Virus record (IMG/VR): IMGVR_UViG_3300046490_000065
Coordinates: 30,629 to 94,628 of that record
Length of the DNA: 64,000 bases
Strand: one strand, 5' to 3'
Source of the DNA: a virus
Lineage: Duplodnaviria; Caudoviricetes
Shown: in pieces, positions 1 to 64,000 of the stretch
How positions within the stretch are numbered: position 1 is the first letter of the stretch
Layout of the letters: every line of letters starts with the position of its first letter
Made by a program: the position numbers and the translations under genes
Notes under the pieces: generated by a model
Told to the model about the DNA's origin: nothing
Databases searched by the model: none
The model's input: the letters and a program-made list of their open reading frames with translations, nothing else

Positions 1-49
1 AGTTCGTTAAATCGTTTCAATAATCGAGTCAGATCTGAGCCGTAGCTGA

Positions 50-1441
50 TTACTGCACCCCGACTACGGCGCACCCGCCGCCCCCTCCGCTCATGCCCAC
101 CGTAATCGTGTGGGAGAGCGTTCCATCGCTGATCGTCAAGGTGCCACCTGTAGATCCCGTGGTGATGGTCAGTGTAGCCGCTGTGTTACTCGCTATGGCT
201 TGACTGATCTTGGTTACCCCGGATACGCCTGATATAGTAAATGTCTGCGCGATCCAGGTAGTGCTATCTCCAGTGAGCGACAACACTATATTGGCAGTAT
301 TGCTGGTCGGCACAGCAGTTGGAGAAACGGTAAATGTCGCCGTCCCAGGGACCTCCTCTGTTCCGATTGACCAGAACCCCGTGGCCCCGTCGTTGCCGGG
401 AACACTCTGATTGTTGTATTCGGCTGCTATCCAAGCGTCCGAGAATGCGCTTTGCGCTATATGTGCCTCATCGATCACGCTGTTTGCGAAGTTTACGACG
501 CTGCCCGTATAAACCGCCCCAATGAGCGCTTTTGCCCCAGCAGTGCTGTTTAGAACTCCACTTACGTTGGCGTTCGATGTCTGCTTGACACCATTGACGA
601 AAATGGATGAGTTAGTGGCGTCATAGGTGATTGCCAGATGGTACCAGCTACCCGCAGATGGAACAGAGGTTCCGGCAGTCAGAGTACACGCAGAACATCC
701 CCGGTAGACGAATACGTTGGACCCGCTGGAGAATCCAAACAGGTTCCCTCCGGCTCCGTTGTACCAGGAAATCACGTCCTGTTCCGATGACACCACGGTT
801 GGTTTGACCCATGCAGAGTATGTGAAAGGCTGATTTGGTCCAGCCTGCAACGTAGTCGGATTTCCTAAGTCAACATAATCGGTTATGCCGTTATATGTGA
901 GGCCGTTGCCGATCTTTCCCGTCGCAGACTTACCGCTGGTATTCGCTGCCGCAGCCCCGTTATTTCCGTTGGTTGTCGCATCGGCTACCGCAGTGCTGGA
1001 GGCGTTATCCTCGGAGTGATAGACTCCGCCGAACGCCGCCCAGGTCGTAGCATTGTTTCCCTGGTATGTCGTGACGCCGGAGTTTCCGTAGCAGAGATTG
1101 ATCGTCGTGCCGTTTGCGAGCGATGGCACCTTGACCCACATTTGCATCGCGCCAGTGGTCGCTGCATAACTCCCTGCGACGAGTTGGAACGGCAGCAAGG
1201 TCCCGGTCGAACTCACTGGAATAATGTCGTATCCAGATGCGCTCGTAACATGCCCGCCGTTAGCTACTGTCTTGAGCATGGCGCTGGCGGGGTTGAGAAT
1301 GAGCGCCGGGAAGTCAGTAAGGGTTCCCGTCACTTGGCCCGTTTGCACCTGCGCCACTTTCGCATAACCGTACCCAGATGGGCAAGTCACTGCCAGCGCA
1401 GGTGATGCAGCCAACAGCAGTACCGATAGTAAGCGCCTCAT
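50..1441 (-). CDS. DUF2341 + LamG/concanavalin-like domain protein with N-terminal signal peptide; putative fibre or receptor-binding protein
   Basis: LTDFPALI...GYDI...MWVKVPSL...YGN (DUF2341-like), FTYSAWVKP...WYHLAITYD...IDE (LamG); MRRLLSVLLLAASPALA resembles a Sec signal. Confidence 0.7.
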   Translation of the reverse strand: MRRLLSVLLLAASPALAVTCPSGYGYAKVAQVQTGQVTGTLTDFPALILNPASAMLKTVANGGHVTSASGYDIIPVSSTGTLLPFQLVAGSYAATTGAMQMWVKVPSLANGTTINLCYGNSGVTTYQGNNATTWAAFGGVYHSEDNASSTAVADATTNGNNGAAAANTSGKSATGKIGNGLTYNGITDYVDLGNPTTLQAGPNQPFTYSAWVKPTVVSSEQDVISWYNGAGGNLFGFSSGSNVFVYRGCSACTLTAGTSVPSAGSWYHLAITYDATNSSIFVNGVKQTSNANVSGVLNSTAGAKALIGAVYTGSVVNFANSVIDEAHIAQSAFSDAWIAAEYNNQSVPGNDGATGFWSIGTEEVPGTATFTVSPTAVPTSNTANIVLSLTGDSTTWIAQTFTISGVSGVTKISQAIASNTAATLTITTGSTGGTLTISDGTLSHTITVGMSGGGGGCAVVGVQ

Positions 1442-1442
1442 G

Positions 1443-3416
1443 CTACCTTCCCTCCCACACCTGGACTGATCCAGTAATCCAAGTGAACGTACTCGGAGAT
1501 GACAGCGTGACGCACACCATCGTTTGCGGAGCCAGCGTGCGCGCCCAACTCGTCAGGGTCGAGTCCGTAAGCTTCGCCACGCTCGACATCGACTCTCCAC
1601 CATTGCTGATATCACTAGCGGACGATGGTCCTGTGTAAGATGCCAACGCCACTGCTTTGACGGTGATTGTAACTGATCCGGCTTGATCCCCTTGCGCTGA
1701 AAACTGATTGATGTACCCACCGAATGGGACCAAGGTGCATCGGGTTGTGGTTCCGGAAAGCGCCGACCCGCCGCCGTCAAACGTGAATGGGATAGTGCGC
1801 CATGGCATATAATTGTTGGCGCTCCAAGTGGAGTCCGTGAGTGCCGTACCGGAAAAGTCTACGTAGTTTGTCTTCTCTATGTTGTTGTGGATCGCAGTAG
1901 AGTCACCGCAGAGGAATGGCCCTAGAGCATCGTACCAACCGTTATCTCCAATGTTCCAGTTGGTCGAATTGGATAACTTTATTCCGCACGAGTAACTGTA
2001 CGTGCAGGACCCAGCGCCGTTGATCGGCGCGCAGCCCTCCAGCGTGTTCCCGCGTATCGTGTTTGAGCGATTGTTGTACGCCGCGCTCTGCGCGTTAGCT
2101 GCCCTGATGATGGGTGGCGTCGTGCTCGTATTTCCCCCAATCACGTAACTGTTCAGGAATTTAGTATCATTGACGTTGCCTACCATGTCGAGGACAATCC
2201 CCATGCGCAGAAAATCCACCGTGTCGATTACGCTGCCGTACCCGCTGAACGGGTCCGTGATCGCTCCGGTAAGTGGGTAAGTTCCGCCGCCTCCCATCTG
2301 GATAGCTGTGTTGCACCCGCTTCCCTCAGCGACCGCCGAAAAGAAACTGGCATGATGGACCAGCAGTTTCGTTCCTGTGGTCAACAGAAACGTGGCGCAG
2401 TCCGTAGCGAAGTCTGCAATCGTCAAGTGATCGAGTTCGAGTGTGCCGATCCCGCTCGTCCAAAACTTCGGTCCCGCACTGTATCGAAGATCCAGGTAAG
2501 ATCCCTTGCTGACAGATGCCACAGAAACCAGCAAGTCATCCCCAGAGGACGCTCCCCCGCCAGATATCCTGATAGGTGGCATCGAATATCCAACCCCACC
2601 GTGGCACGTCACGATTTGAGAGTTTGCCCTAATACCTTTACCGGCATCGATACACAGGTGGCCTCCGTTCGCCGCGCAATACCCAGCAATGGTGGAATTC
2701 AGCCGCGTTGATTCGTCGGTGCCGTCGAGTGCGAACCCGAGCGACGAAGCCAGATCACAATTAGCGCCGCCACCCGAACCTGCTGGCCCCTGCGGGCCAG
2801 TTGCGCCCGTCGCTCCAGCGGCACCTTGCGGTCCTGTCGCGCCAGCAGGGCCAGTAGCCCCGGCCGGACCGGTGGCACCCGTTGGCCCTGGAACGGAGGA
2901 AGCCGCTCCCGTTGCACCAGTAGGACCCTGCGCTCCTGTGGCACCCGTAGCTCCAGTTGCTCCAGTTGCTCCAGTTGACCCCGTTGGACCTGTTGCGCCC
3001 GCTGGTCCAGTAGGACCCGTTGATCCAGTTGCCCCAGTGAACCCGAACGTTGCCCAATAAGTTGGGCTTGTATCTGGTTGATGCCCTGTATTGGATGATG
3101 CAAGAGAGATAAACGTCACTGCTGGAGTACCGTATGACACGACATCTAACGCAGCGTATGTTGTCCCCGCCGCGTACTGTCCACGCGCCACAAACGATCC
3201 GGTGGCTGCCGTAAGGAATCGCCAAGTGTCCGTCGCGGGGCAGTCGTACAACCCAGGATTGGTAGTGCCGGTCCGAAAGAAAACATCACCAGTCGCGGGC
3301 GAGCATTGTGATGGCAGCGCCGCGTTCCACTGGACGTGCCTTGCGATGCCAGAACTGGTCTGCGCCCACAGTCCAACATTGGACGCCAGAATCAAGAATA
3401 CTGTAAGTAGACGCAT
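1443..3416 (-). CDS. Collagen-like fibre with carbohydrate-binding-like repeat and beta-helix-like domain; signal peptide
   Basis: Long G-X-Y run (GATGPTG...), YAALDVVSY...PDTSPTYW motif, Asn/Gly-rich C-terminal half. Confidence 0.7.
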
Positions 3417-3429
3417 CGTGTGGGCTCCT

Positions 3430-3762
3430 TTAGGGAATCAACTCCACATTTACTACACACGTCGCCCCGGAGGCCCGCAGCCACATCGCCCCGACCGGGA
3501 CGTTCATGGCTTCCTTGCTGGCCCGGTACTGGTCATGCAGAAGAAGCTCGTATGACTTCCTGGTCGAAGACACGTTGGCGTCTCCCACGTAGACCGAGTT
3601 GGCCCCGTTTGAACTGTCGGCCTGAAGAGACATCTGGCCGACATTCTGGATGAGCCCGGCGAGGGAAGAGTCTACCGCAACAAGTAACGCCAACAGATTG
3701 TGCGGGTTTGTATCGGATAATGTCAAACTAATTCCATAGTACGCATTCAGAGCGACAGCCAT
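3430..3762 (-). CDS. Hypothetical small virion-type beta protein
   Basis: 110-aa ORF heading the fibre operon; GAGG upstream. Confidence 0.55.
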
Positions 3763-3835
3763 TCAGGACACCTCATTCTGAATCATACCCCCATAGACCT
3801 TTCAAATCAACGTGGTGTAGGGTATACTGGGGCCG

Positions 3836-4690
3836 ATGGCGGAACTACCCGATTCCAAAGCAAGGGCATCCTGCGACCTCGATGGGGTGATCACGGTGGG
3901 ACCGGGCAAGACTCCCTACGACTTTGCCCCCGTGCGAACTGGTGCCCGCGATTTCCTCCGCACCCTCCACGAGCGCTACGAAGAAGTCATCATTCACACG
4001 GCCCGGCCGGTCGATGCGGCCAAGAACTACCTGCGGCAGAACGGTTTGTTGAAGTACGTGGCGGACGTCACCAACACGAAGCTCCCATCCAAGGTCTACA
4101 TCGACGACAGGGCGGTGGCGTTCACTGGGGACTTCGAAAAGACCCTGGAAGAGGTCGAGGACTTCCGGCCGTACTGGGCAAAGTCCGCGTCCGACGTTGG
4201 ACTAGATGATGCCTCCACCCAGTTCGACCTGCCGCCGGACCTTGCGGCCAAGGTGATCTCCATGGGGAAGAATGTCCCAGACTCTATGCTCCACGGTAAG
4301 GGTCGTGAGGAGCACCCTCACATTACCGTGCTCTATGGGATCGAGGACGAGACGCCGGACAAGTTGGCCGCCGCTCTCAAAAACTTCGGCCGCGTCCGAG
4401 CCCGGCTTGGCGCCACGAGCTTCTTCCGGGTTCAAAAGAAGGGGTTCGACGTCGTGAAGCTAACCGTCGCGTCAGAGGACTTGAAGCGGTTGCGCAAAGC
4501 GGTGGAAGCGGCGTCTAAGTTCCATACGGATTTCCCGGACTACGTGCCCCACGCGACGATCGCTTATACGAAGCTAGGCAGCGGAGAGAAATTCTCTGGA
4601 GATCGCACGTTGGCCGGCGAGGAATGCGTCTTCGACGCCCTTACGTTCTACGGATCGAATGGAGAACGGACGAGGATACTCCTGACCTAG
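3836..4690 (+). CDS. HAD-family phosphatase fused to 2H phosphoesterase (Acb1/T4 gp57B-like)
   Basis: DLDGV, HTAR, K...YIDDR HAD motifs; two HxT motifs PHITVLYG and YVPHATIAY; TATACT at 3823-3828. Confidence 0.8.
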   Translation: MAELPDSKARASCDLDGVITVGPGKTPYDFAPVRTGARDFLRTLHERYEEVIIHTARPVDAAKNYLRQNGLLKYVADVTNTKLPSKVYIDDRAVAFTGDFEKTLEEVEDFRPYWAKSASDVGLDDASTQFDLPPDLAAKVISMGKNVPDSMLHGKGREEHPHITVLYGIEDETPDKLAAALKNFGRVRARLGATSFFRVQKKGFDVVKLTVASEDLKRLRKAVEAASKFHTDFPDYVPHATIAYTKLGSGEKFSGDRTLAGEECVFDALTFYGSNGERTRILLT

Positions 4691-4756
4691 CCGGTCAGCT
4701 TCCTCGGCGATCTCTTCGACGTCGTATCCGTTTTTCACCAGAAACGTAAGGTCCAT
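4574..4756 (-). CDS. Small hypothetical protein
   Basis: GAGGTGGGG before ATG, downstream of the leftward promoter; overlaps the 3' end of the convergent gene. Confidence 0.35.
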   Translation of the reverse strand: MDLTFLVKNGYDVEEIAEEADRLGQEYPRPFSIRSVERKGVEDAFLAGQRAISREFLSAA

Positions 4757-4838
4757 TTCCCCACCTCACTACTCCCGGCGGCTTGTCCTGTTGTACGGAC
4801 GGGCCGCCGGGATCCGTACACGATTGACCTGTTGATCC

Positions 4839-4917
4839 ATCGTACCTGATTTCTGCCGGGCCAGTCAACCACCCGGCGCAAAAATGGGTTGACTTGTGGC
4901 GTGAGGTGGGGTACTGT
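4839..4917. promoter_or_regulatory. Divergent sigma70-type promoter pair
   Basis: + strand TTGACT(4889)-17-TACTGT; - strand TTGACT(4868)-18-TACGAT. Confidence 0.6.
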
Positions 4918-5041
4918 TTTATTTTCCAGTGATGATTTCCAGTTGGCCGACTGGTTCACTGTGGATCGCCGGAGCCCGGCGGAGGGAGACCCCTCCATCC
5001 TTCCGCCACCCGGTTGCCCCTACGGAGGGGGCTTATAACGT

Positions 5042-5320
5042 ATGAAGATTAAAGTTTCCGTAGAGCGCCTCCCGTTCTGGGTTTGGTTATGCCGGTTTGC
5101 CTACCGTCATGCGGCCAAACGAAGCTCTGGTATCCCCACCGGTCTACCGGGCCATCGGGATCCCGAGAGCCGGTGTGACCAGTACTTCCCTGTGAAGGAA
5201 CCGAGTGGTAAAGGTCCGTGCGGGGGCGACGGGCACTACTTGTGCCGTGATTGCGAATGGCTATCAGCCGAGCGTATCGCTGAGTTCGATGGAAATTTGG
5301 AGGAGTTCTATGGCCGGTAG
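5042..5320 (+). CDS. Cys/His-rich hypothetical protein
   Basis: C...CGGDGHYLCRDC motif; abuts the initiator gene. Confidence 0.5.
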   Translation: MKIKVSVERLPFWVWLCRFAYRHAAKRSSGIPTGLPGHRDPESRCDQYFPVKEPSGKGPCGGDGHYLCRDCEWLSAERIAEFDGNLEEFYGR

Positions 5321-6584
5321 CGAAAGTTGCATTTATCATCCAGAAAGGGACCAGTTTCTAATCATCCGACGCCATTATGTGGAGATGTTCGGAGGTGACG
5401 TTGACCTAGCTGCATTGCTCGCCTTATTCGAGTTCTGGACGAATGGGGAGTTGGATCAGTTTGCCAAGCGGAGAGAGCAAGGAATCCCGTGGGTGACGGT
5501 GGCCATGCCAGTCATCGAACACTGGATGATGAACATCTGTGGACGTCGGAAGATCCAGGACAAATTGGCGCTCTTGGACAAGTGGGGACTTCTCCGGTCA
5601 AACACCCCTGGATGCCAAACTTCCAAGAGCTACCTGCTGAATATAGATGGCTTAAACCAACTCGTCCACTCTGGGGTTAAAGTGGACGAGTCCTTCATCG
5701 GCAATTTTGCCGATGGGGATGCTGCAATCACAGGGTCAAGTAAAGAGGTGATCGGCAAATCTGCCGATCAGAGTCAAGAGGTGAGTAAAGAGGTGATCGG
5801 CAAAAACGACCGAGCTTATGCATTTTCTGCCGATCAGAACGACGATGTATCATTATTGTGTTTAAAGAAAGAAGAAAAGAAAGAAGAAGAGGAACACAAC
5901 TCACCCTCTTTGGTTCCTTCGGAACCTGAAAACCAAAGTCAAAACCCGGATGTTCCTCCCGCCGCCGGCCGTCCAATGTTGGACGGGGACGAGACCCAGG
6001 AATCGGCCCGACCCGGCAAGCGGTCCTGGAAACGCCCAAAGCCAGAACGACCCCACGGGTTCTCCGATCGTATGCGCCAGCTTCGCGAGGGTGCCCACAA
6101 TCAAGCAGCAGACGGGGTAGAGCGGCTTATGACGCCTTCTCGCGTGGTGACCAGCGCTCCGGAGACCCCGATAGCTCCTGGGGCATCCTACGCTCAAGAG
6201 GAGACATTCCCCGTGAGGTGGAATCGGCTGGTACCGGCGCGGCCGGTGGACGCCGGGCTTCTGGCCCCAAATCCGAAGGCGTACCGGGAGCAGGTATTCG
6301 CCCAAAGGTTCGACGAGATCTGCCAAAAGGCCAGCGCTCTTATCGCGGCTGGCGCTGACGTGCAGTTCGGGTTTCTGTTGAGCACCGACCGAGGAACGGA
6401 GCAATACCGGTGGCAACAACTCCTGGCGGGCCAACTGGACTGGATGAAGCCGAGGGCCAACGGGAGCGTCAAGGAAGTGAAGAAGCCGGTAGATGGAGTG
6501 GCGATAGCCGCGCAGATGCGCAAGGAACGATTGGAAAGGGAGGCAAAGGAACGTGCCGCAGAAGTCAACCAAGACACCCACTGA
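5310..6584 (+). CDS. Phage replication initiator (lambda O-like organisation)
   Basis: GGAGGAG then ATG at 5310; winged-helix-like N-terminus, internal iterons, upstream of DnaB. Confidence 0.7.
   Translation: MAGSESCIYHPERDQFLIIRRHYVEMFGGDVDLAALLALFEFWTNGELDQFAKRREQGIPWVTVAMPVIEHWMMNICGRRKIQDKLALLDKWGLLRSNTPGCQTSKSYLLNIDGLNQLVHSGVKVDESFIGNFADGDAAITGSSKEVIGKSADQSQEVSKEVIGKNDRAYAFSADQNDDVSLLCLKKEEKKEEEEHNSPSLVPSEPENQSQNPDVPPAAGRPMLDGDETQESARPGKRSWKRPKPERPHGFSDRMRQLREGAHNQAADGVERLMTPSRVVTSAPETPIAPGASYAQEETFPVRWNRLVPARPVDAGLLAPNPKAYREQVFAQRFDEICQKASALIAAGADVQFGFLLSTDRGTEQYRWQQLLAGQLDWMKPRANGSVKEVKKPVDGVAIAAQMRKERLEREAKERAAEVNQDTH
5697..5890. repeat. Putative replication origin: iterons plus A-rich tract inside the initiator gene
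   Basis: 21-bp direct repeat AGTAAAGAGGTGATCGGCAAA at 5739 and 5784; inverted ATCGGCA/TGCCGAT pairs at 5697-5714 and 5749-5770; purine tract 5864-5890. Confidence 0.65.
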
Positions 6585-6912
6585 GCGGGAGGAAGACATC
6601 ATGGAGGCGGTCTCTGTGCTCGCGGGGATGCCGAAGTATCCGGTCGAGGAGAAACAGTTCAAGTTCTTCTGCCGCATGATGGCCCGATTCATGCAGACCG
6701 TGGAGATCACCCACGAGTGCCCAGAGGACCCAGAGTGGACGAAGAAGTACGGCCTGGGGGTGGTGAACCCGATGAACCACACGATAGAGACCGTGGCTGA
6801 GGGATGCACATTCTTCCCAAGTTTGGCCCAGTGGCGCCGGATCTACTGCAAGTGGTTTCGGCCGCTTGACGGCAAGTGGCCGGCCGATATCGAAGAACAG
6901 GTGGAGGAGTAG
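6553..6912 (+). CDS. Hypothetical protein, possible helicase loader/inhibitor
   Basis: Position between initiator and DnaB; FFPSLAQWR motif. Confidence 0.45.
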   Translation: MPQKSTKTPTEREEDIMEAVSVLAGMPKYPVEEKQFKFFCRMMARFMQTVEITHECPEDPEWTKKYGLGVVNPMNHTIETVAEGCTFFPSLAQWRRIYCKWFRPLDGKWPADIEEQVEE

Positions 6913-6915
6913 CGG

Positions 6916-8271
6916 GTGGCCAACCACGAGAAAGGGCTTCCGTGTAACGTGGATGCCGAGAAGTTCGTCCTCGGGTCGATCCTCCTTGACGGGGAGATCT
7001 ACCCGCAGGCCAGATCCATCCTGGAATCCAACGACTTCAGCCTGGATAAACACCGCCGGATCTATCGCAGGATCGGGCAGATCTACGAAGACGGCGGCCA
7101 TATCGACCGTATCACCGTCACCAACCAGTTGATGATGTTCGGGGAACTGGAGTCTTGCGACGGGCTGTCCTACCTTATTTCGCTGGACGACGGTCTTCCC
7201 GAGTCACCGCACATCGAGTCATACGCCTGGATCGTCAAGGAGAAGTCGGCCCTCCGATCCACCATCTTTGCCGCACAACACCTGATCAACCGTGCAATGG
7301 GTGGAGAGGAAACCGCCCGTGACATAATCGACGGGGCCGAAGAAACTATCCAACGAATCGACGCCGGGCTTGCCAGCAAGCAAACCCTACTTTCCCCCAC
7401 CGAGATCATTGAGTCCCATGGCGGGATACCAAGCTTCCTACAGCACGCGATCAAGCCGGGCATCTCCACGGGGTTCCCCCAGATAGACGAGTACACCTTG
7501 GGCCTTCAGGAGGGGTGCCACTACATCATCGGAGGTCGCACGGGGTCAGGAAAAACTGCAATGGCGGAGAATATCGGGATCAACGTCGCCAAGACTGGGG
7601 TCCCCGTGGCTATGTTCAGCTTGGAGATGAGCAAGGAATTGGTCATCGCGCGGGCGGTCTGTTCTGAGGCCAAGGTCCCGTTCAAAGCGTACATAAAGAA
7701 TGACATGGACCCAGAGCAACGACACGCGGTACGGGACGCCCTGAACCTTATCATGGAGTTGCCGTTCTACATCGACGACTCTCCGGACCTTACGGTGTCT
7801 CAGTTGCCGTCGCGGGTAGATCGGGCCGTACGGGACAAACACATCCGGCTGTTCATCACCGACTACCTACAGATCATGAACGCGGAGCCGGAGTTGAAGC
7901 TGTTCTCTGAGTATGACCGGGTGACTTTCGCCAGCAAGATCTGCCGCAGTGCCGCTCGTAAGCACAACATCAGTTCGATCGCTTTGAGCCAGTTGAGCCG
8001 TCCAGCCGACAAACGGAAGCCTGGGGCCAAGCCAACGCTCTCAGATCTCAAGGCAAGCGGCGGTATCGAGAACGATGCGGCGGCGGCCATCCTGATTCAC
8101 CGACCAGAGATGTTCGACCACAACAACCAAAGCCTGAAGTTCAAAGCGCAGGCCATTATTGCTAAGTCCCGCGTGGGCGGGCAGGGTGATGTCAACCTCC
8201 GATTCGATGGGAAATACTATCGGTTCACCGACGAGGGACCAACCGAGGATACCTATGACGAAGACGACTAG
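6916..8271 (+). CDS. dnaB: Replicative DNA helicase
   Basis: P.NVDAEKFVLGSILLD N-terminus, Walker A GRTGSGKT, FSLEMS, DYLQ, LSQLSR, SDLKASGGIENDA. Confidence 0.95.
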   Translation: MANHEKGLPCNVDAEKFVLGSILLDGEIYPQARSILESNDFSLDKHRRIYRRIGQIYEDGGHIDRITVTNQLMMFGELESCDGLSYLISLDDGLPESPHIESYAWIVKEKSALRSTIFAAQHLINRAMGGEETARDIIDGAEETIQRIDAGLASKQTLLSPTEIIESHGGIPSFLQHAIKPGISTGFPQIDEYTLGLQEGCHYIIGGRTGSGKTAMAENIGINVAKTGVPVAMFSLEMSKELVIARAVCSEAKVPFKAYIKNDMDPEQRHAVRDALNLIMELPFYIDDSPDLTVSQLPSRVDRAVRDKHIRLFITDYLQIMNAEPELKLFSEYDRVTFASKICRSAARKHNISSIALSQLSRPADKRKPGAKPTLSDLKASGGIENDAAAAILIHRPEMFDHNNQSLKFKAQAIIAKSRVGGQGDVNLRFDGKYYRFTDEGPTEDTYDEDD

Positions 8272-8569
8272 TCCGTGTTCGTGCTGCAAGAAGACTAACC
8301 AGTTTTGCCGTTGCACCCGCGAAGTTTGTGGCAAGTGCCACCAGTGTTCAGTCCACTGCGAGTGCTTCAACCCAACGTTCAGTCCAACGTTGGACTCAGT
8401 GCGTGAGCCGGAAGGCGACCGTGGCATCTGCCGGGCGCCAGAGTGCCGAGCGGTGATCTGGTGGCAGGTTACCGCCAAAGGGAAGCGTACGCCGGTCAAC
8501 GCCGATGGATCGCCACACTGGGCGGATTGTCCGGCGGCTAAGTCATTTTCGAAAAGGAGAACGAAGTGA
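8255..8569 (+). CDS. Cys-rich zinc-binding hypothetical protein
   Basis: Multiple CxxC pairs; GKRTPVNADGSPHWADC. Confidence 0.6.
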   Translation: MTKTTSPCSCCKKTNQFCRCTREVCGKCHQCSVHCECFNPTFSPTLDSVREPEGDRGICRAPECRAVIWWQVTAKGKRTPVNADGSPHWADCPAAKSFSKRRTK

Positions 8570-9240
8570 AGATAGTCCAACCGTACGCGAAGTTGATGGA
8601 TGTACCTGATCTAGATTCCGGTATCCGGTTATTGAAAAAGATCGAATGGTGCGGGCGCATCTCTCACCGTTCTGAAGAAGCTCAGACTGAGGACTCTTGG
8701 CGCCGCTTCGTAGAGACTGTGGTCCTGGGCCACGGTGACTGGAGCATCGTCGAACACGCAAGCACCACGGTTGACATGCTGGTGGACCGGGGGATCACGC
8801 ATGAGGTAGTGAGGCACCGGCTGTTCTCTTTCACTCAGGAGAGCACTCGGTTCGTGAACTACGAGAAGAAGATGCCAGCGTCGTTCATCGATCCATTCCT
8901 TGACCCTTGCCCATCGTCGGACATCGTGGCATCAAGAGAGCAGTGGCAGGATGCGATCGGCGCCGCCGAGTGGGCGTACAAGAAGCTGATCGAGAAGGGG
9001 TGTGCTCCGCAAATTGCCCGCTCCGTCTTCCCCAATGCGCTCGCTTCCCGCATCATTATCACCGGCAACCTCCGTAACTGGCGCCACTTCTTCATTATGC
9101 GGGTGACGAAGGAAGCCCACCCACAGATGCGCCAAGTTACTATCCCGCTTCTGGCCGAGTTCAAGGCCAAGATACCAATCCTGTTTGACGACATTGAGCC
9201 CCTGACGAAGCAGACAGTGGCGATGAGCAAGATGCGATGA
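8566..9240 (+). CDS. thyX: Flavin-dependent thymidylate synthase
   Basis: RHRLFSFTQESTR signature, SIVEH, ARSVFP, NLRNWRHF. Confidence 0.95.
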   Translation: MKIVQPYAKLMDVPDLDSGIRLLKKIEWCGRISHRSEEAQTEDSWRRFVETVVLGHGDWSIVEHASTTVDMLVDRGITHEVVRHRLFSFTQESTRFVNYEKKMPASFIDPFLDPCPSSDIVASREQWQDAIGAAEWAYKKLIEKGCAPQIARSVFPNALASRIIITGNLRNWRHFFIMRVTKEAHPQMRQVTIPLLAEFKAKIPILFDDIEPLTKQTVAMSKMR

Positions 9241-9458
9241 CTACCCCACCGGAGCGGGAGTTTCTTCGGTTGGCTTGCGACTGGATGGTATGTCGGCTCG
9301 TATTGCTTGGCCACCCACCCAGCCGTAAGGGGCAGGTGTACGATCCGTGCTCATGGATGATTGGAGAACTGGCCACCCAATCCGAGATGTACTTGGTCTG
9401 TAAGGAGATGAGGCGTGACAATAGAACTGTTCTGGTCCGACAAGCTGAAAAGAACTGA
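9237..9458 (+). CDS. Hypothetical protein
   Basis: ATGA overlap with thyX. Confidence 0.4.
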   Translation: MTTPPEREFLRLACDWMVCRLVLLGHPPSRKGQVYDPCSWMIGELATQSEMYLVCKEMRRDNRTVLVRQAEKN

Positions 9459-9744
9459 CTGTTCTCTGTTCAAGAGTTTCGCGCAGGCTATGGTCATGCG
9501 ACTGATGCAAGGCTGGCCGACCTACGGGTTCGACCGGCGCTTCCAATACCTGACCCGTCTGGAGAAGGAGGTTGCCGCTTATCGGAAGACCGGCAACAGG
9601 GAGCACCTAATCAACGCTGCCAACTACTGCTACATGGAGTCGGAGAAGCCAGAGCTACCCGGATCACACTGGGACAACTCAGTAAAGAGCGTGACGCGGA
9701 AGCAATCGTGGTTGGACGCCGCCCGTGACCGGATAACCTCTTGA
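9415..9744 (+). CDS. Phage hypothetical protein
   Basis: YRKTGNREHLINAANY motif; same-strand operon position. Confidence 0.6.
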   Translation: MTIELFWSDKLKRTDCSLFKSFAQAMVMRLMQGWPTYGFDRRFQYLTRLEKEVAAYRKTGNREHLINAANYCYMESEKPELPGSHWDNSVKSVTRKQSWLDAARDRITS

Positions 9745-9769
9745 CTCCGCCGACCAACCGGAGTAACCT
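9741..9769 (+). promoter_or_regulatory. sigma70-type promoter
   Basis: TTGACT-17-TAACCT. Confidence 0.55.
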
Positions 9770-9828
9770 TTAGGCGTGGTGGGGTCGTCCCCACCGACAC
9801 CCTTTGACCGCAAAACTATAGGAGAAGC

Positions 9829-10560
9829 ATGCCGACGAATCTATCCGCCATTGCGAAGAAGAAGGTGAGCCCGGAGGAAATCAAACTCCTCAGCGAACTC
9901 ACCAAACCAAACGCCAAGATCGAAGTCTCCGTCTCCGGCGAGATCACCGCCAAAGACTGGAAGGAAACCACAGGGGTAGTCTGCCGGGCGCTGGTCCGAG
10001 CGCAGATGCAGGGACAGAAACTCTTCCCAGTCCTGGGGCGCCTGCTCGTGATCGCCGAAGAGAACACGGCCATCTGGGAGGGACACGAGAGCTTCAAGAA
10101 GTTCCTGGTGGCCGAGATCGAGGATAAGTTCGGGATCTCCGTCTCATCAGCCTACGAGACCCTGAATGTGGCGAAGCGCCTGCCTCACCTCCAACTGGGG
10201 CAAGTGGAGTCCATCCCCCGCCGGAACATGCGGGTGTATCTCCAAGCCGTTCCAGTGGGCAGCGAAAAGAACAAAGAGAGCGTGGCGCTGATGGAGAAGG
10301 CCGCCGAGCTTCCGGAGAAGGAGTTCCGGGAGCACTGCGAGAACCTCAAGCTGATCGAGAAGGGTGAGACGGCCGGCGCTTTCCTACGTGTCCCCTGCAA
10401 CAAAACCCAACTGAAGCGGATGGAGAAGTTCTTCGAGAACCCCCAGTATCAGGCGTACTGTGGCACAACCAAACCCATCGTCATGCTCGAACGGGCCATC
10501 GAGGAAGCGGCTAGCGAATGGATCATCCAGGCGGCAGCGGCGGAAGTTGAGGCTGGATGA
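9829..10560 (+). CDS. Hypothetical protein, possibly DNA-binding
   Basis: AGGAG RBS; 243 aa with phage-typical codon use. Confidence 0.7.
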   Translation: MPTNLSAIAKKKVSPEEIKLLSELTKPNAKIEVSVSGEITAKDWKETTGVVCRALVRAQMQGQKLFPVLGRLLVIAEENTAIWEGHESFKKFLVAEIEDKFGISVSSAYETLNVAKRLPHLQLGQVESIPRRNMRVYLQAVPVGSEKNKESVALMEKAAELPEKEFREHCENLKLIEKGETAGAFLRVPCNKTQLKRMEKFFENPQYQAYCGTTKPIVMLERAIEEAASEWIIQAAAAEVEAG

Positions 10561-10561
10561 T

Positions 10562-10972
10562 ATGGGGATGCGGCTCAATGATCCCCGCTGGTTCCGCGAT
10601 CCGGCACAGATCGAGCGGAGAATCTGGATTACCGGAGCCACCGATTCGGATATCGAGAAGCGCAGGAACGATCTGGAGCTAGTCCAGTCACTCAGCGTGT
10701 TGTCCACGGAGAGTCTTTTGGAGTTGTGGGACGTCAAGGATACGGCCGCCCGCAGGTGGAAGGAGACGAGCTACTGGCGAATGCGATGCCCTGTATGCGG
10801 CGGGTGGGCCTACTATAACCGGTCTGCATGGGCGGGAGATGGGTACTTCAACGTTGTCCCGAAGTGCCGAGACTGCGGTTGGCCACAGGTCGATCAGATC
10901 ATGGGATCGAACATCATGGTCCCAAATCCCCGTAGTGGGTTTCGGCTGTGGAACAAAGGGGGTACGTTTTGA
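10562..10972 (+). CDS. Zinc-ribbon hypothetical protein
   Basis: CPVCG and CRDCG pairs. Confidence 0.55.
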   Translation: MGMRLNDPRWFRDPAQIERRIWITGATDSDIEKRRNDLELVQSLSVLSTESLLELWDVKDTAARRWKETSYWRMRCPVCGGWAYYNRSAWAGDGYFNVVPKCRDCGWPQVDQIMGSNIMVPNPRSGFRLWNKGGTF

Positions 10973-11460
10973 AACTCAGCATGGCAGAGCGCATAACGGG
11001 ACTTGAGATCCTGGAGATCCCCCGGATCGGCAAGAAGATCGGGACGGCCGTCACCTACGCTGCCTACGATGACGGGGTTGAGGTGATCCGCCGCACGGAG
11101 TCCGGACACTCCGCCACATTGTCGGCCGTGGTGGAGGTGCTCTACAAGAGGACCAGCCGTCGAGTGTTCGAGGAACAAAGTTTCTTGTGCTTCGTTTGCG
11201 GGCGGCTGCGCCCACTTCAAGCGGACCACATCCACCCACGGGCGCGTGGACGGTGTGACCAGCGATGGAACTTGCGTGGGGTATGTGCCGAAGACCATCA
11301 ACTCATAACAGACAACAAGCTGGTGGACCCGCAGCCTCATCCGAAGGTGCTGTCGGCCGTCCAGCGGCATGGGTGGACCTGGGAGCCGGATTCCAATGTT
11401 GTTGGCTGGCACCAACTGATCGAGAGTCCAACGTTGGACGCGGTGGAGGCAACGGCTTGA
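10948..11460 (+). CDS. HNH endonuclease
   Basis: CFVC...ADHIHPRARG...NLRGVCAEDH. Confidence 0.8.
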   Translation: MEQRGYVLKLSMAERITGLEILEIPRIGKKIGTAVTYAAYDDGVEVIRRTESGHSATLSAVVEVLYKRTSRRVFEEQSFLCFVCGRLRPLQADHIHPRARGRCDQRWNLRGVCAEDHQLITDNKLVDPQPHPKVLSAVQRHGWTWEPDSNVVGWHQLIESPTLDAVEATA

Positions 11461-12395
11461 AGCAGAACCAGACGGACCCCAAGTTACTCTGGAATGCATA
11501 CGTAGATCTCGGGAGCATACACCGAGCCGGGGATAAATTCGGCATCGGAGGGGAAACTGCACGAAGGGTACTCCATAGAGCCGGGTTTCACCTACATAAT
11601 ACACAGTGGTCTCAAGACGAGGACCGTATCCTTTCGGATTACTATGAAACCTGCACACCCGGAACATTCGACATAACCGAAATATCTATCAGGTTGGGGA
11701 GGTCGTATGCGGGGGTAGCTTGCAGGGTTGGCGAGATTGGCCTGAGAGTCCAAGGATACTACCCCACTCCACAGCAGAGGGAGAGAAGGTCCGCATCACA
11801 GAAAACTCGGCTTACAAAATTCCACCCAAACAAGGGAAGAAGGTTCGGCCCTATGGGGAAGGAGCATAAGGAAAAAATCTCTCGTGGGTGCATTCTTACA
11901 TTTTCGGAACAGCGGATCTCTGGCACTGGCCAATTCAGTAATGAATCCCGCGATAAGAAGTCTGTGTCTATGTCCAGACTCCAAACGGAGCGTATACTGC
12001 ATGGTAAGTACCAGGGAGGCAAGTACAGGAATGGCCCGCGAGGGGATCTCGGTGGCATGCGATTCAAGTCTTCTTGGGAGGCCAACTACGCGCGAGTATT
12101 GAACTGCCAAATTGCGCGTGGAGATCTGCTGTCTTGGGACTATGAACCGGACGCGTTTAAGGTTTTGGTCAACGGAAGGACTCTCCACTACATACCCGAC
12201 TTCAGGCTTACTGAACCCGGAACCGATCCTCCTAGATATGTTGAGGTAAAGGGGTGGATGGGGGAGAAGGCTAGATTAAAACTAGAGGCTATGAAAATTT
12301 GCCATCCTGAAGTTCCTCTCCACGTATTGATGGAGGGTGAGTACAGGGAGCTATCATGTGAATACTCCTCACTCATCCCTCAGTGGGAGGCCTAA
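11457..12395 (+). CDS. PD-(D/E)XK endonuclease with N-terminal DNA-binding repeats
   Basis: FKSSWEANYA...YEP...YIPDF...EVKG; TTG start after GGAGG. Confidence 0.7.
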   Translation: MKQNQTDPKLLWNAYVDLGSIHRAGDKFGIGGETARRVLHRAGFHLHNTQWSQDEDRILSDYYETCTPGTFDITEISIRLGRSYAGVACRVGEIGLRVQGYYPTPQQRERRSASQKTRLTKFHPNKGRRFGPMGKEHKEKISRGCILTFSEQRISGTGQFSNESRDKKSVSMSRLQTERILHGKYQGGKYRNGPRGDLGGMRFKSSWEANYARVLNCQIARGDLLSWDYEPDAFKVLVNGRTLHYIPDFRLTEPGTDPPRYVEVKGWMGEKARLKLEAMKICHPEVPLHVLMEGEYRELSCEYSSLIPQWEA

Positions 12396-12905
12396 TTGCC
12401 TGACGATCCAATTGTAATAGAATTCCGAGGGTACTGCTCAAAGAAGAACCGAAAGGCTCCTAACGCCAACGGCAAGGGTCTGCACATAGAGCCAAAGACC
12501 CGTGAGATGATTCAGCGTATGGAGCTTCAGGTGCCGGGGTGGGCACGGGACAAGATGCTGGTGAACCCGGAAGTGGAGTGGCACTTTACTTACACGAACG
12601 CCGGGGTGGATAAAGACGGGATCATCACCACCGTCCTGGATATCCTCCAGAAATACCGCGTGATTCAAAACGACAACATCAACAACTTCAACGGCAAGCA
12701 GACGATCTGGCCGGCTGTGCGAGCGGAGGATGACTCTGTGAAGATCATCCTTTTCCCCCGCGCCGAAGAGATCCGCTCCCCGCGCTACGTTCGTCCGCCG
12801 CGCCGCCGGTCACTGGCGCCGATCCCAATTATTCTGAATGACAAGACAACTCCGGATGAGGACGACCTTCCGGACCTCCTGGAGGGAGTGGAATGGGGCG
12901 ACTGA
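12396..12905 (+). CDS. rusA: RusA-like Holliday junction resolvase
   Basis: SKKNR...DKDGIITTVLDILQ...IQND pattern. Confidence 0.65.
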   Translation: MPDDPIVIEFRGYCSKKNRKAPNANGKGLHIEPKTREMIQRMELQVPGWARDKMLVNPEVEWHFTYTNAGVDKDGIITTVLDILQKYRVIQNDNINNFNGKQTIWPAVRAEDDSVKIILFPRAEEIRSPRYVRPPRRRSLAPIPIILNDKTTPDEDDLPDLLEGVEWGD

Positions 12906-13243
12906 GAGATCGAGTACGCGCACGGCTGGACGGTTTGGCCGAGCGTCAGGCCCAACGGGATGCGGCGCGGGCGTGGGTAAACCGGAAGGCTCGTGTGCTT
13001 ACCGCCAAGTACGATGGGTTGCTGACGGAACTGGACGCGACGAGGGCCGTCCTGGAGGCTCTCGACACCACCTGGGTAGAAGAGAAGGTCTATGGAATGA
13101 CACTAATTGCTACCGACACCGGGTTGCTGTTGGCGTACTCCCCCGGCGGGGTGTTGGACCGTCCGACCAGCCGACTACTCCACCCTCACCACTTCCAGGA
13201 GTCTCTGTTTACTCATCTGCCGGATTTGCCTGGAAGGATATAG
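12893..13243 (+). CDS. Hypothetical protein
   Basis: Last ORF of the rightward block; GGAG upstream. Confidence 0.5.
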   Translation: MGRLRDRVRARLDGLAERQAQRDAARAWVNRKARVLTAKYDGLLTELDATRAVLEALDTTWVEEKVYGMTLIATDTGLLLAYSPGGVLDRPTSRLLHPHHFQESLFTHLPDLPGRI

Positions 13244-15146
13244 GCTCACCGTACGGCTTTCCCAGCGTATTCCCCGGCTGGATCGTAACCGTCTTGTACC
13301 CTTTGGCCTGACACTGCCGGATCACGTCAAGCACCTGTGTCTCAAGATCCCCCTGCCCACCGATCTTCTTCGTCCACTTTAGGCCGACACCTGGAACTTC
13401 CACGAACAGAGACTTCGGAATCCCTTTGGCCGTTAGGCCCTTGACGATGCCTTCGCTGATCTCTGTTGGCGGTGGAACCGGCGGCTGGCCCGGTTTGGCC
13501 TTGGGCGCGGGAGCGGCCGGCTTCGCAGTCTTCTTCGGCGGCACAGCGGACTTCTTCTTGACAGTAGTCCCCGTAGGTTTGGCTGGTGGTTCGGGAATAG
13601 GTTTTACCGGCTCGGCGGCAGCGGCCGGCGGAGCAGACGGCGGATCCGGTGGCGGAGCGGGGGACGTAGGCGCAGGTTCACTTGGCGCGGCGGCGGCCGG
13701 CGGCTTAACCTCCGGCGGTCCAACATTGGACGGCGGCGGAGGTCCCGGTGGTTGGGCGGCCGGAGTGGCTGGTGCTGCCGATTTTCCTTTGACCAGTTCT
13801 TCGAATGGGGCCAAGTACTCCTGCATCTTCCGGAACTCGTCCATCACTGCGGCCTTCTTCTCCGGGGCCAACTCGTTGACGTTTACCCCGTCGAGCTTCC
13901 TTAGGAAACCATCCTGCATCTTGCTGATGAAGTTCTGGACTACCTCAGGCGGTTGTTGCTTGGCTAGTTCGAGTTGTTTCTCAATTGGAATATCCGGCTG
14001 TCCACTTAGGCCGGAAGGGTCCGGCGGCCCAGGTAGCTGCAATGGCTTCTTGGCGCGGAACCCCTCTACGATCTTTTCCGTCCCTTTGGTGTCGGGATGG
14101 GCCTGTTGTAACCGCTTGATCTCCGCTTCTGCCGCGCTTCGAGACTTGGCGGATATCCCTTTCTCATTCAACTGATCCTGTAGTTCTCCTATCCTTCGCT
14201 CGATCGCTGCTGGAGTCTTAGGTTCCGCCGCAAGTGGGGGTGGTGATGGCTTGCCGGACTTGCTCCTGGCATCCACCGCCTTCTCCGCATGTGAGGCGTT
14301 CGTACGCTCAGTTACCGGGAACTCTTTCCCTCCAACCTTGACGGACTCCTCTCCCCTTGTGAAGGTCTCTCCTTTGCCCATCTCGCCTTGCTTTAACTTC
14401 AACAGGCGCTCCCGAAGGATTGGTTCGATCTGCGCCTTGATCTTCGCCCGGTTGTAAGCCTTAGCGCCAACGATCAGACCTGCCAAGTCGCCAGCCACCT
14501 GAGCGTATTCCTCTGGCAATCCCATCCCCTTCAGGCTGTCGGTTACTACCGACTGGGACACTGAGGCGGTAGTGGCCACCTTAGCGAAGGTCAGGGGGTT
14601 CGTGGCGGCGGCTCCCATCATGATCGGAGTGGCCGCATCCATAGTGCCCTCTACGATCTTATGCGCGGCCCTAAATTTCTCCTTTGTGGTGTCGGAGGTC
14701 ATACCCTCGATACCTTGGGCCAATTGCCCCACTCCGTGAGTCGTTTTATCCAGAATCGACTGTGGGATATCGGCTGGGTGCTCACGCGCGTATTGGCTTG
14801 GCTGCTGGAAACTCATCTCCCACGGCAGCGCTGGCTTCCGTGGCTCCGGAGGTCCCGGCAAGGCCCCCAATTTTCCCATCCCAGGTACGGGTGGCTCCGC
14901 AGGTTTGGACGTGGATTTAGGCGGTCCAACGTTGGACGGAGGAGGCGTCGATGGAGGCGACGGTGGCTGGCCCGGCTTCACGCCGAACTTAGATCGTGCC
15001 GTCGCTAGGACTTTTTTCTGTACCTCTGGAGGAGCGTTCTTGAAATTCGAGTTCACGGAAGCCAGCGAGGAGACCTGCTCTTTTTCTGGCTTGTCCCAAA
15101 ACCCCGTCTGCGATACGATCTCTTGAGCGCTCTGTGTCTGTGGCAT
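13209..15146 (-). CDS. Pro-rich putative ejection/internal virion protein
   Basis: Follows the other ejection-type genes; N-terminal helical motif resembles that of 15150-18545. Confidence 0.6.
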   Translation of the reverse strand: MPQTQSAQEIVSQTGFWDKPEKEQVSSLASVNSNFKNAPPEVQKKVLATARSKFGVKPGQPPSPPSTPPPSNVGPPKSTSKPAEPPVPGMGKLGALPGPPEPRKPALPWEMSFQQPSQYAREHPADIPQSILDKTTHGVGQLAQGIEGMTSDTTKEKFRAAHKIVEGTMDAATPIMMGAAATNPLTFAKVATTASVSQSVVTDSLKGMGLPEEYAQVAGDLAGLIVGAKAYNRAKIKAQIEPILRERLLKLKQGEMGKGETFTRGEESVKVGGKEFPVTERTNASHAEKAVDARSKSGKPSPPPLAAEPKTPAAIERRIGELQDQLNEKGISAKSRSAAEAEIKRLQQAHPDTKGTEKIVEGFRAKKPLQLPGPPDPSGLSGQPDIPIEKQLELAKQQPPEVVQNFISKMQDGFLRKLDGVNVNELAPEKKAAVMDEFRKMQEYLAPFEELVKGKSAAPATPAAQPPGPPPPSNVGPPEVKPPAAAAPSEPAPTSPAPPPDPPSAPPAAAAEPVKPIPEPPAKPTGTTVKKKSAVPPKKTAKPAAPAPKAKPGQPPVPPPTEISEGIVKGLTAKGIPKSLFVEVPGVGLKWTKKIGGQGDLETQVLDVIRQCQAKGYKTVTIQPGNTLGKPYGEPISFQANPADE

Positions 15147-15149
15147 CGG

Positions 15150-18100
15150 CTATTGTCCTGGTGGCGGCGAAGGAGGGGGAGATTGAAGGATCTCCAATAA
15201 GGCCGCTGCGAACTTCTTCTTCTGCGCGGCGTCCATCCTACCCATTGCGTTTTGTACCTGCTGTGGGTTGTTCTCGATTCGGTCTTTCAAGATTGGCCAT
15301 AACCGGCCCTTCTCATCCGCATTGCCCACATTGTAAACCTTAATGGCGTCCGCGATCTGCATCCTCTTGAACGTGCGGTCCAGCGGAAGCCCCACGGCCC
15401 TGTTAGCCGAGTACACCAGATCATCTTCGGTGAGAGTTCCGTCGTTGATCCCTTGCTGCGCAACCTGCTGCCATTTTCCACCTGCCCGCATCTGCCGCTC
15501 AAGCTCACGGCGGGCCACCTGCTTCTCCCGCTGCGCTATCGTGCTGGACGCCTGCGGCAACCGCTTTCCCTGGAGTTCCGTAGCTAGTCTTTCGGCAGAA
15601 GTTTTCTTCAGGTCGGCCGGAGCCGGGACCAACCCGATCATCGTCCCGGCGATCTCAGCCTGTGGCATCCCTTCGTGGACCATCTTTGCAATGTTTCGTG
15701 CGGAGAACGGGGCCATATCCTTCGCAATAAACTTAGTGTATTCGTAGGCCCTCTTCAGGAACGGATCATCCGGGCTGGCGATCTCGGTATTGTAGTAGTC
15801 ACGGTTGTTCAACAGATCGGCCGTCAAGGCCAAACCTGGGTGGATCTTACCTGACACAATACTGGCGAGTTTACCACCACCTAGTCCTTCGGACATGTCT
15901 TGCACGCCCTGGGCAACATGCCACACGTCCTTCATGTACGACGGGATCGAGATACGCTCGTCTCGGCCGAACTCGTCCTTGCGACCCACACTGGGGAAGT
16001 AGTAGTCCTGCAATGTCTTCGGGCGAGTACCGTTGTACAGGTAGTGAATCACTCCCCCCATCAACCCGGCGACCACCGGCATGGCAATGGAGTAGGACAT
16101 CCGGTGGGTGAACTCCTTATGTTTTCCGGTTCCGAAGTCCTTTAGGTATTTCCCGGTGTCTACCATCCCTCCGCCGATTTCTCGGAGTGTCCCCAGGTTC
16201 CACCCGACGCTTCGGAAACTGGCCATAGCCAAGTCCTTCACCGCCTTGTCCCAGAATAGGTTATCGTACACCATCATGCCGAATCGGTTGTCTATCGAGT
16301 CCCATGCTTTCTGGTACGCCCCCCGAGCTTGGTCCGAGGTGAACCCTTCTGGGAGCTTGCTCAACTCAAACTTAGCCAAGTCAGCGAAGACCCCCATTTT
16401 TTGAAGCGGGACAAAATGCCCCATGAGGAGTGAGGATACTTTCTCCGTTACCGCCAAGGGGACCTTATACGCCAGCGACCAGTAATTCTCGTGGGTCCTG
16501 AAAACCTCATTGACCTTATCGGCCATGTGGGTTCGGTAAATTGGATCCAGGCTCATCCGGCCGCCGGCCTGTTCCATCATGGAAACCAGTTGGGCGGTCT
16601 CTGGGTTCTTGCTGGATCCTGGATTCCGCCACTCCCGACGCATGTCCATGCCAAGTTTGGTGGTTTCCAGGAGAGCGAGTGGGGCACCCACCGTTCCCTT
16701 CGCAATGTTCTTGGCGCCCTGGAACGGCTTCCCGTCCGCGATCTGCTCGAACCCCAAGGCAACTTTCGACATCACCGAGTTGACGGCCGTGAACCCCAAG
16801 TGATACCCTGACCACCCAAGCTGCGCTTGGTTTAGGACATTATTGAAGGTCATCATCCCTCGATACCCGGCGTACTTCCGGAGACCTGGGGATAGGTAAT
16901 TGTTCAGCACTCGGGCCGCGCCTTCTGGAGCCCAGTATTTACCGACGATCTTTTTGGAACCGTCCGGTTCACGGGCGCTCTTGGCGAATGCGTCGTCCTT
17001 GATCTCCACCCACCCGGCCGGTCCCTTCTTCCCGTAGGGGACAACCTCCCCAAGGCCGGCGGTCCCCATCTCCTTGATGATCTTCTGTGCGGAGGTGAAC
17101 CGCTTCATCTCCCGCCACTTCAGCATGTACAGTGCTACTGGGTCCGTGGTCACCAGTTTCAGTCCGGTGGGGATGCGTTCTCCATGGTCGTCAATCAGGA
17201 GTTTGCCGTCCTCACCGTGTTTCCAAAGGGCGTCCTCGATTGTGGGGTGCGTGCGCTGGTGGAGGAATGTCGCTGGTCCTCCAAGAGGTTTCTTCCCAGC
17301 GTAGTACCCCTGCGTTACTTCGGCCCCCTTCTTGGGGTCCGTGAATATATGGGGCCAGTAATTCTCGTAGTACGCCTTGAGCGCTTCATCGGGGCCATTA
17401 AGGGCGTCCACCACCGTTTTAAGAGCAGTTGGCTTCATCTCCCCGGTCTTGGGATCGCGTACGCTGGCTTCGTCAATTAGTTCTTTCCGCACACCATTGT
17501 GGATCTCCCGCATCGTATCCACAAACCCCTGCACTTTTGCGTCGGGGTTTTTCTTCCCCGTCTCGTCCAGGTGGATAATCTCTAACCGCTGGTCATCCGA
17601 CATCTTACTGAACGCCTTGGTGGCATTCTGTAATGCATAGTCTGCAATGTCGGCTTGACGGTAGATATCGGTTACATTTGCCCGTACGATCCGGGCCATC
17701 TTCGCGGCCTCTGGGCCACGGTTCTGCGGGGCCACGGACTTCCGGATGATGTCACGAGCGGCGGATACGGACTCCACCCCTCCCTCCATGATCGTTCTGG
17801 CCTTCTCTGGGGTTAGCGAGCCACGATGTTTCCCCTCACCTCCGATGGCTCCGAATCCTCCTCCCATGATTGCGGAAGCCGTTGCTTCCTTGACGTCACC
17901 TCCGCTGAAAGCAAGAGATGTGGCGCCGGCCGCCGCCGCCGATCCCGCTGCCCGCTTTGCCCGCGATGGCAGCTTGGCCGCCTGACCCATAGCTCCGAAG
18001 GTTATTACATCCTTGGCCCCAGACTTCAGCCGCCCCTCGATGCTTTGGTCTTCACTGGTTAGTGCTCCGATGGCACCGGCCGCCAGGGGAGCATACTTTC

Positions 18101-18545
18101 CAGCCAGTTCCGCCGGGGCGTATTTGGCGATCGCCGCCGGGGCCGAGCCAATGCCCTGGATGACTTTATTGAGGACTCCAGACCGGCCACGCGTTTCTTC
18201 CTCTGATGGCTGGAGGTCTTTTCCGAGCTTCTCGAAACGCTCCTGTATCCCGGTGGCGTGAACCGTACCGGCGGCTTTACTGATCCCACGCTCTAGATCA
18301 GCTACGCCCGACCTGAAACCGATGGACAGGTCTTTTCCGACGCCTTCGATCAATCCCTCTTTTGGAGGAGGGGATGGAGGAGGAGCCGACTTGCCGTATT
18401 TCTTAGCGGCATTTTCAAGGATTCTTCGCCGCCGCTCCGGCTCCATCTTGGAGAATTCTGGGGTTCGGCTGGAGAGTTCCTTCTCTCTCTCCTCCACCGG
18501 CTTGGCATGCCAGCCTGGATCGTATAGGTAGTCCGTTGGAAACAA
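15150..18545 (-). CDS. Large ejection (DNA-transfer) protein
   Basis: 1131 aa, helical, Gly/Ala hydrophobic segments, podoviral position. Confidence 0.7.
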   Translation of the reverse strand: MFPTDYLYDPGWHAKPVEEREKELSSRTPEFSKMEPERRRRILENAAKKYGKSAPPPSPPPKEGLIEGVGKDLSIGFRSGVADLERGISKAAGTVHATGIQERFEKLGKDLQPSEEETRGRSGVLNKVIQGIGSAPAAIAKYAPAELAGKYAPLAAGAIGALTSEDQSIEGRLKSGAKDVITFGAMGQAAKLPSRAKRAAGSAAAAGATSLAFSGGDVKEATASAIMGGGFGAIGGEGKHRGSLTPEKARTIMEGGVESVSAARDIIRKSVAPQNRGPEAAKMARIVRANVTDIYRQADIADYALQNATKAFSKMSDDQRLEIIHLDETGKKNPDAKVQGFVDTMREIHNGVRKELIDEASVRDPKTGEMKPTALKTVVDALNGPDEALKAYYENYWPHIFTDPKKGAEVTQGYYAGKKPLGGPATFLHQRTHPTIEDALWKHGEDGKLLIDDHGERIPTGLKLVTTDPVALYMLKWREMKRFTSAQKIIKEMGTAGLGEVVPYGKKGPAGWVEIKDDAFAKSAREPDGSKKIVGKYWAPEGAARVLNNYLSPGLRKYAGYRGMMTFNNVLNQAQLGWSGYHLGFTAVNSVMSKVALGFEQIADGKPFQGAKNIAKGTVGAPLALLETTKLGMDMRREWRNPGSSKNPETAQLVSMMEQAGGRMSLDPIYRTHMADKVNEVFRTHENYWSLAYKVPLAVTEKVSSLLMGHFVPLQKMGVFADLAKFELSKLPEGFTSDQARGAYQKAWDSIDNRFGMMVYDNLFWDKAVKDLAMASFRSVGWNLGTLREIGGGMVDTGKYLKDFGTGKHKEFTHRMSYSIAMPVVAGLMGGVIHYLYNGTRPKTLQDYYFPSVGRKDEFGRDERISIPSYMKDVWHVAQGVQDMSEGLGGGKLASIVSGKIHPGLALTADLLNNRDYYNTEIASPDDPFLKRAYEYTKFIAKDMAPFSARNIAKMVHEGMPQAEIAGTMIGLVPAPADLKKTSAERLATELQGKRLPQASSTIAQREKQVARRELERQMRAGGKWQQVAQQGINDGTLTEDDLVYSANRAVGLPLDRTFKRMQIADAIKVYNVGNADEKGRLWPILKDRIENNPQQVQNAMGRMDAAQKKKFAAALLEILQSPPPSPPPGQ

Positions 18546-18554
18546 GCTGCCCCC

Positions 18555-20348
18555 TTATCGATCAAACTCATCTAGAGTTGGAGCGGCCCCACCCTGTCCA
18601 GATCCGCCAAACATCTCGTTAACCAGTGCATCGTGTTGCTGCTGGATGTGATCCACTTGCGCGGACCCTTTGGCATCCTTATGCTCCGTCTTGGCCTGAC
18701 CGGTGGCTTCCTGAAGGATCTTCATGGCATCGGCCTTCCCTTTGAACGTTTCCGCCTTCGCCATCTTGTCGAGTTCGGACTTGATGTCGGGGAGATACTG
18801 GCTGACGGCTTTGTCCTTACCGTAGTATTTCTGGATATTCCCCCAGTAGTATGCGGCTAGTTCCTGACCGGACAGTTCTTCACCTTTGGAGTTCTTCGGG
18901 ACAGTGGTCTGTTCCATGACCTTGTTCAACCCTTCGAGAGCCGCGATCTTCCGCTTCGCAATCGCCACCTGCGGGTGGGCATCTGCGTTGAACTCGGCCA
19001 CCGGACGCTGCGGGTTGTTGGTCTCCCCGATGACGTGGAACTTCGATGGTTCATCCTCACTCTGTTGAACCCGATACCACTTACCCGCTGCGGTTCCAGG
19101 AATCCGTTTCGGGTCTCCCTTGACCACTTGTGCCGTTGTAAATCGCTCAGCCTTCGGCTCTGCCGTGCTGGCCAGCCGAACGTCCTTGGCGGAAATCTCC
19201 CGCCCGGATACGTCGTACCAACCAGACTTACCGTTTGGGGTGTTTACGAGTTGCCCAACAGACCTAACCTGCTTACCGTCAGGTCCGGTGTATTCCACAG
19301 CCTGCGGCTTATTTGCCCACCCGGCGGTCTGGATCAAACCCCATTCCGTTGGGTTGAATACGTTGCCTTGCGGCGGGGCAGGAGGCCCCTGTTGCGGAGC
19401 GGCGCCGGCCGCCGAGGTTGGAGGCTGAGAGGGTGTTCCACCCATACCTTTCACGTTGGCAGGCGTATTCGGATCTACCCCAGAGTTCTGAGGGCCTCCA
19501 GCCGGAGGTTGGTGCATCTTCGCCCACTCCCGCCTATTGTACTCGTCCGTTCCATACTTTGGCGCTGGCTGGTATTGCCCGGCCAAGTCGTTTCTGGCCT
19601 GTGCCCCCACTTGGGGAGCGTGCCGATCCAGAGCTTGCAGGTGAGGCATGATGGCCTTCATGGCATCTTCCTGCGTTGCATTCGGCCCAAGGTCTTTCAA
19701 CTTGCGGGCGATGTCCTGCTGGTTCTGCGCGACAATCCCCTGGACGCTAAACTGCGGCTTAGGCATCCCCTTCTCGTCGAAGATGGCGGAGTGGAGTTCT
19801 GTCATGGCCCCGCCAACATCAGGTGCCCCCTTTGGCGTCTTCCCGCCAGTCATCCCTTGGAAGACATCACGAGCCATATTCGTGATGTGCTCCTTCATCC
19901 CCCCGCCGCCGCCCCCAGATGCCGTACCCATACCGGTTGGCTTTCCACCCTTGCTGGGATACTCGTCCGAGTTTTTCTTCCCTTTCCCGCCTCCCTTGCC
20001 CGCCGCTTCCACCCCATAACCGCCCATGACTTGGCTGAACTTGCTGAGGGCTAATTGCTTCGCCTCGTCCGTCAAGTTCGGGTTCTGGTAGATCTGTGAC
20101 ACGTATCCCTGGAACGTCTGGAACTTCTGGATCTTCTCGTTCTCTTTTTGCTCGAACGCCTTGACCCTTCCCTGCGCGGCCCCGGAGATGAACTTCGTGG
20201 CGAGGTACCCAAGGGAAGTCCCCTTCGACGCCATCACAGGCGGACCCGCCTGCGCCATCTGCTGTGCCTGCTGTGTGGGTTGTAGGAATCCAGAAAACGG
20301 TCCCTCCAGAGAGGCTGGATCTACCGGCTTGAACACCGAGTCTGCCAT
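18555..20348 (-). CDS. Putative ejection protein
   Basis: Gln/Gly-rich, podoviral ejection-gene position. Confidence 0.6.
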   Translation of the reverse strand: MADSVFKPVDPASLEGPFSGFLQPTQQAQQMAQAGPPVMASKGTSLGYLATKFISGAAQGRVKAFEQKENEKIQKFQTFQGYVSQIYQNPNLTDEAKQLALSKFSQVMGGYGVEAAGKGGGKGKKNSDEYPSKGGKPTGMGTASGGGGGGMKEHITNMARDVFQGMTGGKTPKGAPDVGGAMTELHSAIFDEKGMPKPQFSVQGIVAQNQQDIARKLKDLGPNATQEDAMKAIMPHLQALDRHAPQVGAQARNDLAGQYQPAPKYGTDEYNRREWAKMHQPPAGGPQNSGVDPNTPANVKGMGGTPSQPPTSAAGAAPQQGPPAPPQGNVFNPTEWGLIQTAGWANKPQAVEYTGPDGKQVRSVGQLVNTPNGKSGWYDVSGREISAKDVRLASTAEPKAERFTTAQVVKGDPKRIPGTAAGKWYRVQQSEDEPSKFHVIGETNNPQRPVAEFNADAHPQVAIAKRKIAALEGLNKVMEQTTVPKNSKGEELSGQELAAYYWGNIQKYYGKDKAVSQYLPDIKSELDKMAKAETFKGKADAMKILQEATGQAKTEHKDAKGSAQVDHIQQQHDALVNEMFGGSGQGGAAPTLDEFDR

Positions 20349-21293
20349 CTACTTCACCTCGCGTCCAACGGACTCCAGCACCTTCACCCGCTCTGTCAAC
20401 TCCAGCACGAGACCATGCAGTTCCTTTGCAGCCTGAAGTGCCACGGCGGATAACATTGCGTAGTCCACCCCCAGTGTGTCCTTGCCAAACTGGTAGATCG
20501 CCTGTGGAAAGGCCGGCTGGATCTCCTGTGCGATCACCCCGATGTGCTCACCACTCTGGAGGCTTGCTTCGGGGATGTACTCGAACGTGACTGGTTGAAT
20601 AGCGGTGAGTTTCTCCAGCACACCCGAGATCGCGGCAATGTTCTTCTTTAACTGTCGGTCACTGCCGCCAGTTAGCCCTTTTATACCCGCTGTTGCCGCT
20701 CCACCAGCGGCTCCCACAAGATCCCCCACGACCCCTAGCTTGGCTGCCTGCTGCTGGGTGGCGGATGCCAAGTTCGACTGGTTCGTAGTGGATGCCCCAC
20801 CGTACCCACTGAGCGAGGCACCAAGCTCCTGGAGGCTGAATGCGCCCACCCCGCTCCCGATATTGGCCAAGATCTCCGGAGCGTTCTCCACTGACTGGGC
20901 CATTGCCTGGGCCGGTGCCACCGACTTCTGGACCTCCAAGTTAGCGAGGGCGGTATCCCGCGCCGCGCCGGGAGCGACGGAGTTGAACACGCTCTGCTTC
21001 GCCCCCTCGTATCCGCTTGAGATCTTAGAGATAGTCGGCATCGCCGCCGCGAGTGCAGCATTTCGGTCTCCACTCGCGAGTGCCGTCTCTTTGGCAATTA
21101 GGGGAGCTTGCAGCGCTTCTGCTTTGGCCTTATCCTCCGTCGATGCCGTCTGCTGCTGCTGCGCAAGGTTGAGTTGCTGCTGGGTGATCTGAGAATTGGT
21201 GGACATCGCCGTCTTCTCGGCGCTGGAAGGGCCACACAGGAGCGTTGAAAGCCTGGAGACGTATCCCCAACGGCGGAACTCGGTATAGTTCAT
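20349..21293 (-). CDS. Pilot/ejection-type protein with C-terminal peptidase S74 intramolecular chaperone domain
   Basis: SDRQLKKNI...HIGVIAQE...GVDY...QAAKEL. Confidence 0.75.
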   Translation of the reverse strand: MNYTEFRRWGYVSRLSTLLCGPSSAEKTAMSTNSQITQQQLNLAQQQQTASTEDKAKAEALQAPLIAKETALASGDRNAALAAAMPTISKISSGYEGAKQSVFNSVAPGAARDTALANLEVQKSVAPAQAMAQSVENAPEILANIGSGVGAFSLQELGASLSGYGGASTTNQSNLASATQQQAAKLGVVGDLVGAAGGAATAGIKGLTGGSDRQLKKNIAAISGVLEKLTAIQPVTFEYIPEASLQSGEHIGVIAQEIQPAFPQAIYQFGKDTLGVDYAMLSAVALQAAKELHGLVLELTERVKVLESVGREVK

Positions 21294-21880
21294 TTATTCC
21301 CCCAACTCTCTTCCGTCAGCACAGACAAGTACCCGGCACACTCCACTCCCCGCCAGCAACACAACCCAGGGATCGGCCCGAACGAGGTGAACCCAGATGC
21401 CTTCATGAACCGCACAGCCGGGACGTTCTTCTCCGGGGTTATCCCGTAGATGGCATCCATTGAGCATTCATTGAAGGCGAAGTCTAGCAGCGCTTTCCCC
21501 ATGTCGAGAGTGATACCCATCGCTTGGTATTCCCGCCAGAACACCTCACCCACGTCCGCGTAACGGCAACCGTTCCTGGTCTTGATGTTGTGAAGCCAGC
21601 CCAACCCGGCCAGCGTGATTACTGGCGGCGCGTCCAATGTTGGACCGGGAGTTTCTAAAAAGCACCCGGCCACAATGATGTTGGGTTGTTCGCACCATTC
21701 GAGAAACCCTCGAAGATCAGGGGGTTTATCCCAGAACATCATGGGCAACAACCCCTCCTGTTCCATCCGCAGGTAAGCTACAGCCAGCAGGCTTTGTCCG
21801 ATTTCGGATCGGATCTTGATCGCTCGTTGTTCCGCTACCATATCAGACACGAGTGTACCCCTTAACACTCTACAACGCAA
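21290..21880 (-). CDS. GNAT-family acetyltransferase (virion-morphogenesis associated)
   Basis: GITPEKNVPAVRFMKASGF motif; sits before the ejection genes. Confidence 0.7.
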   Translation of the reverse strand: MRCRVLRGTLVSDMVAEQRAIKIRSEIGQSLLAVAYLRMEQEGLLPMMFWDKPPDLRGFLEWCEQPNIIVAGCFLETPGPTLDAPPVITLAGLGWLHNIKTRNGCRYADVGEVFWREYQAMGITLDMGKALLDFAFNECSMDAIYGITPEKNVPAVRFMKASGFTSFGPIPGLCCWRGVECAGYLSVLTEESWGNK

Positions 21881-21887
21881 CGACTTG

Positions 21888-22412
21888 CTACTTGTCCGGC
21901 CCCACCCACACCGCTATCACTTGGCTGGTCTGCGTAGCGCTACTCGCACTCCCGTCCACATTACTGGCCCCCGTACCCCCCGTTTTCTTGGCCACCACGA
22001 CGATCTGCTCGGTTCCGGTTGGGCTCTTGTACAGCCATGAACGGCTCACCACGATGTACCCAGCCCCAGCGATGAGATTCACAATCACCCCAGGCAACTG
22101 AGTTCCCGCTGCTGTCACCGCCACATACAAGGCGCTCCCTGTATCCAGCGCAGCCAGCAAGCATCGGACGGTCACGTCGATTTTCCACCATCCAGGGCGG
22201 GTTAGGGTGACGGCCATTCCGTGTACCGGGAGATAGCTGGTGGTCGCGGCTAGGAACGCTGTGGCCGGACTCGCTAACGGGGCCGTAAACGCACCCGCAG
22301 ATTCCAGTGCGTAGATCCTCTGCTCGTCAAGCTCGAAGCGTCGGTTTAGCCGGATGCAGTCCCCGACGATATCGGTGTCTCGAATACTGATTGGAACCTT
22401 TCCTTCAGCCAC
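21888..22412 (-). CDS. Small tail-associated protein
   Basis: Position directly after the nozzle gene. Confidence 0.5.
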   Translation of the reverse strand: MAEGKVPISIRDTDIVGDCIRLNRRFELDEQRIYALESAGAFTAPLASPATAFLAATTSYLPVHGMAVTLTRPGWWKIDVTVRCLLAALDTGSALYVAVTAAGTQLPGVIVNLIAGAGYIVVSRSWLYKSPTGTEQIVVVAKKTGGTGASNVDGSASSATQTSQVIAVWVGPDK

Positions 22413-22422
22413 ACTTCACCGC

Positions 22423-25400
22423 CTATATCGCCATCGTCATCAACTCAGAAATCAACGTCTGGGCATAACCCGCATGCTGTTCTGCTCCTTGGGGAATCCA
22501 CTCGATCCCGGACATGTCCGAATACACCTTGGCAGGGCTGCTGGACACCCACGAGATCACATACGTTTTGCTCTTGTTCAAACCGGAGCCGAACACACTG
22601 GGCAACAAAAACCGTTCCACAGATCGGGTGGCATGCGCGGGCAGCACTACGGTGTAAGTGCCCGTGTCGGATGTCACCGTGAAGTTCACGCTGGAAGCGC
22701 CCTGATAACTCAGCCAGATCTGCCTTATGATCTTAAAGCCAACGTAACCTAACGTCACCAAGTACGAAGACCACTGGGTGACGGCGGCCGGCTCTTTAAT
22801 CACCTCCATCGACCAGTCCCACAGCTTGGCCTTGCCTATCGCTGTGTAAGGATCAAGCAGCAGGCGCCACATCATCCCAATCAGGTTGGGGTTGCAGGGG
22901 AAGATGGCCCTTCGCGTGGTGTATGATGACGTCATTGCGAAAATCTGGACAACCCCGTTTTCCGTCTGTAGTCTGATCTGGCACTGCACTCCGGCGGTGT
23001 CCATCGTGATGATGAGGTTTCGGGCGATTGAACCGTAGGGCCACTCCCAGTCGTTCCAAGGGGTCCATAGCACCACGTCTGGAGGATCTGCCGGAGAGCT
23101 TTGTGGCGTCGTCTGCCAGCGAGAGAACGACCAAGCGAACAATTGGAACTTCCCGTTTGCTCCTGGAGTGTCGGTGAGACGCCACATCTTGGCGAAGACG
23201 TCCACTGGAATCGGGTAGTTAACCATCCGGTCAGTGAGGGTCCCCGTGTGCCGTACGGTCATCACGGTGCCATGTTCGTTTTCCAGGATGACGGTGCATG
23301 GAATTCCCTGGGTATCCGCGTCTATCGACAACCACGAAGGGTTCTTGTCGTCCGGGCTCTCCGCGTTTCTCCATTCAGTTGAGAGCACAATGTCGCAGGG
23401 GTAGTCAACCTTGTCGAAACTATACTTCCATTGCTTGAAGCTGACCGGCGGAGGGGACGTCGGATAGATCCGAATCATCTTTGCGATCATATCCTTTGGA
23501 AGAGGGAACTCCTTTTTCGCCCGTCCGCCTGACAACGTGAATGTGGCCAATGCCGAGTTCACTGTCTGCCCACCGATTCCAGTCAACGTGTCGAGTTGCA
23601 GGACCACATTGGACCCGCCAGTGTTGTCCCACTCGATCGTCACTGATCGTAAGTACTTATCCCAAGGGTGTCCCAGGTCGTCCCAGTCGAACGTGTGCCC
23701 CACCTCGCCACGGTCGGCCGGCTGGAATCGGAAGATCTTCCCTGGATTGAACAGTTGGAACTTCCCGCCGCCGGACACTATCGCGTCCTGGACTGGATCT
23801 ACAAAGATCCTCCACTTCTTCCCCGTGGCGGTCGGGAGGGTCGTCAAGTTTTGATCCCGGTTACTCCCCGTTCCGGTCACCGTTTGAGTACTGACTGTAA
23901 CTCCATCAGCTTGGATCTGAACGGTGATCGCCACCCCGTTTGTATCCACGTCTAAGGTGGCTTGGTTGAGGTACTTGGCAAAGGGGTAGTCGCCGTCTTC
24001 CCATGGGGTGAAGCTAACAATGTCTGGGGGGTAATCCTCCTTCTCAGTAAACTCCACGCTGAAGATCTTGAACAACACGTCCATCGCCCCACCGGGACTT
24101 TGGGGGGCATACGGTCTCACCCGGACCATCTTTGCGATGATCCCATCGGAGATAGGGAAGGTTTTCTTCGCCCTACCGCCTCCTCCGGTTATTGTCGGGT
24201 TCGAGAGGGTGAAAACTTGCACTGACCTGTTGAAAGTTTTCCCGTCAATCCCAGAGAGGGTATCGAAGGCTATCTTCTGATCGATCCCCGCTGTGTCGAA
24301 GGTGACCACAAATTGGTAGAGCCGCTTGTCGTGGGGGTGTCCCAGGTCGGTCCAATCCCCAGAACCGCCGGCCGTCAGTAGATCCAAATCTTGGTAAACA
24401 ATCGTCAACGAGTAAAACGTAATCTGTGTTGGCCACGCAGCACCGCTAATATGGAATGAGATACTGCGGGCCTCTCTCGCATAGGAGTTGACATCAGTTG
24501 GGTGACCTATCACCACTGATAATTGAGGTAGAAGGGAGACGACGTTCCTCCCTCCGACCACGGGCAAAGTAACAGGAAGGGTGTCCAGTGCCGTATTAGA
24601 AAAGTCTGTCGTTAAGGCCACCGTTACCGCCGAAGCACCTGCACTACCGGTAGTGTCCAGTTCCAGCAACGCCTCTTCAAACAATTTAGTGGCGGATGGT
24701 TCGCCGACATCAAACCACGGGAGGAGGATATCAAAGGTGACCGCTGATCCTCCATTGGTGGCTGATGGGGGAGCCCATGCTGGGGTGAAGTAGTCGGCCG
24801 TATAGTTCAGATAGGTGAAACCGGAGTCAGGTGTCCCCACCACATACTGGTCCATCAGCGAGAAATAGACCCCAGTCGCGCCGCCCCAACTTGCTTCTAC
24901 CATCATTTGGGTGTCGGGCTCAGCGTAAATAAACGAATACACGACTTGAGGGTAGTCGGTGACTCGCCACCGATCGTTGAATGCTGGCTCGCAAGCGATC
25001 TCCCTTGAGTGCCCTCCCGTGTCAACGTACACCAAGTACACCTGCCCGCGCCTGCATTCCATGACACACAAGCTGTACGTGTTATTGTCTATTGGCGCAA
25101 GGCCATTTACATGTTGCCCATGAAATATCGGGTCAATTGCTTCGGACCTCTTCCTGCACTGCGCCCCATCCCAAGACCATACTCCATCGGTCGCCAAAAA
25201 CCATATCTCTGATTCGGTCTTGCAATTCGCCCGCATCCCAACTGTCCCACGAGCCGCTACCTTTGCCGGGGTAACGAAGGATCCACCGTAAATCACGGTC
25301 TCGAATATCCCGTATAGGTTCAGGGTCACCACCTGACCTCGAAACTCATACATCCGGAGGATCGGATTCGACGGGGTTCCGCACGCTACTGTCGCCACCG

Positions 25401-26736
25401 AACCATCGGCCGGCGTGACGGTGAATGATTCCGGGGTGTCCCCTTTGCTTCGGTAAATCAGGTGTGGGTTGTTGGGGTCACCTGCTACCAAAACGAACTG
25501 CTGATAACTTATGCACAGGTTGCACGGCTGACCACAAACGACATCTGCGAAGATCGTGGTGCCAACTGGCTGTTGGTGCTGGAAGTATGCCGTGATGACG
25601 CTCCCCACCACCGACTCTACGGTGACGGTTTCGGGGGAATCGAATATACAGTAAACTTGGGTCCCTGGTGTGATGGCAGAAATGTTCCCACCGGAGATCG
25701 TGATTGCCTGCCTGCCTCCCCCGGCAGCCGTGGCTGGTATTGTGGCGGTGGAATTCGCCCGTGATGGCAAATTACTAGGCACGGGAGGGTCATTATCCAC
25801 CGTCAGGAACCGCGCGGATACTAGGTCTACATCGGCGGCAGAGTCCGTAAACGTGTTTGTCGATCCGGCCCCTGGGTTCGTGCAGAATCCTACATATCTC
25901 CACGTGTCGTACAGGAGCCCACCTCGGCGGTAGATGTTGATTGTTGACCCGGCCCCGGTACCGATCTGCGGGTCGTTCGTCCCGTACACGGTGACGGTGA
26001 TGTTCTGCTGTTGTACAGCCACCGGAACCCCGTTGGCGACCACGCTGTCTACAAGCATCGTCTGTGACGGGTTGCCTTCGTTGTTGGTAACTTTAGCTTG
26101 GTAGCAATAACGGTAATCGTATGGGGTAGTCCCATTCGGGCTCCCGGCCGCTCCACCATTTGGCCCATTGGGAGACGACCCAACTGCCCCCACCGCCACG
26201 GCGGTTGCAACACCAAATGCTGGGAGTATCCCCCAGAGAGGCAAGGTCCCGTACGGTGAGTTACCCGAGTCCTTGAGCATCTTGTTCTCAGATGCGATAA
26301 ACGCCCACGGGCCACCCACTCCGCCAGCCGCGTACGTAGCTAGACTAAACGCCTTCCTCGTAGGGTTAGTGTTGATCTGGGTTGCGACGGAGGTAAATGA
26401 TCCGAAGTCAGTCGTTCGGTACAGATCGTTTGAAGGCCCGACCAATGAAACCCCGATGTAACGTGGATTGGTTGATGGGGTGGAGGGGTTTTCCGTGGTC
26501 TGCACTACCATTTTCTGAATCATATAGCAGAGCGAAAAGGTAGGCCCCATGTTCCCTAGGTATTTCTTCCCTCCCCTAGTAGTCAACCCACCTTCCTGGA
26601 CGACCTCCATATTGGTGCAGGAACGGTACTGGCCATCCGTCAGGAGGGTGGGGTCCTCCTTGGTAATCATGCCGTTCAAGCCAAACTTGAACTTGATAAG
26701 TTTTTTTCGGGGATCAGTAGGCATCTTTACATTCAC
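22423..26736 (-). CDS. Tail nozzle / stabilisation protein (P22 gp10, T7 gp12-like) with repeated C-terminal domains
   Basis: GM...DP...NM...GGLTTRGG start, propeller-like core (IWFLATDGVWSWDG...SEAIDPIF). Confidence 0.7.
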   Translation of the reverse strand: MNVKMPTDPRKKLIKFKFGLNGMITKEDPTLLTDGQYRSCTNMEVVQEGGLTTRGGKKYLGNMGPTFSLCYMIQKMVVQTTENPSTPSTNPRYIGVSLVGPSNDLYRTTDFGSFTSVATQINTNPTRKAFSLATYAAGGVGGPWAFIASENKMLKDSGNSPYGTLPLWGILPAFGVATAVAVGAVGSSPNGPNGGAAGSPNGTTPYDYRYCYQAKVTNNEGNPSQTMLVDSVVANGVPVAVQQQNITVTVYGTNDPQIGTGAGSTINIYRRGGLLYDTWRYVGFCTNPGAGSTNTFTDSAADVDLVSARFLTVDNDPPVPSNLPSRANSTATIPATAAGGGRQAITISGGNISAITPGTQVYCIFDSPETVTVESVVGSVITAYFQHQQPVGTTIFADVVCGQPCNLCISYQQFVLVAGDPNNPHLIYRSKGDTPESFTVTPADGSVATVACGTPSNPILRMYEFRGQVVTLNLYGIFETVIYGGSFVTPAKVAARGTVGMRANCKTESEIWFLATDGVWSWDGAQCRKRSEAIDPIFHGQHVNGLAPIDNNTYSLCVMECRRGQVYLVYVDTGGHSREIACEPAFNDRWRVTDYPQVVYSFIYAEPDTQMMVEASWGGATGVYFSLMDQYVVGTPDSGFTYLNYTADYFTPAWAPPSATNGGSAVTFDILLPWFDVGEPSATKLFEEALLELDTTGSAGASAVTVALTTDFSNTALDTLPVTLPVVGGRNVVSLLPQLSVVIGHPTDVNSYAREARSISFHISGAAWPTQITFYSLTIVYQDLDLLTAGGSGDWTDLGHPHDKRLYQFVVTFDTAGIDQKIAFDTLSGIDGKTFNRSVQVFTLSNPTITGGGGRAKKTFPISDGIIAKMVRVRPYAPQSPGGAMDVLFKIFSVEFTEKEDYPPDIVSFTPWEDGDYPFAKYLNQATLDVDTNGVAITVQIQADGVTVSTQTVTGTGSNRDQNLTTLPTATGKKWRIFVDPVQDAIVSGGGKFQLFNPGKIFRFQPADRGEVGHTFDWDDLGHPWDKYLRSVTIEWDNTGGSNVVLQLDTLTGIGGQTVNSALATFTLSGGRAKKEFPLPKDMIAKMIRIYPTSPPPVSFKQWKYSFDKVDYPCDIVLSTEWRNAESPDDKNPSWLSIDADTQGIPCTVILENEHGTVMTVRHTGTLTDRMVNYPIPVDVFAKMWRLTDTPGANGKFQLFAWSFSRWQTTPQSSPADPPDVVLWTPWNDWEWPYGSIARNLIITMDTAGVQCQIRLQTENGVVQIFAMTSSYTTRRAIFPCNPNLIGMMWRLLLDPYTAIGKAKLWDWSMEVIKEPAAVTQWSSYLVTLGYVGFKIIRQIWLSYQGASSVNFTVTSDTGTYTVVLPAHATRSVERFLLPSVFGSGLNKSKTYVISWVSSSPAKVYSDMSGIEWIPQGAEQHAGYAQTLISELMTMAI

Positions 26737-26737
26737 C

Positions 26738-29700
26738 CTACCGTAACCTAGTCATATTCATACCACTAGCGGTTGTGCTTCCGCCGTTGGCGTTCAGTGG
26801 TCCTCCACTGTTCTGGAACGCTTGGCACACGAAATACTCCCCGCCCGACACTCCTCCGTAAGATTGCACCATCGCCGTTGCCATTATTTGCTGTGAGTTA
26901 CTTAGATCAGAGTTCGCCGGATACTGTTGAAGGGCGACATACTGTCCATTGCTTGGGGACGCCCCTAAGCGCTGAATCCCAACGCCGCGCGTGCCTGTAG
27001 CGTTGGGGGAGAACCTCACCCAGCAACTCAGAAGATACATCCCCCCACTAGGGGCTCCACCTGCTCCTGCATCCGCCACGGGGGTCGCAAAACGATCTGT
27101 GTTGGCCGATGTGCTATGAATTCCGAAGTCGTATACGTTCGTGTCCCAAAGTATGTTGGTCCACGCGTTGTTAGGCACGCTCCAGGTGGCCGATGATGAG
27201 TACGCAAAACTACGAAACTGCTGTGCAGAATCCAAGGTGTTGTTGTTGTTCGTCCCGAACACAATGACTTGATCGTTCGCCGTCTGCCCGCAGGTTTGGA
27301 AGTTCCGGATGATGTTGTCGTGATCGCCGGAGAACAGGATGATCCCCTGCCCAGAGTTGCCACAGACGTACGCACCATCAATTAAATTAAATTCATTGTC
27401 CTGGCTCGAAAACCATACCCCCTCGCTGTTCTTGTTGTCGAGCGCAACCACGTTTTTGAACTGGTTTTTATAGCTTCCCTGCGAGATCGCTAAACCGTTG
27501 GCTGATGCCCTATTAGCGGTGACGTTCACAAAACTGCCGTAGGCAGTGGCAGCGAGCTTGATGGCCCTCCCAACGTATACCTGTCCAGCGGACTGGACGA
27601 GAACGTTACTTACTTGCGGAAACACATTCTGCGCGAACTGGATGCCAAATCCAGACGCGTTGATTACCCGCAGGTTGCTGGCTTGCAGGTTGGTTTGGCT
27701 ATAAAGAGAGATGGAATCGTACCCTCCGCTACCGGAGTTGTAGGTCTCCACGTTGGTGACCGAGTTCTCGTACCCGGCTGCCATCATCAGTCCGGCCGAT
27801 GCTACCCAGTTCCGAAAATAAACATCGTTAATCCGGCAGTAAGATACATAGCTCAGCAGCACGCCATAAAACTGGTTGGCATTGGACCGGTTGTATCCGA
27901 TGCCGCCGCCGTCCAACACCAACCCCTCAATCACGATGTGGGAGACAGGATTGAGCTTGGAAATCGAGTGCGATCCTAGTGTGTTATCGAGGGGAATGAC
28001 GATAGGGTCGCGAAAGGTGACCGCTGGAGCGGAAATTGCCGAAATCGTGTTGAACTGAACAAAAACATTCCCATAGGTGGCCTCGATCCCTGAGAACAGA
28101 TCCACTACATCGCCAACGGCGTAGCCGGCAGTAGAGGTGAAGTTGATCGTATCGGTGACGATGTTCGCGCGGTTTGAGAAAGCCAAATTCGTGGCTGTTG
28201 TGGTGCTGTTGGTCAGGGTCCCTATTGCCGAAATGAGCGGCACGTACGGCGTGGCTGGTGATAGCGTGATGATCGACTGGCGGGATGCTCCGTGCAAGTA
28301 AAAGCCGCTCGGCAACTGCATGATGGGTCCGTGTGCGGCGTAGCTTCCAGCGGTGACATACACCTCGTTTACACCTGCTGCAATAGCGGCGCTGATCGCT
28401 TCGCTGATCCCACTATCGTTAGACTGGACAGTGTATCCTGCTGAATGTGAGTTACTGGCCGAGAACGTGATGGACCCAATGGGGGATCCAGAGGTGCATG
28501 TTCCGCCCGTGATCTGAACCGCCTCTGGACCCATAGACAAAGACCCACCGGAGGTATACGCCCCAAAACCTTGGGAACCGATTAACGACACGGTGGACCC
28601 ACTCACGGTTATCAAGTAGGCTCCATTGGCGTTCAGATTGCCGCCAACTCCGGACACTATGACCAAGTTCCCGGTGATCAAACCGGCAGTGTTGTTGAGC
28701 GTTAAGACAATGGGGGTTGTGTTGCTGGCCGCACTGACTGTCTTAACCACCGGCCCGGATGCGCCCGAAACGTACACCCAATGGTTTCCGTCTGTGCCAT
28801 TAACCCCCACGGGGCATGGTGTTAGCGTGATGGTATTTGGCCCGATGGATACAGTACCATACGGGGTCTGCGACCAAGCGATAGGCGTAAAATAAGGCAA
28901 TTGTCCTGCCCCTCCTCCACCACCTGATGACGCTTGAAAACTAGGATCAGCACTGGGGCCGTTAGACGTGAGCACAAAACCGGTGGTTCCCGGAGAGACC
29001 AATGTGACCGGTGAGGCCCCCTCTGCGACGAGCACCCCGTGGGCAGTCGGGTTGGCCACCCCGGTACCACCCTTGGTCGCCGGCAGAGTCCCCGTGGCCC
29101 CCCCGTTCACAGCGCTCGTTAGATCCACTGACGACATATTAGACCCCGGCAGAGTGCCGGTGATCGCGGCGGGTTGGCTAAGGTCAACCGGGCCAACCGT
29201 AGGGGTACCCCCCGCCCCCGCCTGAAATACTTGGTACTGTGATCCGGCGGACGTTACTCCGGTATTCCCAAATCCATTGCCGAACAAAATTCCATTAAGC
29301 GTCTGTGAGGTCAACCCTGTGCATCCCTGGGCCACCGAGCAGGGGAACGTCACCGCTCCGGAAGCCGTGCTTAACGGCAAACTATTCTGCCCAGCATACT
29401 TCACCACCGCGTTACCCGTTATTGAGATATTGACAAATGAGGCAGGGGAAGTGTACATATCAGCGCCAAAAGCTACTGCTGGATTGCTGATCTGGCTAAT
29501 CGTAGCCGTTGCTCCATAGCTCGACCATGGTCCAGTGCATGCCACGTTTGAGTACCGGATGGTGACGGACCAACTCCCCGTACCAGACGCCACCACAGAG
29601 TGATACCAATTCCTTCGGGAAGACGCGGAACGGTTGTCGATCGTGCCCGCGCACCCAGTCCCTTCGCCGGGCCACGACGAGTTGATGCCAGGAATCGAGG

Positions 29701-29788
29701 TGACTTGCATCGACACCTTGGTGGATTGGGCGAACGCCCCAAAGCAGAAAGCGGATAGAGCCAAGATCGCAGTTTTCATAAATGTCAT
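26738..29788 (-). CDS. Tail spike/fibre with beta-helix (pectate-lyase-like) and C1q/TNF-like C-terminus; signal peptide
   Basis: GGTG fibre repeats, AISAAIAAG...VYV..GSY beta-helix entry; MKTAILALSAFCFGAFAQ. Confidence 0.7.
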   Translation of the reverse strand: MTFMKTAILALSAFCFGAFAQSTKVSMQVTSIPGINSSWPGEGTGCAGTIDNRSASSRRNWYHSVVASGTGSWSVTIRYSNVACTGPWSSYGATATISQISNPAVAFGADMYTSPASFVNISITGNAVVKYAGQNSLPLSTASGAVTFPCSVAQGCTGLTSQTLNGILFGNGFGNTGVTSAGSQYQVFQAGAGGTPTVGPVDLSQPAAITGTLPGSNMSSVDLTSAVNGGATGTLPATKGGTGVANPTAHGVLVAEGASPVTLVSPGTTGFVLTSNGPSADPSFQASSGGGGGAGQLPYFTPIAWSQTPYGTVSIGPNTITLTPCPVGVNGTDGNHWVYVSGASGPVVKTVSAASNTTPIVLTLNNTAGLITGNLVIVSGVGGNLNANGAYLITVSGSTVSLIGSQGFGAYTSGGSLSMGPEAVQITGGTCTSGSPIGSITFSASNSHSAGYTVQSNDSGISEAISAAIAAGVNEVYVTAGSYAAHGPIMQLPSGFYLHGASRQSIITLSPATPYVPLISAIGTLTNSTTTATNLAFSNRANIVTDTINFTSTAGYAVGDVVDLFSGIEATYGNVFVQFNTISAISAPAVTFRDPIVIPLDNTLGSHSISKLNPVSHIVIEGLVLDGGGIGYNRSNANQFYGVLLSYVSYCRINDVYFRNWVASAGLMMAAGYENSVTNVETYNSGSGGYDSISLYSQTNLQASNLRVINASGFGIQFAQNVFPQVSNVLVQSAGQVYVGRAIKLAATAYGSFVNVTANRASANGLAISQGSYKNQFKNVVALDNKNSEGVWFSSQDNEFNLIDGAYVCGNSGQGIILFSGDHDNIIRNFQTCGQTANDQVIVFGTNNNNTLDSAQQFRSFAYSSSATWSVPNNAWTNILWDTNVYDFGIHSTSANTDRFATPVADAGAGGAPSGGMYLLSCWVRFSPNATGTRGVGIQRLGASPSNGQYVALQQYPANSDLSNSQQIMATAMVQSYGGVSGGEYFVCQAFQNSGGPLNANGGSTTASGMNMTRLR

Positions 29789-29828
29789 CGTCCAACATTG
29801 GACGATTCATTGTACCGCGTTGAAAGGA

Positions 29829-30578
29829 CTACGGCGCCTGCCTGTCCGGGAGCCCTGAAACTTCCTTACAGACGCTCATGGTCTCCTGCTCCTGTGCGGC
29901 ACAGAACGCAGCCCTCTGAGAGTCCTTCAACTCGTTGTCCCCACTGAAAAGGCGGCTGAGTACCATAAACGGTAAAGTCTGTAAAGCGATGTCGTCTGGT
30001 ATCAGGGGGATCGGGTCGGAAAGTTGCGTCACTTGGGTAGTGGCTTTTCTCGTCCCGATGATCGTCAACCCACGATGCTGCACTGGATTCAGCACCACCT
30101 GGGTGGCGTCCACTTGGCAAAGTGCAGAGAACGAATCGTACACAGCGGCCGGTGGGTTCGGATCGTTCGGCCCGATGATCCACTCCCCGTTATAGTTTGG
30201 GGACGGTGCCAAGCCGATGCTTTTCAACCCCAGGCCATCCTGGTAATAGTAGCGGGGGATCGCCTGCATGTTCCGCCACTTCCTGATCTGGTTGTTCAAG
30301 TCCTGCTGGGTGGACTGTGGAAGCCACTTTCCGCCCAAAAACACGCTGTGGATGTCTACGATGTCGTCTGGGATCAAGTAGACAGATTGGCCGGACAGAA
30401 CTGTAGTCGTCCATATCCTTTGGATAATTCCGGACTGCTTTAGGAAGTCCAACACGGCAAGGTTTAGGACGTCGAAGAACTGGGGCAGAGTGACGATACC
30501 CAGGCGGAGTCCGGTCGGTGGATCCTCTGCAAGGTCGAACGCGACTTGATCGTATACCTGCTGCGCTGTTACGGCCAT
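29829..30578 (-). CDS. Head-tail adaptor / tail ring protein
   Basis: GQSVYLIPDD...PRYYY...IGLAPSP pattern. Confidence 0.6.
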   Translation of the reverse strand: MAVTAQQVYDQVAFDLAEDPPTGLRLGIVTLPQFFDVLNLAVLDFLKQSGIIQRIWTTTVLSGQSVYLIPDDIVDIHSVFLGGKWLPQSTQQDLNNQIRKWRNMQAIPRYYYQDGLGLKSIGLAPSPNYNGEWIIGPNDPNPPAAVYDSFSALCQVDATQVVLNPVQHRGLTIIGTRKATTQVTQLSDPIPLIPDDIALQTLPFMVLSRLFSGDNELKDSQRAAFCAAQEQETMSVCKEVSGLPDRQAP

Positions 30579-31234
30579 TAGGCCCCCTTCCCTTCAGCGA
30601 CTTCCAACTGCTTGGCCACGAAGTACTGGGGGAATACCAGACCCTCCCAGATCACCATATCCCGGATTTCGTTTATGAACCGCTGGTACGAAACACTGGC
30701 AGACGCGAACGGCTTACCCCCTAATTTCATCATTATCCGACCCCGGCAGTAGTCGATGAGCGTGGGCACTTGGTCGTCGTCGAGATCCACAGTGTCGCCC
30801 GGATTGACCATGGGGGTTATCGTGGACACCCCGTTCACCTCTATCAGTCGGCCGCCCACCGCATCCATCGGGTGAATCACGAACTGGTCAATCCCTATCG
30901 GCGCCCATCGCGCCATCGGGCCGGCCGATGCCGTGGTGTCCGTCGCCCAGTTCCGGAACTGCGTGCCCAACTGGTTGAGGCTGTACTTCTCAAGTTCGAT
31001 CCCTTCCACGTATAGCTTGAGCGGGAAGATCATTCCGGCCGCCATTGGGTAGACCAACTGGTTCCCTTGGGTAACCATTGGGAGAAGCTCCTCCACAATG
31101 CCCGTGAGGAAGTTGATTTTTTTTACCGCGTTGTTGAGCACTTGGGTTACTTGCGCTTGCGGGAACATTCCCACGTTGCCGTCTAATTGGTCGTACAACA
31201 ATCCAGACAGGACGCTTAGGGTGTACGAAGGCAT
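30578..31234 (-). CDS. Head-tail adaptor / tail ring protein paralog
   Basis: LNNAVKKI...NQLVYPM...FVIHP...LIDY pattern. Confidence 0.6.
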   Translation of the reverse strand: MPSYTLSVLSGLLYDQLDGNVGMFPQAQVTQVLNNAVKKINFLTGIVEELLPMVTQGNQLVYPMAAGMIFPLKLYVEGIELEKYSLNQLGTQFRNWATDTTASAGPMARWAPIGIDQFVIHPMDAVGGRLIEVNGVSTITPMVNPGDTVDLDDDQVPTLIDYCRGRIMMKLGGKPFASASVSYQRFINEIRDMVIWEGLVFPQYFVAKQLEVAEGKGA

Positions 31235-31279
31235 TCTACCCACCTTGACTTTTGCGTTTCATTATGCAAACATTTATCA

Positions 31280-31447
31280 ATGGACGCAAACAAGATAGAG
31301 ACGGTGGCTTTCCGAATCGACCCAGCGACCAAAGCCATCCTACAGGAAATAGCGAGAGCCAACGATATGACCCTCGGAGCCGTCATCAGGACAGCGGTCA
31401 AAGGAGCAATCAAGAACAAATGGATCAGCTTGAAACCCAATCGCTGA
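31280..31447 (+). CDS. Ribbon-helix-helix (CopG-like) protein, not in the ORF track
   Basis: MDANKIETVAFRIDPATKAILQEIARANDMTLGAVIRTAV; ATG lies just after TTGACT(31245)-17-AAACAT. Confidence 0.65.
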   Translation: MDANKIETVAFRIDPATKAILQEIARANDMTLGAVIRTAVKGAIKNKWISLKPNR

Positions 31448-31860
31448 ACAAACCCTGCCTCCACTGTAAGCTCACCAAGTCGCTTGTAGAGTTCAACCGA
31501 GACTGTAGACAAAAGGACGGTCGTTCGTACTATTGCAGGGGATGTCGGTCGGCCATCCGAAAGGCTGCCTACAATCCGATCCGGGAGCGATGGCACAACC
31601 TCTATCGACATTACGGAGTTACAGAGGAAGCATTCAATCTGATGGTTAACCACCAGAGGAACTCGTGCAGAATCTGTCGTAAATTGTTTGGTACCGCCTC
31701 TTCTAATCGACCTAACGTTGACCACTGCCACACCTGCGGAAAGATTAGAGGGCTCCTGTGCCAGCACTGCAACCAAGGGATTGGGGTAGTACGCGAAAAT
31801 CAATCCACGTTGGCCGCAATTAGAGATTTCTTGATCCGAGTTCACCGCCCAGGAGAGTAA
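31420..31860 (+). CDS. Endonuclease VII-family homing endonuclease
   Basis: YG...CRIC...VDHCHTCGKIRGLLCQHCNQGIG. Confidence 0.85.
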   Translation: MDQLETQSLNKPCLHCKLTKSLVEFNRDCRQKDGRSYYCRGCRSAIRKAAYNPIRERWHNLYRHYGVTEEAFNLMVNHQRNSCRICRKLFGTASSNRPNVDHCHTCGKIRGLLCQHCNQGIGVVRENQSTLAAIRDFLIRVHRPGE

Positions 31861-32295
31861 ATGGACCAGACTAAAATATGCACAGTATGCCGGCGGATTC
31901 TGCCAGTTGTGGAATTCTACCGAGATAGACGAATGTCCCTCGGCGCCCGAAGTGATTGCAAAATGTGCACGCTTCAGCGCATTGCAGACAGAGGAAAGAC
32001 AGACGATGGAATACGGGCTACACGTTCCAAAAACCTCAAATCGCACTACGGGATCAGCCGTGAGAGATACGACAAACTCCTTGCTTCTCAAGGGGGGGTA
32101 TGCGCCGCATGTGGAAATCCTCCGGGGGACCCTGCTGGAAAGAGGTTCCATAACCTTGAAGTTGACCACTGTCATTCTTCGCTTGAGATCCGAGCATTGC
32201 TCTGCTGGAGGTGCAACATAACCATTGGTCATTTCATGGAAAGCGTCGATGCTGTCGAGTCGGCAATCGAACATTTGGAACAGTGCTCCCACTAG
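31861..32295 (+). CDS. Endonuclease VII-family homing endonuclease
   Basis: QGGVCAAC...VDHCH...IRALLCWRCN. Confidence 0.85.
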   Translation: MDQTKICTVCRRILPVVEFYRDRRMSLGARSDCKMCTLQRIADRGKTDDGIRATRSKNLKSHYGISRERYDKLLASQGGVCAACGNPPGDPAGKRFHNLEVDHCHSSLEIRALLCWRCNITIGHFMESVDAVESAIEHLEQCSH

Positions 32296-32349
32296 ATGCG
32301 TCCAACGTTGGACGGGGCGATGTCCGCCGGGCGCCGCCCCTCCATCGGG

Positions 32350-32445
32350 TCAGTACCGCTTCGACTTTCGGGACTTCTTCTTGCCACCACCGAGGGCTCG
32401 GGCTGGATCGTTCGGCATCTTCTTCCCGCGTTTGCCTTTCTTCAT
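32350..32445 (-). CDS. 31-aa highly basic peptide, not in the ORF track
   Basis: AGGAGGTAG RBS; MKKGKRGKKMPNDPARALGGGKKKSRKSKRY. Confidence 0.65.
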   Translation of the reverse strand: MKKGKRGKKMPNDPARALGGGKKKSRKSKRY

Positions 32446-32480
32446 GCACTACCTCCTAAACAAGAGTTTAGCACCCGCGA

Positions 32481-32678
32481 TCAACATGCGTCGCCCGGCC
32501 GAAAGGTGGCGCCACCACGAGTCTTGCGCCGCTCGATCTTCTCGCAGTCTCGATAGTCCTGCATCATCTTCGCCTTCATTGCGTGGCCGTCAGGACCACA
32601 CAACTCGGCCCCGCCCGTGAGCGCCTTATTGGCGGCCCCTTCTTTACCTGTCCGGCCAACTCCGTGATCAATCAGCAT
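32481..32678 (-). CDS. Small basic hypothetical protein
   Basis: GAGG RBS; late-strand position. Confidence 0.5.
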   Translation of the reverse strand: MLIDHGVGRTGKEGAANKALTGGAELCGPDGHAMKAKMMQDYRDCEKIERRKTRGGATFRPGDAC

Positions 32679-32787
32679 GAAAGACCTCTCGCGATTAGAA
32701 TACCACCTGCGGTAGAATAAAGGAACGGGCCACCGTGGCGTGCAACCGCCGCGACAGCCCTACCAAAAGATCTATTAAGGAGATCAG

Positions 32788-33282
32788 ATGGCTACACTGA
32801 GTAAACCACTTCCGCCGCTCACAGCGCAAGACATTGCCCGGTTCTGGTCGAAGGTGGATCAATCTCCCGGACAAGGCCCTCAGGGAAACTGCTGGGGTTG
32901 GATGGCAGGGGTCAACAACAAAAAGAGAGCCGTATTCGCCGTCAATAACAGGATGCGCCTAGCTACTCGCATCGCGTACTTCCTGCAATACGGCGAAGAC
33001 CCCCACCCCCTGATGGTCTGCCACACCTGCGACAACCCACCGTGCTGCCGTGGAGAGCATCTATTCAAAGGGACTCAAGCGAACAATCTTTCCGACATGA
33101 CATCCAAAGGTCGTCGTTCGCACGGTCAATCCGCCGGATGGCTCACCAGCGAACAGGTGTATCAAATTCGTGTATTGTGGGCCACCGGGCAATATCGTCA
33201 GTGGCAATTAGCCGAGTTATTCGGATCCTCGCAGAGCCACATTTCTCAAATCACTACCGGTCAACAGAGGATCTTAGATTAG
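32788..33282 (+). CDS. HNH homing endonuclease with C-terminal HTH
   Basis: RFWSKV...CW.W...VCHTCDNPPC...HLFKGTQANN. Confidence 0.9.
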   Translation: MATLSKPLPPLTAQDIARFWSKVDQSPGQGPQGNCWGWMAGVNNKKRAVFAVNNRMRLATRIAYFLQYGEDPHPLMVCHTCDNPPCCRGEHLFKGTQANNLSDMTSKGRRSHGQSAGWLTSEQVYQIRVLWATGQYRQWQLAELFGSSQSHISQITTGQQRILD

Positions 33283-33290
33283 GGGTACCC

Positions 33291-34451
33291 CTACATTCCC
33301 CACCCAGACCCGGCTGCGGATACAGCGTGGCCCCTAAGCCAGTTATAGGAGTACGATTGGAGTTCCTCTCGGTAGTTAGAGATGTAATTCGTCCGACGAC
33401 CTTGGTCTGACTGAGTGGCTATTTCCAGTAGACGGGCATACTCACCTTCCCAGTACATCGCATCTTGTGGTGAATAGTAGTCGTCCCGCGACCCCGCCGC
33501 CTTGATCACCTTCGTGCGCAGGGCATCGGCGCAGGCTCCGGCAATAATGATCTCATTGTTCAGGAATGGTGGCAGGGGATCGGTGTCGTATCGTAGGGTA
33601 GGCCACCCATCTACATAAAGGACTGCGATGGCATACTGAACTGTTTGATAAGGCCAAACGCGCCACTGGGCTACACCACCCGGCGCAGCACTCATCTTCA
33701 GCAACTCTAGAGGATTTCCCGTGGACTGATCCTGCGGGTCCAGATTGATAGCCCACGTATCATCCTTTTCAACCCCAATAGTTTGACCGGCAATTGCATC
33801 CCACGCGAACTTCACATACTTCGCCGTAGGGCTGATCTGCACGTACTCCTTCCGGATCATGTACGAGACGTTGGTCTGGGGCAAACCTCCGTAGGACATA
33901 TCGAGTTGGAGCGACGTGGCTGACAAGATCGCCTGCACGGTATACGTGTACGAATCTGTAGCGAACTGCTGGCCGGCCAAGCTCGACATCTGCAAGGTGC
34001 AGTTGGTCTGGTGGGCGAACTGGCAGTAGGCCATGAAGCTCGTTGGGCCAACCGACTGGACGGTGAGAACCTCCGTGATGGAGGCATTCTCCTGGTCGAT
34101 CAGGAGCAGTGACCCAGGAAAGATCTTGCCGATGAACCCGGCACCCGGCGTGATCTCCATGAACCCCGGCGAGTCCGTGATCGGATTGACACTCACCGTG
34201 TTGATGGAGTCGTTCACCGGCCACGTCGTCCCGTTCCCGGCCACCAGTGGAGATCCCGGCGTCATGGTTACCTTCCCGGCCGTAGTCGCTGCGGGGATGA
34301 CCACCATCCCTCGCTTGAACACGTCTGACCACGTACGGACATCCAAAACATTCGCGATACGGCGATTGATGAAGCCTTCCGCTTGCGACGGAGGGCAGTT
34401 AGGCTTAACTTCCCTAATTCGGCCGCGACACTGCCAGAGGCTCATCGACAT
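33291..34451 (-). CDS. Head-tail adaptor-like virion protein with inserted beta domain
   Basis: FINR...W N-terminus, RVWP...DTDPLPPF...IIAGA C-terminus. Confidence 0.6.
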   Translation of the reverse strand: MSMSLWQCRGRIREVKPNCPPSQAEGFINRRIANVLDVRTWSDVFKRGMVVIPAATTAGKVTMTPGSPLVAGNGTTWPVNDSINTVSVNPITDSPGFMEITPGAGFIGKIFPGSLLLIDQENASITEVLTVQSVGPTSFMAYCQFAHQTNCTLQMSSLAGQQFATDSYTYTVQAILSATSLQLDMSYGGLPQTNVSYMIRKEYVQISPTAKYVKFAWDAIAGQTIGVEKDDTWAINLDPQDQSTGNPLELLKMSAAPGGVAQWRVWPYQTVQYAIAVLYVDGWPTLRYDTDPLPPFLNNEIIIAGACADALRTKVIKAAGSRDDYYSPQDAMYWEGEYARLLEIATQSDQGRRTNYISNYREELQSYSYNWLRGHAVSAAGSGWGM

Positions 34452-34453
34452 CG

Positions 34454-34822
34454 TTATACTCCGGTGCTCGCGGTAACCCCGACGCTCGCTGTCTTGTTTA
34501 CCACGATCTTCTTGGAAAACTCTGGGAGGTCCCAGGTCCCAGGCTCATGCTCGTCGGACTGCTTCACGTCCTGCTTCCACAAGATCCCAAGGGGGATAGG
34601 TATGGCTGAACCGCGCGTAACGATATTGTCCTTCGCCCAGTTCGGAAATAGCGTCAGGTCCACCAAGCCGGCCTCAGCGTCGGTGATGCCCACGATCAGG
34701 GCCACCACACTGCGGCCTTCCGGCAGCGGAGTCTTGGCCTGCAAGATCTGGTCCACATCCTCCGGTGCTAAGAAGTATCGGACTATCCGGCCTTCTGTGA
34801 GTCCTTGAATCATCGTCTGCAC
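34454..34822 (-). CDS. Phage hypothetical protein
   Basis: GRIVRY...ALI...VDLTLF...GTW motif. Confidence 0.6.
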   Translation of the reverse strand: MQTMIQGLTEGRIVRYFLAPEDVDQILQAKTPLPEGRSVVALIVGITDAEAGLVDLTLFPNWAKDNIVTRGSAIPIPLGILWKQDVKQSDEHEPGTWDLPEFSKKIVVNKTASVGVTASTGV

Positions 34823-35868
34823 TCCTCCCTAAGTGTACCCAAATACGACACCACCCGCGATACGCCTTCGCGTAAACTGACCTTGGGGGTAAACCCAAGG
34901 GACCGTTGCTTGGACGTGTCCCCAACCCGGCAGAATACCCCCACCGGCTTATCCGAGAGCGGACGGATCTGCGGAACGATGGCATACCCTGCTACTTCGG
35001 ATGCCAACCTGATGATATCATTGAAGCTCGTGGCGACCCCAGTGGACAGATTCACGGCGGACCCGTCGTCGATCTTGTCCATCATAGTCAGCACCCCGTC
35101 GATGCAGTCTTCGATGTAGATGAAGTCCCGCATCTGTTCTCCGGTCCCCCAGACCTCAACCGGAACGGCCGGATGATCCTTATAGTCCAGCACCTTCTTA
35201 CACAGAGAAGGGAAGGGGTAGGCCATGTCTTGATCCTCACCGTAGCCGGAGAACGGGCGGAAGCAGATGGACTTCAGACCGTGCTTCTCGTAGGCGAGTC
35301 TGGCCAAGTACTCCATCGTCAGTTTCGACCAGCCGTACGTGAGGTCAGGAACTCCGATTGTGCCACACCCTAGCGTGAAACTTCCGATTGTGCCACACCC
35401 TAGCGTGAAACTAATGTCACGTTCACGGAGGGGACCTTGCACGTAGGCACGTTGAAGATGTATCGGGTACGCCGCACTCGAACTGAAGATCACCGACTTC
35501 CCCGGCCGCGCTATGGCCGCCCACTGCCAGTAGGCTGCGTCGATGGACAGATCGTCGGCCACAGATAGCGGGTTGTTCTCGATCATCTCCCGTCCGCCAA
35601 CGATGGCCGCAAGGTGGAAGGCGTAGTCGAAGTGGAGGTCGTAGTTGTATCGGAACCAAGAGCGGCAGTCGTTAGGATACAAGACAAATCGTGTTGGACC
35701 GTTGTTATACTTTCCAGGGTTGAACAGCGGCCACTCGAACAGAGGAAGCCCTCCGGTTCCCGGAACAATCGGGTCCACCACATGGACCTCATCGCCGCGT
35801 TCAAGCAAGGCGCGGACCAACCTTCTCCCTACAAATCCACACCCCCCGGTTATGAGGCAGCGGCTCAT
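34810..35868 (-). CDS. NAD-dependent nucleotide-sugar epimerase/dehydratase (extended SDR)
   Basis: TGGCGFVG, HLAA, SSSAAY, YGWSK, VWGTGEQMRDFIY. Confidence 0.9.
   Translation of the reverse strand: MSRCLITGGCGFVGRRLVRALLERGDEVHVVDPIVPGTGGLPLFEWPLFNPGKYNNGPTRFVLYPNDCRSWFRYNYDLHFDYAFHLAAIVGGREMIENNPLSVADDLSIDAAYWQWAAIARPGKSVIFSSSAAYPIHLQRAYVQGPLRERDISFTLGCGTIGSFTLGCGTIGVPDLTYGWSKLTMEYLARLAYEKHGLKSICFRPFSGYGEDQDMAYPFPSLCKKVLDYKDHPAVPVEVWGTGEQMRDFIYIEDCIDGVLTMMDKIDDGSAVNLSTGVATSFNDIIRLASEVAGYAIVPQIRPLSDKPVGVFCRVGDTSKQRSLGFTPKVSLREGVSRVVSYLGTLREECRR
35353..35412. repeat. Perfect 30-bp tandem duplication, in frame
   Basis: TCCGATTGTGCCACACCCTAGCGTGAAACT x2, encoding SFTLGCGTIG x2. Confidence 0.95.
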
Positions 35869-36173
35869 CGGAGGGTCACCTTCGACCCGGCGCCTAGATG
35901 CGAGTTGATCTCCTTTTGATAGGAGTCAACCTCTGCCTCCATCTGGTCCGCAATGGCCTTCTGATATTCCTCCAGGGTGAACACTCCCTTGGATATGAGG
36001 AGGTAGACCAGTGCGGCGGAATCGCTCATGGACGCATTGATACCCACACGGAGGTGCTTCGGCTCCGTCTCCTTGCCGTTGAAGTTCATCTTCATGGCCA
36101 CGCCGGATTGCATCGCATGGCAGGCCGCTTGATACCGCTCGTTGTCCGTCATGATTGCTCCTTCCATTCCCAA
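35865..36173 (-). CDS. Phage hypothetical protein
   Basis: HAMQSGVA...PKHLRVG motif; overlapping operon. Confidence 0.65.
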   Translation of the reverse strand: MGMEGAIMTDNERYQAACHAMQSGVAMKMNFNGKETEPKHLRVGINASMSDSAALVYLLISKGVFTLEEYQKAIADQMEAEVDSYQKEINSHLGAGSKVTLR

Positions 36174-36535
36174 AGTCCCAACATCCCCTTCGCCGGGATC
36201 GGTTCCGGAAGTTCCTGCGCTTCGTTGAGCACCAGACCGTACCTGCCACAGAACCAGGGTGACTCATGGCGTGTGACCACCCGATCAAGGAACGCTGTCC
36301 CAACGATGAACCCACGCGGCAGATCAGCTAATGGAGGGACATAAAAGTCAGGACCGATTACGTGATGGATCCAATCTACGGCATCGGCGTATTCCTGCTT
36401 GCCGCAACCCGCAGCCGCGTGTATCCAAAGGGAACCCCGATATCCAGACCACGGGTACATCTGATCGCGGTTCTCGATAGGTTTGCCGTGAAGTAGGCAC
36501 CACGCCCACGGCTGGCGAACGCTGATCGCCTTCAC
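36149..36535 (-). CDS. ASCH domain protein
   Basis: KAISVRQPWA...GK.IENR...RG.LWIHA...KGMLGLW. Confidence 0.85.
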   Translation of the reverse strand: MKAISVRQPWAWCLLHGKPIENRDQMYPWSGYRGSLWIHAAAGCGKQEYADAVDWIHHVIGPDFYVPPLADLPRGFIVGTAFLDRVVTRHESPWFCGRYGLVLNEAQELPEPIPAKGMLGLWEWKEQS

Positions 36536-37047
36536 GCCGTCTTCCCTCCACGCATCTCCGCGATCGTTGCCGGGTCGTCAACACGATGGCGCCCTCGATC
36601 CGGGTCCCCATCCCCGTGGTCAAGCCGGTACTCCTCGAAGCGTTCTGCCAGTGCGAGCACGTCGTTACAGTACTGCTCGTTGAAACCCAGGGCACGCGCC
36701 TTGTTGGCATATCCCCGGATTGCGGCCGGCGCCGCCGGATCCTTGGCACCGATCACGAAGTTGGGCCATTCAGGGACAGTTCCGTCGCGGCGCTTTACAA
36801 GGTACTTCCCTTCGGGTGTCGCCGGATCATTCCGCCATAACCCGGAGGGCGGCTTGGCCGGCTGGTCCGTGACCGACATAACCGCAGGGGCCTCCGCCTG
36901 AAGCGCAATCCCTCCCATGTCGATCACCGGAACCCCATCGGACCCCAGGAAGCAGTAGCCGTAGTCGGCCGCCTTGAGTTTGGCGGCGATCTCGTCGTAC
37001 GCCGCTTGGCTCACTTCGAGCACAGCGAAGGTGTGAGTGTGCCTCAT
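36532..37047 (-). CDS. Phage hypothetical protein
   Basis: KYLVKRRDG...FVIGAKDPAAPAA motif. Confidence 0.6.
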   Translation of the reverse strand: MRHTHTFAVLEVSQAAYDEIAAKLKAADYGYCFLGSDGVPVIDMGGIALQAEAPAVMSVTDQPAKPPSGLWRNDPATPEGKYLVKRRDGTVPEWPNFVIGAKDPAAPAAIRGYANKARALGFNEQYCNDVLALAERFEEYRLDHGDGDPDRGRHRVDDPATIAEMRGGKTA

Positions 37048-37226
37048 TCCTCCGGCCCTTCCTCAATAGGCGTCTCGTCGGTGTCCCCAACAACCCACCG
37101 GATCCCGGCCAACACCCCGGACTCGTAGCTCCTGCCTGGAGCGGCCGAACCGCCAGCCTCTTCCCACGCGGCGCCCAGGTTCAGTTGCTCGTTGATGTCT
37201 TTGTCTTTCTGGTTCACTCCGTACAT
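37044..37226 (-). CDS. Small acidic hypothetical protein
   Basis: AAGGAG RBS; SYESGVLAGIRW. Confidence 0.6.
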   Translation of the reverse strand: MYGVNQKDKDINEQLNLGAAWEEAGGSAAPGRSYESGVLAGIRWVVGDTDETPIEEGPEE

Positions 37227-37417
37227 GTCGGTGTTCTCCTTACAGCAGGTGTACTGGAAACTCCTTCTCGTCTTTTGGGTTTGATGCCAGTGGCGGTGGC
37301 CAGGGTTTATCGACGGGCCACTCGTGCTGGCAGGTTAACGTTGGTTGCGGCGAGAAATTACCTCGCAGGTCCGTCCACATGACTTTAGTTGTCCGGTAGG
37401 ACATTCCTTCTCCTCCG

Positions 37418-37741
37418 TCAACATCCTGTCCCATGTGTCCTCCAGGTGAACGTCGCCTCCGGCGCCAGCATCACGGCCTTGAACCGGCGGAAGGCTTCGA
37501 TCAGCCGCCCCTCTTCTTCACTTAGGGTTAGAAGTAAGGTGACCGTAGGCGCGGATGGCGTAGCGCCATAGCCGTCATAATTGTAGGGTAAGAACTCAAC
37601 CTTCAGCCTGTCCCCGGCCGCAAGCACCACCACTGAAATGGGAGACTTGTGTGGCACGGCCTGTGGCTCCACCGTAGCCGGGGAGGTGTGCTTGAATCCC
37701 GTCCACCTAAACTCGTTGGGACTTGGATCTTCTGTCGGCAT
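37418..37741 (-). CDS. Hypothetical protein
   Basis: AGGAG RBS before MPTEDP. Confidence 0.5.
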   Translation of the reverse strand: MPTEDPSPNEFRWTGFKHTSPATVEPQAVPHKSPISVVVLAAGDRLKVEFLPYNYDGYGATPSAPTVTLLLTLSEEEGRLIEAFRRFKAVMLAPEATFTWRTHGTGC

Positions 37742-37930
37742 TGCTTCTCCTGTAGCGTCCAATGTTGGACCCGGTGGCGCTGTATCCGTCTGCCATCATT
37801 ACCGGCCTGAGTTCCTCTCACCGTGCCGAACCTTTAGAGGGAGCGACCCACCCAAAGGGGGTTGGGGTCCACGTCCCGCTTGCGCGGCACGGCGGAAACT
37901 GGTCTCCGTTGCCCCACCGAATCCAAGTAA

Positions 37931-37959
37931 AGGGTACCAGCCCACCGTTCCGAAGTCAA
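37931..37959 (-). promoter_or_regulatory. sigma70-type promoter for the accessory block
   Basis: TTGACT-17-TACCCT immediately after the capsid-operon terminator. Confidence 0.55.
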
Positions 37960-37965
37960 GAGGAA

Positions 37966-38011
37966 ATAAAAAGGCGCACCCCGCCCGGTCGGAACCGGAA
38001 GAGATGCGCCT
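37966..38011 (-). terminator. Intrinsic terminator after the capsid/decoration genes
   Basis: AGGCGCA...TGCGCCT stem followed by a T-run. Confidence 0.55.
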
Positions 38012-38047
38012 CTGCGAGGATAAGGTTGCTCTGGCCTACCCGCGACT

Positions 38048-39424
38048 TTACCTTGGTACCAACGTGACCGTGATCGCCACGAGCGCGGTGGATTGCGCCG
38101 CACCAGCCACCTTCAGGCCCAACCGATCTCCGGCGGCCAAGAGCCGTAGCTGCCGGCCGGCCATCGTTGCTACCTGGACCGTGCGGGCCGTCGCCGCCAG
38201 ATCGAAACCAGCGCTCGAATTGTCCGTCTGCACGGCAGATCCGGCGCCAGGGGCCGTTGTACCCTTGTCGATCGTGATGGCGATTTTCGATGCACCGCCC
38301 GCCGCCACATCGTGGACTTGCTGTGCTTCGACCAGTTCATAGGCCCGATCGGCAACAAAAAAGGTCTGGGCAATCTGCTGTTGAGCGTTGAGGGCAAGTT
38401 GCCATGTCTGTGCCTGCTCACCGGAGACCGGCGCGAAGGACACCATCACACAGACTCCAACCCCCGTGGTGGTGGCTGAGAACTTAACAGCCAGCCGGTC
38501 GCCGGTACCCAGTGCCAACGTGGCCGCCGTGGCTGCCAACGCTGGAGTGATCACCGTGTTGACGGCACCGTCAGCCGCCATCGCTGCGGCCAAGATAGAG
38601 GTTCCCCCACCAGCGGCGGTGGTCCCCGTATCCTTGGTTACATCGAGAGTCGCAGCGGCGACAAAGGCTGTGGCATAGCACGCCTTCACCCCGGTAACGA
38701 CCATATCGCGTTGAGCGACCAAAAACGACTGCGTAGCGATATCGGCGTTGACGTTGGCGAAGTACACGGCCGTCTGACTCTGCCCCTGGGGCGTCATGTA
38801 CACGCTGATCGTGACACCCGCCAAGGTAGTAAGCGTTCCGCCAAACAGCACGGCTAGCCGATCTCCGGCCGCCATCGTGAGGTTTGCAGACGTGGCGGTA
38901 AGCGTGGCGGAGAGCACCGTGTTAGCCGCCGTGTTCTTGGCGTCAAAGGTGCCGGTCTGTAGGGCCGCCCCTGTGCCGGGTGCCTGGGTGCCAGTGTCCT
39001 TCGTGATCGATGCCACCGCACCCGTAACGGTCCCGGCAGTCTTGTGAACGTACTTGATGCCGGTGATCGTGTAGGCTCGGTCAGCAATGAAGAACGTCTG
39101 CGTCCCCAGAGACGCGTTGTTCTGGAGGTCGAACGTCACAACCTTCTGCTGCGGCCCGGCTAATGTCTCCGTCCCCAACAGAATGTTGCCGTTACCGTCG
39201 AGCATCGTAGCGCCTATGGCTTGCCACACACCATCGTAGTTGCTGGCCGATGGTGCCGTGATGCACTTGTAGAACGCCGGAATCCCGGCCGCAGGCGAGG
39301 TGATCCATAGGTAATCCCCCGCCTGCCACGGCGCGATACTGGTGTTCCCAGAGGGGGGCGCATCTGCTGCCCAGATGTCGGCCCCGTTGGGCATGATGAT
39401 ACCGAGTGGAGATGGATAGAACAT
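38048..39424 (-). CDS. Capsid decoration/head fibre with three tandem beta domains
   Basis: Three repeats of F(F/L)xAxR...(KD/DK)xTxAxGxG...GDRL; downstream of the capsid gene. Confidence 0.6.
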   Translation of the reverse strand: MFYPSPLGIIMPNGADIWAADAPPSGNTSIAPWQAGDYLWITSPAAGIPAFYKCITAPSASNYDGVWQAIGATMLDGNGNILLGTETLAGPQQKVVTFDLQNNASLGTQTFFIADRAYTITGIKYVHKTAGTVTGAVASITKDTGTQAPGTGAALQTGTFDAKNTAANTVLSATLTATSANLTMAAGDRLAVLFGGTLTTLAGVTISVYMTPQGQSQTAVYFANVNADIATQSFLVAQRDMVVTGVKACYATAFVAAATLDVTKDTGTTAAGGGTSILAAAMAADGAVNTVITPALAATAATLALGTGDRLAVKFSATTTGVGVCVMVSFAPVSGEQAQTWQLALNAQQQIAQTFFVADRAYELVEAQQVHDVAAGGASKIAITIDKGTTAPGAGSAVQTDNSSAGFDLAATARTVQVATMAGRQLRLLAAGDRLGLKVAGAAQSTALVAITVTLVPR

Positions 39425-39433
39425 CGTTTCTCC

Positions 39434-39952
39434 TTACAGCGGGTTCGGGCTTACCTGGACCTGATTGGAGACCTGTCCGGTCGTCGTAATCGGGCACAGG
39501 AAGACATCGATGTTGACCACACCGGCCGTGCAGACCGAGCAGTTGGCCCCCGTGGGCGTGAAGGTCACAGTCGGCGTAACAGCCGAAAGTTTCCCCATGG
39601 CCGGCGTTGCAGTCTCCTGGAGGGTGCCATCAGCCACCGCTTGGTAGACGTCGTACGCCGACGTGAACTGCGTAGCCGACCCACCAGACGATCCCAGGCT
39701 GACTGTCATGGCCGAGATGCTCGGGCCGGCGAAGGCCACCGAGTGCTTCACCCGGACCTTCAGCACGATCGAGGCGAGCGGCCACGTTTCCGCAATTGAA
39801 GTGTTGTACGGTGGTCCGCTCAACAGGTTGAACAGGTTGAGGGTCTTGGCGCCCGATCCAGACGTTGACTGCTGGAGATCGAGATAGGTGAACTGGTAAG
39901 ACCAGACCTGGATTCCAGGCCCGAGATTGGAGGCAAGTCCTTGTTTTGTCAT
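39434..39952 (-). CDS. Capsid auxiliary/cement protein
   Basis: Directly after the capsid gene; GGAGGA RBS. Confidence 0.6.
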   Translation of the reverse strand: MTKQGLASNLGPGIQVWSYQFTYLDLQQSTSGSGAKTLNLFNLLSGPPYNTSIAETWPLASIVLKVRVKHSVAFAGPSISAMTVSLGSSGGSATQFTSAYDVYQAVADGTLQETATPAMGKLSAVTPTVTFTPTGANCSVCTAGVVNIDVFLCPITTTGQVSNQVQVSPNPL

Positions 39953-39967
39953 GACGTTATATCCTCC

Positions 39968-40954
39968 TTAGAATAGGGTTGAGGCGAGTTTCGCGCCGGT
40001 TCGTGGGCTGGGCACCATGATGTTTGATCCCACCAAGAATTGGCCGCTCACGTCGATCGAGTTGTTCACGCCCTTGAAGCCGGTCCAGCCGAATTGAAAA
40101 AGGTCCACTTGGCTGAAATACCACTCGATGTACGCCGTGTTCATCAGGAACATGAGGCCGATCGGGTTGCTGCCGCTGGGCAGGTACCGGTCGATCACCA
40201 CGTCCGCGCTATTGAACTTGAAATTCTGGAAGCCGATGTTGGCCAGATCGTTGTCGGTATTCGAATACCGCATCGACGGCTGCGTCCCCTGCCAGATCAG
40301 GTTCCACCCGTTCTGTGTCACCGGGATGATGTCCGGGTGATCGCTTCCCCAGCACGCGTTGCCGTACGCCGTGTTGAGTTGGGCCAACGTGAACGTCGCC
40401 AACGTCGCCTGATATGCGTTCAACCCACCCACCGTCCCGTTCGGGATCCCGTTGATGTCCGACCGGGTTTGGCCACCAACCACGGGGTAATTCGTCCCGT
40501 CGTCGTACCATTCCTTGAAGCCGTTCAGGTACTTCGCCCGGCCCGTCGAACTCTGGCCGTCGTTGTACATGTTCACCGCCAACAGCTTCGCCATCTTCAA
40601 GCTGGCATTGAGGAATTTCATTTCGCATTGGTTGAAGATAGCCTCGGGGCCATCGTCATTCATGGCGTCAAATCCGAAGAGGGTGATGTTCACCCACGCG
40701 ACTTTCATGTCAACGGTGATCGCGGCGTCGGTCGTAACGAAGCTGATGTCCATGGTGTCACCCTTGGACATAAAGTCTCCATTTAACTCGCCCACGATAA
40801 TGGGACGTCTTACGCGGCTGTTGCCGGTAAAGGGCATCGGGTTCTGCGTTTCCAGCCGAGTGAACACCGGGCTGGAGGCATATATTACATCTGTAGTACG
40901 ATCAACGATATGATCGTAAACGTATGCATCTAATTCAGTTAGGGTAAGCGCCAC
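39968..40954 (-). CDS. Major capsid protein
   Basis: 328 aa after the scaffold gene, GGAGG RBS; D.IY.SSPVF, GFQNFKFN...VVID pattern. Confidence 0.85.
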   Translation of the reverse strand: MALTLTELDAYVYDHIVDRTTDVIYASSPVFTRLETQNPMPFTGNSRVRRPIIVGELNGDFMSKGDTMDISFVTTDAAITVDMKVAWVNITLFGFDAMNDDGPEAIFNQCEMKFLNASLKMAKLLAVNMYNDGQSSTGRAKYLNGFKEWYDDGTNYPVVGGQTRSDINGIPNGTVGGLNAYQATLATFTLAQLNTAYGNACWGSDHPDIIPVTQNGWNLIWQGTQPSMRYSNTDNDLANIGFQNFKFNSADVVIDRYLPSGSNPIGLMFLMNTAYIEWYFSQVDLFQFGWTGFKGVNNSIDVSGQFLVGSNIMVPSPRTGAKLASTLF

Positions 40955-40984
40955 AGGCTACCTCCACCCTTCCCGAGTTAGTTC

Positions 40985-41013
40985 TTGACATAAACACGTT
41001 TTTGTCATATACT
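40985..41013 (+). promoter_or_regulatory. Near-consensus sigma70 promoter with overlapping inverted repeat
   Basis: TTGACA-17-TATACT; TGACA...TGTCA dyad. Confidence 0.75.
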
Positions 41014-41020
41014 AACCTCC

Positions 41021-41164
41021 ATGAAGAGAAAAACGCCTGCGAAACACCCAGGGGGCAGGCCCCCCACCTTTGTCCCTTGCGGCTGGTGCCACCAGGAATT
41101 TAAGACCGGCGAGATCAGGAGCCACTTTACAAAATGTCCGAAACGACCAAAGCCGGTAAACTGA
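41021..41164 (+). CDS. 47-aa C2HC zinc-finger peptide, not in the ORF track
   Basis: MKRKTPAKHPGGRPPTFVPCGWCHQEFKTGEIRSHFTKCPKRPKPVN; leaderless position. Confidence 0.55.
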   Translation: MKRKTPAKHPGGRPPTFVPCGWCHQEFKTGEIRSHFTKCPKRPKPVN

Positions 41165-41745
41165 ACCACCGGGAGACGGTCGCTATGTGCATTTGGTGCG
41201 GCGGAAATATCTTGGCCTACCGGCTTCAGATCCACCTCTCCCGTTGCGGAGCCGCACCACGCCCTCGCATCGGAGAGAAGATTTGCAGCGGTTGCCAGCA
41301 CATATTTCCAACGAACGAATTTGCGCTCGACAAGAACCGACAAGACGGGCACGGCAACTACTGCCGTACCTGTGGCAGGAAATCCGCCAACCTTAGATAC
41401 GGCCGCCCCGTCAATGCTGACAAGCAATTCGACCGAGTGCTCCGGTTCCACTACAATATGACGGCCGCACAGTATTACGAGCGCCTTGCGCAGCAAGGTG
41501 GCGTATGCGCGTTGTGCGGCAAACCGCCACGCACGGACACACGCTCCAAGCGCCTTCACGTTGACCACGACCACCTGCGCGACAAACCCACGGGAGAGAA
41601 GTACATTCGCGGCCTTCTCTGCTCCGAATGCAATCACGGCATCGGCAAATTCGGGGACGACCCCGATCTTATGCTCAAGGCCGCTAACTGGGTCCGCCAC
41701 CATCGCGGGCTCTTGGACTCCACGTACCAAACCGAAAAGGAATAG
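41134..41745 (+). CDS. Endonuclease VII-family homing endonuclease
   Basis: QGGVCALC...LHVDHDH...IRGLLCSECNHGIG.F.D. Confidence 0.9.
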   Translation: MSETTKAGKLNHRETVAMCIWCGGNILAYRLQIHLSRCGAAPRPRIGEKICSGCQHIFPTNEFALDKNRQDGHGNYCRTCGRKSANLRYGRPVNADKQFDRVLRFHYNMTAAQYYERLAQQGGVCALCGKPPRTDTRSKRLHVDHDHLRDKPTGEKYIRGLLCSECNHGIGKFGDDPDLMLKAANWVRHHRGLLDSTYQTEKE

Positions 41746-41748
41746 ACG

Positions 41749-42024
41749 ATGACTGCCCAAACGACGAACACTGACATCACCAAGCGATGGAAAGACCTGT
41801 ACAGATCCCAGGGAGGCAGGTGCGCCCTCTGTAATCGAAAGGCTCGCCGCAAAGACATGTGGGAGGACTGGGACCCCGAGACCGACGAACTCCGGGGACT
41901 CATGCACAATGACTGCCGCCTGCTCATCATGAGCGTTGAGCACAACCCCACCCTTCTCGACGCAGCGAAGGCTTACCTTCTTCGCCACGGCGCCGAGATG
42001 TTGCAGGAATCCCATACGGCCTAA
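41749..42024 (+). CDS. Degenerate EndoVII-like protein
   Basis: QGGRCALC...DWD...LRGLMHNDC; catalytic His and Asn appear altered. Confidence 0.6.
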   Translation: MTAQTTNTDITKRWKDLYRSQGGRCALCNRKARRKDMWEDWDPETDELRGLMHNDCRLLIMSVEHNPTLLDAAKAYLLRHGAEMLQESHTA

Positions 42025-42305
42025 CTGGCTACCGGCTGAATCGAGACGGAGACCGTCTGCACGGCACCCGCCTTGGTGTCCCAGGCGTCGAAAGCCATGT
42101 GGCCATTCGCACTCACCGAAACGGTCTTGGTCTGGTCGAACGTTTCAAGGCATTGCGAGATCGTAGCAGCAACGCGCCGCACTGTCTCACGCTCGCCTTC
42201 ATCCGAGAGGCCAGCAGGCGGCTCCGCAAGGGGAGAGGAGAACTGCCGCGTCAACTCTGCTTGCACTTCGTCTGGAGTCCCTTTTGCGTTTACGCTCCAA
42301 CTCAT
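42021..42305 (-). CDS. Hypothetical protein
   Basis: GGAGGAG RBS. Confidence 0.6.
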   Translation of the reverse strand: MSWSVNAKGTPDEVQAELTRQFSSPLAEPPAGLSDEGERETVRRVAATISQCLETFDQTKTVSVSANGHMAFDAWDTKAGAVQTVSVSIQPVAS

Positions 42306-42314
42306 AAGCTCCTC

Positions 42315-43259
42315 CTACTGGACCGCCCCGGCTTTCTTGTCGAAGTACTCCTGGGTGGCCACACGGGCGATACCCTTGCCCAGCGGGATCTTGCTGGTGT
42401 CCAGATCGCCATCGGCCTTCTTGGGCATCCTGGCTTCGGCCCGGCGCATCAACGCTCCCTGGCGCCGGCCGCCGCCGCTGTCGCCGCCGTCCACGGGGCT
42501 CCGGTTCTTGCCGACTTCCTGGAGAGCCTTCTTGGTCCCTTCGGCCACGCCACGATCGTACTCGGCCTTCTTCTCGGCGGCCGTCTGGGCGCTGGACTTC
42601 TCGGTAAACTTGGTGGCGAAGAGGTCGTTGTACGCTTCGATAGGATCGATGTCCTGCCGAACGCCGGACTTCCTGAACCGGTCTTCAGCCATGACCTTCA
42701 TGTGCTCGATGACCTTATCCATCGGGAGCACTTCGCCGAAATCCTTCTCGTGTTGGCTGACCTTCGGGGTCAAAGCGGAGAACACCTTCTCGAATCGGCT
42801 GGTCAGGCCGTTGACCTTGGAGTCCAATGTTGGACCGACCTTCTCGTTCACGAGCTTCGTCATCTGGGCATCGAGGTCGGAGTTGCGAACCAACCCGGCC
42901 GCGTCCAGGGTTTCCTTCACGATCTGCTTGATTTCGTCGGGTGTCACTTCGGCGCTCCTTCCATTTTGCAGATCGGCTACAGTGGCCGCTGCCTCGGCGA
43001 GTGCTGTTTGCAACCGCTCGTGTTCTGTTTGCCATGCCGGCCAATCGTTGGCCCGGAATTTCCGCCAGTCTTCCAGTTCCTTGACCGGCGCTTCGAAGTC
43101 GTTCTCGTAGGTGGGGTGTAGGGACTTCAATCGCTCCCGCACCGGCTTGACCTTTTCCCCAAGCTCGAAGTATTCCTTGAGCGTCGGGAACTTGGCCGCC
43201 ATCTCGTTCAGCTTCACCTTGTCGTCGTCGGCTGCTAACTGCAAAAGGTTGTCAAACAT
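42315..43259 (-). CDS. Capsid scaffolding protein
   Basis: Charged helical protein upstream of the capsid gene. Confidence 0.7.
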   Translation of the reverse strand: MFDNLLQLAADDDKVKLNEMAAKFPTLKEYFELGEKVKPVRERLKSLHPTYENDFEAPVKELEDWRKFRANDWPAWQTEHERLQTALAEAAATVADLQNGRSAEVTPDEIKQIVKETLDAAGLVRNSDLDAQMTKLVNEKVGPTLDSKVNGLTSRFEKVFSALTPKVSQHEKDFGEVLPMDKVIEHMKVMAEDRFRKSGVRQDIDPIEAYNDLFATKFTEKSSAQTAAEKKAEYDRGVAEGTKKALQEVGKNRSPVDGGDSGGGRRQGALMRRAEARMPKKADGDLDTSKIPLGKGIARVATQEYFDKKAGAVQ

Positions 43260-43268
43260 AACGCTCTC

Positions 43269-43652
43269 CTAACTCGCGGCGTTTGGATTCGGCGGCCCTG
43301 CCGCCGGGTTGGGTGGGCCTTGCGGGGGGACGACGGGAGAACCTTGCGCCATCCCGCTCCGCTTGGCCTTCTCCTGAACAGCTTTCACGATCTCCATGGC
43401 TGGCTTGCCGATCTGTTCCAAGAGCGGCATCAGGGAGGGGTCGAACGACTGGAGGAGGTTTTTGGTTTCCCCCACCCAGGCATCGAGCTTCTGCATCTGC
43501 TGGCCGATCTGCTGAACGACCTGCATCCCCTGCTGTGGTTGGCCGACGCCCTGCGCGTTGAACACCGACTGCGCTTGCTCCGGCTGTGCCTGAGCCTGAA
43601 CGTCCGGTGGCAGCGGCGGTTGACCTGGATTCGCTTGGGCGCCTGCGGCCAT
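43269..43652 (-). CDS. Gln/Pro-rich head-region protein
   Basis: Position between portal and scaffold genes. Confidence 0.6.
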   Translation of the reverse strand: MAAGAQANPGQPPLPPDVQAQAQPEQAQSVFNAQGVGQPQQGMQVVQQIGQQMQKLDAWVGETKNLLQSFDPSLMPLLEQIGKPAMEIVKAVQEKAKRSGMAQGSPVVPPQGPPNPAAGPPNPNAAS

Positions 43653-43655
43653 GGA

Positions 43656-43949
43656 TTACTTCTTCTTCCCCTTGAAGCTCATCTGCGGCTTGGTCGGGTT
43701 CATGCCTTCCTTCTCGTACGGACTGTTGGAGGTCCGGCTGAGTGGCGCCCGCGTGCTCTCGCACTGGACTGTGCCCATCCCTGGCCGGGCGCCGAAAGCG
43801 GCCACCGGGTTCTCTGTCCGGCTGAGCTTGACCTGGGAGGAAGTGACCTGAGCATTTGGTTTGGGACCGCCGCGATCCGGCATATCTGCCGGGCCTTTCT
43901 TGAGCGGCTTGTCCGTGGAAGTGGTCTGTACAAATTTTGGAATGGCCAT
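43656..43949 (-). CDS. Basic disordered head-region protein
   Basis: MAIPKFVQ...KGKKK. Confidence 0.55.
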   Translation of the reverse strand: MAIPKFVQTTSTDKPLKKGPADMPDRGGPKPNAQVTSSQVKLSRTENPVAAFGARPGMGTVQCESTRAPLSRTSNSPYEKEGMNPTKPQMSFKGKKK

Positions 43950-44105
43950 GGTTTCACCGACGATAGGTGCGCTTACTACCGCGCGTTCTCTTCCGCTTTC
44001 CCTTTCTCCCTGGCATACTGATTTCTCATACATTGGACCTGTTGGGCGGCTTATTTTGCGCACTTAGACACGCTACCGAGCCGCCCTAGCGGCGAGCGTG
44101 TTGAG

Positions 44106-44144
44106 TTACTTGCGCTTTGCGTGCCGGGCCTTTTTGCGTGCCAT
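44106..44144 (-). CDS. 12-aa basic micropeptide MARKKARHAKRK
   Basis: AAGGAGG 8 nt before ATG; hairpin right after the stop. Confidence 0.5.
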   Translation of the reverse strand: MARKKARHAKRK

Positions 44145-44275
44145 GATGAGAGCCTCCTTGTTTTCAGATCCTCGGGTAAACACCAGAGGTCAATTGCATA
44201 TTGGCACATCTGAAACCGCGTAGGCCAACATCGAAAATGCCACAACTCTTCCATGAAAAATGCTAAGATATGCGC

Positions 44276-44500
44276 ATGAGCAAGATAACGGAAGGGTTAC
44301 CGCCGTTCGTAGACCCGGAGATTGAATACGTCGGTGTCGGAAAACTACGGCAGACCATGACCAGGGACGGGTTGGAGAGCTTGGAACGCCCACTGCTGGT
44401 GTTGGGAGCCCGTCGAACCAAGCCGATCGCCGTGATCATCAGCTACGCTCAGTTCCTCGAAATGCAGGAGGCCGTGCTATGGCGGTTCAGGGACCAGTAG
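44276..44500 (+). CDS. Phd/YefM-like small protein
   Basis: P.LV...PIAVIISYAQF.EMQE pattern. Confidence 0.4.
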   Translation: MSKITEGLPPFVDPEIEYVGVGKLRQTMTRDGLESLERPLLVLGARRTKPIAVIISYAQFLEMQEAVLWRFRDQ

Positions 44501-44626
44501 GCAAAGATCGGATATACACCCCGAGCGAGTTCATGGACCTACTGGAGAAGGCGCAAGCACTGGGGTTCTCCCTGGAGAGGGGGACTATTTTGGAGAAGCT
44601 CACCGTGGGCGAACTGGACGTGCTAG

Positions 44627-45082
44627 TCAACCAGCGGCAGTAGCGTCCAACGTTGGACCGGCCTTATCGTAAAGAACGAGCGGAAATTTCTGCCGCTCAA
44701 CGACATGGGGGAACCGAGCGCATGCGTAAGCGAACGCCTCCTGAGATTCCGGATATCCAAACCCGCGCACGTAGAATCCTGAGTTGCAGGCTCCGCGCGT
44801 ATCCGCTGAGCGGTCCCACCAGCAGAAGGCATACCAGAACGCTTTCTCCCCACCGCAGGTAAAATAGACTCGGCCATCCGGAAGATCTCGGACCTTTCGG
44901 TTGCGGAGTAACGTGGCGTCCATGAGACCGTCATCCCAAGGGAGATCCGGCGGGCGGTCATCGTACAAGTGATGTCCGCTGACGTCATGGAGGAAGTGCC
45001 CAGCATAGCGCCAGCAACCAAAGTACAGGGCCAGCAACCCCAATCGCTTTCCCGCTTCAATCGATTCTTGCAAGGTGACCAT
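44627..45082 (-). CDS. Phage hypothetical protein
   Basis: YFGCW..AGHFL...WWDRSADTRGACNSGF motif. Confidence 0.65.
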   Translation of the reverse strand: MVTLQESIEAGKRLGLLALYFGCWRYAGHFLHDVSGHHLYDDRPPDLPWDDGLMDATLLRNRKVRDLPDGRVYFTCGGEKAFWYAFCWWDRSADTRGACNSGFYVRGFGYPESQEAFAYACARFPHVVERQKFPLVLYDKAGPTLDATAAG

Positions 45083-45234
45083 TTTAGTTCAAACAGTAGT
45101 GAATGTACATCGTGTATCCGATGGGCAGGATATCCACCGGGATCACCACGTACGCGGTCATGTGGACCGACGCGTGAATGATCTCGGCGTAAAAACCAAG
45201 GAGTACCATGCGCTCAGCATAGCATCTTTTCTTC

Positions 45235-45263
45235 TTGAAACAGCAACCGCTTTATGTTATATT
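45235..45263 (+). promoter_or_regulatory. sigma70 promoter with operator-like dyad
   Basis: TTGAAA-17-TATATT; GCAACCG (45243) / CGGTTGC (45264). Confidence 0.6.
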
Positions 45264-45270
45264 CGGTTGC

Positions 45271-45822
45271 ATGAGCACACCGGAACACAACGCAGATCAA
45301 CTGTACCACGTTTGGATAAACCGCCGTCAAGATGAGCGTCGGAAGGCTGGCGCAGAGTGGGAGGGAAGTCTCTACGAATTCAAGTCCATGCTTAACTTCC
45401 TTTCCTACGGCCATGACCAGATAAGGAAAGCAGTGGAGGGCCGGTTGCCCGCTACTCACCGGCAATGCTCACGCTGCGAGCCGGAGCCGGTCGAGAATAA
45501 CCGACTGATGTGCTGCCTCGGGAAGGACGTTCTTACCTGCCCAATTCTGTGTTCGCTCAAGGCGACCATTGAAGAGGAGCGCTATCGGGTTGCCCCCTAC
45601 GACGGTGAGAAGCATTACGCCAACGTGGATGATGAGCAACTGTACCGCCTGATGGCCCGTACCTGTGCGTGGCATATCTACCATGAGGAGACTGGTATCC
45701 AGGACGGCCACCACTTCCAGGTAGACACCAGCGAAGGGTACCTGCTGGACAAGACCGACCGGATCTTTTGGGATCGAGTCTACACTTCGCTTGCTGGATC
45801 CGATCCGGATGGTGCCGAGTGA
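45271..45822 (+). CDS. Hypothetical protein (leaderless)
   Basis: ATG 7 nt after the -10 box. Confidence 0.6.
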   Translation: MSTPEHNADQLYHVWINRRQDERRKAGAEWEGSLYEFKSMLNFLSYGHDQIRKAVEGRLPATHRQCSRCEPEPVENNRLMCCLGKDVLTCPILCSLKATIEEERYRVAPYDGEKHYANVDDEQLYRLMARTCAWHIYHEETGIQDGHHFQVDTSEGYLLDKTDRIFWDRVYTSLAGSDPDGAE

Positions 45823-45959
45823 AGCCGAAGAACAAAGCGGCCGTCGCCCTCGGCCGGTGCGGCGGCAAGAAGACCGCCGAACGCGGCTCTGAATACTACA
45901 AGCAGATCTCCGCCATGCGGAAGAACAAGAAGGGCGGGAGGCCGAAGAAGAATGGCTAA
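45819..45959 (+). CDS. KGG-motif small basic protein
   Basis: KNKAAVALGRCGGKKTAERGSEYYKQIS...GGRPKK. Confidence 0.6.
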   Translation: MKPKNKAAVALGRCGGKKTAERGSEYYKQISAMRKNKKGGRPKKNG

Positions 45960-46584
45960 CCACACCTACAAACAGATCTCAGCGCCCGGCCACCCGTTGA
46001 TCTCCCCTACCGCTAGACAGGTCATCCATCTACACCGTGCCGTGCTGTACGACAAGATCGGTCCTGGACCTCATCCGTGCCACTGGTGCGGGGAGAGCGT
46101 TAACTGGGCGATCACTACGCTAGACACCCCAGATAGATTCAAGGGTGTCCTGGTCGTTGATCACCTGGACAACACCGACTCCAATAATGACCCGTCCAAC
46201 CTTGCCCCTTCATGTCACTCGTGCAACATCCACCGCACTGGGAATGATCGATTCTCCGCAATCACCTACTTGGTGGCGTATGGATGCCGACACGCGGCTG
46301 TAGAATTAGTATGCACGATATGCGCTACCCCGTTCCTGGCAACCCATAGCCAGATTTCCAGGCACGATAACGGAGGGAAATACTGCTCACTCACCTGTCG
46401 TGACATCGGTAGATTCAGGGCGTCACGAGAACATCGGTCTTGCCTGCAATGCGGCGGCGCATTCACGTCCATAAAGAAGTTATCAAAACACAAGGAGAGC
46501 CATAAGGTCGGGGTATTCTGCTGCCGATCATGCTTCCACACGCACCGCAGGGAACACCCCGAATACCACAAGAGGACTCCCTAG
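45952..46584 (+). CDS. HNH endonuclease with zinc-finger repeats
   Basis: HR.V...CHWCG...VVDHLD...NNDPSNLAPSCHSCN. Confidence 0.85.
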   Translation: MANHTYKQISAPGHPLISPTARQVIHLHRAVLYDKIGPGPHPCHWCGESVNWAITTLDTPDRFKGVLVVDHLDNTDSNNDPSNLAPSCHSCNIHRTGNDRFSAITYLVAYGCRHAAVELVCTICATPFLATHSQISRHDNGGKYCSLTCRDIGRFRASREHRSCLQCGGAFTSIKKLSKHKESHKVGVFCCRSCFHTHRREHPEYHKRTP

Positions 46585-48443
46585 AGCGGCGCCCCTTGTC
46601 TTTGCGCCCGATTCTGCCTGGGTTGCTTGCCGCCACCACCAATCCCCATCTCATGTTCTTTCTTGAGGCGCTCCATTTCGGTCTTAGCGTTAGCCGGAGC
46701 ATTGATCAGTTCGTACAAACCTTCCATGCTGAGGACGCCTGCCTTATACATAGTAAACGCCTCTACTTTGGCCTGGGTCCGCGAGCTTCCGTGGCTCGAT
46801 CCGGGGGCGATCTTAAATGCGAACGAGCGCCAATGCGACTCTGGGTCTGATGAATCGGGGACCATAGTGGAGGCCCGATAATCGAAGTCCTCCCAGGTCA
46901 CCCCATCGGCTCCCAGGATTCTCAACCGGCTATCCATGTCGGCGTACTGGAAGACGTTGGAAACCGTCTGCGCACCACACTGCTCCAGGCCAGCTTCGAG
47001 GTACCGGCCTTCCAGGCGGAACGGGGAACTCATGGTATCCCGCATCTGCTCGATGGCATCACCGCCGGGTGCCTGCTTCTTACGGGCCAACCCCTGGATG
47101 TCCAGGGAACCCGACCGGCGCTTCACGTCGTCCACGAGGTACTTCAGCCACTCCGCCACCTGAGAGGGCAGGGACGGCGCTGTCATTTCCTTGAACTCGT
47201 TGATGTTGGCCACCGGGTTAAGTAGGACCTTCTGTCCAGGCTTGCCCGGCTGGAAGGCTTCCCAGACTGCTTCGGGGATGGCGCCACGCTTGGCCACCCA
47301 GGTTCCGTTGAGAGCCCGCATGACGCTCTCGTCGATCCCGGCGCCCACGGCGTTGATCGACCGACAGAGTGGGATCAGATCGTGGTATTTCGAGATCCCT
47401 CCGGGGCTCCACACGCACGGATTCAACTGGAGCATGGCGAACGGATAGAGGCCATGCCAGAACGGCGAAGGCCCATCGTACATCACGCGATCCCCAGCGA
47501 AGACCACCAGCCGCTTGCGCGGGTAGAGCCTCGCGCCCGGCGGAACGATGTAGTGGTAGTTGTGTTCTTCCCGGCCAAGGTCCGGGTGGTGGATCCATAC
47601 CGGGTGGTCAAACTCGTTGATGGACCAATCGTCGTAGTAGATCTCCATCAGCGGGATCACTGGGAACGGAGAGTAGTTGTTCCCCTGCTGCTGGAGCGAG
47701 GCGTTGCGGAGGGACACTCGGCGCTGAAGGCGCGGGCTCAAAGCGTCCCAGGTATACTCCGGAACTCCCGCCGGGCGCTGGTACCGCTCGGTCCCCAACT
47801 GCTGGGCGATCTTGACGGACTGGCGCTCCAGGCCGATGCACTTCTCCGGGCCGAAGGAATTCTGGAAATACCCCAGGCTCTTGTACGCCTTGTAGACCAC
47901 GGCGCCGGATGACTGGAGATCCCCATTGCACTGCACCGGGATTACCTGATCCGGCCCATGAGCGCTGAACATGAACTGGTTCGGCCGTGCCACCATCTTC
48001 ATGAACCCGGTACCGAAGAGTGCGTGGTCCAACCACGTCACGATCTTCAAGTCCAGGTTCTCGGAACTCCACAGGTGACGGATGTACGAGTGCTGGACCT
48101 TGGCCTGCTCCTTGTACGCTTCCACCGAAGAGGTGATGTCAATCGACGGCCGGATGTCGGAGAGGGACGCCAGCGCCTCGCGACGTTGGTCGCTGAGGTA
48201 GTTGTCCACAAAAGCGCTGCGATACGCTGGCCTGTTAGCTCCCCACCAATCCCCTTCAAGATAGGAGATCACCCGATCGATTTCCTGAACGGATCTCCAT
48301 GCTTGCATTTCGGACGAACCCTGGCGGACGAGATCTTCCTTCCAACGCTGCATGCGGGTGTCATATCCCGAGGAGTGGTCCCACGTCCCTGACTTCTCAC
48401 GCTGTACTGCTGCGCGGGGAGGGAATTGTGCTAACGAAGCCAT
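46581..48443 (-). CDS. Portal protein (P22-like)
   Basis: 620 aa; DHALFGTGFMK, PFWHGLYPF, DLIPL...IN; downstream of terminase. Confidence 0.85.
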   Translation of the reverse strand: MASLAQFPPRAAVQREKSGTWDHSSGYDTRMQRWKEDLVRQGSSEMQAWRSVQEIDRVISYLEGDWWGANRPAYRSAFVDNYLSDQRREALASLSDIRPSIDITSSVEAYKEQAKVQHSYIRHLWSSENLDLKIVTWLDHALFGTGFMKMVARPNQFMFSAHGPDQVIPVQCNGDLQSSGAVVYKAYKSLGYFQNSFGPEKCIGLERQSVKIAQQLGTERYQRPAGVPEYTWDALSPRLQRRVSLRNASLQQQGNNYSPFPVIPLMEIYYDDWSINEFDHPVWIHHPDLGREEHNYHYIVPPGARLYPRKRLVVFAGDRVMYDGPSPFWHGLYPFAMLQLNPCVWSPGGISKYHDLIPLCRSINAVGAGIDESVMRALNGTWVAKRGAIPEAVWEAFQPGKPGQKVLLNPVANINEFKEMTAPSLPSQVAEWLKYLVDDVKRRSGSLDIQGLARKKQAPGGDAIEQMRDTMSSPFRLEGRYLEAGLEQCGAQTVSNVFQYADMDSRLRILGADGVTWEDFDYRASTMVPDSSDPESHWRSFAFKIAPGSSHGSSRTQAKVEAFTMYKAGVLSMEGLYELINAPANAKTEMERLKKEHEMGIGGGGKQPRQNRAQRQGAPL

Positions 48444-48447
48444 ACAG

Positions 48448-49314
48448 TCACGCTCTCCTGCGGTCCAAGTTTTGCTTTCTTACTTGATGGACATAGATGA
48501 TCGTGCATCGCTGTGAACAGGTCTGAGCCGTTTTGTTTTTGTAGATCAACTTCTCCGTCCCGCAGATCCGACATTTGAACTTCCTAGCCCTCACCTTGTT
48601 GCCACAGTACAATACCTGCAACTCATCGTCTTTAATCTTCCCATATTTAGAACGCTGCACGTTGCAGGCGGAGCACGACGGGACAAGGTTGGATGCAACG
48701 TCGTTCCCTCGGTTGGTGTCTATATGGTCAGCGACGATAGCGTTTGGACCCGGCTCTCCAACTGCCCATCGAATGTCAGCGCCACACCAATGGCAACCGC
48801 AAGGGAATGGCCCCACCTTCTCGTAAAGTATGGCGCGGCTTAAAAGTACGCTCCCATCTTTTCTGGCTAGTGGGTGGTTTGGCAGGTATACTTTTCGATA
48901 CGTGTTTTCTTTCAGGCGAGTGCTCAGCGGCTTACCGGTGAACGCTAGGTGCCCATCCCTGTATTCGTATGATTTGTTCCCCGCCGGTCGGCCGGGCGGT
49001 AACCTGTCATAGTGGCGGGTCCGGCATCTTTCTGCGCGGACGGTCTTCCTGTTTAGCAAGTCGAACCCATAGTCTCTCAGGCGATCAATCCATGCCCGTT
49101 CCTCATCTCTTGACGCGGCGTCTGGGTTCAGTATTCGGATAGCGGGGCGGCTTCCCCTTTGGACCAACTCTCTTATCCACGCAGTGCTAGGGATCTCCCT
49201 GTGAACATCCAGCGAGTGGCGGTTTAGCCTCTCGCGGGCGGTTGCTGTCGTTGACCCAACATAACGAGGAATCAGCGTCTCTGGTTCCAGTAATACGTAC
49301 ACGCACAAAGGCAC
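48448..49314 (-). CDS. GIY-YIG-like + HNH double-domain endonuclease
   Basis: VYVL...RYVGST...RL..H...E..WI...LLN, then ADHID...NLVPSCSACN. Confidence 0.7.
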   Translation of the reverse strand: MPLCVYVLLEPETLIPRYVGSTTATARERLNRHSLDVHREIPSTAWIRELVQRGSRPAIRILNPDAASRDEERAWIDRLRDYGFDLLNRKTVRAERCRTRHYDRLPPGRPAGNKSYEYRDGHLAFTGKPLSTRLKENTYRKVYLPNHPLARKDGSVLLSRAILYEKVGPFPCGCHWCGADIRWAVGEPGPNAIVADHIDTNRGNDVASNLVPSCSACNVQRSKYGKIKDDELQVLYCGNKVRARKFKCRICGTEKLIYKNKTAQTCSQRCTIIYVHQVRKQNLDRRRA

Positions 49315-49316
49315 GC

Positions 49317-49727
49317 CTACACCTCCGTACCGGGCATGCCACAGGTGTTGAGCGTGGTCTTTCCATCTGGAGCGACTTCGTAGTTATTTGGCATTTCACT
49401 GGGCATGACGAGGTTGTTACGCTTCACATAGTCCCGCTGGTCCTGCCAAGTTTCAATGTACGTGGCCTTGGCATCTTTCCCATGCTTTGGCCCGTTCTCG
49501 AAAACCCAGTGGCCACCGTCACGCTTGTTGCCGCCCTCTTTGGACCGGTCCAAGTACTTGGCGGAAATCGGCCCAACCCACAGCGGCTTGAGTGCGTAGA
49601 CCACAATCTCCAGTCGGCTACCGCACTCGCAGTGGAGCACTTCGTCGGCGGTCATGGAGGCCACCGGCTGGTAGGCCGGGCACGCCTCGTTCTTGCAGAC
49701 CAGTTCGCGGCTAGGCAATGGGGTCAC
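49317..49727 (-). CDS. FmdB-like zinc-ribbon protein
   Basis: CKNEAC...CECG; typical position before the portal gene. Confidence 0.6.
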   Translation of the reverse strand: MTPLPSRELVCKNEACPAYQPVASMTADEVLHCECGSRLEIVVYALKPLWVGPISAKYLDRSKEGGNKRDGGHWVFENGPKHGKDAKATYIETWQDQRDYVKRNNLVMPSEMPNNYEVAPDGKTTLNTCGMPGTEV

Positions 49728-49893
49728 CTCCCAGGAAACACGAGTTGTCCCGGCTGTTCAGTTCCGTGTAGAAGATTGGGCTCCGGGTGAAGATCTGATC
49801 CGCACAGGGGGAGAACCCGTACGTGCTGATTTCCGGAGTACGCTTGGCGATCAGCGGCGCCAGCACGGTGGCGAAAAAGGCCCGACGGTTCAT
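49711..49893 (-). CDS. Small protein with twin-arginine-like N-terminus
   Basis: MNRRAFFATVLAPLIA; GGAGG RBS. Confidence 0.55.
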   Translation of the reverse strand: MNRRAFFATVLAPLIAKRTPEISTYGFSPCADQIFTRSPIFYTELNSRDNSCFLGGDPIA

Positions 49894-50234
49894 GCCCCCC
49901 TCCGATCTCTCTTGAACTTACTGAATGCCTTGAAGTCCCAGGTCACCCACCACCCTCTCCATTCCTTGTCGTTCTGGTGGGATGCGTTCTTGATGGGACA
50001 CTCGGTGTCCAAGTAAACCGGCTGGAGGGGGTGGTTGAATGTGGCTGATACGAGCCACAGATTCCCGTGCAGGAGTACGCGGATTCGCTCTCGCCAAGTG
50101 AACCTCCATCGGGTCACGACGTTGCCGGTGTCGTCGCGATACGCCGGGAGGGGCGCGTATTCGGATTGGTGCTCCGCAAGCACAACCTCCGGGAGATCAA
50201 ATCCAGGAACAACAGGGGACACCGGCTCCATCAC
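49890..50234 (-). CDS. Phage hypothetical protein
   Basis: AEHQ.EY.PLPA...W.FTWRERI...F..PLQP motif. Confidence 0.7.
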   Translation of the reverse strand: MMEPVSPVVPGFDLPEVVLAEHQSEYAPLPAYRDDTGNVVTRWRFTWRERIRVLLHGNLWLVSATFNHPLQPVYLDTECPIKNASHQNDKEWRGWWVTWDFKAFSKFKRDRRGA

Positions 50235-50848
50235 TCCACCCGTCCAACATTGGACGCCGTTTCCTCAAACAGGCTACTCGCGTCTTCCTCGGCCGGCGGC
50301 GCCAGCTTCTTCTCGATCAGGTCCGCCAGTTCCGTCCCGGTGTTGAACTTCGCACCCAGGATCTCGGCCAGCCGTTCGGCCGCCACCTCGGTCATGAGTA
50401 CGTGGTGCGGCCGGGGGTGAAGCTCGTACACCCACTCGTTCTCCTGCACCGCGTCCACCACTTCCTGCATGAGCGCATCGACCGTCCGCTCCTGCGTGCG
50501 GGCCAGTTCCTCGTACGCCGGGTAGTTGGCCGGATCGATCAGCACGGTCACCCGGTGCTTCCCGTCCACCATTCCCGCCACGTCGCTGATGTAGGGGATC
50601 AGTTCCTCGGCGTTGCTCAATTGGACGCCCGTGGAATCCAGGACCAACTTCACATCATCCGGCGGGAACAGGACGCCGCCGGTCGCGATCTGGGTCAGGA
50701 CGTCCTCGGTCATGTCGCGGATCTTCTGGGAGGGCGATGCGTCCACCCCTTCCGGCATCTCCATCATGTCCGTCAGGATTGGGACGTGCGCCTCTTTAAG
50801 TTCGATTTCAAGGTTGTACTTCACTGTGTCGGTTGGCTTCTTTGCCAT
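50231..50848 (-). CDS. Acidic hypothetical protein, possible RHH-like segment
   Basis: AGGAG RBS; promoter TTGACT(50899)-17-TACAGT. Confidence 0.65.
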   Translation of the reverse strand: MAKKPTDTVKYNLEIELKEAHVPILTDMMEMPEGVDASPSQKIRDMTEDVLTQIATGGVLFPPDDVKLVLDSTGVQLSNAEELIPYISDVAGMVDGKHRVTVLIDPANYPAYEELARTQERTVDALMQEVVDAVQENEWVYELHPRPHHVLMTEVAAERLAEILGAKFNTGTELADLIEKKLAPPAEEDASSLFEETASNVGRVE

Positions 50849-50955
50849 GGAATTGGAATCTCCTGTGAGCACTGTAACGCAAAGGGTTACTGGAGTCAAG
50901 GGATGTGGCGGTAATCACATCTTTCCTGCCTGTATTCGTGATACTCTTCGTTTGT

Positions 50956-51309
50956 ATGGTCACCTTACGTATTGACGTGTACCATCATGCCGCTCATGAG
51001 GACGACGATGATAACTCCAGTCTCACCCGGATTCTCATGGCGGTCACCAGATTGGAGAAAAAAATGGCAGCTTTGGACGAAGCATTAACAGCACTCACCC
51101 AGAAAGTCACCGACGAGAACACCGTGATCGACGGTGCCATCGTCTTCATCGGCGGAATCCCAGCGCTCATCAAGTCCGCCGTGGATGCGGCTCTGGCGCA
51201 AGGGGCCACCCCCACTCAACTCCAGGCCATGACGGATTTGGGAACCAGCATCCAGAACAAGAAAGACGCACTGGCCGCCGCGCTGGTTGCCGGTACCCCC
51301 TCCGCTTAA
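50956..51309 (+). CDS. Ala-rich helical hypothetical protein
   Basis: Followed by a terminator. Confidence 0.6.
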   Translation: MVTLRIDVYHHAAHEDDDDNSSLTRILMAVTRLEKKMAALDEALTALTQKVTDENTVIDGAIVFIGGIPALIKSAVDAALAQGATPTQLQAMTDLGTSIQNKKDALAAALVAGTPSA

Positions 51310-51333
51310 CCTTCAAGCCGCATCGGCAAATTA

Positions 51334-51370
51334 AAACGGCCCGCTTCCCTTCGCAGGGGGCGGGCCGTTT
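51334..51370. terminator. Bidirectional intrinsic terminator
   Basis: AAACGGCCCGC...GCGGGCCGTTT between convergent genes. Confidence 0.75.
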
Positions 51371-51408
51371 CAGTTGGCGATTCCCTAAAGGCTGTTGGTC
51401 CTATCGTA

Positions 51409-51912
51409 TCACGATAGGCGCTTCCAGGTGGTGCCGTCCGCCTGCATGGCGGTCCCGCCGATCGCGGCGATCATAAGCTCTACCCCTGGGGTGGGCTTCA
51501 GGACGGGAGCGGCGGGAGGCGGCGGCATCACGAAGGAGAACGGCTGGCCGATCTCCATGGCGAACGCTTGGTTGATTTGCTCGACGGATGCGAAGTCGTT
51601 GAAGTACTTCGCCATCAACCCGGCGTTGCGCGGGGTGATGCTTTCGTCGGGTAGCTGGATCATCTGATTCGGCTGGTTTTGCCCCAGCGGTCCACCTACT
51701 CCCGTGATCGCGTTGACCTCGACCACCTTGCAACTGCCCGGCGGCAGGCCGGCGCCCAGTTCGATGATCTGGCAAAGCAGTTGAGCCGTTGCCACGGTGG
51801 CGAAGTAGTAAGGGCTGTACAGGTACGGCCCGGAGTTGGAACTCCCTCCGGGCGGGGGATCGGTTACCCAAGGGTTGGGGCCGAACAACTGTTGTGCAGT
51901 GGGGCTCGTCAT
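51409..51912 (-). CDS. Hypothetical protein
   Basis: GGAAGGA RBS before MTSPTAQ. Confidence 0.6.
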   Translation of the reverse strand: MTSPTAQQLFGPNPWVTDPPPGGSSNSGPYLYSPYYFATVATAQLLCQIIELGAGLPPGSCKVVEVNAITGVGGPLGQNQPNQMIQLPDESITPRNAGLMAKYFNDFASVEQINQAFAMEIGQPFSFVMPPPPAAPVLKPTPGVELMIAAIGGTAMQADGTTWKRLS

Positions 51913-51972
51913 AAAGGTTTGGTTCCTTCCAATTCGGAGTATACCACCCTTTACTTGGGTGGGGATGGCAAA

Positions 51973-52050
51973 TGGAAGGCCGGATGGGAGTCGAACCCAC
52001 ATCGTCCAAATTACGGCTACTGGGGTAGAAACCCAGACCGATACCGGCCC
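51973..52050 (-). ncRNA. D-arm-less tRNA-like RNA (loop UUUCUAC; UCU in standard register)
   Basis: GGGCCGG/CCGGCCT acceptor, GTGGG-TTCGACT-CCCAT T arm, CTGGG/CCCAG stem, CCA end. Confidence 0.7.
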
Positions 52051-52051
52051 A

Positions 52052-52119
52052 TGGAGGGGATGGCGGGATTCGAACCCGCTACCTGTGGAAACCCAGGGCA
52101 CGGCCGCTATACCAGCCCC
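52052..52119 (-). ncRNA. Short tRNA-like RNA (68 nt), identity undetermined
   Basis: GGGGCTG/CATCCCC acceptor with one mismatch, perfect T arm, CCA; irregular D and anticodon arms. Confidence 0.5.
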
Positions 52120-52193
52120 GCTTCATTGATTACTACCTACACCTTCTATTTTCAAACATCGATCCGCGCCTTCATGGTACTGCGCGGCCAAAA

Positions 52194-52270
52194 TGGTCGG
52201 GGAGGGTGGATTCGAACCACCGCTCCTCTGCTCCCAAGGCAGATGGGTTAAACCGCTTCCCTACTCCCCG
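52194..52270 (-). tRNA. tRNA-Pro(TGG)
   Basis: CGGGGAG acceptor, loop CTTGGGA, CCA. Confidence 0.9.
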
Positions 52271-52486
52271 AAAACTTAAAGGCCCGGTCGATCCTTTTTG
52301 TGGGACCGCCGGGCCGCTTTCATCGTGTTTTGGCTGAAAGAATCAGTCGATGACCGGCGGCCCATCCTGGGTATCCACGTGCTTCGCACGGCCGATATTG
52401 GCCGGCTGCATCGTTTCGTTTCTCCCGAATTTGGGTTGCCTTGTCATCTGAGTTAGAGTCTACATCGGATCCGTTTTGGAAGTCAA
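52271..52486 (-). promoter_or_regulatory. Promoter, leader ORF (52343-52447) and antiterminator/terminator upstream of tRNA-Pro
   Basis: TTGACT-18-TAGACT; GGGCCGC (52357-63) can pair with GCGGCCC (52311-17), which overlaps the terminator stem GGCCCGG...CCGGGCC-TTTAAGTTTT. Confidence 0.65.
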
Positions 52487-52520
52487 GACTTATTTTCCGG
52501 TCCAATGTTGGACGCGTCGA

Positions 52521-52721
52521 TCACCTCGTTCGGATCAAAGGTGGCCCCGACCCGGCGTACCCGAGAAGAATCGAGAGTAGCCACAAGCAAACCGCCACGA
52601 TCACCACCACCCGAATGATCCTTGCGATGGCGGCATCCATCGGGATCTGCGCAACCACCCACAGCACGAGGCCCACGATGATCAGGACAATCACTATCTG
52701 CACCAAGAATGCTGGGAACAT
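52521..52721 (-). CDS. Small two-TM membrane protein
   Basis: LIIVGLVLWVVAQIPMD...IIRVVVIVAVCLWLL; GGAGGA RBS. Confidence 0.75.
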   Translation of the reverse strand: MFPAFLVQIVIVLIIVGLVLWVVAQIPMDAAIARIIRVVVIVAVCLWLLSILLGYAGSGPPLIRTR

Positions 52722-52789
52722 AGTTCCTCCTGGGTGCAGTATGATCCTATTCCGTATGATTGCCTGTGCAGATCTGTACAGTGTGGGAG

Positions 52790-52879
52790 TGGAGGAGAGG
52801 GTGGGATTTGAACCCACGGACCCCGAAGGGCCTGCGGTTTTCGGGACCGCCGCCTTAAACCGGGCTCGGCCACCTCTCC
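52790..52879 (-). tRNA. tRNA-Ser(CGA)
   Basis: Long variable arm, loop CCCGAAA (C33), CCA. Confidence 0.85.
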
Positions 52880-52882
52880 TCA

Positions 52883-52955
52883 TGGAGCACCGCCTCGGAA
52901 TTGAACCGAGTTCTACCGGGTTGCAGCCGGTGCGCTCTCCGTTTGCTTGCGGTGC
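52883..52955 (-). tRNA. tRNA-Cys(GCA)
   Basis: Loop CTGCAAC, U73, CCA. Confidence 0.85.
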
Positions 52956-53377
52956 TGAACTAAATCCGTGATCAACTTTTCCAAACGCCCATCCATGATC
53001 GGTGCCAGCGGGTACTGCTTGTCCAGCCGCTCGTCGGTCACCCGCTGTTCAGGGAAGTGGTATGTCCTGATCCGGCCTTCTCCAAACGCTGCTTGGCGCC
53101 GGACATTCTCTTCCGGCTCGCCGACCTTCCCCATTCTCCTGGCGCATTCAAGTTTGTGCCAGTCCTTGAACTGCTTCGTCGCAACCATCCGGAGGAACGC
53201 TGTCCGCTTGTTCGTGGTTTGGCTCCGCTCGTCGGCGGAGTACCCGACCGCCCCGCTCGGCGGGTGCGTCATGCGGATCGCCGTGTGGCTTCGGTTGGCG
53301 TGTTGGCCGCCCTTGCCACCGGACGTCAGGTCCTCGATCTTGAAATCCTTCGCCGTCAATGAAAACAGAAGCGTCAT
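52913..53377 (-). CDS. Minimal class-I release factor homolog (GGQ peptidyl-tRNA hydrolase domain)
   Basis: SGGKGGQHAN...AIRMTHPPSG...ERSQ..NK..A...RIRTYHFPEQRVTD; AGGAGG RBS; 154 aa. Confidence 0.9.
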   Translation of the reverse strand: MTLLFSLTAKDFKIEDLTSGGKGGQHANRSHTAIRMTHPPSGAVGYSADERSQTTNKRTAFLRMVATKQFKDWHKLECARRMGKVGEPEENVRRQAAFGEGRIRTYHFPEQRVTDERLDKQYPLAPIMDGRLEKLITDLVQHRKQTESAPAATR

Positions 53378-53394
53378 GAACCCTCCTGAAACTT

Positions 53395-53469
53395 TGGCAC
53401 TCTCGGCCCGATTCGAACAGGCGTCATCCGGGTTGGAGCCGGAGGTCCTAGCCACTGAACGACGAGAGC
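53395..53469 (-). tRNA. tRNA-Trp(CCA)
   Basis: Loop CTCCAAC, G73, CCA. Confidence 0.9.
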
Positions 53470-53470
53470 A

Positions 53471-53554
53471 TGGTCCGCCCTGCTGGATTCGAACCAGCAA
53501 CGCCCGAAGGCCACCGATTTTGAGCCGGCTGCTTTACCGTTTTGCTAAGGGCGG
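53471..53554 (-). tRNA. tRNA-Leu(CAA)
   Basis: Loop CTCAAAA, long variable arm, CCA. Confidence 0.9.
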
Positions 53555-53560
53555 AAAACT

Positions 53561-53645
53561 TGGTACCGGGGGAGGGACTCCCACCCTCACGTCCTAAGAC
53601 AGTAGTTCCTAAGACTACCGCGTCTAGTAATTCCGCCACCCCGGC
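53561..53645 (-). tRNA. tRNA-Leu(TAG)
   Basis: Loop CTTAGGA, long variable arm; atypical T loop TGGGAGT. Confidence 0.85.
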
Positions 53646-53652
53646 ATAAACT

Positions 53653-53742
53653 TGGTGGACGCGGATGGATTTGAACCACCGTGGCCCCCGAAGAGACAAC
53701 AGGTTTACAGCCTGTCCGTTTCAACCGCTCACGCACGCGTCC
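53653..53742 (-). tRNA. tRNA-Tyr(GTA)
   Basis: Loop CTGTAAA, long variable arm, CCA. Confidence 0.9.
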
Positions 53743-53765
53743 AATTCAGATGTCAAAGAACTTGA

Positions 53766-53855
53766 TGGCGGAAGGTGAGGGATTTGAACCCACGGTGGCC
53801 GAGGCCACAACAGATTAGCAATCTGCCGCAATAAGCCGGACTCTGCCAACCTTCC
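53766..53855 (-). tRNA. tRNA-Ser(GCT)
   Basis: Loop TTGCTAA, long variable arm, G73, CCA. Confidence 0.9.
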
Positions 53856-53863
53856 GAATGTAG

Positions 53864-53944
53864 CTAGAGGGGATACAAACAGGAGCCGGCCGACCAGAGT
53901 CGGTGGCTCGATAGGAGGGACGAACTTGAGAACAGGTAACGCAT
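53864..53944 (-). CDS. Putative 26-aa leader peptide of the tRNA operon
   Basis: MRYLFSSSSLLSSHRLWSAGSCLYPL fills the gap between promoter and first tRNA. Confidence 0.55.
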   Translation of the reverse strand: MRYLFSSSSLLSSHRLWSAGSCLYPL

Positions 53945-53960
53945 ATCAGTTCCGATTTAG

Positions 53961-53989
53961 ATAGTAACTGGAGATGGCTTGGATGTCAA
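53961..53989 (-). promoter_or_regulatory. Strong sigma70 promoter of the tRNA operon
   Basis: TTGACA-17-TACTAT. Confidence 0.8.
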
Positions 53990-54252
53990 GAGGATTTCTT
54001 CTTATCGTCTCGCGCCTGCTCTACCATGGCCTGCGCTCGTCCCTCGACGTTGCCCTGGCTCCTGGCCGCTTCCTTGGTGGCCGCCAGCAATTCATCCATC
54101 CGACTGTTGATCTGAAGGTGAACCGCGTCGATCTTCCTGCTGAGGATGATCCCCACGAAAGACAGGACCGCCGCAAAGATGGCCGGGGCTCCCGCCAGAA
54201 TCACCAACCACACCGTGAACTGCTGCGCTGGAATCATATTCATCGTCCCCAA
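53986..54252 (-). CDS. Small single-TM protein
   Basis: Hydrophobic N-terminus then VHLQINSRMDELL. Confidence 0.6.
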   Translation of the reverse strand: MGTMNMIPAQQFTVWLVILAGAPAIFAAVLSFVGIILSRKIDAVHLQINSRMDELLAATKEAARSQGNVEGRAQAMVEQARDDKKKSS

Positions 54253-56717
54253 TAATTCTCGCGGCTCTCTCCTGGGTCAGGCCGGCCGTTGCCCCGGAGA
54301 CCTTCCGGGTGGGTGTGCTGGATCACGCGCGAGTCATATCCCTTGTACGGCGCTATCGACTCGCCTTTCTCCCCAGTCTTAACCCCAAGCAGGGTATCAA
54401 GGTCCAACGTGGCCCGTGGGTCCGGAGCCTCCAGCGGGATACCAACCAGGAAGATGCTACCACAGTCTTCCTTCGGGCACCGGTACTCCGTGTCCGGCCG
54501 CGCCGCTCCCCACTCACAGCCGCATTTCTTGCAGATCATTTTGTAGCGCGGCGGTTCGACCTCTGATATAGCTAAAGGCGGGTTGATCCTCCCACTGTCG
54601 TCGGCGGCCCATTCGTGGGCACAGTACAGTGCGATCAACACAGAAAGGAGTTCGTCATCGTGGCAGCCCTTGGCGTGCTCGGCCTTCTTGTCGTCCTCGT
54701 CGTCCTTCTGGAAGGTCTGACTTTCCTCCACGAAGTTCGGCGAGCGCACGATGAACCACCCGGCCTTGATCCACTTCCGTCCCTGTTGCCACAGCTTCGG
54801 CTTCGTGTTCGGCTGAGTCATCCAGTGGAACTTGTTGGACATCGGGTCCTTCGAGTCCAGATGCTTCCACCGGAAAAGATTCGGGTACTGATACTGGCCA
54901 CGGACGGCATCGGCCACCGACTTATAGAAGTTGTACTCGATGCACATGAGGGCTTCGTTGTACATCCGGCCGATCGTGTTGGCGAAGAATGCCAGATCCA
55001 GCGGCTCAACGTCGTTCGATCTCCAAATAGCCACTTGCTCATCCGGAGATCCAGCCTTACCCAGTTTGTTCACCGCGATGACGGAGTAGTCCTCACCGAT
55101 TCCTTCAGCGATATCCACCCCAACCGAATACTCCCGGCCTGGGATCGGAGCTTCCCACTGGATGAAGGTGGACTCGTCCTCGCAGAGTTGCGACGTCCTG
55201 TGGTCTGCTGGACAACCATCCACAAAGCATCCAATTTTCAGTTGCTTGCTGCCATCACGGCCGCGATCAAACTTCACCCCGTGGAAGCGCCCCTTGGAGT
55301 CGATGAACCCCACCTTGACGTCCGGGCTCGTCAGGGGGTTCCTCACCGTGAGGGCCATCGCGTCCTGGCACGCCTCGTCGAACACGGCATATCCGGAAAG
55401 TTGCCACCCGTCTTCCGCCGTACAGGCAGTTTCCTGGTGGTGTAACTTCAATGATTCCTTATCTTTAGCCTCTGCGTTCTTCCGCTTGAGTTCCTTCCAT
55501 CGGAGTTGTTCGTCGGAAAGACACGCCGGATTCAGAGTTCCTTTATCGCAGGCCGGGCAGATCATTCCGATCCGACTCTCTCCGCCGAACTTAGCCACGT
55601 GATACTGAGCGCACGCATCACACTTAACCCACTCGCTCATGACGCGCTCTCGCAACATCCGTTCTGGCTTGTCAACGTGCCACCCTTGCGGCGGCGCCAC
55701 GACACGGCTACGCTCCAGAAAGAACGGCAGGAACAACGGATACCACTCAGCATCCTCTCCCATCTTGATATTGGCTTTCCACAGCATGTGTGAGTAGCTT
55801 CCGGAGCCTCGTCCGGTGGACTCCAAGAACCCAAACGAGTTGGGATCGTTATCGTGGATGGAGTGGAGCAAATCGCCTTCGATGATCTCCTTGGCCTTCG
55901 CCTGTTGGAAGTCTGAATACTCCGAGACGTGTGCGGCCGACAGCCGCTTACCTTGCCCGACGCCGGACAACTGGTTGGCGTGCTGCACGTAGATGTGCGA
56001 GTTCATGCCTGGGTTCCGCTGGCGTTGTTCACGGTCCTTGCGGTCGAAGTGAAGTCCACCTTTCACCTCCAGAGTGGCTGCTTCCGGCTTCAGCCACCAC
56101 GGCATTTTATCGTAAAAATGCAACATCAGACCGTACAGGTAGGAGCTTTGTTCTTCATCCACCGAGACCACGATGGCCTCGGTGTTTCGAAAGAACATCG
56201 TCCGCCAAGCTATCATGGCCTCGATGAGGAGCGAGCAACCCAATTGGCGCCCTTTCAAGATCATGATCTTCTGGGCGCGTGACTTCTTTTTCAACTCCAT
56301 CCATTTCTGGAGCACGAGCCACTGGGACTCCCACAGGGTGAACAGTTGGTCGTGGCCTTGGTCATTCGTGATCCAGAAGAATTGGCGGGCCGCGTAGATG
56401 AAGTCTCGGCGGCAGAACCGGGCTTGTTCCAGGACAGAGTTGCGCTCGTCTTTATTGAGGGTTTGGAACCTCTCATCCGGTCCCATCCGGTCCCACTCAC
56501 CCTCTCGGATGTACTTGTCCGCATGTGCGTCCAGGTGGTCCACGAGAAGCTGAACCCCCCGATCTCTCCCCTTGGGAATGACGAGGTTGCCGATCGATAC
56601 GGTGGCGGCTGACGGAGGTAGTTTCTTGGCCTGGGGGATGATTATGGCCGGCGGAATGATGATCTGCGGAGGCGGTGGCTGAATCAGGCAAGCGGCCGGA
56701 TCGAATAGGCTACCCAT
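54240..56717 (-). CDS. terL: Terminase large subunit
   Basis: LKGRQLGCS Walker A, HVSEY Walker B, EST coupling motif, VGVDIAEG and HDD nuclease motifs; Zn-ribbon inserts. Confidence 0.92.
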   Translation of the reverse strand: MGSLFDPAACLIQPPPPQIIIPPAIIIPQAKKLPPSAATVSIGNLVIPKGRDRGVQLLVDHLDAHADKYIREGEWDRMGPDERFQTLNKDERNSVLEQARFCRRDFIYAARQFFWITNDQGHDQLFTLWESQWLVLQKWMELKKKSRAQKIMILKGRQLGCSLLIEAMIAWRTMFFRNTEAIVVSVDEEQSSYLYGLMLHFYDKMPWWLKPEAATLEVKGGLHFDRKDREQRQRNPGMNSHIYVQHANQLSGVGQGKRLSAAHVSEYSDFQQAKAKEIIEGDLLHSIHDNDPNSFGFLESTGRGSGSYSHMLWKANIKMGEDAEWYPLFLPFFLERSRVVAPPQGWHVDKPERMLRERVMSEWVKCDACAQYHVAKFGGESRIGMICPACDKGTLNPACLSDEQLRWKELKRKNAEAKDKESLKLHHQETACTAEDGWQLSGYAVFDEACQDAMALTVRNPLTSPDVKVGFIDSKGRFHGVKFDRGRDGSKQLKIGCFVDGCPADHRTSQLCEDESTFIQWEAPIPGREYSVGVDIAEGIGEDYSVIAVNKLGKAGSPDEQVAIWRSNDVEPLDLAFFANTIGRMYNEALMCIEYNFYKSVADAVRGQYQYPNLFRWKHLDSKDPMSNKFHWMTQPNTKPKLWQQGRKWIKAGWFIVRSPNFVEESQTFQKDDEDDKKAEHAKGCHDDELLSVLIALYCAHEWAADDSGRINPPLAISEVEPPRYKMICKKCGCEWGAARPDTEYRCPKEDCGSIFLVGIPLEAPDPRATLDLDTLLGVKTGEKGESIAPYKGYDSRVIQHTHPEGLRGNGRPDPGESRENYWGR

Positions 56718-56720
56718 GAG

Positions 56721-57191
56721 CTACTCTTCTACGAGTACCGCATCTGGCGTGGGTTCGAACGAGATCACATCGAAGCTGGCTGGGATCGCCTTGCGCTGCT
56801 TCTCCTCTTCTTCGAGGATTCGCTGGATATCCTCGAACGACCTTGGCCCATCCGAAGCCCGGTGCGCGTGGCTTTCGGCCGTGTTGTTGTTCTGCTGGTT
56901 GACGTTAACCACCAAGCCTCTGTCCTTCGCGCCGGTCAATCCGAAGATTTCTGCGATGAGCTTGTTAGCTTGCATGTCGTTTAGGTGTGTACTCCGACGA
57001 AGGCTATTGATCATATCAGGGATGAGGATTGGCGCCACGGCCGCGAGGATGGCCTTCTGGTACGTGCCTTTACCAAGACTCTTGGCAGTGACGCTGCGGG
57101 TTGCGATCTTGTCGGGTAGCTTGATGTCCTTGATAGGTTTGCGGCCGTCCAATGTTGGACTGGCCGGCTTCTTTTTGTGCGAGGTGGCCAT
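56721..57191 (-). CDS. Putative terminase small subunit
   Basis: Directly upstream of terL; VNVNQQNNN beta tail. Confidence 0.6.
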   Translation of the reverse strand: MATSHKKKPASPTLDGRKPIKDIKLPDKIATRSVTAKSLGKGTYQKAILAAVAPILIPDMINSLRRSTHLNDMQANKLIAEIFGLTGAKDRGLVVNVNQQNNNTAESHAHRASDGPRSFEDIQRILEEEEKQRKAIPASFDVISFEPTPDAVLVEE

Positions 57192-57226
57192 CGTCCGCCA
57201 TCATACCACGGGTGTAGAATAACACC

Positions 57227-57379
57227 ATGAGACCTTTTGAAGATCGTAAGAAACATGATGAGGAACCGCAACCTCCGCATCCCCACCATCCACACAAGCA
57301 CGAACCGCATCCGGACGCTCCACCAGAACCGCCGGCCGTGGAATCGGATCCCCCGCCTCCACCGGATACTGGTGGGTAG
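57227..57379 (+). CDS. 50-aa His/Pro-rich peptide, not in the ORF track
   Basis: TAGAAT 6 nt before ATG; EPQPPHPHHPHKHEPHPDAPPEPP. Confidence 0.45.
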   Translation: MRPFEDRKKHDEEPQPPHPHHPHKHEPHPDAPPEPPAVESDPPPPPDTGG

Positions 57380-57414
57380 GTTTTAGTACTATTGGTACAT
57401 GGAGACCATAGGAC

Positions 57415-57774
57415 ATGCTCAGTATCAACGGCAACGAGCCGACGCCTAGTGGAAACTGGGCATGGATAAGCGCGGTAATCGCTGGTGTCTTTTCAATTCT
57501 TACGGCGGTTGTGCATCGCTTGACGAGACGGCCGCCGCACATCCCCACCCAAAATGCCGCCGAGATCTTCGAGCGACTATCCTACATCGAATCCAAGCAG
57601 GCCAACACAGACGATGGGCACAACCGAACCTGGGTATCTATCGAAGACATCCGCCGGGACATCAGCGAGATCCGGCGGGAAATGGTTTCTCGCGAGGAGT
57701 TGGAGCGTTCCTTGTTCGACCTGAAGAGAGATCTGAAGAAAGAACTTTCCCGGATTCTGGACAGCACAACGTAA
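57415..57774 (+). CDS. TM + coiled-coil protein
   Basis: GGAG upstream; one N-terminal TM helix. Confidence 0.55.
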   Translation: MLSINGNEPTPSGNWAWISAVIAGVFSILTAVVHRLTRRPPHIPTQNAAEIFERLSYIESKQANTDDGHNRTWVSIEDIRRDISEIRREMVSREELERSLFDLKRDLKKELSRILDSTT

Positions 57775-58405
57775 TCCACGCCACGCAGCACATGATCATA
57801 ATTGCCATGAACGCCTTCTGACAGGTGGGGCCGTCGTACCCTATCCTGGCCAATGGGGCTATCAGCGAGTGGGACAAAATCAGTATAGAGAACACCCACG
57901 AGTGGCGGACTAAGCTTCGTGGTTCAGGCTTACGGTCCCTTGACGGAGTGGCAAAGAACGTCACCACCACCCCACACACGATGGCCACCCCCAGCCACAC
58001 AAACTCCCTCGCGTAGACAAACCATCCAAACCACGTGTCGTACTCGCCCATGCTCCACGAGAACCCGACCAATCCCACCGCTACCACAGGAGCCCATATT
58101 CGCAAACAGAACCGCTCGAAGCTGTGCCCGAAGCTGGTGCGCTTGACCAGGATCTCCACCGCTGCGGAGACCGCGCCGGCCACCACCAGTAGCTCCATGG
58201 GAGCCCAGATGGTATGCCACCACCACACATCCGACGCCGGGTGAGGGAAACCGAAGGACGCTATGACCGACTGTAGGCATGATGCCGTGAGGAACGCCAT
58301 GAACGCCGGGGCTCCCCTCCACCAGCGCTTTTTCCACAAAATCCCCAGGGCGGCCATTTGTGATCCGACGAACATCAGGTGCAACAAACGCTCCAGCAGG
58401 TTCAT
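57662..58405 (-). CDS. Polytopic membrane protein
   Basis: About 7 hydrophobic segments. Confidence 0.6.
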   Translation of the reverse strand: MNLLERLLHLMFVGSQMAALGILWKKRWWRGAPAFMAFLTASCLQSVIASFGFPHPASDVWWWHTIWAPMELLVVAGAVSAAVEILVKRTSFGHSFERFCLRIWAPVVAVGLVGFSWSMGEYDTWFGWFVYAREFVWLGVAIVCGVVVTFFATPSRDRKPEPRSLVRHSWVFSILILSHSLIAPLARIGYDGPTCQKAFMAIMIMCCVAWITLCCPESGKVLSSDLSSGRTRNAPTPREKPFPAGSR

Positions 58406-58410
58406 AGTAT

Positions 58411-59439
58411 TTACTTTACCCTGAGTTGCGCCTCTCTGGGGACGAGCGCACTGTTGCTCTGCCGGGATGATGCCAAGACCCGCTGTAAGATTTCGTCGCG
58501 GCTGCGATCAGCATGCTCGGTATGAGTTGTGGCGAAGGCCCTCTGCCCAGGCTGTAGGTCGATGGCTGCCGCCTCACCAACCCCCAGTTTAGGGTCGATT
58601 TTACCGCCAGCGGCGGCGCCGGCCGCGATCCTTGCCCGGATCATGTTCATGTCGGGCTCTGCCCCCACTGCTACCGGGTCCTGCATCCCACCACTGCGGT
58701 CGCGGTAGATCCCCACCAACTGGGCCACGATGCTCTTGAGACCCGCCTCCACGTCGATGACCTCATCGTATAGGCTGAACGGGTGCTGGGCCACCAACGT
58801 GATCTCTCCGCCCTCGCCAACACGAGGGTCCTTGTACGTCAGAGATACACCGCCCAACCCCTGCTTGTTGATCACGTTCCGTTTGGCCGTGATCCGGAAC
58901 GGGCTACCGTCCGCCCGCTCGATATCAAACGGGATCTCTTCGGGAGTGGTCTCCAGGATCTTGTCGATTAGCTCGGCTTCGTCCCAGTATTGCTTCTGCG
59001 GAGCATTGGACCCTGGACGTTTTATGGCCCTCTTCATCGACGCCTTTATTGTCCCCGGTCGAACCGAGACATCGGCGGGTTTCGTCTGGTTGAACTCCGG
59101 ATCTGTTGGCATCACGATGAGGCTCTTGGCCGCTTGGCCCACGGGAGTCATCGCCTTGCTCGGTGGTGGCGGGGTCAGGAAGTGCGGACGCCCGTCCTCC
59201 ACCTCGGCGGCCGGCGCATTGGACCGGTGATCCCACACCGGCTCGGGAGATTGTGTCCGAAGCGCTTCCGGCACGGACGCGATGCCCGATTCCTCGAAGT
59301 GCATATCGTGAACAAGTTCGACCGCATCCACGATGCGCTCGGTTAGGTCGATCGGGTCAATGGCCACGCCGCGCGCCACGGTGTTCGAGATTGCCTTGTG
59401 GATGTACTTGGCCATCCGGTCTTTCAAGTCCTGCGTCAT
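58411..59439 (-). CDS. Hypothetical protein
   Basis: 342 aa, overlapping operon. Confidence 0.7.
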   Translation of the reverse strand: MTQDLKDRMAKYIHKAISNTVARGVAIDPIDLTERIVDAVELVHDMHFEESGIASVPEALRTQSPEPVWDHRSNAPAAEVEDGRPHFLTPPPPSKAMTPVGQAAKSLIVMPTDPEFNQTKPADVSVRPGTIKASMKRAIKRPGSNAPQKQYWDEAELIDKILETTPEEIPFDIERADGSPFRITAKRNVINKQGLGGVSLTYKDPRVGEGGEITLVAQHPFSLYDEVIDVEAGLKSIVAQLVGIYRDRSGGMQDPVAVGAEPDMNMIRARIAAGAAAGGKIDPKLGVGEAAAIDLQPGQRAFATTHTEHADRSRDEILQRVLASSRQSNSALVPREAQLRVK

Positions 59440-60233
59440 ACATCCCCCTTCATTCCCTTGCCGGTGTTCGGTTGGTAGACTTCGGCCCCACGAACCCGCT
59501 CCACGGCCGCCTCGCGCGTGAGTCCGTATCGCCGCTGAAGCGCGAGGATCTTCTCCTCCTGTGCGGAAGTCTCATCATCCATCGTCTGGATCGAACCGCC
59601 ATTGAAAAGGACCTGCTGGAATTCCTTCTGCTGCTTGGCGAACTTGCCGAAGTCCAACACCACGGCGTCAAGCGCCAGGATCTTCTGCGCGTCCTGCTTC
59701 TTGATGAATAACTGGAGGTCGTCCAACTTGGAGATGACGCCTTGGAGATCGGCATGGAGGAGGAGTTCGGAATCAATCGCCTTCACGGCCAGTGCCGTAG
59801 CGATCTCTTCCAGGCGGCCGTCGATGCCCTTCCATTGTTCGAGTGCTTCATCAAACTGCTTCCGGCTTGCCAACTCGTGGCGTATCTCTGCCATCTTATC
59901 CAACATTGGACCAGTGGCCGTGGTAGACTCCATCATCGCAATGGCGAACACATGGAACTCACCCTGCAATGCGGCAGTGCGATCCACTTGATCCGTCAGC
60001 GCGTTACTGATATTCAGCAACATGCCGGACTGCATTCCCATCTCTGGATTCGGCCGGCGCAATCCTTCGTTCACCGATGCCAGCGCCACCAGGATCTCAC
60101 TGAGCCGCTGAACCGTCAGGTCTGCTTTACTGTGATGGTTCGGTAAATGGTGCAGCACCCACCGGAAACCCAGGATGATACCCGCAAAGCTGGCGAGCAT
60201 CCCCAGAATTACAAACACGTCTTTGATATTCAT
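59436..60233 (-). CDS. N-terminal TM + coiled-coil protein
   Basis: AAGGA RBS; helical. Confidence 0.65.
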   Translation of the reverse strand: MNIKDVFVILGMLASFAGIILGFRWVLHHLPNHHSKADLTVQRLSEILVALASVNEGLRRPNPEMGMQSGMLLNISNALTDQVDRTAALQGEFHVFAIAMMESTTATGPMLDKMAEIRHELASRKQFDEALEQWKGIDGRLEEIATALAVKAIDSELLLHADLQGVISKLDDLQLFIKKQDAQKILALDAVVLDFGKFAKQQKEFQQVLFNGGSIQTMDDETSAQEEKILALQRRYGLTREAAVERVRGAEVYQPNTGKGMKGDV

Positions 60234-60332
60234 GAAGTCCTTTTCAAGAAAGATCCGCCGCCTGGACTAGCCAAGCGGCGGGTGCAAAGGAGCACGTAGA
60301 AGCTACCGACGTCTCCAATTATGGCACCCCTG

Positions 60333-60677
60333 TTACTGAATGTCCTTGCCATTGATGTTCCGGAAGCACCCTCGGTCCATCAGAAACTTCACGCCAACAT
60401 CCGTGTACTGGTTAACGCGGGCCTTCGAAATCAGCGGCCCACTGCGCACTACCCGGTCCTTTTCCAACATGCCGTCCTGTTCCAGGGAACGGCTTATCTC
60501 CTGCCACGGCTTACCCTGGAGGAACAAGAGCGCTGCGCGTACGGCCACCTTCAGCCGGTCCTGCCGCCATGCCGGCCATTCAGGCGGAGGCGCCGGGGCC
60601 TTGCCACGGTAGATCTTGGGGTCCACCGCCGTCATCTCGCCTCTGGTGATCGCACTACGCAGCGCTCGTGGAGTCAT
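60333..60677 (-). CDS. Hypothetical protein, possible HTH
   Basis: GKPWQEIS...ISKARVNQY. Confidence 0.5.
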   Translation of the reverse strand: MTPRALRSAITRGEMTAVDPKIYRGKAPAPPPEWPAWRQDRLKVAVRAALLFLQGKPWQEISRSLEQDGMLEKDRVVRSGPLISKARVNQYTDVGVKFLMDRGCFRNINGKDIQ

Positions 60678-61042
60678 TGTTTGTTACCTTCGTGTTCTTC
60701 AGCGGCGGCCAGCCACGCGGGGACTGGAGCGCCGTTGTAGATCATCTCCAGGAACTCCAGCGCCATCGTGGCGGCATTGGACTCCACGTCCTCGATCCGT
60801 TGCCAGTTCGGGGTGGTAGGGTCCGCCGCATCGCTGAACCGCTGCATGGCGTGGATCAGTTTGTTGGGGCCGCCGTGGCGAAGCTCATACATGAGCCCTG
60901 CTGTTTTGATTTGCTCGAAGATGAGCGTACACTTGTCAAACAAGAGGCTCCTCCAGGTTGGCTTGGACGAATGCCGACACCACAGCCTTGAAAAGGTAGC
61001 CCTTGAGCCGTTGCTCCACAGGGAGTTGTTCGTACGGCACAA
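60674..61042 (-). CDS. Hypothetical protein (true start probably near 60939)
   Basis: Operon continuity. Confidence 0.45.
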   Translation of the reverse strand: MCRTNNSLWSNGSRATFSRLWCRHSSKPTWRSLLFDKCTLIFEQIKTAGLMYELRHGGPNKLIHAMQRFSDAADPTTPNWQRIEDVESNAATMALEFLEMIYNGAPVPAWLAAAEEHEGNKQ

Positions 61043-61301
61043 GGCACGGGTGCGTCTTCAGGGCAGCGTTCTTCTCTGCCCCCCACACCCAACCATCCTT
61101 CACCTTGTCGGCGCACCAAGCATCGTGCTGCGTTGAAGCCGGCGCTCCTGGAGTGGAGATCGCAAACACTACCCCTTCAATGGCGGAGTACTTCTGCCAC
61201 TGTTCAGCCTCGTCCCATGGCTTCTGAGTTTGGTCACCGATCGTTTGGCAGAACGCTCGGTTTGTCTCGTGGCACACGCGTGCGATTTGTTCGATTTCCA
61301 T
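60936..61301 (-). CDS. RyR-domain protein
   Basis: QHDAW...GWVWG.EKN...KTHPCLVPYEQLP.EQR.K. Confidence 0.8.
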   Translation of the reverse strand: MEIEQIARVCHETNRAFCQTIGDQTQKPWDEAEQWQKYSAIEGVVFAISTPGAPASTQHDAWCADKVKDGWVWGAEKNAALKTHPCLVPYEQLPVEQRLKGYLFKAVVSAFVQANLEEPLV

Positions 61302-61302
61302 G

Positions 61303-62196
61303 TTACGCCTCCTGGACGGCCAGCTTGCCGTCGCCCTCGTAGCGGAAGGTCACCTTCGACAGGGAGACCTCCTTCACCACAACTTCCGTCTCTACCTGCG
61401 CCCGATTGTTCTTTCCCACGACCTTCAGCGTCACCGTCTGCCCCGGCCGACCCATGAAGTAGTAGGCATATTCAGCCGTGTTGAACAGTTCCACCACCTC
61501 GGCCTCATCCACCTGATCGAGATCGATCCAACTTTGGATCTGCTTGAGGATCGCCGCCTTGGTTGGCTTCACGTCCTTGGGAGTACGCTCCCGTGCTGTT
61601 GCCTCACGCGGCGCCGGACTCTCATCGTCCTGTTTCCCGCTGGCCGGGCTGGCTGCCGTTCCTACGTTCTTCTTGTCCGCCCGCTTCTTGGATTTCTCCG
61701 TCTTCACTTCCGGGGTCTCGCCGCGCCGGGCATCGGCGATCAAGCTCTGGGAGCACCCGACCAGACGGGCAAGGTCCTTGTCCTTCATCTCTCCCAGGTC
61801 GGCATCGAGTACCGCCATCTCGGCCGCGTGCCGCTTCTCGGCGTTCGTCATGGGAGCACCGTGGTGGCCGTTCTCCCCCAGGGCGAACCGGAGAGCCCGA
61901 GACTTTGTGCCCTGTCGGTAGACGGTCGGGATGGTCTCGGCCTTTTCCGCCAAGGCCGCGTCGATCCGGTGGAACCCGTCTGCGATCCAGCGTGGTCCAT
62001 CGTCGGTTTCGTAGAAGACGGTGATGGGATCCATCGTCCCTACCTTGCCGTCCTCTCCGTTGTCCTTCATGATCTTGCGGTAGCGATCGACCTTCGCCGG
62101 ATCGATCCCTCCGCGAACCTGGAGGGAGTGGTCGTACGTCAGGACCAACTCCAACGGTGCGCATTTTTTCTTGTCGGTTGCTATTGTCGGTGTCAC
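61303..62196 (-). CDS. ParB/Srx N-terminal domain + HTH protein
   Basis: PITV...IADGFHRIDAA, ENGHHG...T.AEKR, KDLARLVGCSQSLIADAR; GTG start downstream of the promoter. Confidence 0.8.
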   Translation of the reverse strand: MTPTIATDKKKCAPLELVLTYDHSLQVRGGIDPAKVDRYRKIMKDNGEDGKVGTMDPITVFYETDDGPRWIADGFHRIDAALAEKAETIPTVYRQGTKSRALRFALGENGHHGAPMTNAEKRHAAEMAVLDADLGEMKDKDLARLVGCSQSLIADARRGETPEVKTEKSKKRADKKNVGTAASPASGKQDDESPAPREATARERTPKDVKPTKAAILKQIQSWIDLDQVDEAEVVELFNTAEYAYYFMGRPGQTVTLKVVGKNNRAQVETEVVVKEVSLSKVTFRYEGDGKLAVQEA

Positions 62197-62220
62197 TTCG
62201 GTGTGCTCTCCATGGCATCC

Positions 62221-62249
62221 AGAGTAAACCCCCTCCACTATAAAGTCAA
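62221..62249 (-). promoter_or_regulatory. sigma70-type promoter of the ParB-like operon
   Basis: TTGACT-17-TACTCT, preceded by terminator-like hairpin 62271-62306. Confidence 0.6.
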
Positions 62250-62503
62250 GACCTTTCCTTTTGGGCAAACAAAAACCCCGGCGCGAGTGGTCTCGAAACC
62301 GGGGTCATGGCGCCGAGAAACTGGGGGTTAGCACTTCGGCAAAGGGAGATACGGTTTCAACACCGGGCGATACCCCAACTCCACGAGCCGATCATTCGGA
62401 AGCCACCAATCGCCATCCTCAACCCATCCCATTCCGCGCAGCACGTCGTACGGCGTGAGTGGGTTGCCTGGACCGGCGTTGCTGATTCCCGTCTGTTGGG
62501 AGA

Positions 62504-62800
62504 TCATGCCTTCACCGGAGCAGTAGGAACGGGCGGTGGCGGAGCGGGAGGTGGGTCGGCCTTAGTGATCACAGAAGTTTGCGAGGACTGGCCGGGTTTG
62601 GGATCTCCCGCCTGCTGTGGCATGGACCTACCAAACTTGTAACTGATGACGGAAGTGAAGGCGATGGCGATCACTTCCGTAACGCGATCCGCTGCCTTTG
62701 AGTATGCTGGGACGACGAAGAATGAGAGCGCCGCCAGGAACAGTAGTGCTGCCCCAAGCTCGACGACTAGCCAGCTATCACCGCTCATCTTTTCATTCAT
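62504..62800 (-). CDS. Holin-like two-TM protein
   Basis: Two hydrophobic helices ending ISYKFGRS. Confidence 0.55.
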   Translation of the reverse strand: MNEKMSGDSWLVVELGAALLFLAALSFFVVPAYSKAADRVTEVIAIAFTSVISYKFGRSMPQQAGDPKPGQSSQTSVITKADPPPAPPPPVPTAPVKA

Positions 62801-62808
62801 CTCGGCCT

Positions 62809-63033
62809 CTATACGATAGGGTGCGATGCTTGGTCCGCGTCGATCTTAGAGATCAACGCATCGGCGGCCGTGTCGTTGGTCCCCGTCATGGCAGACAGGA
62901 CAGCGATCAACTCGGCATCGCTCATTTGCGGATACTGCTTTCTGAACTCCATCACCGCCTTGAACAAATTGGCGACCGCTGGAATCCCGGTAGCAGCGAG
63001 TCCGAGGAGCGCATTCAAGCTTTCCTGCGTCAT
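62809..63033 (-). CDS. Small hypothetical protein
   Basis: GGAGG RBS; overlaps the lipoprotein stop. Confidence 0.55.
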   Translation of the reverse strand: MTQESLNALLGLAATGIPAVANLFKAVMEFRKQYPQMSDAELIAVLSAMTGTNDTAADALISKIDADQASHPIV

Positions 63034-63491
63034 AACGTAGGCCCTCCCACCGCACCGCTGATCTGATTCACGATCAGCACCACCGAAGCGATCAGCACCC
63101 GCGCGGCTGGTGAGACATGAGCCTGGACTTCTCCCAGCCCCAAGGAAGCCATAGTTTGCAGGATTTGAACCCGTTGCACCGCCCAGGTGTCACCAGAGCG
63201 TAGCTCCTTGTCCACCTTCTTCATAGCGACCGCACCGGACCGGCAAACGTTCTCAATAGTCCGGACGTCGGCTGCATCCACCTTTCCCGCATCACGAGCC
63301 GCGATTGAGGTGGTAACCGCTCCATCGCACGCGGCGATGAACGCGCCGGCCGCATTGGCTACAGTGATCTGCGGCGGAGTCGGAGGGGGAGGAGTTGATG
63401 TATTCGGAGCTTTGCCGGCGCAGGACACGAGGCAGAGGAACAATAGGGCCACGGCAGCTAAGCTAAGTTTTCTGTTTCGGAAATTCCGCAT
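63030..63491 (-). CDS. Lipoprotein
   Basis: MRNFRNRK-hydrophobic-LVSC lipobox; GGAG RBS. Confidence 0.65.
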   Translation of the reverse strand: MRNFRNRKLSLAAVALLFLCLVSCAGKAPNTSTPPPPTPPQITVANAAGAFIAACDGAVTTSIAARDAGKVDAADVRTIENVCRSGAVAMKKVDKELRSGDTWAVQRVQILQTMASLGLGEVQAHVSPAARVLIASVVLIVNQISGAVGGPTL

Positions 63492-63564
63492 TCGTTTTTC
63501 TCCAATTGGTACTGCTAACGTTAGCACCCTTATGATGGACTTTACTCGGGGTAAAGTCAAGGGG

Positions 63565-63783
63565 TTACTCTTCTGAGTCTTGGGCGGCCAGGGTCGCCTG
63601 GAACTGCCCTGCATCCCACTCGTCATGGCTCCGCCCTGGTGGGTATGGGTTGGAATCGTTACCCTTCAACTCGCTGCCGGGCCATTCGGCCTCCATGTAT
63701 GCCACCCATCCCTGTATGCGCGGGGTGAGTTTCTGGTACTCGGCCAAGGTAACTAGCCCCTTCTTCTCGGAAGGTTGTATCAT
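63565..63783 (-). CDS. Hypothetical protein
   Basis: GGAGG RBS; NPYP...W.AG motif. Confidence 0.6.
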   Translation of the reverse strand: MIQPSEKKGLVTLAEYQKLTPRIQGWVAYMEAEWPGSELKGNDSNPYPPGRSHDEWDAGQFQATLAAQDSEE

Positions 63784-63998
63784 GCTACCTCCGCCAGTCG
63801 ATCGAACTCCGCCATCAACGCTTCCCTGGTGGATTCCGGGAAGTCCTTGTTGAGCATCCAGTGGCCGAACCCCGGCTCGTCGCTCACCTTCTTATCCCGC
63901 TGCGGGCCAAACGCATAGCGGGCGTCTCCATCCTTGTCGCGGTAGAGTTTCCCAGCGACGTCGATGTACGGGTTATCCTGGATCCGCGAGAAGTCGGC
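63780..63998 (-). CDS. C-terminus of a probable DnaQ-like 3'-5' exonuclease (truncated by window edge)
   Basis: DVAGKL...YAFG...DEPGFGHWMLNKDFPEST. Confidence 0.55.
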   Translation of the reverse strand, partial: ADFSRIQDNPYIDVAGKLYRDKDGDARYAFGPQRDKKVSDEPGFGHWMLNKDFPESTREALMAEFDRLAEVA

Positions 63999-64000
63999 GA

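What the first reader, a model, noticed from the sequence alone, without database searches (positions are those of the whole stretch)
3371..59911. Genome-wide array of a 14-bp palindrome GTCCAAYRTTGGAC written into unrelated genes
Seen: 15 exact copies (starts 3371, 5971, 8382, 11426, 13718, 14924, 21632, 29790, 32300, 37757, 42822, 44645, 50242, 52500, 57147) plus 1-mismatch copies at 4189 and 59898, spaced 1.2-8.2 kb apart. A uniform-base estimate gives about 0.001 copies per 64 kb. Eleven exact copies lie in coding sequence, in two reading frames (PTLD/PMLD or SNVG), in unrelated proteins on both strands, mostly in termini or disordered linkers. Four are intergenic (next to the ATG at 29788, near an RBS, beside a promoter, between convergent genes). 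None was seen in terL, portal, capsid, nozzle or dnaB. The centre is CG (5 copies) or CA/TG (10), never TA. Inference: selection acts on the DNA, marking binding sites for a dimeric protein along the whole genome. Established analogies are parS/ParB, Noc-NBS, SlmA-SBS, MatP-matS and mycobacteriophage stoperators. Possible roles are segregation, compaction or shielding, membrane tethering, or global silencing.
Basis: partly seen in the sequence, partly recalled or inferred. Interest (0 to 1): 0.92.

Follow-up and report, generated by a model that had tools for sequence, protein, structure and literature searches.

The report
Phage-wide ParB-type docking site array
A 94.6-kb uncultured phage writes one 14-letter DNA palindrome about every 3 kb along its whole genome, even inside genes, most likely as docking sites for its own partner-less ParB/KorB-type DNA-binding protein; I found no paper describing or explaining such an array in a phage like this one.

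Summary
All 15 exact and 2 one-mismatch copies sit at the stated coordinates (shuffles expect 0.03). The whole 94,628-bp phage genome holds 25 exact, 4 one-mismatch and no two-mismatch copies, spaced more evenly than chance (P<5e-5).

Only the inverted arrangement GTCCAA-N2-TTGGAC is enriched. Three complete relatives share only 35-60% core protein identity, yet each keeps 23-29 copies of a lineage-specific variant (GTNCNA-CG-TNGNAC). This skeleton resembles parS. One site inside the helicase gene is orthologous in all three and carries each lineage's own variant.

The best candidate reader is a conserved orphan protein at window 61303-62196 (-). Fold, profile and PHROG searches place it in the ParB/Noc/KorB family. 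It has no ParA partner and no ParA-binding motif. In four relatives the palindrome lies between the -10 box and the start codon of this gene, but not in this phage. Most other sites are not at promoters.

The hairpin, host-signal and T-dioxygenase readings were tested and not supported. Binding and function are inferred, not shown.

This scan has already noted similar "evenly spaced ParB-type palindrome arrays" in at least ten other phage genomes. The same word also occurs as promoter-proximal clusters in HMO-2011-type roseophages, including cultured CRP-1, which have no detectable ParB.

The parts
3371..3384 (.). site, exact (centre CA), in the first codons of the 657-aa collagen-repeat gene 1443-3416(-); reads SNVG
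4189..4202 (.). site, one mismatch (GTCCGACGTTGGAC), inside the 284-aa LigT/2H-phosphoesterase-like gene 3836-4690(+); reads SDVG
5971..5984 (.). site, exact (TG), mid-gene in the 459-aa ORF 5205-6584(+); reads PMLD
8382..8395 (.). site, exact (CG), intergenic between dnaB (6916-8271) and thyX (8566-9240)
11426..11439 (.). site, exact (CG), in the 376-aa resolvase/endonuclease-like gene 11265-12395(+); reads SNVG
13718..13731 (.). site, exact (CA), in the 645-aa ORF 13209-15146(-), in a proline-rich linker PPPPSNVGPP
14924..14937 (.). site, exact (CG), same 645-aa ORF, in a second proline-rich linker PPPSNVGPP
21632..21645 (.). site, exact (TG), in the 196-aa ORF 21290-21880(-); reads PTLD; an orthologous site is present in relative G041
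29790..29803 (.). site, exact (CA), ends 2 nt upstream of the ATG of the 1016-aa gene 26738-29788(-)
32300..32313 (.). site, exact (CG), between the divergent ORFs 31216-32292(-) and 32296-32556(+)
37757..37770 (.). site, exact (TG), at the junction of ORFs 37418-37762(-) and 37762-38067(+)
42822..42835 (.). site, exact (TG), in ORF 42073-43110(+) (gene call uncertain); reads SNVG
44645..44658 (.). site, exact (CG), at the C-terminal end of ORF 44627-45082(-); reads PTLD
50242..50255 (.). site, exact (CA), in the last codons of the conserved 222-aa gene 50231-50899(-); reads SNVG; G041 has a decayed SNVA at the same place
52500..52513 (.). site, exact (TG), in ORF 52441-52971(+) (gene call uncertain)
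57147..57160 (.). site, exact (TG), about 430 nt upstream of the terL start (56717); G040 has a site at a similar place upstream of its terL
59898..59911 (.). site, one mismatch (ATCCAACATTGGAC), in the 265-aa ORF 59436-60233(-); reads PMLD
61303..62196 (-). candidate reader: an orphan ParB/Noc/KorB-family protein with a ParB N-domain (ADGFHR, GENGHHG), an HTH, a disordered linker and a C-terminal domain. The ORF runs to 62268; the likely start is the GTG at 62196, giving the MTP... start seen in all homologues
62221..62249 (-). sigma70-like promoter (TTGACT-17-TAnnnT type) of the ParB-like gene. In this phage it has no palindrome downstream, unlike four relatives

Best explanation
The 14-bp palindromes are parS/OB-like docking sites for the phage's own orphan ParB/KorB-family protein (window 61303-62196, minus strand). 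A dimer would read the two GTCCAA half-sites through its helix-turn-helix domains. By analogy with ParB, Noc and KorB it would then close as a nucleotide-dependent clamp and slide away. About 29 sites spaced roughly 3.3 kb apart would put the whole phage chromosome within reach.

Shown: the array exists, it is under selection as DNA, and it is ancient. The protein belongs to the ParB fold family and is conserved in the clade. In four relatives one site is an operator at this gene's promoter.

Inferred: that this protein binds the sites, that it binds a nucleotide and slides, and what the coating is for. My preferred purpose is long-range control of gene timing or silencing, and/or organisation of replicating phage DNA. 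Plasmid-style segregation is unlikely because there is no ParA.
For: 1. The array is real and tightly kept: 25 exact, 4 one-mismatch and 0 two-mismatch copies, against 0.03 expected.
2. Only the inverted GTCCAA-N2-TTGGAC arrangement is enriched. All other spacings and orientations score 0 or 1, and solo half-sites are at background.
3. Spacing is more even than random in G000 (P<5e-5) and in G040 (P=0.01).
4. Complete relatives G040 and G041, with 35-60% identity in core proteins, keep 23 and 24 copies of the variants GT[C/A/T]C[C/A]ACGT[G/T]G[G/T/A]AC and GT[S/T/A]CAACGTTG[S/T]AC.
5. The helicase-gene site is orthologous in all three. It is 14/14 identical between G000 and G041 while the flanks match at 19/72. 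In G040 it reads GTCCCACGTGGGAT, that lineage's own variant, at the cost of an Asn-to-His change.
6. The skeleton GT...ACGT...AC is shared with canonical parS (8/14 positions for G000, 10/14 for G040; read directly from the sequences).
7. The candidate matches ParB/Noc/KorB: PHROG 1033 'ParB-like partition protein' at 9e-13; profile against PDB sequences, M. xanthus ParB 5e-7 and Noc 1e-5; Foldseek, B. subtilis ParB-CDP, Noc-NBS, Caulobacter ParB and KorB at E 2e-7 to 6e-5 over 150-180 columns covering the N-domain and HTH. Most of its 62 homologues carry PF02195.
8. The candidate is conserved in G040, G041, G034, G024 and G037.
9. In G040, G041, G044 and G034 the palindrome lies 8-17 nt downstream of the -10 box of this gene's sigma70-type promoter.
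10. G042, a more distant capsid relative, has no copy of the palindrome and no ParB-like gene in the 76 kb held.
Against: This phage's own ParB-like promoter has no palindrome.

The CTP-pocket motifs are altered: GERR becomes GFHR and ENLQR becomes ENGHH. Nucleotide binding and sliding are therefore uncertain. This phage's own protein scores only 11.5 bits against PF02195.

I found no clear covariation between recognition-helix residues and motif variant.

The identical word forms promoter-proximal clusters in HMO-2011-type roseophages, which have no detectable ParB N-domain. It also forms a triple operator beside a CI-type repressor gene in a Pseudoalteromonas contig. Other protein families can therefore read this word.

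Co-occurrence of the gene and the array within one clade is not phylogenetically independent evidence. No binding experiment exists.
Confidence: 0.6

Rival explanations
1. The sites are read by a different dimeric DNA-binding protein, either an unidentified phage repressor (stoperator-like or CI-like) or a host factor. The ParB-like gene would then be just one regulated target.
For: The same word is used elsewhere without a detectable ParB. HMO-2011-type roseophages, including cultured CRP-1, have 3-7 copies clustered in the early region. About 57% of the copies outside the gp01-family gene lie 17-26 nt upstream of an RBS and ATG. A Pseudoalteromonas contig has three copies 61 bp apart between a Phage_CI_repr gene and the next operon. 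G000's own ParB promoter lacks the site. Many small core proteins of the clade have no assigned function.
Against: No other sequence-specific DNA-binding protein was found among the core genes. The motif skeleton is parS-like. Motif variants differ between lineages, as expected for a co-evolving phage-encoded reader. No bacterial genome carries the word densely: most have single copies, and the maximum was 5 per 4.6 Mb. Only 16,384 different 14-bp palindromes exist, so reuse of one word by unrelated systems can be coincidence.
Confidence: 0.2
2. The sites are targets of a DNA-cutting, nicking or base-modifying enzyme. Candidates are one of the phage's several HNH or EndoVII nucleases, a methyltransferase acting on the central CpG, or a ParB-guided modifier such as the ParB-dependent T-dioxygenases. 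On this reading the sites are not mere docking sites.
For: The phage encodes several HNH endonucleases, including three paralogues. Phage ParB-like proteins are known activators of DNA T-dioxygenases (PMC13229309). In this phage the centre is CG, TG or CA and never TA, the pattern left by single C-to-T transitions at a CpG. Absence of TA has P of about 0.05 under independence.
Against: No Tet_JBP dioxygenase was found in G000, G040, G041, G034 or G024. A palindromic nick site would be cut on both strands, giving about 29 double-strand breaks. The operator position at the ParB promoter in four relatives points to binding, not cutting. In G040 and G041 the centre is invariably CG.
Confidence: 0.1
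3. The palindrome works as a nucleic-acid structure: an RNA hairpin in transcripts, or a DNA cruciform or hairpin, for example a processing, priming or promoter hairpin.
For: The word can form a 5-bp hairpin with a 4-nt loop (-4.9 kcal/mol), and the variable centre falls in the loop. In HMO-type phages the word lies in 5' leaders just upstream of the RBS and shows a TG:CA sense-strand bias of 44:15.
Against: In relatives the two half-sites vary independently, with no compensatory changes. G040 has 8 symmetric sites against 9.8 expected. G041 has 3 against 9.1, and its commonest form, GTCCAACGTTGCAC, does not fold at all (dG 0). A loop would not be restricted to CG/TG/CA. The 5-bp stem is weak.
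Confidence: 0.03
4. The word is an artefact (adapter or assembly) or a small mobile repeat that has spread through the genome.
For: None found.
Against: Flanks of the copies are unrelated. There is no longer repeat unit. Copies sit in frame inside genes. Independent assemblies of relatives from other samples carry the array.
Confidence: 0.01

Closest known systems
KorB and its 12 OB operators on IncP plasmid RK2 (PMC11790492; PMC13584720; PMC13768133)
   Same: A ParB-CTPase-family protein with an HTH. A short palindrome is dispersed over the whole replicon at about one per 4-5 kb. Some sites lie at promoters, including autoregulation, and many lie far from any promoter. In KorB's published mechanism the clamp loads at OB, slides, and silences at a distance. 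KorB is among the top fold matches.
   Different: KorB has a ParA partner (IncC) and also segregates the plasmid. It needs the clamp-locking partners KorA and TrbA. Here there is no ParA, no ParA-binding motif and no identified locking partner. The replicon is a phage with no integrase, the CTP motifs are altered, and the site sequence differs.
Canonical ParB-parS and Noc-NBS
   Same: The protein fold and domain order, N-domain followed by HTH. A 14-16-bp palindrome shares GT...ACGT...AC with parS. Noc is likewise an orphan ParB that reads tens of dispersed sites.
   Different: parS sites are few and clustered near the origin. Noc sites are about one per 60 kb on a chromosome. Here the density is one per 3.3-4.3 kb across a whole virus genome, evenly spaced, and no membrane-targeting helix or ParA is evident.
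17-bp dyad repeat of Cluster O mycobacteriophages (TGTTCGGNNNCCGAACA, more than 30 copies; PMC4351075)
   Same: An invariant inverted repeat scattered through a phage genome, with about one third of copies inside genes and no tie to transcription direction. Those phages also encode a ParB-like domain protein, a beta clamp and an AAA ATPase, as this phage does.
   Different: The sequence and spacer differ. The authors call the function unknown and do not link the repeat to ParB. The phage lineage and host are unrelated.
Stoperators of Cluster A mycobacteriophages (L5 gp71; as summarised in PMC4351075)
   Same: Roughly 24-30 high-fidelity sites spread over a phage genome, including inside transcribed regions, and read by one phage protein.
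   Different: Stoperators are asymmetric, oriented with transcription, and serve a prophage immunity repressor. Here the sites are palindromic and no integrase or lysogeny module was found.
Other ParB-like regulators on mobile elements: BisD of ICEclc (PMC12409273), VirB of Shigella, and orphan phage ParBs surveyed in PMC12704722
   Same: Orphan ParB-fold proteins on mobile elements that act on gene expression rather than segregation. The survey notes many phage orphans of unknown role.
   Different: None is reported with a genome-wide, evenly spaced site array in a phage.

Membership tests
ParB/Noc/KorB (ParB-CTPase fold) DNA-binding proteins | ParB N-terminal domain fold | tested here: met
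   Foldseek top hits are ParB-CDP 6sdk, Noc 7ol9/7nfu, Caulobacter ParB 7bm8/6t1f and KorB 8qa9 (E 2e-7 to 6e-5, prob 1.0). Profile against PDB sequences gives 5e-7. PHROG 1033 scores 9e-13. The protein's own score against PF02195 is only 11.5 bits, but most homologues carry PF02195.
ParB/Noc/KorB (ParB-CTPase fold) DNA-binding proteins | Helix-turn-helix DNA-binding domain directly after the N-domain | tested here: met
   Alignments to Noc, Caulobacter ParB and KorB span 150-180 columns, through model helices 142-202. The segment IAxLIGCSPSLVxxxRRGET is conserved.
ParB/Noc/KorB (ParB-CTPase fold) DNA-binding proteins | CTP-binding motifs (QPR, GERRxRA, ENLQR) | tested here: inconclusive
   Q50, R52, G98, R101 and N133 are invariant. 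However, GERR reads GFHR and ENLQR reads ENGHH, so the catalytic Glu and one Arg are missing. Nucleotide binding was not testable.
ParB/Noc/KorB (ParB-CTPase fold) DNA-binding proteins | Specific binding to a 13-16-bp palindrome | not testable with these tools
   Only indirect evidence: a parS-like skeleton, an operator at the gene's own promoter in four relatives, and co-occurrence.
ParABS partition system | Adjacent ParA ATPase and an N-terminal ParA-binding motif in ParB | tested here: not met
   No PF13614 match in the genome. No [LFI]G[KR]G[LFI] motif in the first 60 residues of any of 62 homologues.
KorB-OB global regulon | Dispersed sites, some promoter-proximal (including the gene's own promoter) and many distal | tested here: met
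   In G040, 3 of 23 sites, and in G041, 2 of 24, lie 8-17 nt downstream of a -10 box, against a background of 0.7%. One of these is the ParB-like promoter. All other sites are distal. In G000, 0 of 29 are promoter-proximal.
KorB-OB global regulon | Clamp-locking partner (KorA/TrbA-like) | not tested
   No candidate was identified. Small core proteins remain unannotated.
Cluster A stoperators | Asymmetric site oriented with transcription; temperate phage with an immunity repressor | tested here: not met
   The site is palindromic. The TG/CA centre shows no consistent orientation with gene direction. No integrase was found.
ParB-dependent T-dioxygenase modification systems (PMC13229309) | A Tet/JBP-type 5mYOX dioxygenase encoded with the ParB | tested here: not met
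   No PF12851 match at E<=0.1 in G000, G040, G041, G034 or G024.

The most novel reading that the evidence does not exclude
Large phages with no sign of lysogeny carry a chromatin-like system. An orphan ParB-family clamp loads at evenly spaced, high-fidelity palindromes and coats the whole replicating phage chromosome, either to time or silence genes at long range or to gather phage DNA into a separate body. Together with the other arrays this scan has noted, this would be a widespread and so far undescribed layer of phage genome organisation.
Probability: 0.35. Interest if true: 0.85.

Novelty: new variant of a known kind. Interest (0 to 1): 0.7.

Why it matters
Orphan ParB-fold proteins are common in phages, but their DNA targets and roles are unknown (PMC12704722). 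The only comparable phage repeat I found in print, in Cluster O mycobacteriophages, is described as of unknown function (PMC4351075).

This finding offers a concrete, testable pair: one 14-bp word and one 297-residue protein. It comes with lineage-specific variants, which allow natural specificity-swap experiments.

If the protein loads and slides like KorB, long-range clamp-based regulation or DNA organisation would extend from plasmids to viruses. The same word in the cultured roseophage CRP-1 gives a laboratory system for a second, possibly independent, reader.

Tried and rejected
- Nearest cultured relative: blastn of a 7.4-kb structural segment against 50,697 phage records gave no match. 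tblastn of the capsid found only 22-26% identity, to Bradyrhizobium, Stenotrophomonas and Myxococcus phages. tblastn of the ParB-like protein found only two distant uncultured records.
- Literature: the exact word appears in none of 8.4 million papers and preprints.
- Host-signal idea: a scan of 185,579 species genomes returned almost only single copies in unrelated taxa. The five genomes checked in full had 1-5 copies per 3.6-12 Mb.
- A protein shared between this phage and the HMO-2011-type phages: tblastn and phmmer found nothing meaningful. A weak reciprocal profile match (E 3e-4 to 4e-3) between the ParB-like linker/C-terminal helix and the HMO gp01-family protein was not upheld by hhalign (6% probability, 31 columns).
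- Fold of the HMO gp01-family protein: Foldseek found nothing. In VIA-align the KorB DNA-binding domain ranked first, but only at Z 4.9, rmsd 3.4 A over 87 residues, below the level that can be trusted for helical folds.
- HTH-motif covariation: Cys/Val at the start of the recognition helix seemed to follow A/C at motif position 5, but G044 breaks the pattern.
- Searches of the genome with no hit: ParA, tyrosine integrase, Tet_JBP, canonical parS in G000, G040 and G041.
- Classical-operator reading for all sites: rejected, because 0 of 29 G000 sites lie just downstream of a sigma70-like promoter.
- A remnant site inside G000's own ParB linker (KKNVG): four mismatches to the word, so treated as chance.
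No read-end, expression or dimer test was therefore possible.

Full report
**1. Observation**

One hundred dinucleotide-preserving shuffles gave a mean of 0.03 matches and never more than 1.

The window is the last 64 kb of a 94,628-bp virus record. IMG/VR classes it as linear, and CheckV estimates it as complete. The whole genome has 25 exact copies, 4 with one mismatch and none with two. That sharp fall-off is unusual for ordinary transcription-factor sites.

The hexamer GTCCAA on its own is not special. Of 112 half-sites, 50 lie in full sites and the remaining 62 are at the level of other hexamers of the same base composition. No other spacing or orientation of two half-sites occurs more than once. 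The selected unit is therefore the inverted pair with a 2-bp centre.

Treated as a circle, the 29 intervals have a coefficient of variation of 0.54, against 0.95 for random placement. None of 20,000 simulations was as even. The largest gaps, 6.7 and 8.2 kb, fall over three very long structural genes.

Copies inside ORFs always read SNVG or PTLD/PMLD. They often sit in proline-rich linkers or in the first or last codons of a gene.

**2. What kind of genome this is**

Family searches identify the following genes:
- a major head protein, a portal and a long large terminase;
- DnaB, ThyX, a collagen-repeat protein and a lectin-domain protein;
- a DNA polymerase III beta clamp, an SF2 helicase and an AAA ATPase;
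- a RecT-like annealing protein and two exonucleases;
- a tail fibre and several HNH endonucleases.

No tyrosine integrase and no ParA were found. There is no close cultured relative.

**3. Relatives keep the array, each in its own dialect**

Capsid relatives in IMG/VR were scanned whole and three were fetched. Two are complete genomes. G040 is 96.5 kb with direct terminal repeats. G041 is 103 kb. They share only 35-60% identity with this phage in about 30 core proteins.

Both carry a comparable array:
- G040 has 23 sites of the form GT[C/A/T]C[C/A]ACGT[G/T]G[G/T/A]AC, most commonly GTCCCACGTGGGAC.
- G041 has 24 sites of the form GT[S/T/A]CAACGTTG[S/T]AC.
- In both, the centre is always CG.
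- Spacing is again more even than random in G040 (P=0.01). It is not significantly so in G041.

Further relatives show more variants:
- G044 has GTMCAAYRTTGKAC.
- G043 has the half-sites moved two bases apart (GTCCAAC-AT-GTTGGAC).
- L184, a locus from a 104-kb contig, has looser TCCAMCGTTGGA sites every 1.5-2 kb.
- G042, a more distant capsid relative (44% identity), has no copy in the 76 kb held.

Some sites are orthologous across the three complete genomes. In the helicase gene, G000 and G041 have the identical 14-mer at the aligned position, while the 72 flanking bases match at only 19 positions. G040 has GTCCCACGTGGGAT there, which is its own lineage's word with one mismatch. This changes the encoded SNVG to SHVG. 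A second orthologous pair lies in the 196-aa gene at window 21290-21880.

The array is therefore old and is maintained at the DNA level. Individual sites follow the lineage's preferred word.

**4. Not a hairpin, not a host word, not a mobile repeat**

If pairing between the two arms were the selected feature, changes would be compensatory. They are not. In G040, 8 of 23 sites are symmetric against 9.8 expected from independent half-sites. In G041 only 3 of 24 are symmetric against 9.1 expected, and its commonest form cannot fold at all.

A scan of one genome for each of 185,579 prokaryote species found almost only single copies, scattered over unrelated taxa. Five of those genomes checked in full hold 1-5 copies per 3.6-12 Mb. 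That is two to three orders of magnitude sparser than in the phage.

The flanks of the copies share nothing.

**5. The candidate reader**

I tested that claim.

Evidence on family membership:
- Pfam finds nothing at E 0.01 for either strand, and the minus-strand ORF scores only 11.5 bits against PF02195.
- The minus-strand ORF hits PHROG 1033, 'ParB-like partition protein', at 9e-13.
- It has 62 homologues, most of which carry PF02195.
- As a 21-sequence profile it matches M. xanthus ParB (5e-7), Noc (1e-5), Spo0J and Caulobacter ParB in the PDB.
- An AlphaFold model (mean pLDDT 78) has as its best Foldseek hits B. subtilis ParB-CDP, Noc bound to its site, Caulobacter ParB, M. xanthus ParB and KorB. 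All have probability 1.0 over 150-180 columns, covering the N-domain and the HTH.

Features of the protein:
- The family alignment shows ADGFHR where ParB has GERR, and GENGHHG where ParB has ENLQR. Q50, R52, G98, R101 and N133 are invariant. The pocket is recognisable but altered, so I cannot say which nucleotide it binds, if any.
- None of the 62 homologues has the ParA-binding motif.
- The likely start is the GTG at window 62196, which gives the MTP... start shared by all homologues.
- A library-wide profile search finds about 35 clusters (at 50% identity) with the full-length architecture. It finds 13,575 proteins at E<=1e-10, mostly through the N-domain and HTH.

**6. Links between the protein and the word**

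(a) The gene is conserved in G040, G041, G034, G024 and G037, at E 1e-50 to 1e-63. It was not found in G042, which also lacks the word.

(b) In G040, G041, G044 and G034 the gene has a clear TTGAC(A/T)-17-TAnnnT promoter. The lineage's palindrome begins 8-17 nt downstream of the -10 box, just before the RBS. This is the classic position for autorepression. G000 is the exception: its promoter (window 62221-62249) is followed by a different imperfect dyad that occurs only once in the genome.

(c) The word's skeleton matches canonical parS at 8 of 14 positions in G000 and 10 of 14 in G040.

(d) Apart from those operators, the sites are not promoter elements. Among 11-16 strict sigma70-like promoters per genome, the word follows the -10 box in 0 (G000), 3 (G040) and 2 (G041) cases. 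Most sites have no promoter nearby.

This mixture of a few promoter-proximal sites and many distal ones, about one per 4 kb over the whole replicon, is what KorB's OB sites look like on RK2. There KorB loads as a CTP clamp, slides, and is locked at promoters by KorA or TrbA (PMC11790492, PMC13584720, PMC13768133).

**7. The same word elsewhere: a caution**

An exact-word scan of IMG/VR found more than 115 stretches. Many belong to marine phages of about 55 kb and 40% G+C that share no detectable protein with this phage. These are HMO-2011-type roseophages; blastn matches CRP-345, CRP-1 and HMO-2011.

In these phages the word forms a local cluster of 3-7 copies within 2-5 kb of the early region. 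Of the copies outside one conserved gene, 57% lie 17-26 nt upstream of an RBS and ATG. The centre shows a sense-strand bias of TG 44 to CA 15. Cultured phage CRP-1 has four exact copies.

A conserved family of about 200 residues, which includes CRP-1 gp01, sits in or at the head of the cluster in 38 of 44 sequences. Most members carry the word inside their own linker, read as SNVG. The family has no Pfam match and no Foldseek match. Its similarity to the KorB DNA-binding domain (Z 4.9) and to the ParB-like protein is only weak.

Separately, a Pseudoalteromonas contig has three copies 61 bp apart between a CI-type repressor gene and the next operon.

Only 16,384 different 14-bp palindromes exist. 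Reuse of one word by unrelated repressor systems is therefore plausible as coincidence. It also shows that proteins other than ParB can read this word, which is why I keep the 'other reader' rival at 0.2.

**8. Other readings tested**

ParB-like proteins in phages can activate T-dioxygenases (PMC13229309), but no Tet/JBP domain is present in five genomes of the clade.

A nicking or cutting role is hard to reconcile with a palindrome and with the operator position.

The centre pattern in G000 is CG 8, TG or CA 17, and TA 0 among the exact copies. This fits single transitions at a CpG being tolerated. Absence of TA is only weakly significant (P about 0.05), and I could not test methylation.

**9. 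Comparison with what is known, and novelty**

The closest described system is KorB-OB. The closest described phage phenomenon is the 17-bp dyad repeat of Cluster O mycobacteriophages. Its authors call its function unknown. Those genomes also encode a ParB-like domain protein, a beta clamp and an AAA ATPase (PMC4351075).

A 2025 survey records many orphan phage ParBs without targets (PMC12704722). I found no paper that ties a phage ParB to a genome-wide, evenly spaced site array.

This scan has noted similar arrays in at least ten other phage genomes. Those notes are leads, not evidence.

I file this as a new variant of a known kind: a ParB/KorB-type site system stretched over a whole phage chromosome, without ParA.

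**10. Verdict**

- The reading 'DNA-level docking sites for a dimeric protein' is well supported, at about 0.85.
- The purpose of the array is inferred only.

Noticed in passing
L184:386-401 (104-kb contig of a relative whose ParB-like protein, P0011, is about 50% identical): A perfect 16-bp canonical parS (TGTTTCACGTGAAACA) near the contig start, in addition to that phage's own looser TCCAMCGTTGGA sites. It may be a hook for the host's ParB. G000, G040 and G041 have none within 3 mismatches.
   Followed up: partly
HMO-2011-type roseophage loci, e.g. L030:3715-6747, L080:562-4743, L121:12468-14761; CRP-1 MK613343 at 429, 1059, 2228, 53808: The identical 14-mer forms early-region clusters about 20 nt upstream of start codons. 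A conserved protein of about 200 residues (CRP-1 gp01 family) carries the word inside its own linker as SNVG. This is a possible regulator-operator system in a cultured marine phage, and I found no description of it in the papers searched.
   Followed up: partly
L275:3254-3390 (Pseudoalteromonas sp. 0303, NZ_JABVXF010000030.1): Three copies of GTGTCCAACGTTGGACA at 61-62-bp spacing lie between a Phage_CI_repr-domain gene (2631-3083) and a 196-aa gene. This looks like a classical three-operator immunity region that uses the same word.
   Followed up: partly
G041 (L163-L168) and G042 (L175-L177): G041 has a second, unrelated repeat, AGAGGTTCGCACCGGAGAGG-like, in about 23 copies. G042, which lacks the palindrome, has CAGTAGCGGTGCCCC-like repeats in about 12 copies. 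Neither was examined.
   Followed up: no
L145, L146, L147 (capsid gene of relatives; match spans 1239 nt against 984 nt in others): The major capsid gene of some relatives is about 255 nt longer at the DNA level, with the protein match intact. This is consistent with an intron-like insertion. Another note of this scan proposes a group I intron in a related capsid gene.
   Followed up: no
window 54240-56717 (-) and G041 24438-27725: The large terminase is unusually long: 825 aa here, and an ORF of about 1095 aa in G041 of which only 386 residues align. This suggests an inserted domain or intein-like element.
   Followed up: no
genome 16419-16952(-), 18629-19267(-); window 32788-33282(+): Three paralogous HNH endonuclease genes in this phage correspond to a single copy in each of G040 and G041.
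   Followed up: no
G045 (Solirubrobacterales MAG MFD03346.bin.3.59; L212, L225, L252): Five exact copies, all with a CG centre, in a 4.6-Mb bacterial genome. About 0.07 are expected by chance. It may be a host of related elements or a chromosomal ParB-like system. The context was not examined.
   Followed up: no
window 62203-62221 (-), just downstream of the ParB-like promoter: In place of the palindrome found in relatives, G000 has a unique 19-bp imperfect dyad, CTCTGGATGCCATGGAGAG, that overlaps the RBS. It may be an operator for a different regulator.
   Followed up: partly

Follow-up and report, generated by a model that had tools for sequence, protein, structure and literature searches.

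The sequence analysed here, called the window below, is a 64,000-nt stretch of a 94.6-kb IMG/VR virus record that represents an uncultured soil phage. All genes of the region discussed lie on the minus strand. The large terminase gene (56717-54243) is followed by a promoter and a small leader frame (leader 1, 53864-53989), which stand ahead of a first tRNA array consisting of tRNA-Ser, Tyr, Leu, Leu, and Trp (53855-53395). After tRNA-Trp come a gene with an RF-1 domain (GGQ; 52883-53380) and tRNA-Ser(CGA) (52879-52790). A second leader, leader 2, precedes tRNA-Pro(UGG) (52194-52270; detected by ARAGORN and, at 65 bits, by Rfam). Two tRNA-like genes (51973-52130) lie downstream of tRNA-Pro, before further protein genes; neither received an ARAGORN call or an Rfam match at gathering score. 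Only seven tRNAs are recognisable in the whole record, and no tRNA-Cys was called by ARAGORN in the window. Between tRNA-Ser(CGA) and leader 2, the window alone carries a 66-codon membrane-protein frame (52521-52721), which appears to be a small gene relocated to the tRNA region. A relative of this frame was seen in contig L002 (6445-6651), where it lies upstream of the terminase gene and has the pre-computed Pfam assignment PF28077.

Leader 2 begins with a sigma-70-type promoter (52457-52486, minus strand). A promoter scan found it where the sequence-only reading had placed it, with TTGACT as the -35 element (52486-52481), TAGACT as the -10 element (52462-52457), an 18-nt spacer, and 9 of 12 consensus matches. 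An open frame of 34 codons with a TGA stop follows (52447-52343, minus strand); it is present in the ORF list with the very peptide that had been described for it. The earlier claim of a GC hairpin with a U-tract reaching tRNA-Pro was borne out as well. A hairpin of 13 pairs with one bulge, of the intrinsic-terminator type, occupies 52315-52281 (minus strand); a simple terminator scan missed it owing to the bulge, and it was found by folding. The 10-nt U-rich tract behind it (three U, AAG, four U; 52280-52271, minus strand) abuts the tRNA-Pro start at 52270, and there is therefore no room for another promoter of tRNA-Pro.

Folding of the window leader (all coordinates on the minus strand) revealed four segments giving the 1:2, 2:3, and 3:4 pairings of a trp leader. 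Segment 1 (52424-52448), which includes the start codon, is the 5' strand of a long helix with segment 2 and would act as an anti-antiterminator. A central hairpin (52377-52414) lies inside the frame. Segment 2 (52348-52377) is the 5' strand of the antiterminator, its core (52363-52348) being the last six sense codons. Segment 3 (52301-52325) overlaps the 5' arm of the terminator and has two alternative partners, segment 2 in the antiterminator and segment 4 in the terminator. Before the 3' arm of the terminator exists, the segment 2 core is predicted to pair with 52325-52311 and into the 5' arm at -28.5 kcal/mol. The sequence-only reading had proposed a competing pairing that excludes the terminator; the exclusion stands, since the 5' arm is taken in either register, but the lowest-energy register is shifted by a few bases from the one described. 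The 1:2 helix, which joins the 5' half of the frame to the antiterminator strand, was absent from that reading. The RNA from its 5' end to the stop codon folds at -41.2 kcal/mol in the window. This matters for the predicted direction of the switch: an early-stalled ribosome is still expected to open the leader, but the companion claim that the leader is also on when no ribosome is present is not safe, because segment 1 pairs so strongly with segment 2. In a transcript that lacks the 3' arm of the terminator, the 2:3 helix is the lowest-energy fold even with segment 1 free. A ribosome-free transcript, in which 1:2 would form first, may therefore settle in either state.

Related metagenome contigs were reached through close homologues of the terminase and of the RF-1-domain protein, and two of them, L083 and L089, carry a homologue of leader 2. 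In L083, whose terminase is 69% identical, the gene order is Ser-Tyr-Leu-Trp-Ser, a 233-nt spacer that contains the leader, and, as far as the contig reaches, Pro, Gly, Thr, Ile, Met, Ala, Phe, Gln, Gln, and Arg. In L089, the RF-1 gene and tRNA-Cys are followed by a spacer with the leader and by Pro, Gly, Gly, three Thr, Ile, and Met. Thus leader 2 heads long arrays for many of the remaining amino acids in both relatives. In L083 and L089, the gene after tRNA-Pro is a tRNA-Gly(UCC), to which the first tRNA-like gene of the window (52056-52130, minus strand) can be aligned with a 5-nt gap in the anticodon arm and mismatches in the acceptor stem; judged by this alignment, the window gene is a degenerate or remodelled tRNA-Gly. 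Since it is a damaged relative of the tRNA-Gly(UCC) of both contigs, the second array of the window (tRNA-Pro and two aberrant tRNA-like genes) looks reduced. Two further details of L089 were recorded: the end of its RF-1-domain (GGQ) gene (453-1040) overlaps tRNA-Cys (1027-1101) on the same strand, and between tRNA-Cys and the leader promoter, at 1107-1192, inspection by eye shows an apparent type II tRNA with a UGA (Ser) anticodon loop and a long variable arm, which ARAGORN did not call.

The layout of the promoter and the start of the frame is shared. In L083, L089, and a further contig, L087, the -35 element is identical to that of the window, the -10 element is TAnnnT, and the spacers are 17-18 nt long. 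The frame is open in all three leaders, with 34 (window), 35 (L083), and 30 (L089) codons, and in each of them its ATG lies exactly 9 nt past the -10 element. No Shine-Dalgarno box precedes this ATG in the window, L083, or L089. Such a fixed spacing puts the predicted start of transcription 0-3 nt ahead of the ATG, as is typical of leaderless mRNAs, and the leader-2 mRNA is thus probably near-leaderless. An alternative start had been suggested at the second Met of the window frame, served by a GGGAGA box. The box is indeed there (52426-52421, 9 nt before the second ATG), but it is not kept in L083; we rejected this Met as the conserved start, which is the first ATG.

The terminator and its competitor are conserved by co-variation. 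Both homologous leaders have a GC hairpin whose U-tract touches the first base of tRNA-Pro, as in the window; the tract is interrupted in the window and L083 and near-perfect in L089. The terminators of the window and L083 keep the same helix despite three differences: one G-C pair is exchanged for A-U, a further change is single-sided but compatible, and the two arms have a matched deletion. The RNAalifold consensus of these two sequences is the antiterminator helix, with one pair changed on both sides, so that compensatory changes are found in both helices. The 1:2 helix is of equal strength in L083 (-41.6 kcal/mol from the 5' end to the stop) and less clear in L089, and L083 has a hairpin of different sequence at the place of the central hairpin. 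The comparative set comprises three leaders, of which those of the window and L083 share much sequence, and L089 is, as sequence comparisons go, the stronger structural test. There, segments 2, 3, and 4 are all replaced by an unrelated yet self-consistent set (GGCUGGC / GCCAGCC / GGCUGGC): the seven bases right after the stop codon are complementary to the 5' arm of the terminator and identical to its 3' arm.

In all three leaders, the best upstream partner of the terminator 5' arm adjoins the stop codon. Compared with dinucleotide shuffles, the real duplex was better than 97-99% (P = 0.015 for the window, 0.009 for L083, and 0.029 for L089). Terminator and antiterminator energies are -26.5 and -28.5 kcal/mol in the window, -22.7 and -30.2 kcal/mol in L083, and -15.1 and -16.3 kcal/mol in L089; they are balanced in all three, which is what a kinetic switch needs. 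The leaders as a whole fold better than their shuffles, with z values of -4.2, -3.9, and -2.2. The stop codon is placed such that a terminating ribosome would mask segment 2, although the strand lies on different sides of it: it ends 3 nt before TGA in the window and L083 and starts directly after TAA in L089. The parts of an attenuator therefore exist at this locus, they are mutually exclusive, and they are conserved with co-variation.

Outside these contigs, the leader was not encountered. Two closer relatives, L087 and L088 (terminase 77% identical), keep the promoter after tRNA-Ser(CGA), and a different short leader follows, with neither the frame nor tRNA-Pro. This argues for a cassette mosaic, in which the cassettes behind a conserved promoter are exchanged. 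The corresponding stretches (L087 4660-5160; L088 1140-1640) contain the conserved promoter, a short hairpin with a U-run, and several tRNA-like sequences without ARAGORN calls. Blastn against known phage genomes returned nothing similar, only generic tRNA-Ser matches, and single-protein look-ups in IMG/VR yielded no useful homologue. None of 80 IMG/VR terminase relatives, whose identity did not exceed about 55%, had such tRNA arrays or a leader match, and the RF-1 relatives L090-L092 have no tRNA array. Exact DNA patterns from leader 2 or leader 1 found no match in IMG/VR or GTDB genomes. Two matches of a pattern scan of JGI metagenomes were discarded as chance, lying inside coding sequence with no tRNA nearby; an unrelated jumbo phage found with a tRNA-Pro-based pattern (L093) was also dropped, for it has no comparable leader.

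We also asked what the frame encodes. A codon count confirms that the window leader has no Ser, Leu, Tyr, Trp, or Cys codon and that it contains four Pro codons together with AGG and AGA. In-frame codons for these five amino acids number 0 in the window, 1 in L083, and 0 in L089, compared with 4-8 in the other frames and with 3.3-4.2 expected from composition-matched shuffles (P = 0.015, 0.043, and 0.017, respectively). Since the frame of L089 shares only about 34-45% nucleotide identity with the other two, at least two of the three depletion tests are nearly independent. The first tRNA array serves these same five amino acids, and the leader-1 frame is rich in them; leader 2 is, as had been proposed, the complement of the first leader.

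Other coding tests were negative. Shuffles of the U-poor leader sequence are also open in 40-58% of cases. When amino-acid identity in the proposed frame was set against that in the other frames, the window and L083 showed no advantage and the comparison with L089 only a modest one, and the leader peptide, as far as these comparisons go, is not conserved in sequence. The 34 codons include four for Pro but no run of them, and the amino acids of the downstream arrays were not significantly enriched after control for base composition (P 0.04-0.3). Conservation at the peptide level is not required of a leader peptide, and these results weaken the case without refuting it. The early codons of the window frame include AGG, CCC, GGG, and AGA; they are of the codon class of tRNA-Pro and possibly of those of the two degenerate tRNA-like genes. 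The Gly-Pro-Pro codons probably arise as a side effect of the pairing sequence, because the corresponding strand of L089 lies after the stop codon and has no Pro-Pro; we rejected them as a conserved arrest motif, as they are absent in L089. It is nonetheless plausible that ribosomes read the frame, as argued from the fixed spacing of the ATG, the frame-specific codon content, and the stop, which adjoins segment 2 in all three leaders even though segment 2 precedes it in two and follows it in the third.

Taken together, the layout kept in two homologous leaders, the co-variation of the pairings, and the frame-specific lack of codons in all three leaders support the idea of a ribosome-coupled attenuator put forward in the sequence-only reading. 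We conclude that leader 2 is probably (at roughly 0.55) a ribosome-mediated transcription attenuator of the trp type, acting through a leader peptide and gating tRNA-Pro and whatever follows it. The start site, the reading of the frame by ribosomes, termination at the U-tract, and the way in which the switch responds are inferred. Transcription would begin 0-3 nt before the ATG, and a ribosome would load on the near-leaderless RNA. When decoding is quick, the ribosome would reach the TGA and cover segment 2; segment 3 would then pair with segment 4, polymerase would stop in the U-tract, just one base before the tRNA begins, and no tRNA would be made. A ribosome held in the early codons would instead mask segment 1 and leave segment 2 free to pair with segment 3 before segment 4 is made, so that polymerase could read on into the tRNA genes.

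The frame might instead be incidental to a structured leader that switches through RNA alone, with the outcome set by folding kinetics, a protein, or a small RNA. We are doubtful of this explanation, although several results agree with it: there is no frame-specific conservation of the peptide, open frames are common in U-poor sequence, no Shine-Dalgarno box is present, and the structure is strong (z -4.2, -3.9, and -2.2), with a central hairpin kept with different sequence. An incidental frame, however, does not account for an ATG fixed 9 nt from the -10 element in three of three leaders, for a stop that is always beside the antiterminator strand while the sequence of the strand and its side of the stop vary, or for the depletion of five amino acids in the proposed frame only. 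Nor is there a conserved unpaired core, as in ligand-binding leaders, or an Rfam match at E up to 1. That last result also bears on a leader of the T-box type, which would sense uncharged tRNA directly. A position ahead of a translation-related gene and the presence of a terminator/antiterminator pair would suit such a leader, but neither a T-box nor another Rfam family was matched at gathering score or E up to 1, and the core of the leader is not conserved among the three homologues. We therefore rejected a T-box riboswitch for want of an Rfam T-box core match and regard a T-box-like leader as extremely improbable.

Two other explanations would take the terminator out of the control of tRNA-Pro. 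Together, the promoter, the short frame, and the terminator make up a small transcription unit that is complete in itself and could be a separate small gene or a small RNA with an ordinary terminator; tRNA-Pro would then arise from constitutive leak-through, and the match of segment 2 to the terminator arm would be non-regulatory. Terminated attenuator RNAs and leader peptides can act in trans in other bacteria (PMC6614838, PMC7298713), in line with such a unit. We consider it unlikely, given that tRNA-Pro has no other promoter and is touched by the U-tract, and that the complementarity to the terminator arm exceeds that of shuffles in all three leaders and recurs in L089 in new sequence, at an unchanged position with respect to the stop. 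Alternatively, the hairpin may be a processing or stability element rather than a terminator: RNase P cleavage at the 5' end of the tRNA would leave an upstream RNA protected by the hairpin. The hairpin and its tail do end exactly at the RNase P site, and two of the three sequences have an interrupted U-tract; yet a GC-rich stem is followed immediately by at least three U in all three, the tract of L089 is near-perfect, and the conserved competing helix would be left without a reason. We judge a processing element to be quite improbable.

A leader-peptide attenuator in front of tRNA genes has familiar relatives. In enterobacteria, leader-peptide attenuators of amino-acid operons include trpL, hisL, thrL, and the multivalent ilvL of ilvGMEDA. 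Leader 2 shares with them a short leader frame, the pairings 1:2, 2:3, and 3:4, and an intrinsic terminator directly ahead of the genes to be regulated, and its stop codon, like theirs, is so placed that a finishing ribosome would mask segment 2; ilvL and thrL likewise mix several amino acids in the frame rather than using a single run. Those leaders control genes for biosynthetic enzymes, whereas phage tRNA genes lie behind leader 2. The start of leader 2 is, moreover, probably leaderless, it has no run of a single codon, and its selectivity would consist in the exclusion of five amino acids. Closer in purpose are the leaders of aminoacyl-tRNA synthetase genes, among them pheST in E. coli, which is under a leader-peptide attenuator. 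In bacilli, a His leader is found upstream of hisS and hisZ paralogues (PMC2965389). Here too, leader-peptide attenuation acts on a component of decoding, and poor decoding raises the supply; the product is encoded by a protein gene for one amino acid, whereas leader 2 would control a tRNA, a molecule of the same kind as the one sensed. T-box riboswitches are likewise terminator/antiterminator leaders that respond to tRNA charging, but they bind the tRNA directly and have a conserved core, and no such core is detectable in leader 2.

Rfam covariance models run over 51900-52560 gave tRNA-type matches only, with no amino-acid operon leader family at gathering score or E up to 1. Leader 2 thus matches no curated RNA family, and its working principle is, with the same probability as the attenuator itself, that of trpL, hisL, and ilvL applied to tRNA genes. 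Full-text literature searches turned up no account of tRNA genes under leader-peptide attenuation, whether in phages or in cells, which is not proof of absence. To our knowledge, the control of phage tRNA genes has barely been studied.

Leader 1, ahead of the first array, also has its own promoter and a frame, in this case of 26-29 codons, among which those for Ser, Leu, Trp, Cys, and Tyr are plentiful. Conservation of this frame extends over four contigs (window, 53864-53989, minus strand; L083, 8286-8394; L086, 3359-3461; L087, 3433-3531), and its hairpin shows co-variation, with a U-rich tail behind it. In contrast to leader 2, the frame itself contains the hairpin and the stop codon comes only 8-15 nt ahead of tRNA-Ser, and the logic of leader 1 may differ. 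With the leader-2 frame using only amino acids other than those of the first array, the two arrays could answer to different shortages. We tentatively propose, as a possibility that we hold with less confidence than the attenuator, that the two leaders form complementary decoding sensors, each array being switched on only when ribosomes stall on its own codon class, so that the phage tRNAs would be made on demand. Stalling might follow the cleavage of host tRNAs by defence nucleases or the shut-off of the host tRNA supply; the phage tRNAs would then be an on-demand counter-measure, with the ribosome itself as the sensor.

The role of phage tRNAs has long been debated, codon compensation and escape from tRNA-targeting defences being the two main views (PMC10264068, PMC11555353). 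If the attenuator is real, the phage measures the speed of decoding and makes tRNAs on demand, which would favour phage tRNAs as a replacement for depleted host tRNAs. Starvation for Pro, Gly, or Arg, or cleavage of the corresponding tRNAs, should then open leader 2, and starvation for Ser or Leu should open leader 1 only. Such a leader would be a compact and testable sensor, and classical attenuation would be extended from enzyme genes to RNA genes.

Finally, a 14-bp palindrome, GTCCAACRTTGGAC, has 17 sites in the window compared with 0.6 expected by chance, including 50242-50255 and 57147-57160. One copy had been noted just upstream of the leader-2 promoter, and it is indeed found at 52500-52513, 14 nt upstream of the -35 box. 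The palindrome is also present in L087 and L088 and is absent from L083 and L089; it is thus not conserved with the leader. From its position, the copy at 52500-52513 may be an operator.

Follow-up and report, generated by a model that had tools for sequence, protein, structure and literature searches.

An 81-nt open reading frame on the minus strand of this phage genome, situated between a promoter and the first gene of a tRNA array, has about an even chance, judged from sequence comparison, of being a selected, translated, cis-acting sensory leader. It belongs to a mobile phage module made up of a promoter, the leader open reading frame, tRNAs for Ser, Tyr, Leu, Leu and Trp, a GGQ rescue-type factor, and tRNAs for Cys and Ser. 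Because the open reading frame is kept in three other diverged phages, it probably gauges how ribosomes decode the amino acids that it specifies. Why phages carry tRNAs and when these tRNAs are expressed are open questions.

The window is the whole stretch of DNA that was analysed, 64,000 nt in length, and covers two-thirds, on the 3' side, of an IMG/VR virus record of 94.6 kb. Its sole tRNA cluster lies on the minus strand. The features in and around this cluster are as follows, in the direction in which the tRNA genes are read.

53989-54252, minus strand: predicted membrane protein of 88 amino acids, following the large terminase gene
53989..53961, minus strand: sigma70-like promoter, TTGACA (53989..53984)-17-TACTAT (53966..53961), from a promoter scan, 10 of 12 matches
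53960..53945, minus strand: interval of 16 nt from the -10 box to the ATG, with a predicted 5' UTR of about 9-10 nt and GGA only
53944..53864, minus strand: leader open reading frame of 26 codons plus TAG, MRYLFSSSSLLSSHRLWSAGSCLYPL, between the promoter and tRNA-Ser(GCU)
53929..53906, minus strand: run of eight Ser/Leu codons, TCA AGT TCG TCC CTC CTA TCG AGC, candidate control codons
53909..53883, minus strand: bulged hairpin GAGCC-a-CCGAC/tctg/GTCGG-cc-GGCTC, then CTGTTTGTAT; minimum-energy fold, inside the leader open reading frame
53863..53856, minus strand: spacer of 8 nt from the TAG to the mature 5' end of tRNA-Ser(GCU)
53855..53395, minus strand: first tRNA block, Ser, Tyr, Leu, Leu, Trp
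53855..53766, minus strand: tRNA-Ser(GCU)
53742..53653, minus strand: tRNA-Tyr(GUA)
53645..53561, minus strand: tRNA-Leu(UAG)
53554..53471, minus strand: tRNA-Leu(CAA)
53469..53395, minus strand: tRNA-Trp(CCA)
53377..52913, minus strand: RF-1 (GGQ)-domain gene, 154 amino acids (Pfam PF00472, 2e-18)
52955..52886, minus strand: tRNA-Cys, the eighth tRNA (Rfam only, 36 bits)
52879..52790, minus strand: tRNA-Ser(CGA)
52520-52720, minus strand: small predicted membrane protein of about 66 amino acids, between tRNA-Ser(CGA) and the second promoter-like site
52194..52486, minus strand: second promoter-like site TTGACT-18-TAGACT, with a 34-codon open reading frame and tRNA-Pro
52270..52194, minus strand: tRNA-Pro(UGG)

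The earlier note had placed the open reading frame between the TTGACA-17-TACTAT promoter and the first tRNA, and all of these elements lie where it put them, on the minus strand; the coordinates of the TAG and of tRNA-Ser(GCU) likewise agree with a stop codon 8 nt ahead of the tRNA. The -35 box of the promoter overlaps the TGA stop of the upstream 88-amino-acid open reading frame (53989-54252), for which no Pfam match was found. The GGQ protein of the window has the RF-1 domain and lacks the codon-reading domain, and its gene has a GGAGG Shine-Dalgarno sequence and overlaps tRNA-Cys with its last 14 or so codons, at the 3' end. GGQ-only proteins of the RF-1-domain family are very common beside or inside phage tRNA arrays (loci L011-L170), with 182 confirmed IMG/VR matches and a further set of over 444 from metagenome contigs, and carry the signature motifs LLFSLTxKDF and FKDWHKxECARR.

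The second promoter-like site, the 34-codon open reading frame and tRNA-Pro look like a separate unit. This open reading frame begins 9 nt past the second promoter-like site (the two together at 52486..52343) and ends in DGPPVID; Pro accounts for 4 of its 33 codons, so that there is no mirroring of Pro, and it is not conserved in the corresponding stretch of locus L003 (5670-5840). The L003 tRNA at the position of the window's tRNA-Pro has the loop CTTGAGA (anticodon UGA), not UGG.

The closest terminase relative of the window, at 80% identity, is found in locus L001, from which the entire 3.3-kb module is absent (window 50900-54240 vs L001 2300-2810). Besides promoter, leader, tRNAs and GGQ gene, the missing block contains the 88-amino-acid membrane open reading frame and another two open reading frames, and the L001 terminase gene directly abuts a homologue of window 50899..50231. 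As L001 does without the whole of it, the tRNA module is accessory. The L001 terminase has a LAGLIDADG_3 domain, by appearance an intein insert.

The leader of the window is rich in codons for the amino acids of its array. The count in the earlier note was correct: 19 of the 25 codons after the start specify Ser (8), Leu (6), Tyr (2), Trp, Cys or Pro, and seven of the eight tRNAs have cognate codons there, 12 codons being strictly cognate. By both mono- and dinucleotide shuffles, P is about 0.003-0.004 for the set of six amino acids and 0.001-0.003 for the strictly cognate codons. Pro has a single codon and is not enriched, so the proposed mirror of six amino acids stands for the other five and not for Pro. 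With Pro left out, Ser, Leu, Tyr, Trp and Cys take 18 of the 25 codons (72%), a count that none of 10,000 dinucleotide shuffles reached (mean 9.5); the long open reading frames of the same phage have 21.4%. Each of the two alternative frames of the leader has six such codons, and the leader ranks first among the 419 short open reading frames within the window and first among the 434 short ATG open reading frames of the whole 94.6-kb genome. It had been cautioned that a pyrimidine-rich leader would yield Ser, Leu and Pro codons anyway. The five-amino-acid content exceeds what shuffling gives, and the shuffles, the six codons in the other frames and the top rank together indicate that pyrimidine richness alone is insufficient.

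We located homologous arrays through the GGQ protein. In loci L003 and L004 this protein is 85% identical to that of the window and the array reads Ser-Tyr-Leu-Leu-Trp-GGQ-Ser; in L007 it is 60% identical and the array reads Ser-Tyr-Leu-(Leu-Trp)-GGQ-Cys-Ser; and in L011, a virus contig of 106 kb that carries over 20 tRNAs, it is 43% identical. The homologous leaders are ATG open reading frames of 23-29 codons.

L003/L004, 4434-4523: leader open reading frame, MIRTLSSAWIETPLLSSARLWCRSCLYSS
L007, 1113-1184: leader open reading frame, MAKTLSSSHQSWLSLSLLSYWCL
L011, 5058-5135: leader open reading frame, MNRAHILSLLSRSCLWSSRLQLSSY

From the stop codon of the leader to the first tRNA there are 8 nt in the window, 8 in L003, 6 in L007 and 18 in L011. 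The five amino acids Ser, Leu, Tyr, Trp and Cys make up 72%, 61%, 77% and 67% of the respective leaders, and each of the four leaders has at least one Trp, at least one Cys and at least one Tyr. The open reading frame is not a chance product of a pyrimidine-rich leader, and three further diverged arrays that share this tRNA set retain it, open and with the same skew. The genes upstream are all different (the terminase and 88-amino-acid open reading frame, a 1204-amino-acid, a 107-amino-acid and a 90-amino-acid gene), and the homology between the window and L003 begins exactly at CTCTTGACA; promoter, leader and array thus move as one unit. In the same phage from two samples, the anticodon of tRNA-Tyr is ATA (L005 144-229) in one and GTA (L003 4642-4727) in the other.

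The leader could also be non-coding, its RNA or DNA having been selected as a processing, stability, Rho-loading or promoter-proximal element, with the open frame and the Ser/Leu bias as by-products of TC-rich sequence. We regard this as unlikely. The leaders are 59-67% pyrimidine, with a C>G skew of 0.15-0.30, a skew that also follows from Ser/Leu codons. A Shine-Dalgarno sequence is absent, and gene callers do not report the open reading frame. The window, L003 and L011 share the blocks TCC CTC CTR TCG (S-L-L-S) and TCC TGT TTG T (S-C-L-Y/W), which are conserved in nucleotides, almost without synonymous variation. Between the leaders of the window and L003, all 10 codon differences are non-synonymous and the shared codons are identical in nucleotides, which is not what purifying selection on a peptide classically leaves behind.

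Several properties of the leaders are nevertheless hard to obtain as by-products. In the window, L003 and L007 the observed count of Ser, Leu, Tyr, Trp and Cys codons was reached in none of 10,000 dinucleotide shuffles, and the alternative frames have just 5-7 such codons. An ATG open reading frame spanning the distance from promoter to tRNA arises in 1.6-3.5% of dinucleotide shuffles per interval, and one that also has the observed composition in at most 5e-5. The two conserved blocks stand in one frame despite spacers of 24 nt (window), 21 nt (L003) and 3 nt (L011); the L003 leader has an additional 12-nt insert upstream, and the indels are in frame. The leader of L007, whose nucleotide similarity to the other three is not significant, keeps both the frame and the composition. 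It retains M-x-K/R-T-L-S-S and S-L-L-S through different codon families, the S-L-L-S core that is kept in all four leaders being spelled TCA TTG TTA AGT in L007 vs TCC CTC CTA TCG in the window. A period-3 signal is also present in the window, L003 and L007, with T at codon position 1 in 43-50% of codons. Among 5,964 short ATG open reading frames in about 1 Mb of phage loci, the four leaders rank 1, 2, 6 and about 21. On this evidence the case is evenly balanced for the 81-nt open reading frame as a real leader mini-gene under selection, where selection, translation and a sensory role are taken jointly.

The evidence for coding would serve equally well for a small peptide acting in trans, on a host factor or on the GGQ protein, or for translation that merely keeps ribosomes on the 5' end. 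The short motifs T-L-S-S, S-L-L-S and S-C-L-Y/W recur, and the similarity of the L007 and L003 peptides beats that of composition-matched shuffles (P 0.0065). Most pairwise peptide scores among the leaders are, however, no better than those of composition-matched shuffles, residue order is poorly conserved, and there is no homologous protein family to anchor a function. What is conserved is the composition, which coincides with the tRNA set. The conservation of the open frame and of the composition, and not of residue order, is as expected for control codons and not for a folded product, and we consider an activity of the peptide in trans, or translation with no sensing role, quite improbable.

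Each of the homologous arrays has its own sigma70-like promoter, located 6-16 nt ahead of the ATG in all four cases. The promoter core CTCTTGACATCCA...CAGTTA is identical in the window and L003. A search with the promoter-core pattern returned L171 only, an IMG/VR phage in which CTCTTGACATCCA-N9-CAGTTA lies at 639-666 on the minus strand, ahead of an unrelated protein gene; this sharing suggests a promoter type specific to the lineage of the window's phage. The gap between the -10 box and the ATG is 6 nt in L007 and L011, 8 nt in L003 and 16 nt in the window, which places the A of the ATG at the 7th, 9th and 17th nucleotide after the box, respectively; in the alignment of the window with L003, the window has an 8-nt insertion at this point. 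In L007, L011 and L003 the ATG would coincide with the predicted transcription start, since it is only 6-8 nt past the -10 box, and this spacing suggests that the mRNA is leaderless in these three of the four arrays. Leaderless initiation requires an ATG start, and the start codon is ATG in all four leaders. Further promoter-ATG pairs with similar spacing occur elsewhere in the phage of the window. A caveat of the earlier note, that the Shine-Dalgarno sequence is weak, was well placed: the window has GGA only.

The correspondence between leader and tRNAs is observed at the level of amino acids and not at that of cognate codons. The earlier reading that the codons themselves mirror the array holds in the window, where cognate-codon matching is significant (P 0.001); the matching is not significant in L003 (0.07) and L007 (0.09). 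Of 29 Ser codons, 12 are AGY or TCG and so readable by the phage Ser(GCU) and Ser(CGA). Matching to amino acids and not to cognate codons argues against a simple isoacceptor-specific sensor. The tRNA sets of the window, L003, L007 and L011 are essentially the same, and the mirror within them therefore represents one evolutionary association, not four.

The suggestion that homologous leaders track the tRNA content of their arrays finds partial support in L011, where the leader heads only the matching sub-block; with the same set in all arrays there is no variation within the family to follow. This sub-block consists of Cys-like, Leu(UAG), Trp, Ser(GCU), Tyr and Leu(UAA) elements (Cys-like cloverleaf, 5154-5228; Trp, 5849-5918). 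The Cys-like element folds as a cloverleaf and was unscored by Rfam and ARAGORN. The 16 other tRNAs detected in L011 are in a separate upstream block and serve Asn, Val, Arg, Ile, Gln, Met, Lys, Glu, Asp and Phe.

We also carried out a blind scan of tRNA blocks serving at most eight amino acids in the fetched loci (at most seven in the filtered scan), in which short ATG open reading frames ending just upstream were scored for the amino acids of their block. The top scorers were the window, L007 and L003. When a TAnnnT box is required 5-9 nt ahead of the start codon, 15 open reading frames remain, and four of them have P<1e-3, where about 0.015 are expected. Two of these four leaderless-spaced mirroring open reading frames are outside the family of the window, in L142 (Pro/Ala) and L069 (Ile). 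In L142 (5700-5960; also L028 and L031), an extended -10 box, TGGTATAAT, has an ATG at the 7th nucleotide past it, beginning a 16-codon open reading frame, MTYKNIDRPAPAAPKA, that ends in RPAPAAPKA; downstream are a 5-bp hairpin, tRNA-Pro(UGG) and tRNA-Ala(UGC). The L142 array also contains a tRNA with the anticodon CUA, an amber reader. In L069 (2450-2640), the open reading frame, with the probable product MIRVVISRIKIII, has a stop codon that overlaps tRNA-Ile(UAU) at its first bases; Ile is spelled six times, as ATT or ATC and not as the ATA read by this tRNA. By their sequence arrangement, the two cases support a wider principle of leaders that would mirror their tRNA blocks.

Phage tRNA loci totalling about 1 Mb, together with pattern scans of IMG/VR and genomes, yielded only four leaders of the window's type. 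Proteins close to the GGQ protein in IMG/VR led to no further instance, and exact and degenerate leader and tRNA-Leu patterns gave none in IMG/VR and GTDB genomes beyond L011's own contig. A search of INPHARED phages returned generic tRNA matches only. The further GGQ homologues P0005, P0006, P0009, P0058 and P0070 had no matching array in the DNA retrieved, and in the Ser(UGA)-Leu-Leu-Tyr arrays of L097 and L130 a leader open reading frame is absent. Several candidates were rejected as leaders: that of L013 is off-frame inside a real gene, at its 3' end, with a terminator following; those of L008-L010 and L091-L092 are weak HMM matches with no ATG, antisense to a gene; and L040, L041 and similar cases are simple repeats with no tRNAs nearby.

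The earlier note had also described a hairpin inside the leader open reading frame, and this is present as described and is the minimum-energy fold. A classical attenuator of the trp/his type would use the hairpin (53909..53883) and its U-rich tail as an intrinsic terminator, which could not form while a ribosome was stalled on the Ser/Leu codons ahead of it. In the window the hairpin dominates the local folding and has CUGUUUGUAU after it, its 5' arm would be covered by a ribosome stalled at codons 8-13, and one compensatory change, from C:G to G:C, is found in the outer stem between the window and L003. The hairpin segment is, however, a 24/21-nt in-frame insert present only in the window and L003; it is missing from L007 and L011, and the L003 hairpin, having lost 3 nt, is weaker. 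A terminator scan of the four leaders reported no terminator-like site, the hairpin of the window included, and the U tract is poor. The fold energies of the leaders are ordinary relative to shuffles (z -0.8, +0.4 and +1.1). As the earlier note had itself cautioned, an antiterminator is not visible: single-sequence folds of the leaders contained no alternative pairing over the control codons. No structure common to the four leaders was found, four sequences being too few for a covariation test, and neither was a consistent leader-tRNA pairing across the leaders; an Rfam scan of window 50000-56000 at E<=1 gave no T-box or tRNA-like match in the leader. In addition, any translating ribosome would melt a hairpin that is inside the open reading frame. 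The proposal that the hairpin and CTGTTTGTAT act as an attenuator is not supported; the output step is not intrinsic termination at this hairpin, and a classical attenuator is very improbable.

We return to the translated sensory leader. The leader would be translated from a leaderless or near-leaderless transcript, and a scarcity of charged tRNAs for these amino acids would slow ribosomes on the Ser/Leu run and on the codons for Trp, Cys and Tyr. Occupancy of the leader by ribosomes would then raise the output of the downstream tRNAs, a direction of response that we infer. The link from stalling to tRNA output is a conjecture. Given that the regulated genes are tRNAs and that terminators are not conserved, the output must lie in Rho-dependent termination, in processing or in stability. 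Our preferred guess is that an unstructured, C-rich stretch on which Rho would load is masked by the stalled ribosome, and the leaders, being C>G skewed and without excess structure, are compatible with a Rho entry site. Alternatively, a ribosome at the stop codon might block access to the first tRNA at its acceptor stem and RNase P site; the latter would be covered because the stop is 6-8 nt from the tRNA.

A broader proposal is that phage tRNA modules carry a leaderless, ribosome-read gauge that switches on replacement tRNAs, here together with a codon-independent GGQ rescue factor, which we consider possible and rather doubtful. The trigger of such a gauge would be faltering decoding, as might be caused by tRNA-cleaving host defences or by phage-induced loss of host tRNAs. 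Recent reports describe phage tRNAs as able to rescue infection from tRNA-cleaving defences (PMC10264068, PMC11464382, PMC11555353). For the leader of the window, the analysis found nothing that ties it to defence nucleases, as the earlier note had suggested it might be.

The control of genes by ribosomes on a leader is known, and its use on tRNA genes is apparently not in print; a full-text literature search turned up no account of a leader peptide in a tRNA operon or in an array of phage tRNAs. If the sensory reading is true, tRNA genes would here have their first described case of control by a leader peptide, as far as that search extends. The L142 and L069 cases would then make the leader gauge a general, undescribed principle of tRNA gene regulation, and the promoter with its 23-29-codon open reading frame would be a compact part that can be tested in a reporter.

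Amino acid operons are controlled by attenuators with leader peptides, among them trpL, hisL, leuL, thrL, pheL and the multivalent ilvL. Like leaders of the trpL/hisL type, the phage leaders are short open reading frames just past a promoter (in all four arrays), with clusters of codons (SSSSLLSS) and a multivalent content of five amino acids, at the amino-acid level only. They differ in having no conserved intrinsic terminator between the open reading frame and the first gene and no antiterminator pair, in the regulation of tRNAs instead of biosynthetic enzymes, and in a start that looks leaderless in three of the four and is not driven by a Shine-Dalgarno sequence. In TnaC the nascent peptide, with the ribosome at the stop codon, serves to sense free tryptophan, and attenuation of tna is Rho-dependent. 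As in TnaC, a ribosome stalled on the short leader could mask a C-rich unstructured Rho site near the stop; masking of the tna type needs no terminator hairpin, which would explain why one is lacking here. Unlike in TnaC, the proposed signal is tRNA supply and not free tryptophan.

The trn operon of Anabaena PCC 7120 is a long tRNA array that is induced by stress and controlled by a repressor, whose direct-repeat binding sites cover the -10 box and the start of transcription (PMC8421152, PMC10272220). It resembles the phage module in being an accessory tRNA array, and its expression rises when translation is impaired. It differs in that control there is by a repressor; the trn paper contains neither "leader" nor "attenuat". 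In mycobacteria, leaderless polycysteine short open reading frames are Cys-responsive attenuators, for which ribosome pausing is the proposed signal (bioRxiv 10.1101/834739). Like these, the phage leader is unannotated and enriched in the amino acids that it would sense, and in three of the four arrays promoter spacing predicts its AUG at or near the 5' end. Unlike them, it has tRNAs downstream and five amino acids instead of one, and no duplex like theirs was seen. By analogy, we read the mycobacterial leaderless polycysteine open reading frames as the nearest documented kind for the leader of the window.

Follow-up and report, generated by a model that had tools for sequence, protein, structure and literature searches.

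This locus raises the question of what reads a short near-palindrome that recurs throughout a phage genome. Within the window, that is, the whole stretch of 64,000 nucleotides analysed here, the initial annotation had counted 17 copies of the motif GTCCAAYRTTGGAC and had linked them, by co-occurrence alone, to a single orphan gene for a ParB-like protein with a helix-turn-helix (HTH). We recounted the sites and obtained the same number, against an expectation of 0.9. The window is part of the 94,628-bp genome of an uncultured phage (G000; whole genome, 100%-complete), in which the sites number 29. Orphan ParB-fold proteins are common on phages and their jobs are mostly unknown (PMC12704722).

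The sites in the window comprise four copies of GTCCAACATTGGAC (3371..3384, 13718..13731, 29790..29803, and 50242..50255), six of GTCCAATGTTGGAC (5971..5984, 21632..21645, 37757..37770, 42822..42835, 52500..52513, and 57147..57160), five of GTCCAACGTTGGAC (8382..8395, 11426..11439, 14924..14937, 32300..32313, and 44645..44658), and two with one mismatch, GTCCGACGTTGGAC (4189..4202) and ATCCAACATTGGAC (59898..59911), the latter being the nearest to the ParB gene, 1.4 kb downstream of it. Those at 13718 and 14924 fall in Gly-rich coding linkers, the one at 29790 is intergenic, and the positions at 21632, 29790, and 50242 are shared with the related phage G001. Genome-wide, the 29 sites are more evenly spaced than expected by chance (circular coefficient of variation of 0.54, P of ∼2e-4). 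With a crude gene call, ∼13 of the 29 are intergenic and about half lie inside genes, on either strand; many are found 15 to 35 nt 5′ of start codons and others inside coding linkers, and the asymmetric sites show no orientation bias relative to the gene strand. The layout resembles that of parS, a 14- to 16-bp palindrome with a CG centre, as in GTCCCAC-GTGGGAC of the related phage G002; the canonical parS consensus is GTTTCAC-GTGAAAC. A literature search for the motif string found no paper.

The candidate reader is encoded on the minus strand, within an open reading frame of the program-made list spanning 61303..62268. We placed the start at a GTG codon at 62196, based on the match of "MTP" in an alignment of 30 homologues and on a Shine-Dalgarno-like GGAGAG read 9 nt 5′ of it (62206..62211, minus strand), so that the coding sequence occupies 61303..62196, with the stop codon at 61305-61303, and specifies 297 amino acids. 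It obtained the top coding score in our gene call, and a protein-coding gene for a divergent ParB-type protein is real. The initial annotation had extended the gene to 62249; the reading frame does reach that far, but the base at 62249 opens a TTGACT box and is not the start codon. This box belongs to the promoter-like sequence TTGACT-17-TACTCT (62221..62249, minus strand), which follows a terminator-like hairpin with a U-run (62262..62306, minus strand; RNA fold of −26.3 kcal/mol, z of −2.05) separating the ParB gene from upstream small open reading frames. The own sigma70 promoter of the initial annotation corresponds to this sequence, which scores under the scan threshold; clearer boxes occupy the same place in the orthologues, TTGACA-17-TACAAT in G001 and TTGACT-17-TATAGT in G004.

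The predicted protein has the architecture that the initial annotation had described, a ParB/Srx-type N-terminal domain followed by an HTH, a basic linker, and a C-terminal domain (residue numbers hereafter refer to a 321-residue frame). The N-terminal nucleotide-binding fold (residues 33-135; 61864..62172, minus strand) matches PHROG 1033, "ParB-like partition protein" (E of 8.9e-13), and only weakly Pfam ParB_N (E of 0.02). Compared with solved structures, the profile built from the family alignment recovers ParB (E of 1.6e-7), Noc (5.5e-6), and sulfiredoxin (4e-4), and Foldseek matches the AF2 model (pLDDT of 80.8) to ParB-CDP (6sdk, E of 3.4e-7), to KorB (8qa9, E of 6e-6), and also to Noc. 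In the model this domain is followed by a helical DNA-binding region (61663..61845, minus strand; helices 142-154, 163-170, 174-182, and 186-202), with the HTH at residues 163-182 and the recognition helix S-Q-S-L-I-A-D-A-R-R. The Foldseek alignments, of 150 to 180 columns, span the N-domain and HTH of ParB, Noc, and KorB without the C-domain, and the profile alignment also pairs the HTH with that of Noc; the Pfam HTH_ParB model does not match the protein. A disordered basic linker (residues 203-236; 61561..61662, minus strand; pLDDT of <50) with the family-conserved ESPAPR..ATARER leads into a subfamily-specific alpha/beta C-terminal domain delimited by alignment and model (residues 237-321, modelled confidently over 237-310; 61306..61560, minus strand), presumed to dimerise the protein, whose scores against a protein atlas were 0.81 or less and uninformative. 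The N-terminus (MTPTIATDKKK...) is modelled with low confidence and without a predicted helix. A metagenome scan yielded one further full-length relative, of the G002 lineage, and distant relatives of the N-domain were found in metagenome-assembled genomes of Verrucomicrobiota, Planctomycetota, Acidobacteriota, and other phyla.

The nucleotide pocket is conserved only in part. Gln50 and Arg52, which form a QxR motif (residues 50-52) aligned to the QPR of Myxococcus ParB, are invariant in the 30 homologues, as are Gly98, Arg101, and Asn133. Box II, aligned to GERRxRA, reads G-F-H-R-I-D-A (GFHR, residues 98-101; 61966-61977), keeping Gly98 and Arg101 and losing the glutamate and the other two arginines; in box III, aligned to ENxxRxDL, the EN pair (residues 132-133; 61870-61875) retains Asn133 while Glu132 is replaced by Lys, Ala, Arg, or Asn in some homologues, and the arginine has become His-His. 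The "arginine patch" of the initial annotation is thus present as GFHR but reduced to the single arginine retained from GERR, and its attribution of a CTPase clamp finds no sequence support, since GFHR stands in place of GERRxRA, as in sulfiredoxin. The invariance of QxR, Gly98, Arg101, and Asn133 nevertheless argues for a retained pocket. The nucleotide used may not be CTP, given the Srx-like G-x-H-R motif and the varied nucleoside triphosphates that the ParB/Srx fold binds (PMC12704722).

No partner of a partition system accompanies the gene. The absence of ParA and integrase, noted earlier for the window, holds for the entire 94,628-bp genome: searches for ParA (PF13614 and PF01656) returned only the Walker A motif of DnaB, and no integrase was found there or in the complete relatives. 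ParA is likewise absent from the related phages G001, G002, G013, and G020, and the alignment of homologues shows no LG(K/R)GL ParA-binding motif at the N-terminus. The phage appears to be non-temperate.

The link between gene and array is strengthened by their joint divergence. Both the ParB gene and ∼30 sites are retained in five related lineages, each having a motif variant and a recognition helix of its own. In the complete relatives G001 (103 kb) and G002 (96.5 kb), the ParB gene is 41 to 44% identical to that of G000, and 32 and 27 sites, respectively, lie within two mismatches of the G000 pattern. The motif GTCCAA-YR-TTGGAC of G000 goes with the recognition helix CSQSLIADARR; GTCCAA-CATG-TTGGAC of G004, with 2 bp inserted at the centre, goes with CSPSLVASARK; GTSCAACGTTGSAC of G001 goes with CSPTLVGQVRR; and the GTCCCAC half-sites of G002 and G013 go with VS(L/V)SLV. 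The variants track lineages with different helices, a covariation that is consistent with specific reading but underpowered, coming from ∼5 lineages of which two are possibly sisters. The positions of the sites have mostly turned over while their density was kept, with 4 of 11 positions retained in G001 and 1 of 9 in G002, where a second site is 66 bp off. G001, G002, G013, and G020 (four of six lineages) each have a copy of their own motif 7 to 37 nt 5′ of the ParB start codon, in the promoter or 5′ untranslated region; no site is present at the ParB promoter of G000 or of G004.

The distant relative G020, whose major capsid protein is 44% identical, shows both elements exchanged together. 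It has neither the G000-type ParB subfamily nor the G000 motif, and instead encodes a ParB of canonical type (GYRR, ENHERKDL) and carries its own dispersed palindrome, GTCTNAATTNAGAC, at 11 sites against 0 to 1 in shuffled sequences. An unrelated phage locus, L014, combines an N-domain-plus-HTH homologue with 11 copies of AAACGGCCGTTK in 20 kb; among ∼60 other ParB-HTH phage loci scanned over ±10 kb, most had no array and L014 was the only clear case. Joint divergence, the double exchange in G020, and the promoter sites thus add to the co-occurrence that had been the sole basis of the proposal, and we consider it probable, at about 0.65, that the ParB/Srx-HTH protein is the reader of the dispersed 14-bp near-palindromes.

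The same comparison bears on whether the palindrome could work in RNA, as a hairpin (5-bp stem, tetraloop) in 5′ untranslated regions that affects the stability, processing, or translation of the mRNA. Many sites of G000, and likewise of the marine phages described below, sit directly 5′ of ribosome-binding sites, and the variable YR centre would be placed in the loop. However, 21 of the 35 sites in G001 consist of one GTCCAAC and one GTGCAAC half, so that a C-C or G-G mismatch falls in the middle of the stem, the sites of G002 and G013 are mostly heterologous (A/C) at position 5, G004 has its 2 bp inserted at the centre, and about half of the sites lie within genes on either strand. In view of the mismatched stems of G001, G002, and G013, we reject this explanation as very improbable.

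A different reader, either a host factor or another phage DNA-binding protein, would leave the ParB/Srx protein with some other task, for example assisting in packaging, activating a DNA-modifying enzyme, or acting as a nuclease. Four marine phages (G006 to G009, 90 to 100% complete) contain the identical motif 5 to 8 times, YR centre included, in local clusters before early genes, near ribosome-binding sites and beside a protein without an N-domain. No ParB/Srx gene was found in them by a local HMM search with positive controls or with Pfam ParB_N, and BLASTP detected no protein in common with G000. The motif is therefore not exclusive to the G000 ParB family, and its reading does not require the ParB N-domain. 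Fragments of other lineages also carry the identical motif, such as G022 with eight evenly spaced perfect sites. The initial annotation had held that relatives with the motif and without the gene would speak against the link; the marine phages show this combination, which counts in part against the link, but they are not relatives of G000. In favor of another task for the protein, the L014 homologue gene immediately follows a small-terminase-like gene. Against this, G020 has exchanged its ParB type along with its palindrome, four lineages have their own motif on the promoter of the ParB gene, and no Tet/JBP dioxygenase (PF12851) that the protein could activate was matched anywhere in the G000 genome. 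We regard a different reader as unlikely.

The marine phages may themselves use a ParB-type HTH. Their 200-residue protein (MP200; for example, L161:8829-9428) was considered as a homologue of the G000 family and rejected (hhalign probability of 1%, E of 0.05, 30 columns); reciprocal HMM searches were consistent but not significant (E of 0.006, and 0.086, 0.84, and 5.5), and searches of Pfam, PHROG, PDB sequences, and Foldseek returned nothing. In a wide VIA-align search, the operator-binding domain of KorB ranked first (Z of 5.3) and Spo0J 13th, but unrelated helical proteins scored less than 1 Z away from the KorB domain, a statistical tie that we take as a lead; if real, it would argue for ParB-type reading of the marine sites too.

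If the ParB/Srx-HTH protein is the reader, the two HTH domains of a dimer would dock on the two GTCCAA(Y) half-sites, and the N-domain, with QxR, GxxR, and the asparagine kept, could support nucleotide-gated self-association, be it by closing of a clamp, by bridging, or by spreading, in the manner of KorB, Noc, and VirB. A density of roughly one loading site per 3 kb would point to marking or organisation of the whole phage chromosome, or to tuning of transcription, instead of partitioning; in the sister lineages with promoter sites, the protein would also repress its own promoter. We give even odds to this joint reading of an orphan reader with nucleotide-gated self-association that marks or organises the chromosome or tunes transcription.

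The palindromes could also be read by the same protein acting as a plain dimeric operator-binding or architectural protein, with no nucleotide switch, sliding, or spreading, and with an Srx-like N-domain that serves another role or is degenerate. The replacement of GERR by GFHR and the variability of Glu132 fit this explanation, as do the many sites 15 to 35 nt before start codons, those on the ParB promoter or 5′ untranslated region in the sister lineages, and the marine clusters before early genes beside a protein lacking the N-domain. ParB activators of phage T-dioxygenases likewise still function with their NTP residues mutated (PMC13229309). The invariance of QxR, Gly98, Arg101, and Asn133 in 30 homologues, however, argues that the pocket is retained, and the even spacing, the sites in coding linkers, and the turnover at constant density are hard to fit with promoter control alone. 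A binder of this ordinary kind seems to us quite unlikely.

Dyad repeats of the Corndog type have been known genome-wide for a decade without a reader (PMC4351075), and the G000 locus provides a testable candidate for such arrays. Together with its relatives it forms a natural series, comprising five motif variants, a 2-bp spacer change, a swap of ParB type and palindrome, and an N-domain-less marine form, on which one could directly test how specifically the protein binds, which nucleotide it uses, and what the array is for. If the protein spreads from its sites, it would constitute a phage-encoded chromosome-marking system independent of partition. A broader proposal, possible but on the doubtful side, is that diverse phages without lysogeny or partition genes have a ParA-free "ParB chromatin," in which an orphan ParB-type protein loads at ∼30 evenly spread sites, most of them with one asymmetric position, and from there coats the replicating chromosome, compacts it, or insulates it; the protein of G000 would do so with an Srx-like pocket whose nucleotide may be one other than CTP. 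The same logic might apply to the Cluster O repeats, G020, and L014, with the marine clusters as a local-operator form read by a protein resembling the KorB DNA-binding domain without an N-domain. The coating itself is pure inference.

Compared with canonical ParABS systems, the G000 protein shares the N-domain fold, the central HTH, the C-terminal domain, and a palindromic site of parS layout, but there is no ParA and no LG(K/R)GL, GFHR replaces GERRxRA, and ∼30 sites contrast with a few near the origin, in a phage that is apparently non-temperate. Noc of Bacillus subtilis is closer, as an orphan ParB paralogue without ParA acting at dispersed 14-bp palindromes (NBS), and it is matched by both profile and fold. 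It is, however, chromosomal and CTP-binding and tethers DNA to the membrane by an N-terminal amphipathic helix; no such helix is evident in the G000 protein, and box II differs. The G-x-H-R motif is shared with ATP-binding ParB/Srx folds of the sulfiredoxin and DndB type (profile E of 4e-4), the sulfiredoxin motif being GCHR; these proteins do not have the HTH-linker-C-domain arrangement, and we know of no site arrays for them. ParBs associated with phage 5-methylpyrimidine dioxygenases (5mYOX) accompany a Tet/JBP-type dioxygenase and have no DNA-binding domain, the opposite of G000 on both counts.

KorB and its OB sites on the IncP plasmid RK2 (PMC11790492; 1r71, 8qa8, and 8qa9) similarly combine a ParB fold and HTH with a short palindrome dispersed on one replicon, and KorB, a proven CTP clamp that retains the CTP boxes, serves gene control and not partition, a likeness to the dispersed palindromes of G000 and the promoter sites of its sister lineages. 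KorB acts with KorA and the ParA homologue IncC, whereas G000 has no ParA and no known KorA-like partner. RK2 has about a dozen OB sites on 60 kb, compared with 29 sites on 95 kb in G000, many of them inside genes. The stoperators of Cluster A mycobacteriophages also place dozens of short sites genome-wide for one phage-encoded DNA binder; these are asymmetric, follow the direction of transcription, and serve as targets for the immunity repressor of temperate phages (PMC4351075).

The nearest precedent, dating from 2015, is that of the Cluster O mycobacteriophages (Corndog and others), in which dyad repeats and a ParB-like protein are already known together: more than 30 copies of the 17-bp repeat TGTTCGGNNNCCGAACA lie between and inside genes across a genome of ∼70 kb that has no integrase and no parAB and encodes gp90, a protein with a ParB-like domain (PMC4351075). 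Its authors predicted a dimeric binder of the repeats with a role other than transcription initiation, leaving the reader unassigned and gp90 not tied to the repeats (PMC4351075). We confirmed 23 of the repeats in a 21.8-kb stretch of Corndog, a phage cultured in M. smegmatis. Corndog gp90 (502 residues, GQRR box) is only remotely similar to the G000 protein (hhalign probability of 17%), and the Cluster O motif has invariant arms separated by a 3-bp spacer, whereas in the G000 group the arms adjoin each other directly and most sites depart from symmetry at one position. Both nevertheless have dispersed dyad sites, 29 of them in G000, together with a ParB-like gene in a genome free of integrase and parAB.

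The 14-mer GTCCAAYRTTGGAC occurs at 17 sites in the window against 0.9 expected, and at 29 in the whole genome (94,628 bp, rated 100% complete; the window is bases 30629-94628 of the record). The sites are spaced more evenly than random (circular CV of 0.54, P of ∼2e-4, gaps of 818-8158 bp). By a crude gene call, 13 are intergenic, many of them 15-35 nt 5' of a start codon, and the remainder are intragenic, some within Gly-rich linkers. We consider the ParB-like protein encoded by the minus-strand ORF at 61303..62268 to be the reader of these palindromes with a probability of about 0.65.

The ParB-like gene is kept at 41-47% identity in the related lineages G001 (103 kb), G002 (96.5 kb plus fragments of its lineage), G004 (18.8 kb), and G013/G014, whose capsid protein is 71-86% identical, and arrays are present in all of them. 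Each lineage pairs its own motif variant with its own recognition helix: GTCCAA-YR-TTGGAC with CSQSLIADARR in the phage under study (G000), GTCCAA-CATG-TTGGAC (16 bp) with CSPSLVASARK in G004, GTSCAACGTTGSAC with CSPTLVGQVRR in G001, GTCCCAC half-sites with VSLSLVGEIRR in G002, and GTCCCAC/GTCCAAC half-sites with VSVSLVAGVRR in G013. With respect to the covariation of HTH residues with the motif that the initial annotation proposed to check, the sequences are consistent with coevolution, although the lineages are few and partly related. G004 (L386) is the closest relative, and its 16-bp form GTCCAACATGTTGGAC, in 4 perfect copies, has the half-sites of G000 with a center longer by 2 bp. Site positions shared with G000 amount to 4 of 11 alignable in G001 and 1 of 9 in G002, with another 66 bp off, and site density is maintained in both despite this turnover.

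The distant relative G020 (L406-L409; 76 kb, of which the estimated completeness is 75%; capsid protein 44% identical) yielded neither the G000-type ParB-like subfamily nor the G000 motif. It encodes an orphan ParB of canonical type (GYRR, ENHERKDL; L405:1468-2448, plus strand) and has its own dispersed palindrome, GTCTNAATTNAGAC, with 11 sites against 0-1 in shuffles. In addition, a 24-bp unit with GCAGTAGCGGTGCC occurs there in 14 tandem copies (reverse-complement coordinates 71196-71508 of the 76,424-bp record). In G001, G002, G013, and G020, the ParB start codon is preceded at 20, 7, 15, and 37 nt, respectively, by a copy of the motif belonging to that lineage, overlapping the -10 box, transcription start, or 5'UTR, which would be a signature of autoregulation; no copy precedes the ParB start codon in G000 or G004.

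Across the whole genomes of G000, G001, G002, G013, and G020, most sites combine a consensus half-site with a variant one differing at a single lineage-specific position. Heterologous sites number 20 C/T at the center in G000 (symmetric C/C 9, T/T 0), 21 C/G at position 3 in G001 (symmetric 2 + 2), 17 A/C at position 5 in G002 (symmetric C/C 9, A/A 1), and 9 A/C at position 5 in G013 (symmetric 2), far more than independent half-sites would yield, and no orientation bias was found among them. From this, selection would seem to disfavor perfect palindromes or to favor a single weak half-site. A simple RNA hairpin as the role of the palindrome is ruled out by the same asymmetry.

The gene itself is shorter than its ORF. 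Some ∼35 full-length homologue clusters were found in metagenomes, and since the homologue alignment (A1) begins with MTP, at the GTG at 62196, the protein has 297 residues. The gene end of 62249 in the initial annotation is instead the -35 box, since the pair TTGACT-17-TACTCT occupies 62249-62221 (minus strand). This pair follows a terminator-like hairpin with a U-run (62306-62262, minus strand, -26.3 kcal/mol) and precedes GGAGAG, 9 nt 5' of the GTG. As for a sigma70 promoter of its own, the boxes are there and are clearer at the same place in the orthologues (TTGACA-17-TACAAT in G001, TTGACT-17-TATAGT in G004), but a promoter scan did not call the G000 pair.

Pfam ParB_N matches the protein weakly (E of 0.02) and another Pfam search gave nothing, while PHROG 1033, "ParB-like partition protein," matches at 8.9e-13. 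Against solved structures, the family profile found ParB (1.6e-7), Noc (5.5e-6), sulfiredoxins (4e-4), Caulobacter ParB, and Spo0J. In the AlphaFold model (pLDDT of 80.8; 321-aa numbering), an N-domain (33-135) is followed by helices at 142-202 that include the HTH (163-170 and 174-182); residues 203-236 form a basic, disordered linker in which ESPAPR..ATARER is conserved, and the C-domain at 237-310 is alpha/beta. Foldseek matched this model to ParB-CDP (6sdk, 3.4e-7), KorB (8qa9, 6e-6), Noc, and ParB-CTPgammaS. The ParB/Srx fold and the GFHR sequence are present as first described. GFHR aligns with the ParB box GERR in the profile alignment, so that the protein has lost the catalytic glutamate and, of the three arginines, two; in box III the N is retained, the E of the EN motif is variable, and the R is His. 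G-x-H-R is the sulfiredoxin-type form of the motif. Residues Q50, R52, G98, R101, N133, K145, and R146, among others, are invariant across the homologues. Because the QxR/G/R/N residues are among these and a 2025 survey showed that the lineage decides whether this fold takes CTP, ATP, or GTP (PMC12704722), the nucleotide pocket is probably retained. The CTPase clamp first proposed, by comparison, is not to be assumed from such a sequence.

The protein departs from canonical ParB in box II and in its lack of a ParA partner, and its role is not partition. ParA models (PF13614 and PF01656) and a tyrosine integrase model had no match in the G000 genome beyond the Walker A motif of the DnaB helicase, extending to the whole genome the absence noted for the window. 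The outcome was no different for G013, G020, and the two complete genomes G001 and G002, the last of which has direct terminal repeats. Recognizable G000 genes encode a DnaB-like helicase, thymidylate synthase, Holliday-junction resolvase, portal, terminase, major head protein, and tail fibers. The large terminase (54240-56717, minus strand) is unusually long at 825 aa, and an HNH endonuclease gene (48448-49314, minus strand) adjoins the portal gene. Neighbors of the ParB-like gene belong to no known family, apart from a PHROG 5154 gene (E of 3.6e-44; 60936-61301, minus strand) that starts one base downstream and is probably cotranscribed.

The motif is not exclusive to phages with the ParB-like gene. 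Scanning viral contigs for the exact 14-mer returned many low-GC marine phages, distantly related to Roseobacter phages CRP-1, CRP-9, and CRP-345, with 4-8 copies, YR centers as in G000, directly upstream of small early genes; carriers of such clusters are abundant. Four of them, G006-G009 (L208-L220, 90-100% complete), hold 5-8 sites each, confined to a few kilobases in three and spanning ∼14 kb in G008, share essentially no proteins with G000, and have no ParB/Srx gene by Pfam or family profile (positive controls <1e-100). MP200, a protein of ∼200 aa of no known family with 2389 database relatives, is encoded by 33/33 loci with at least 4 sites against 1/57 single-site loci (for example L161:8829-9428, L173:2035-2646, and L207:936-1523, all minus strand), a linkage that is not independent evidence because these loci belong to one phage group. 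In many members, the linker of MP200 itself encodes the motif as S-N-V-G. Among 48,161 chains, the MP200 model best matched the KorB operator-binding domain (1r71, Z of 5.3; Spo0J ranked 13), so that the marine motif could be read by a ParB-type HTH without an N-domain, but this weak match lies <1 Z unit from unrelated helical folds and profile comparison with the ParB-like family gave no homology; otherwise the reader is possibly something else, a host factor included.

Returning to a ParB-like protein as reader, a 433-aa homologue of the G000 N-domain-plus-HTH type is encoded on the unrelated 31-kb phage contig L014 (9956-11257, plus strand), directly 3' of a small-terminase-like gene, and AAACGGCCGTTK occurs 11 times over 20 kb of that contig (1147-19363). 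Elsewhere, G022 (the 31.7-kb contig of L093 and L120; completeness rated at 13%, GC of 48%), perhaps a piece of a very large phage, has eight evenly spaced sites, of which 7 match GTCCAACGTTGGAC perfectly and the eighth has a single mismatch. In L035, another phage locus that encodes a ParB-HTH protein, GTGATCGATCGATCAC occurs four times within 130 bp (6556-6682).

KorB, Noc, and VirB act through nucleotide-gated self-association (PMC11790492), and by analogy the ParB-like protein might do so as well as bind DNA, a tentative proposal to which we give somewhat less than even odds. In this proposed mode of action, KorB and Noc are its nearest counterparts. For the array, the closest natural parallel is that of Cluster O mycobacteriophages such as Corndog, whose dyad repeats, confirmed here in sequence, were never assigned a reader (PMC4351075).
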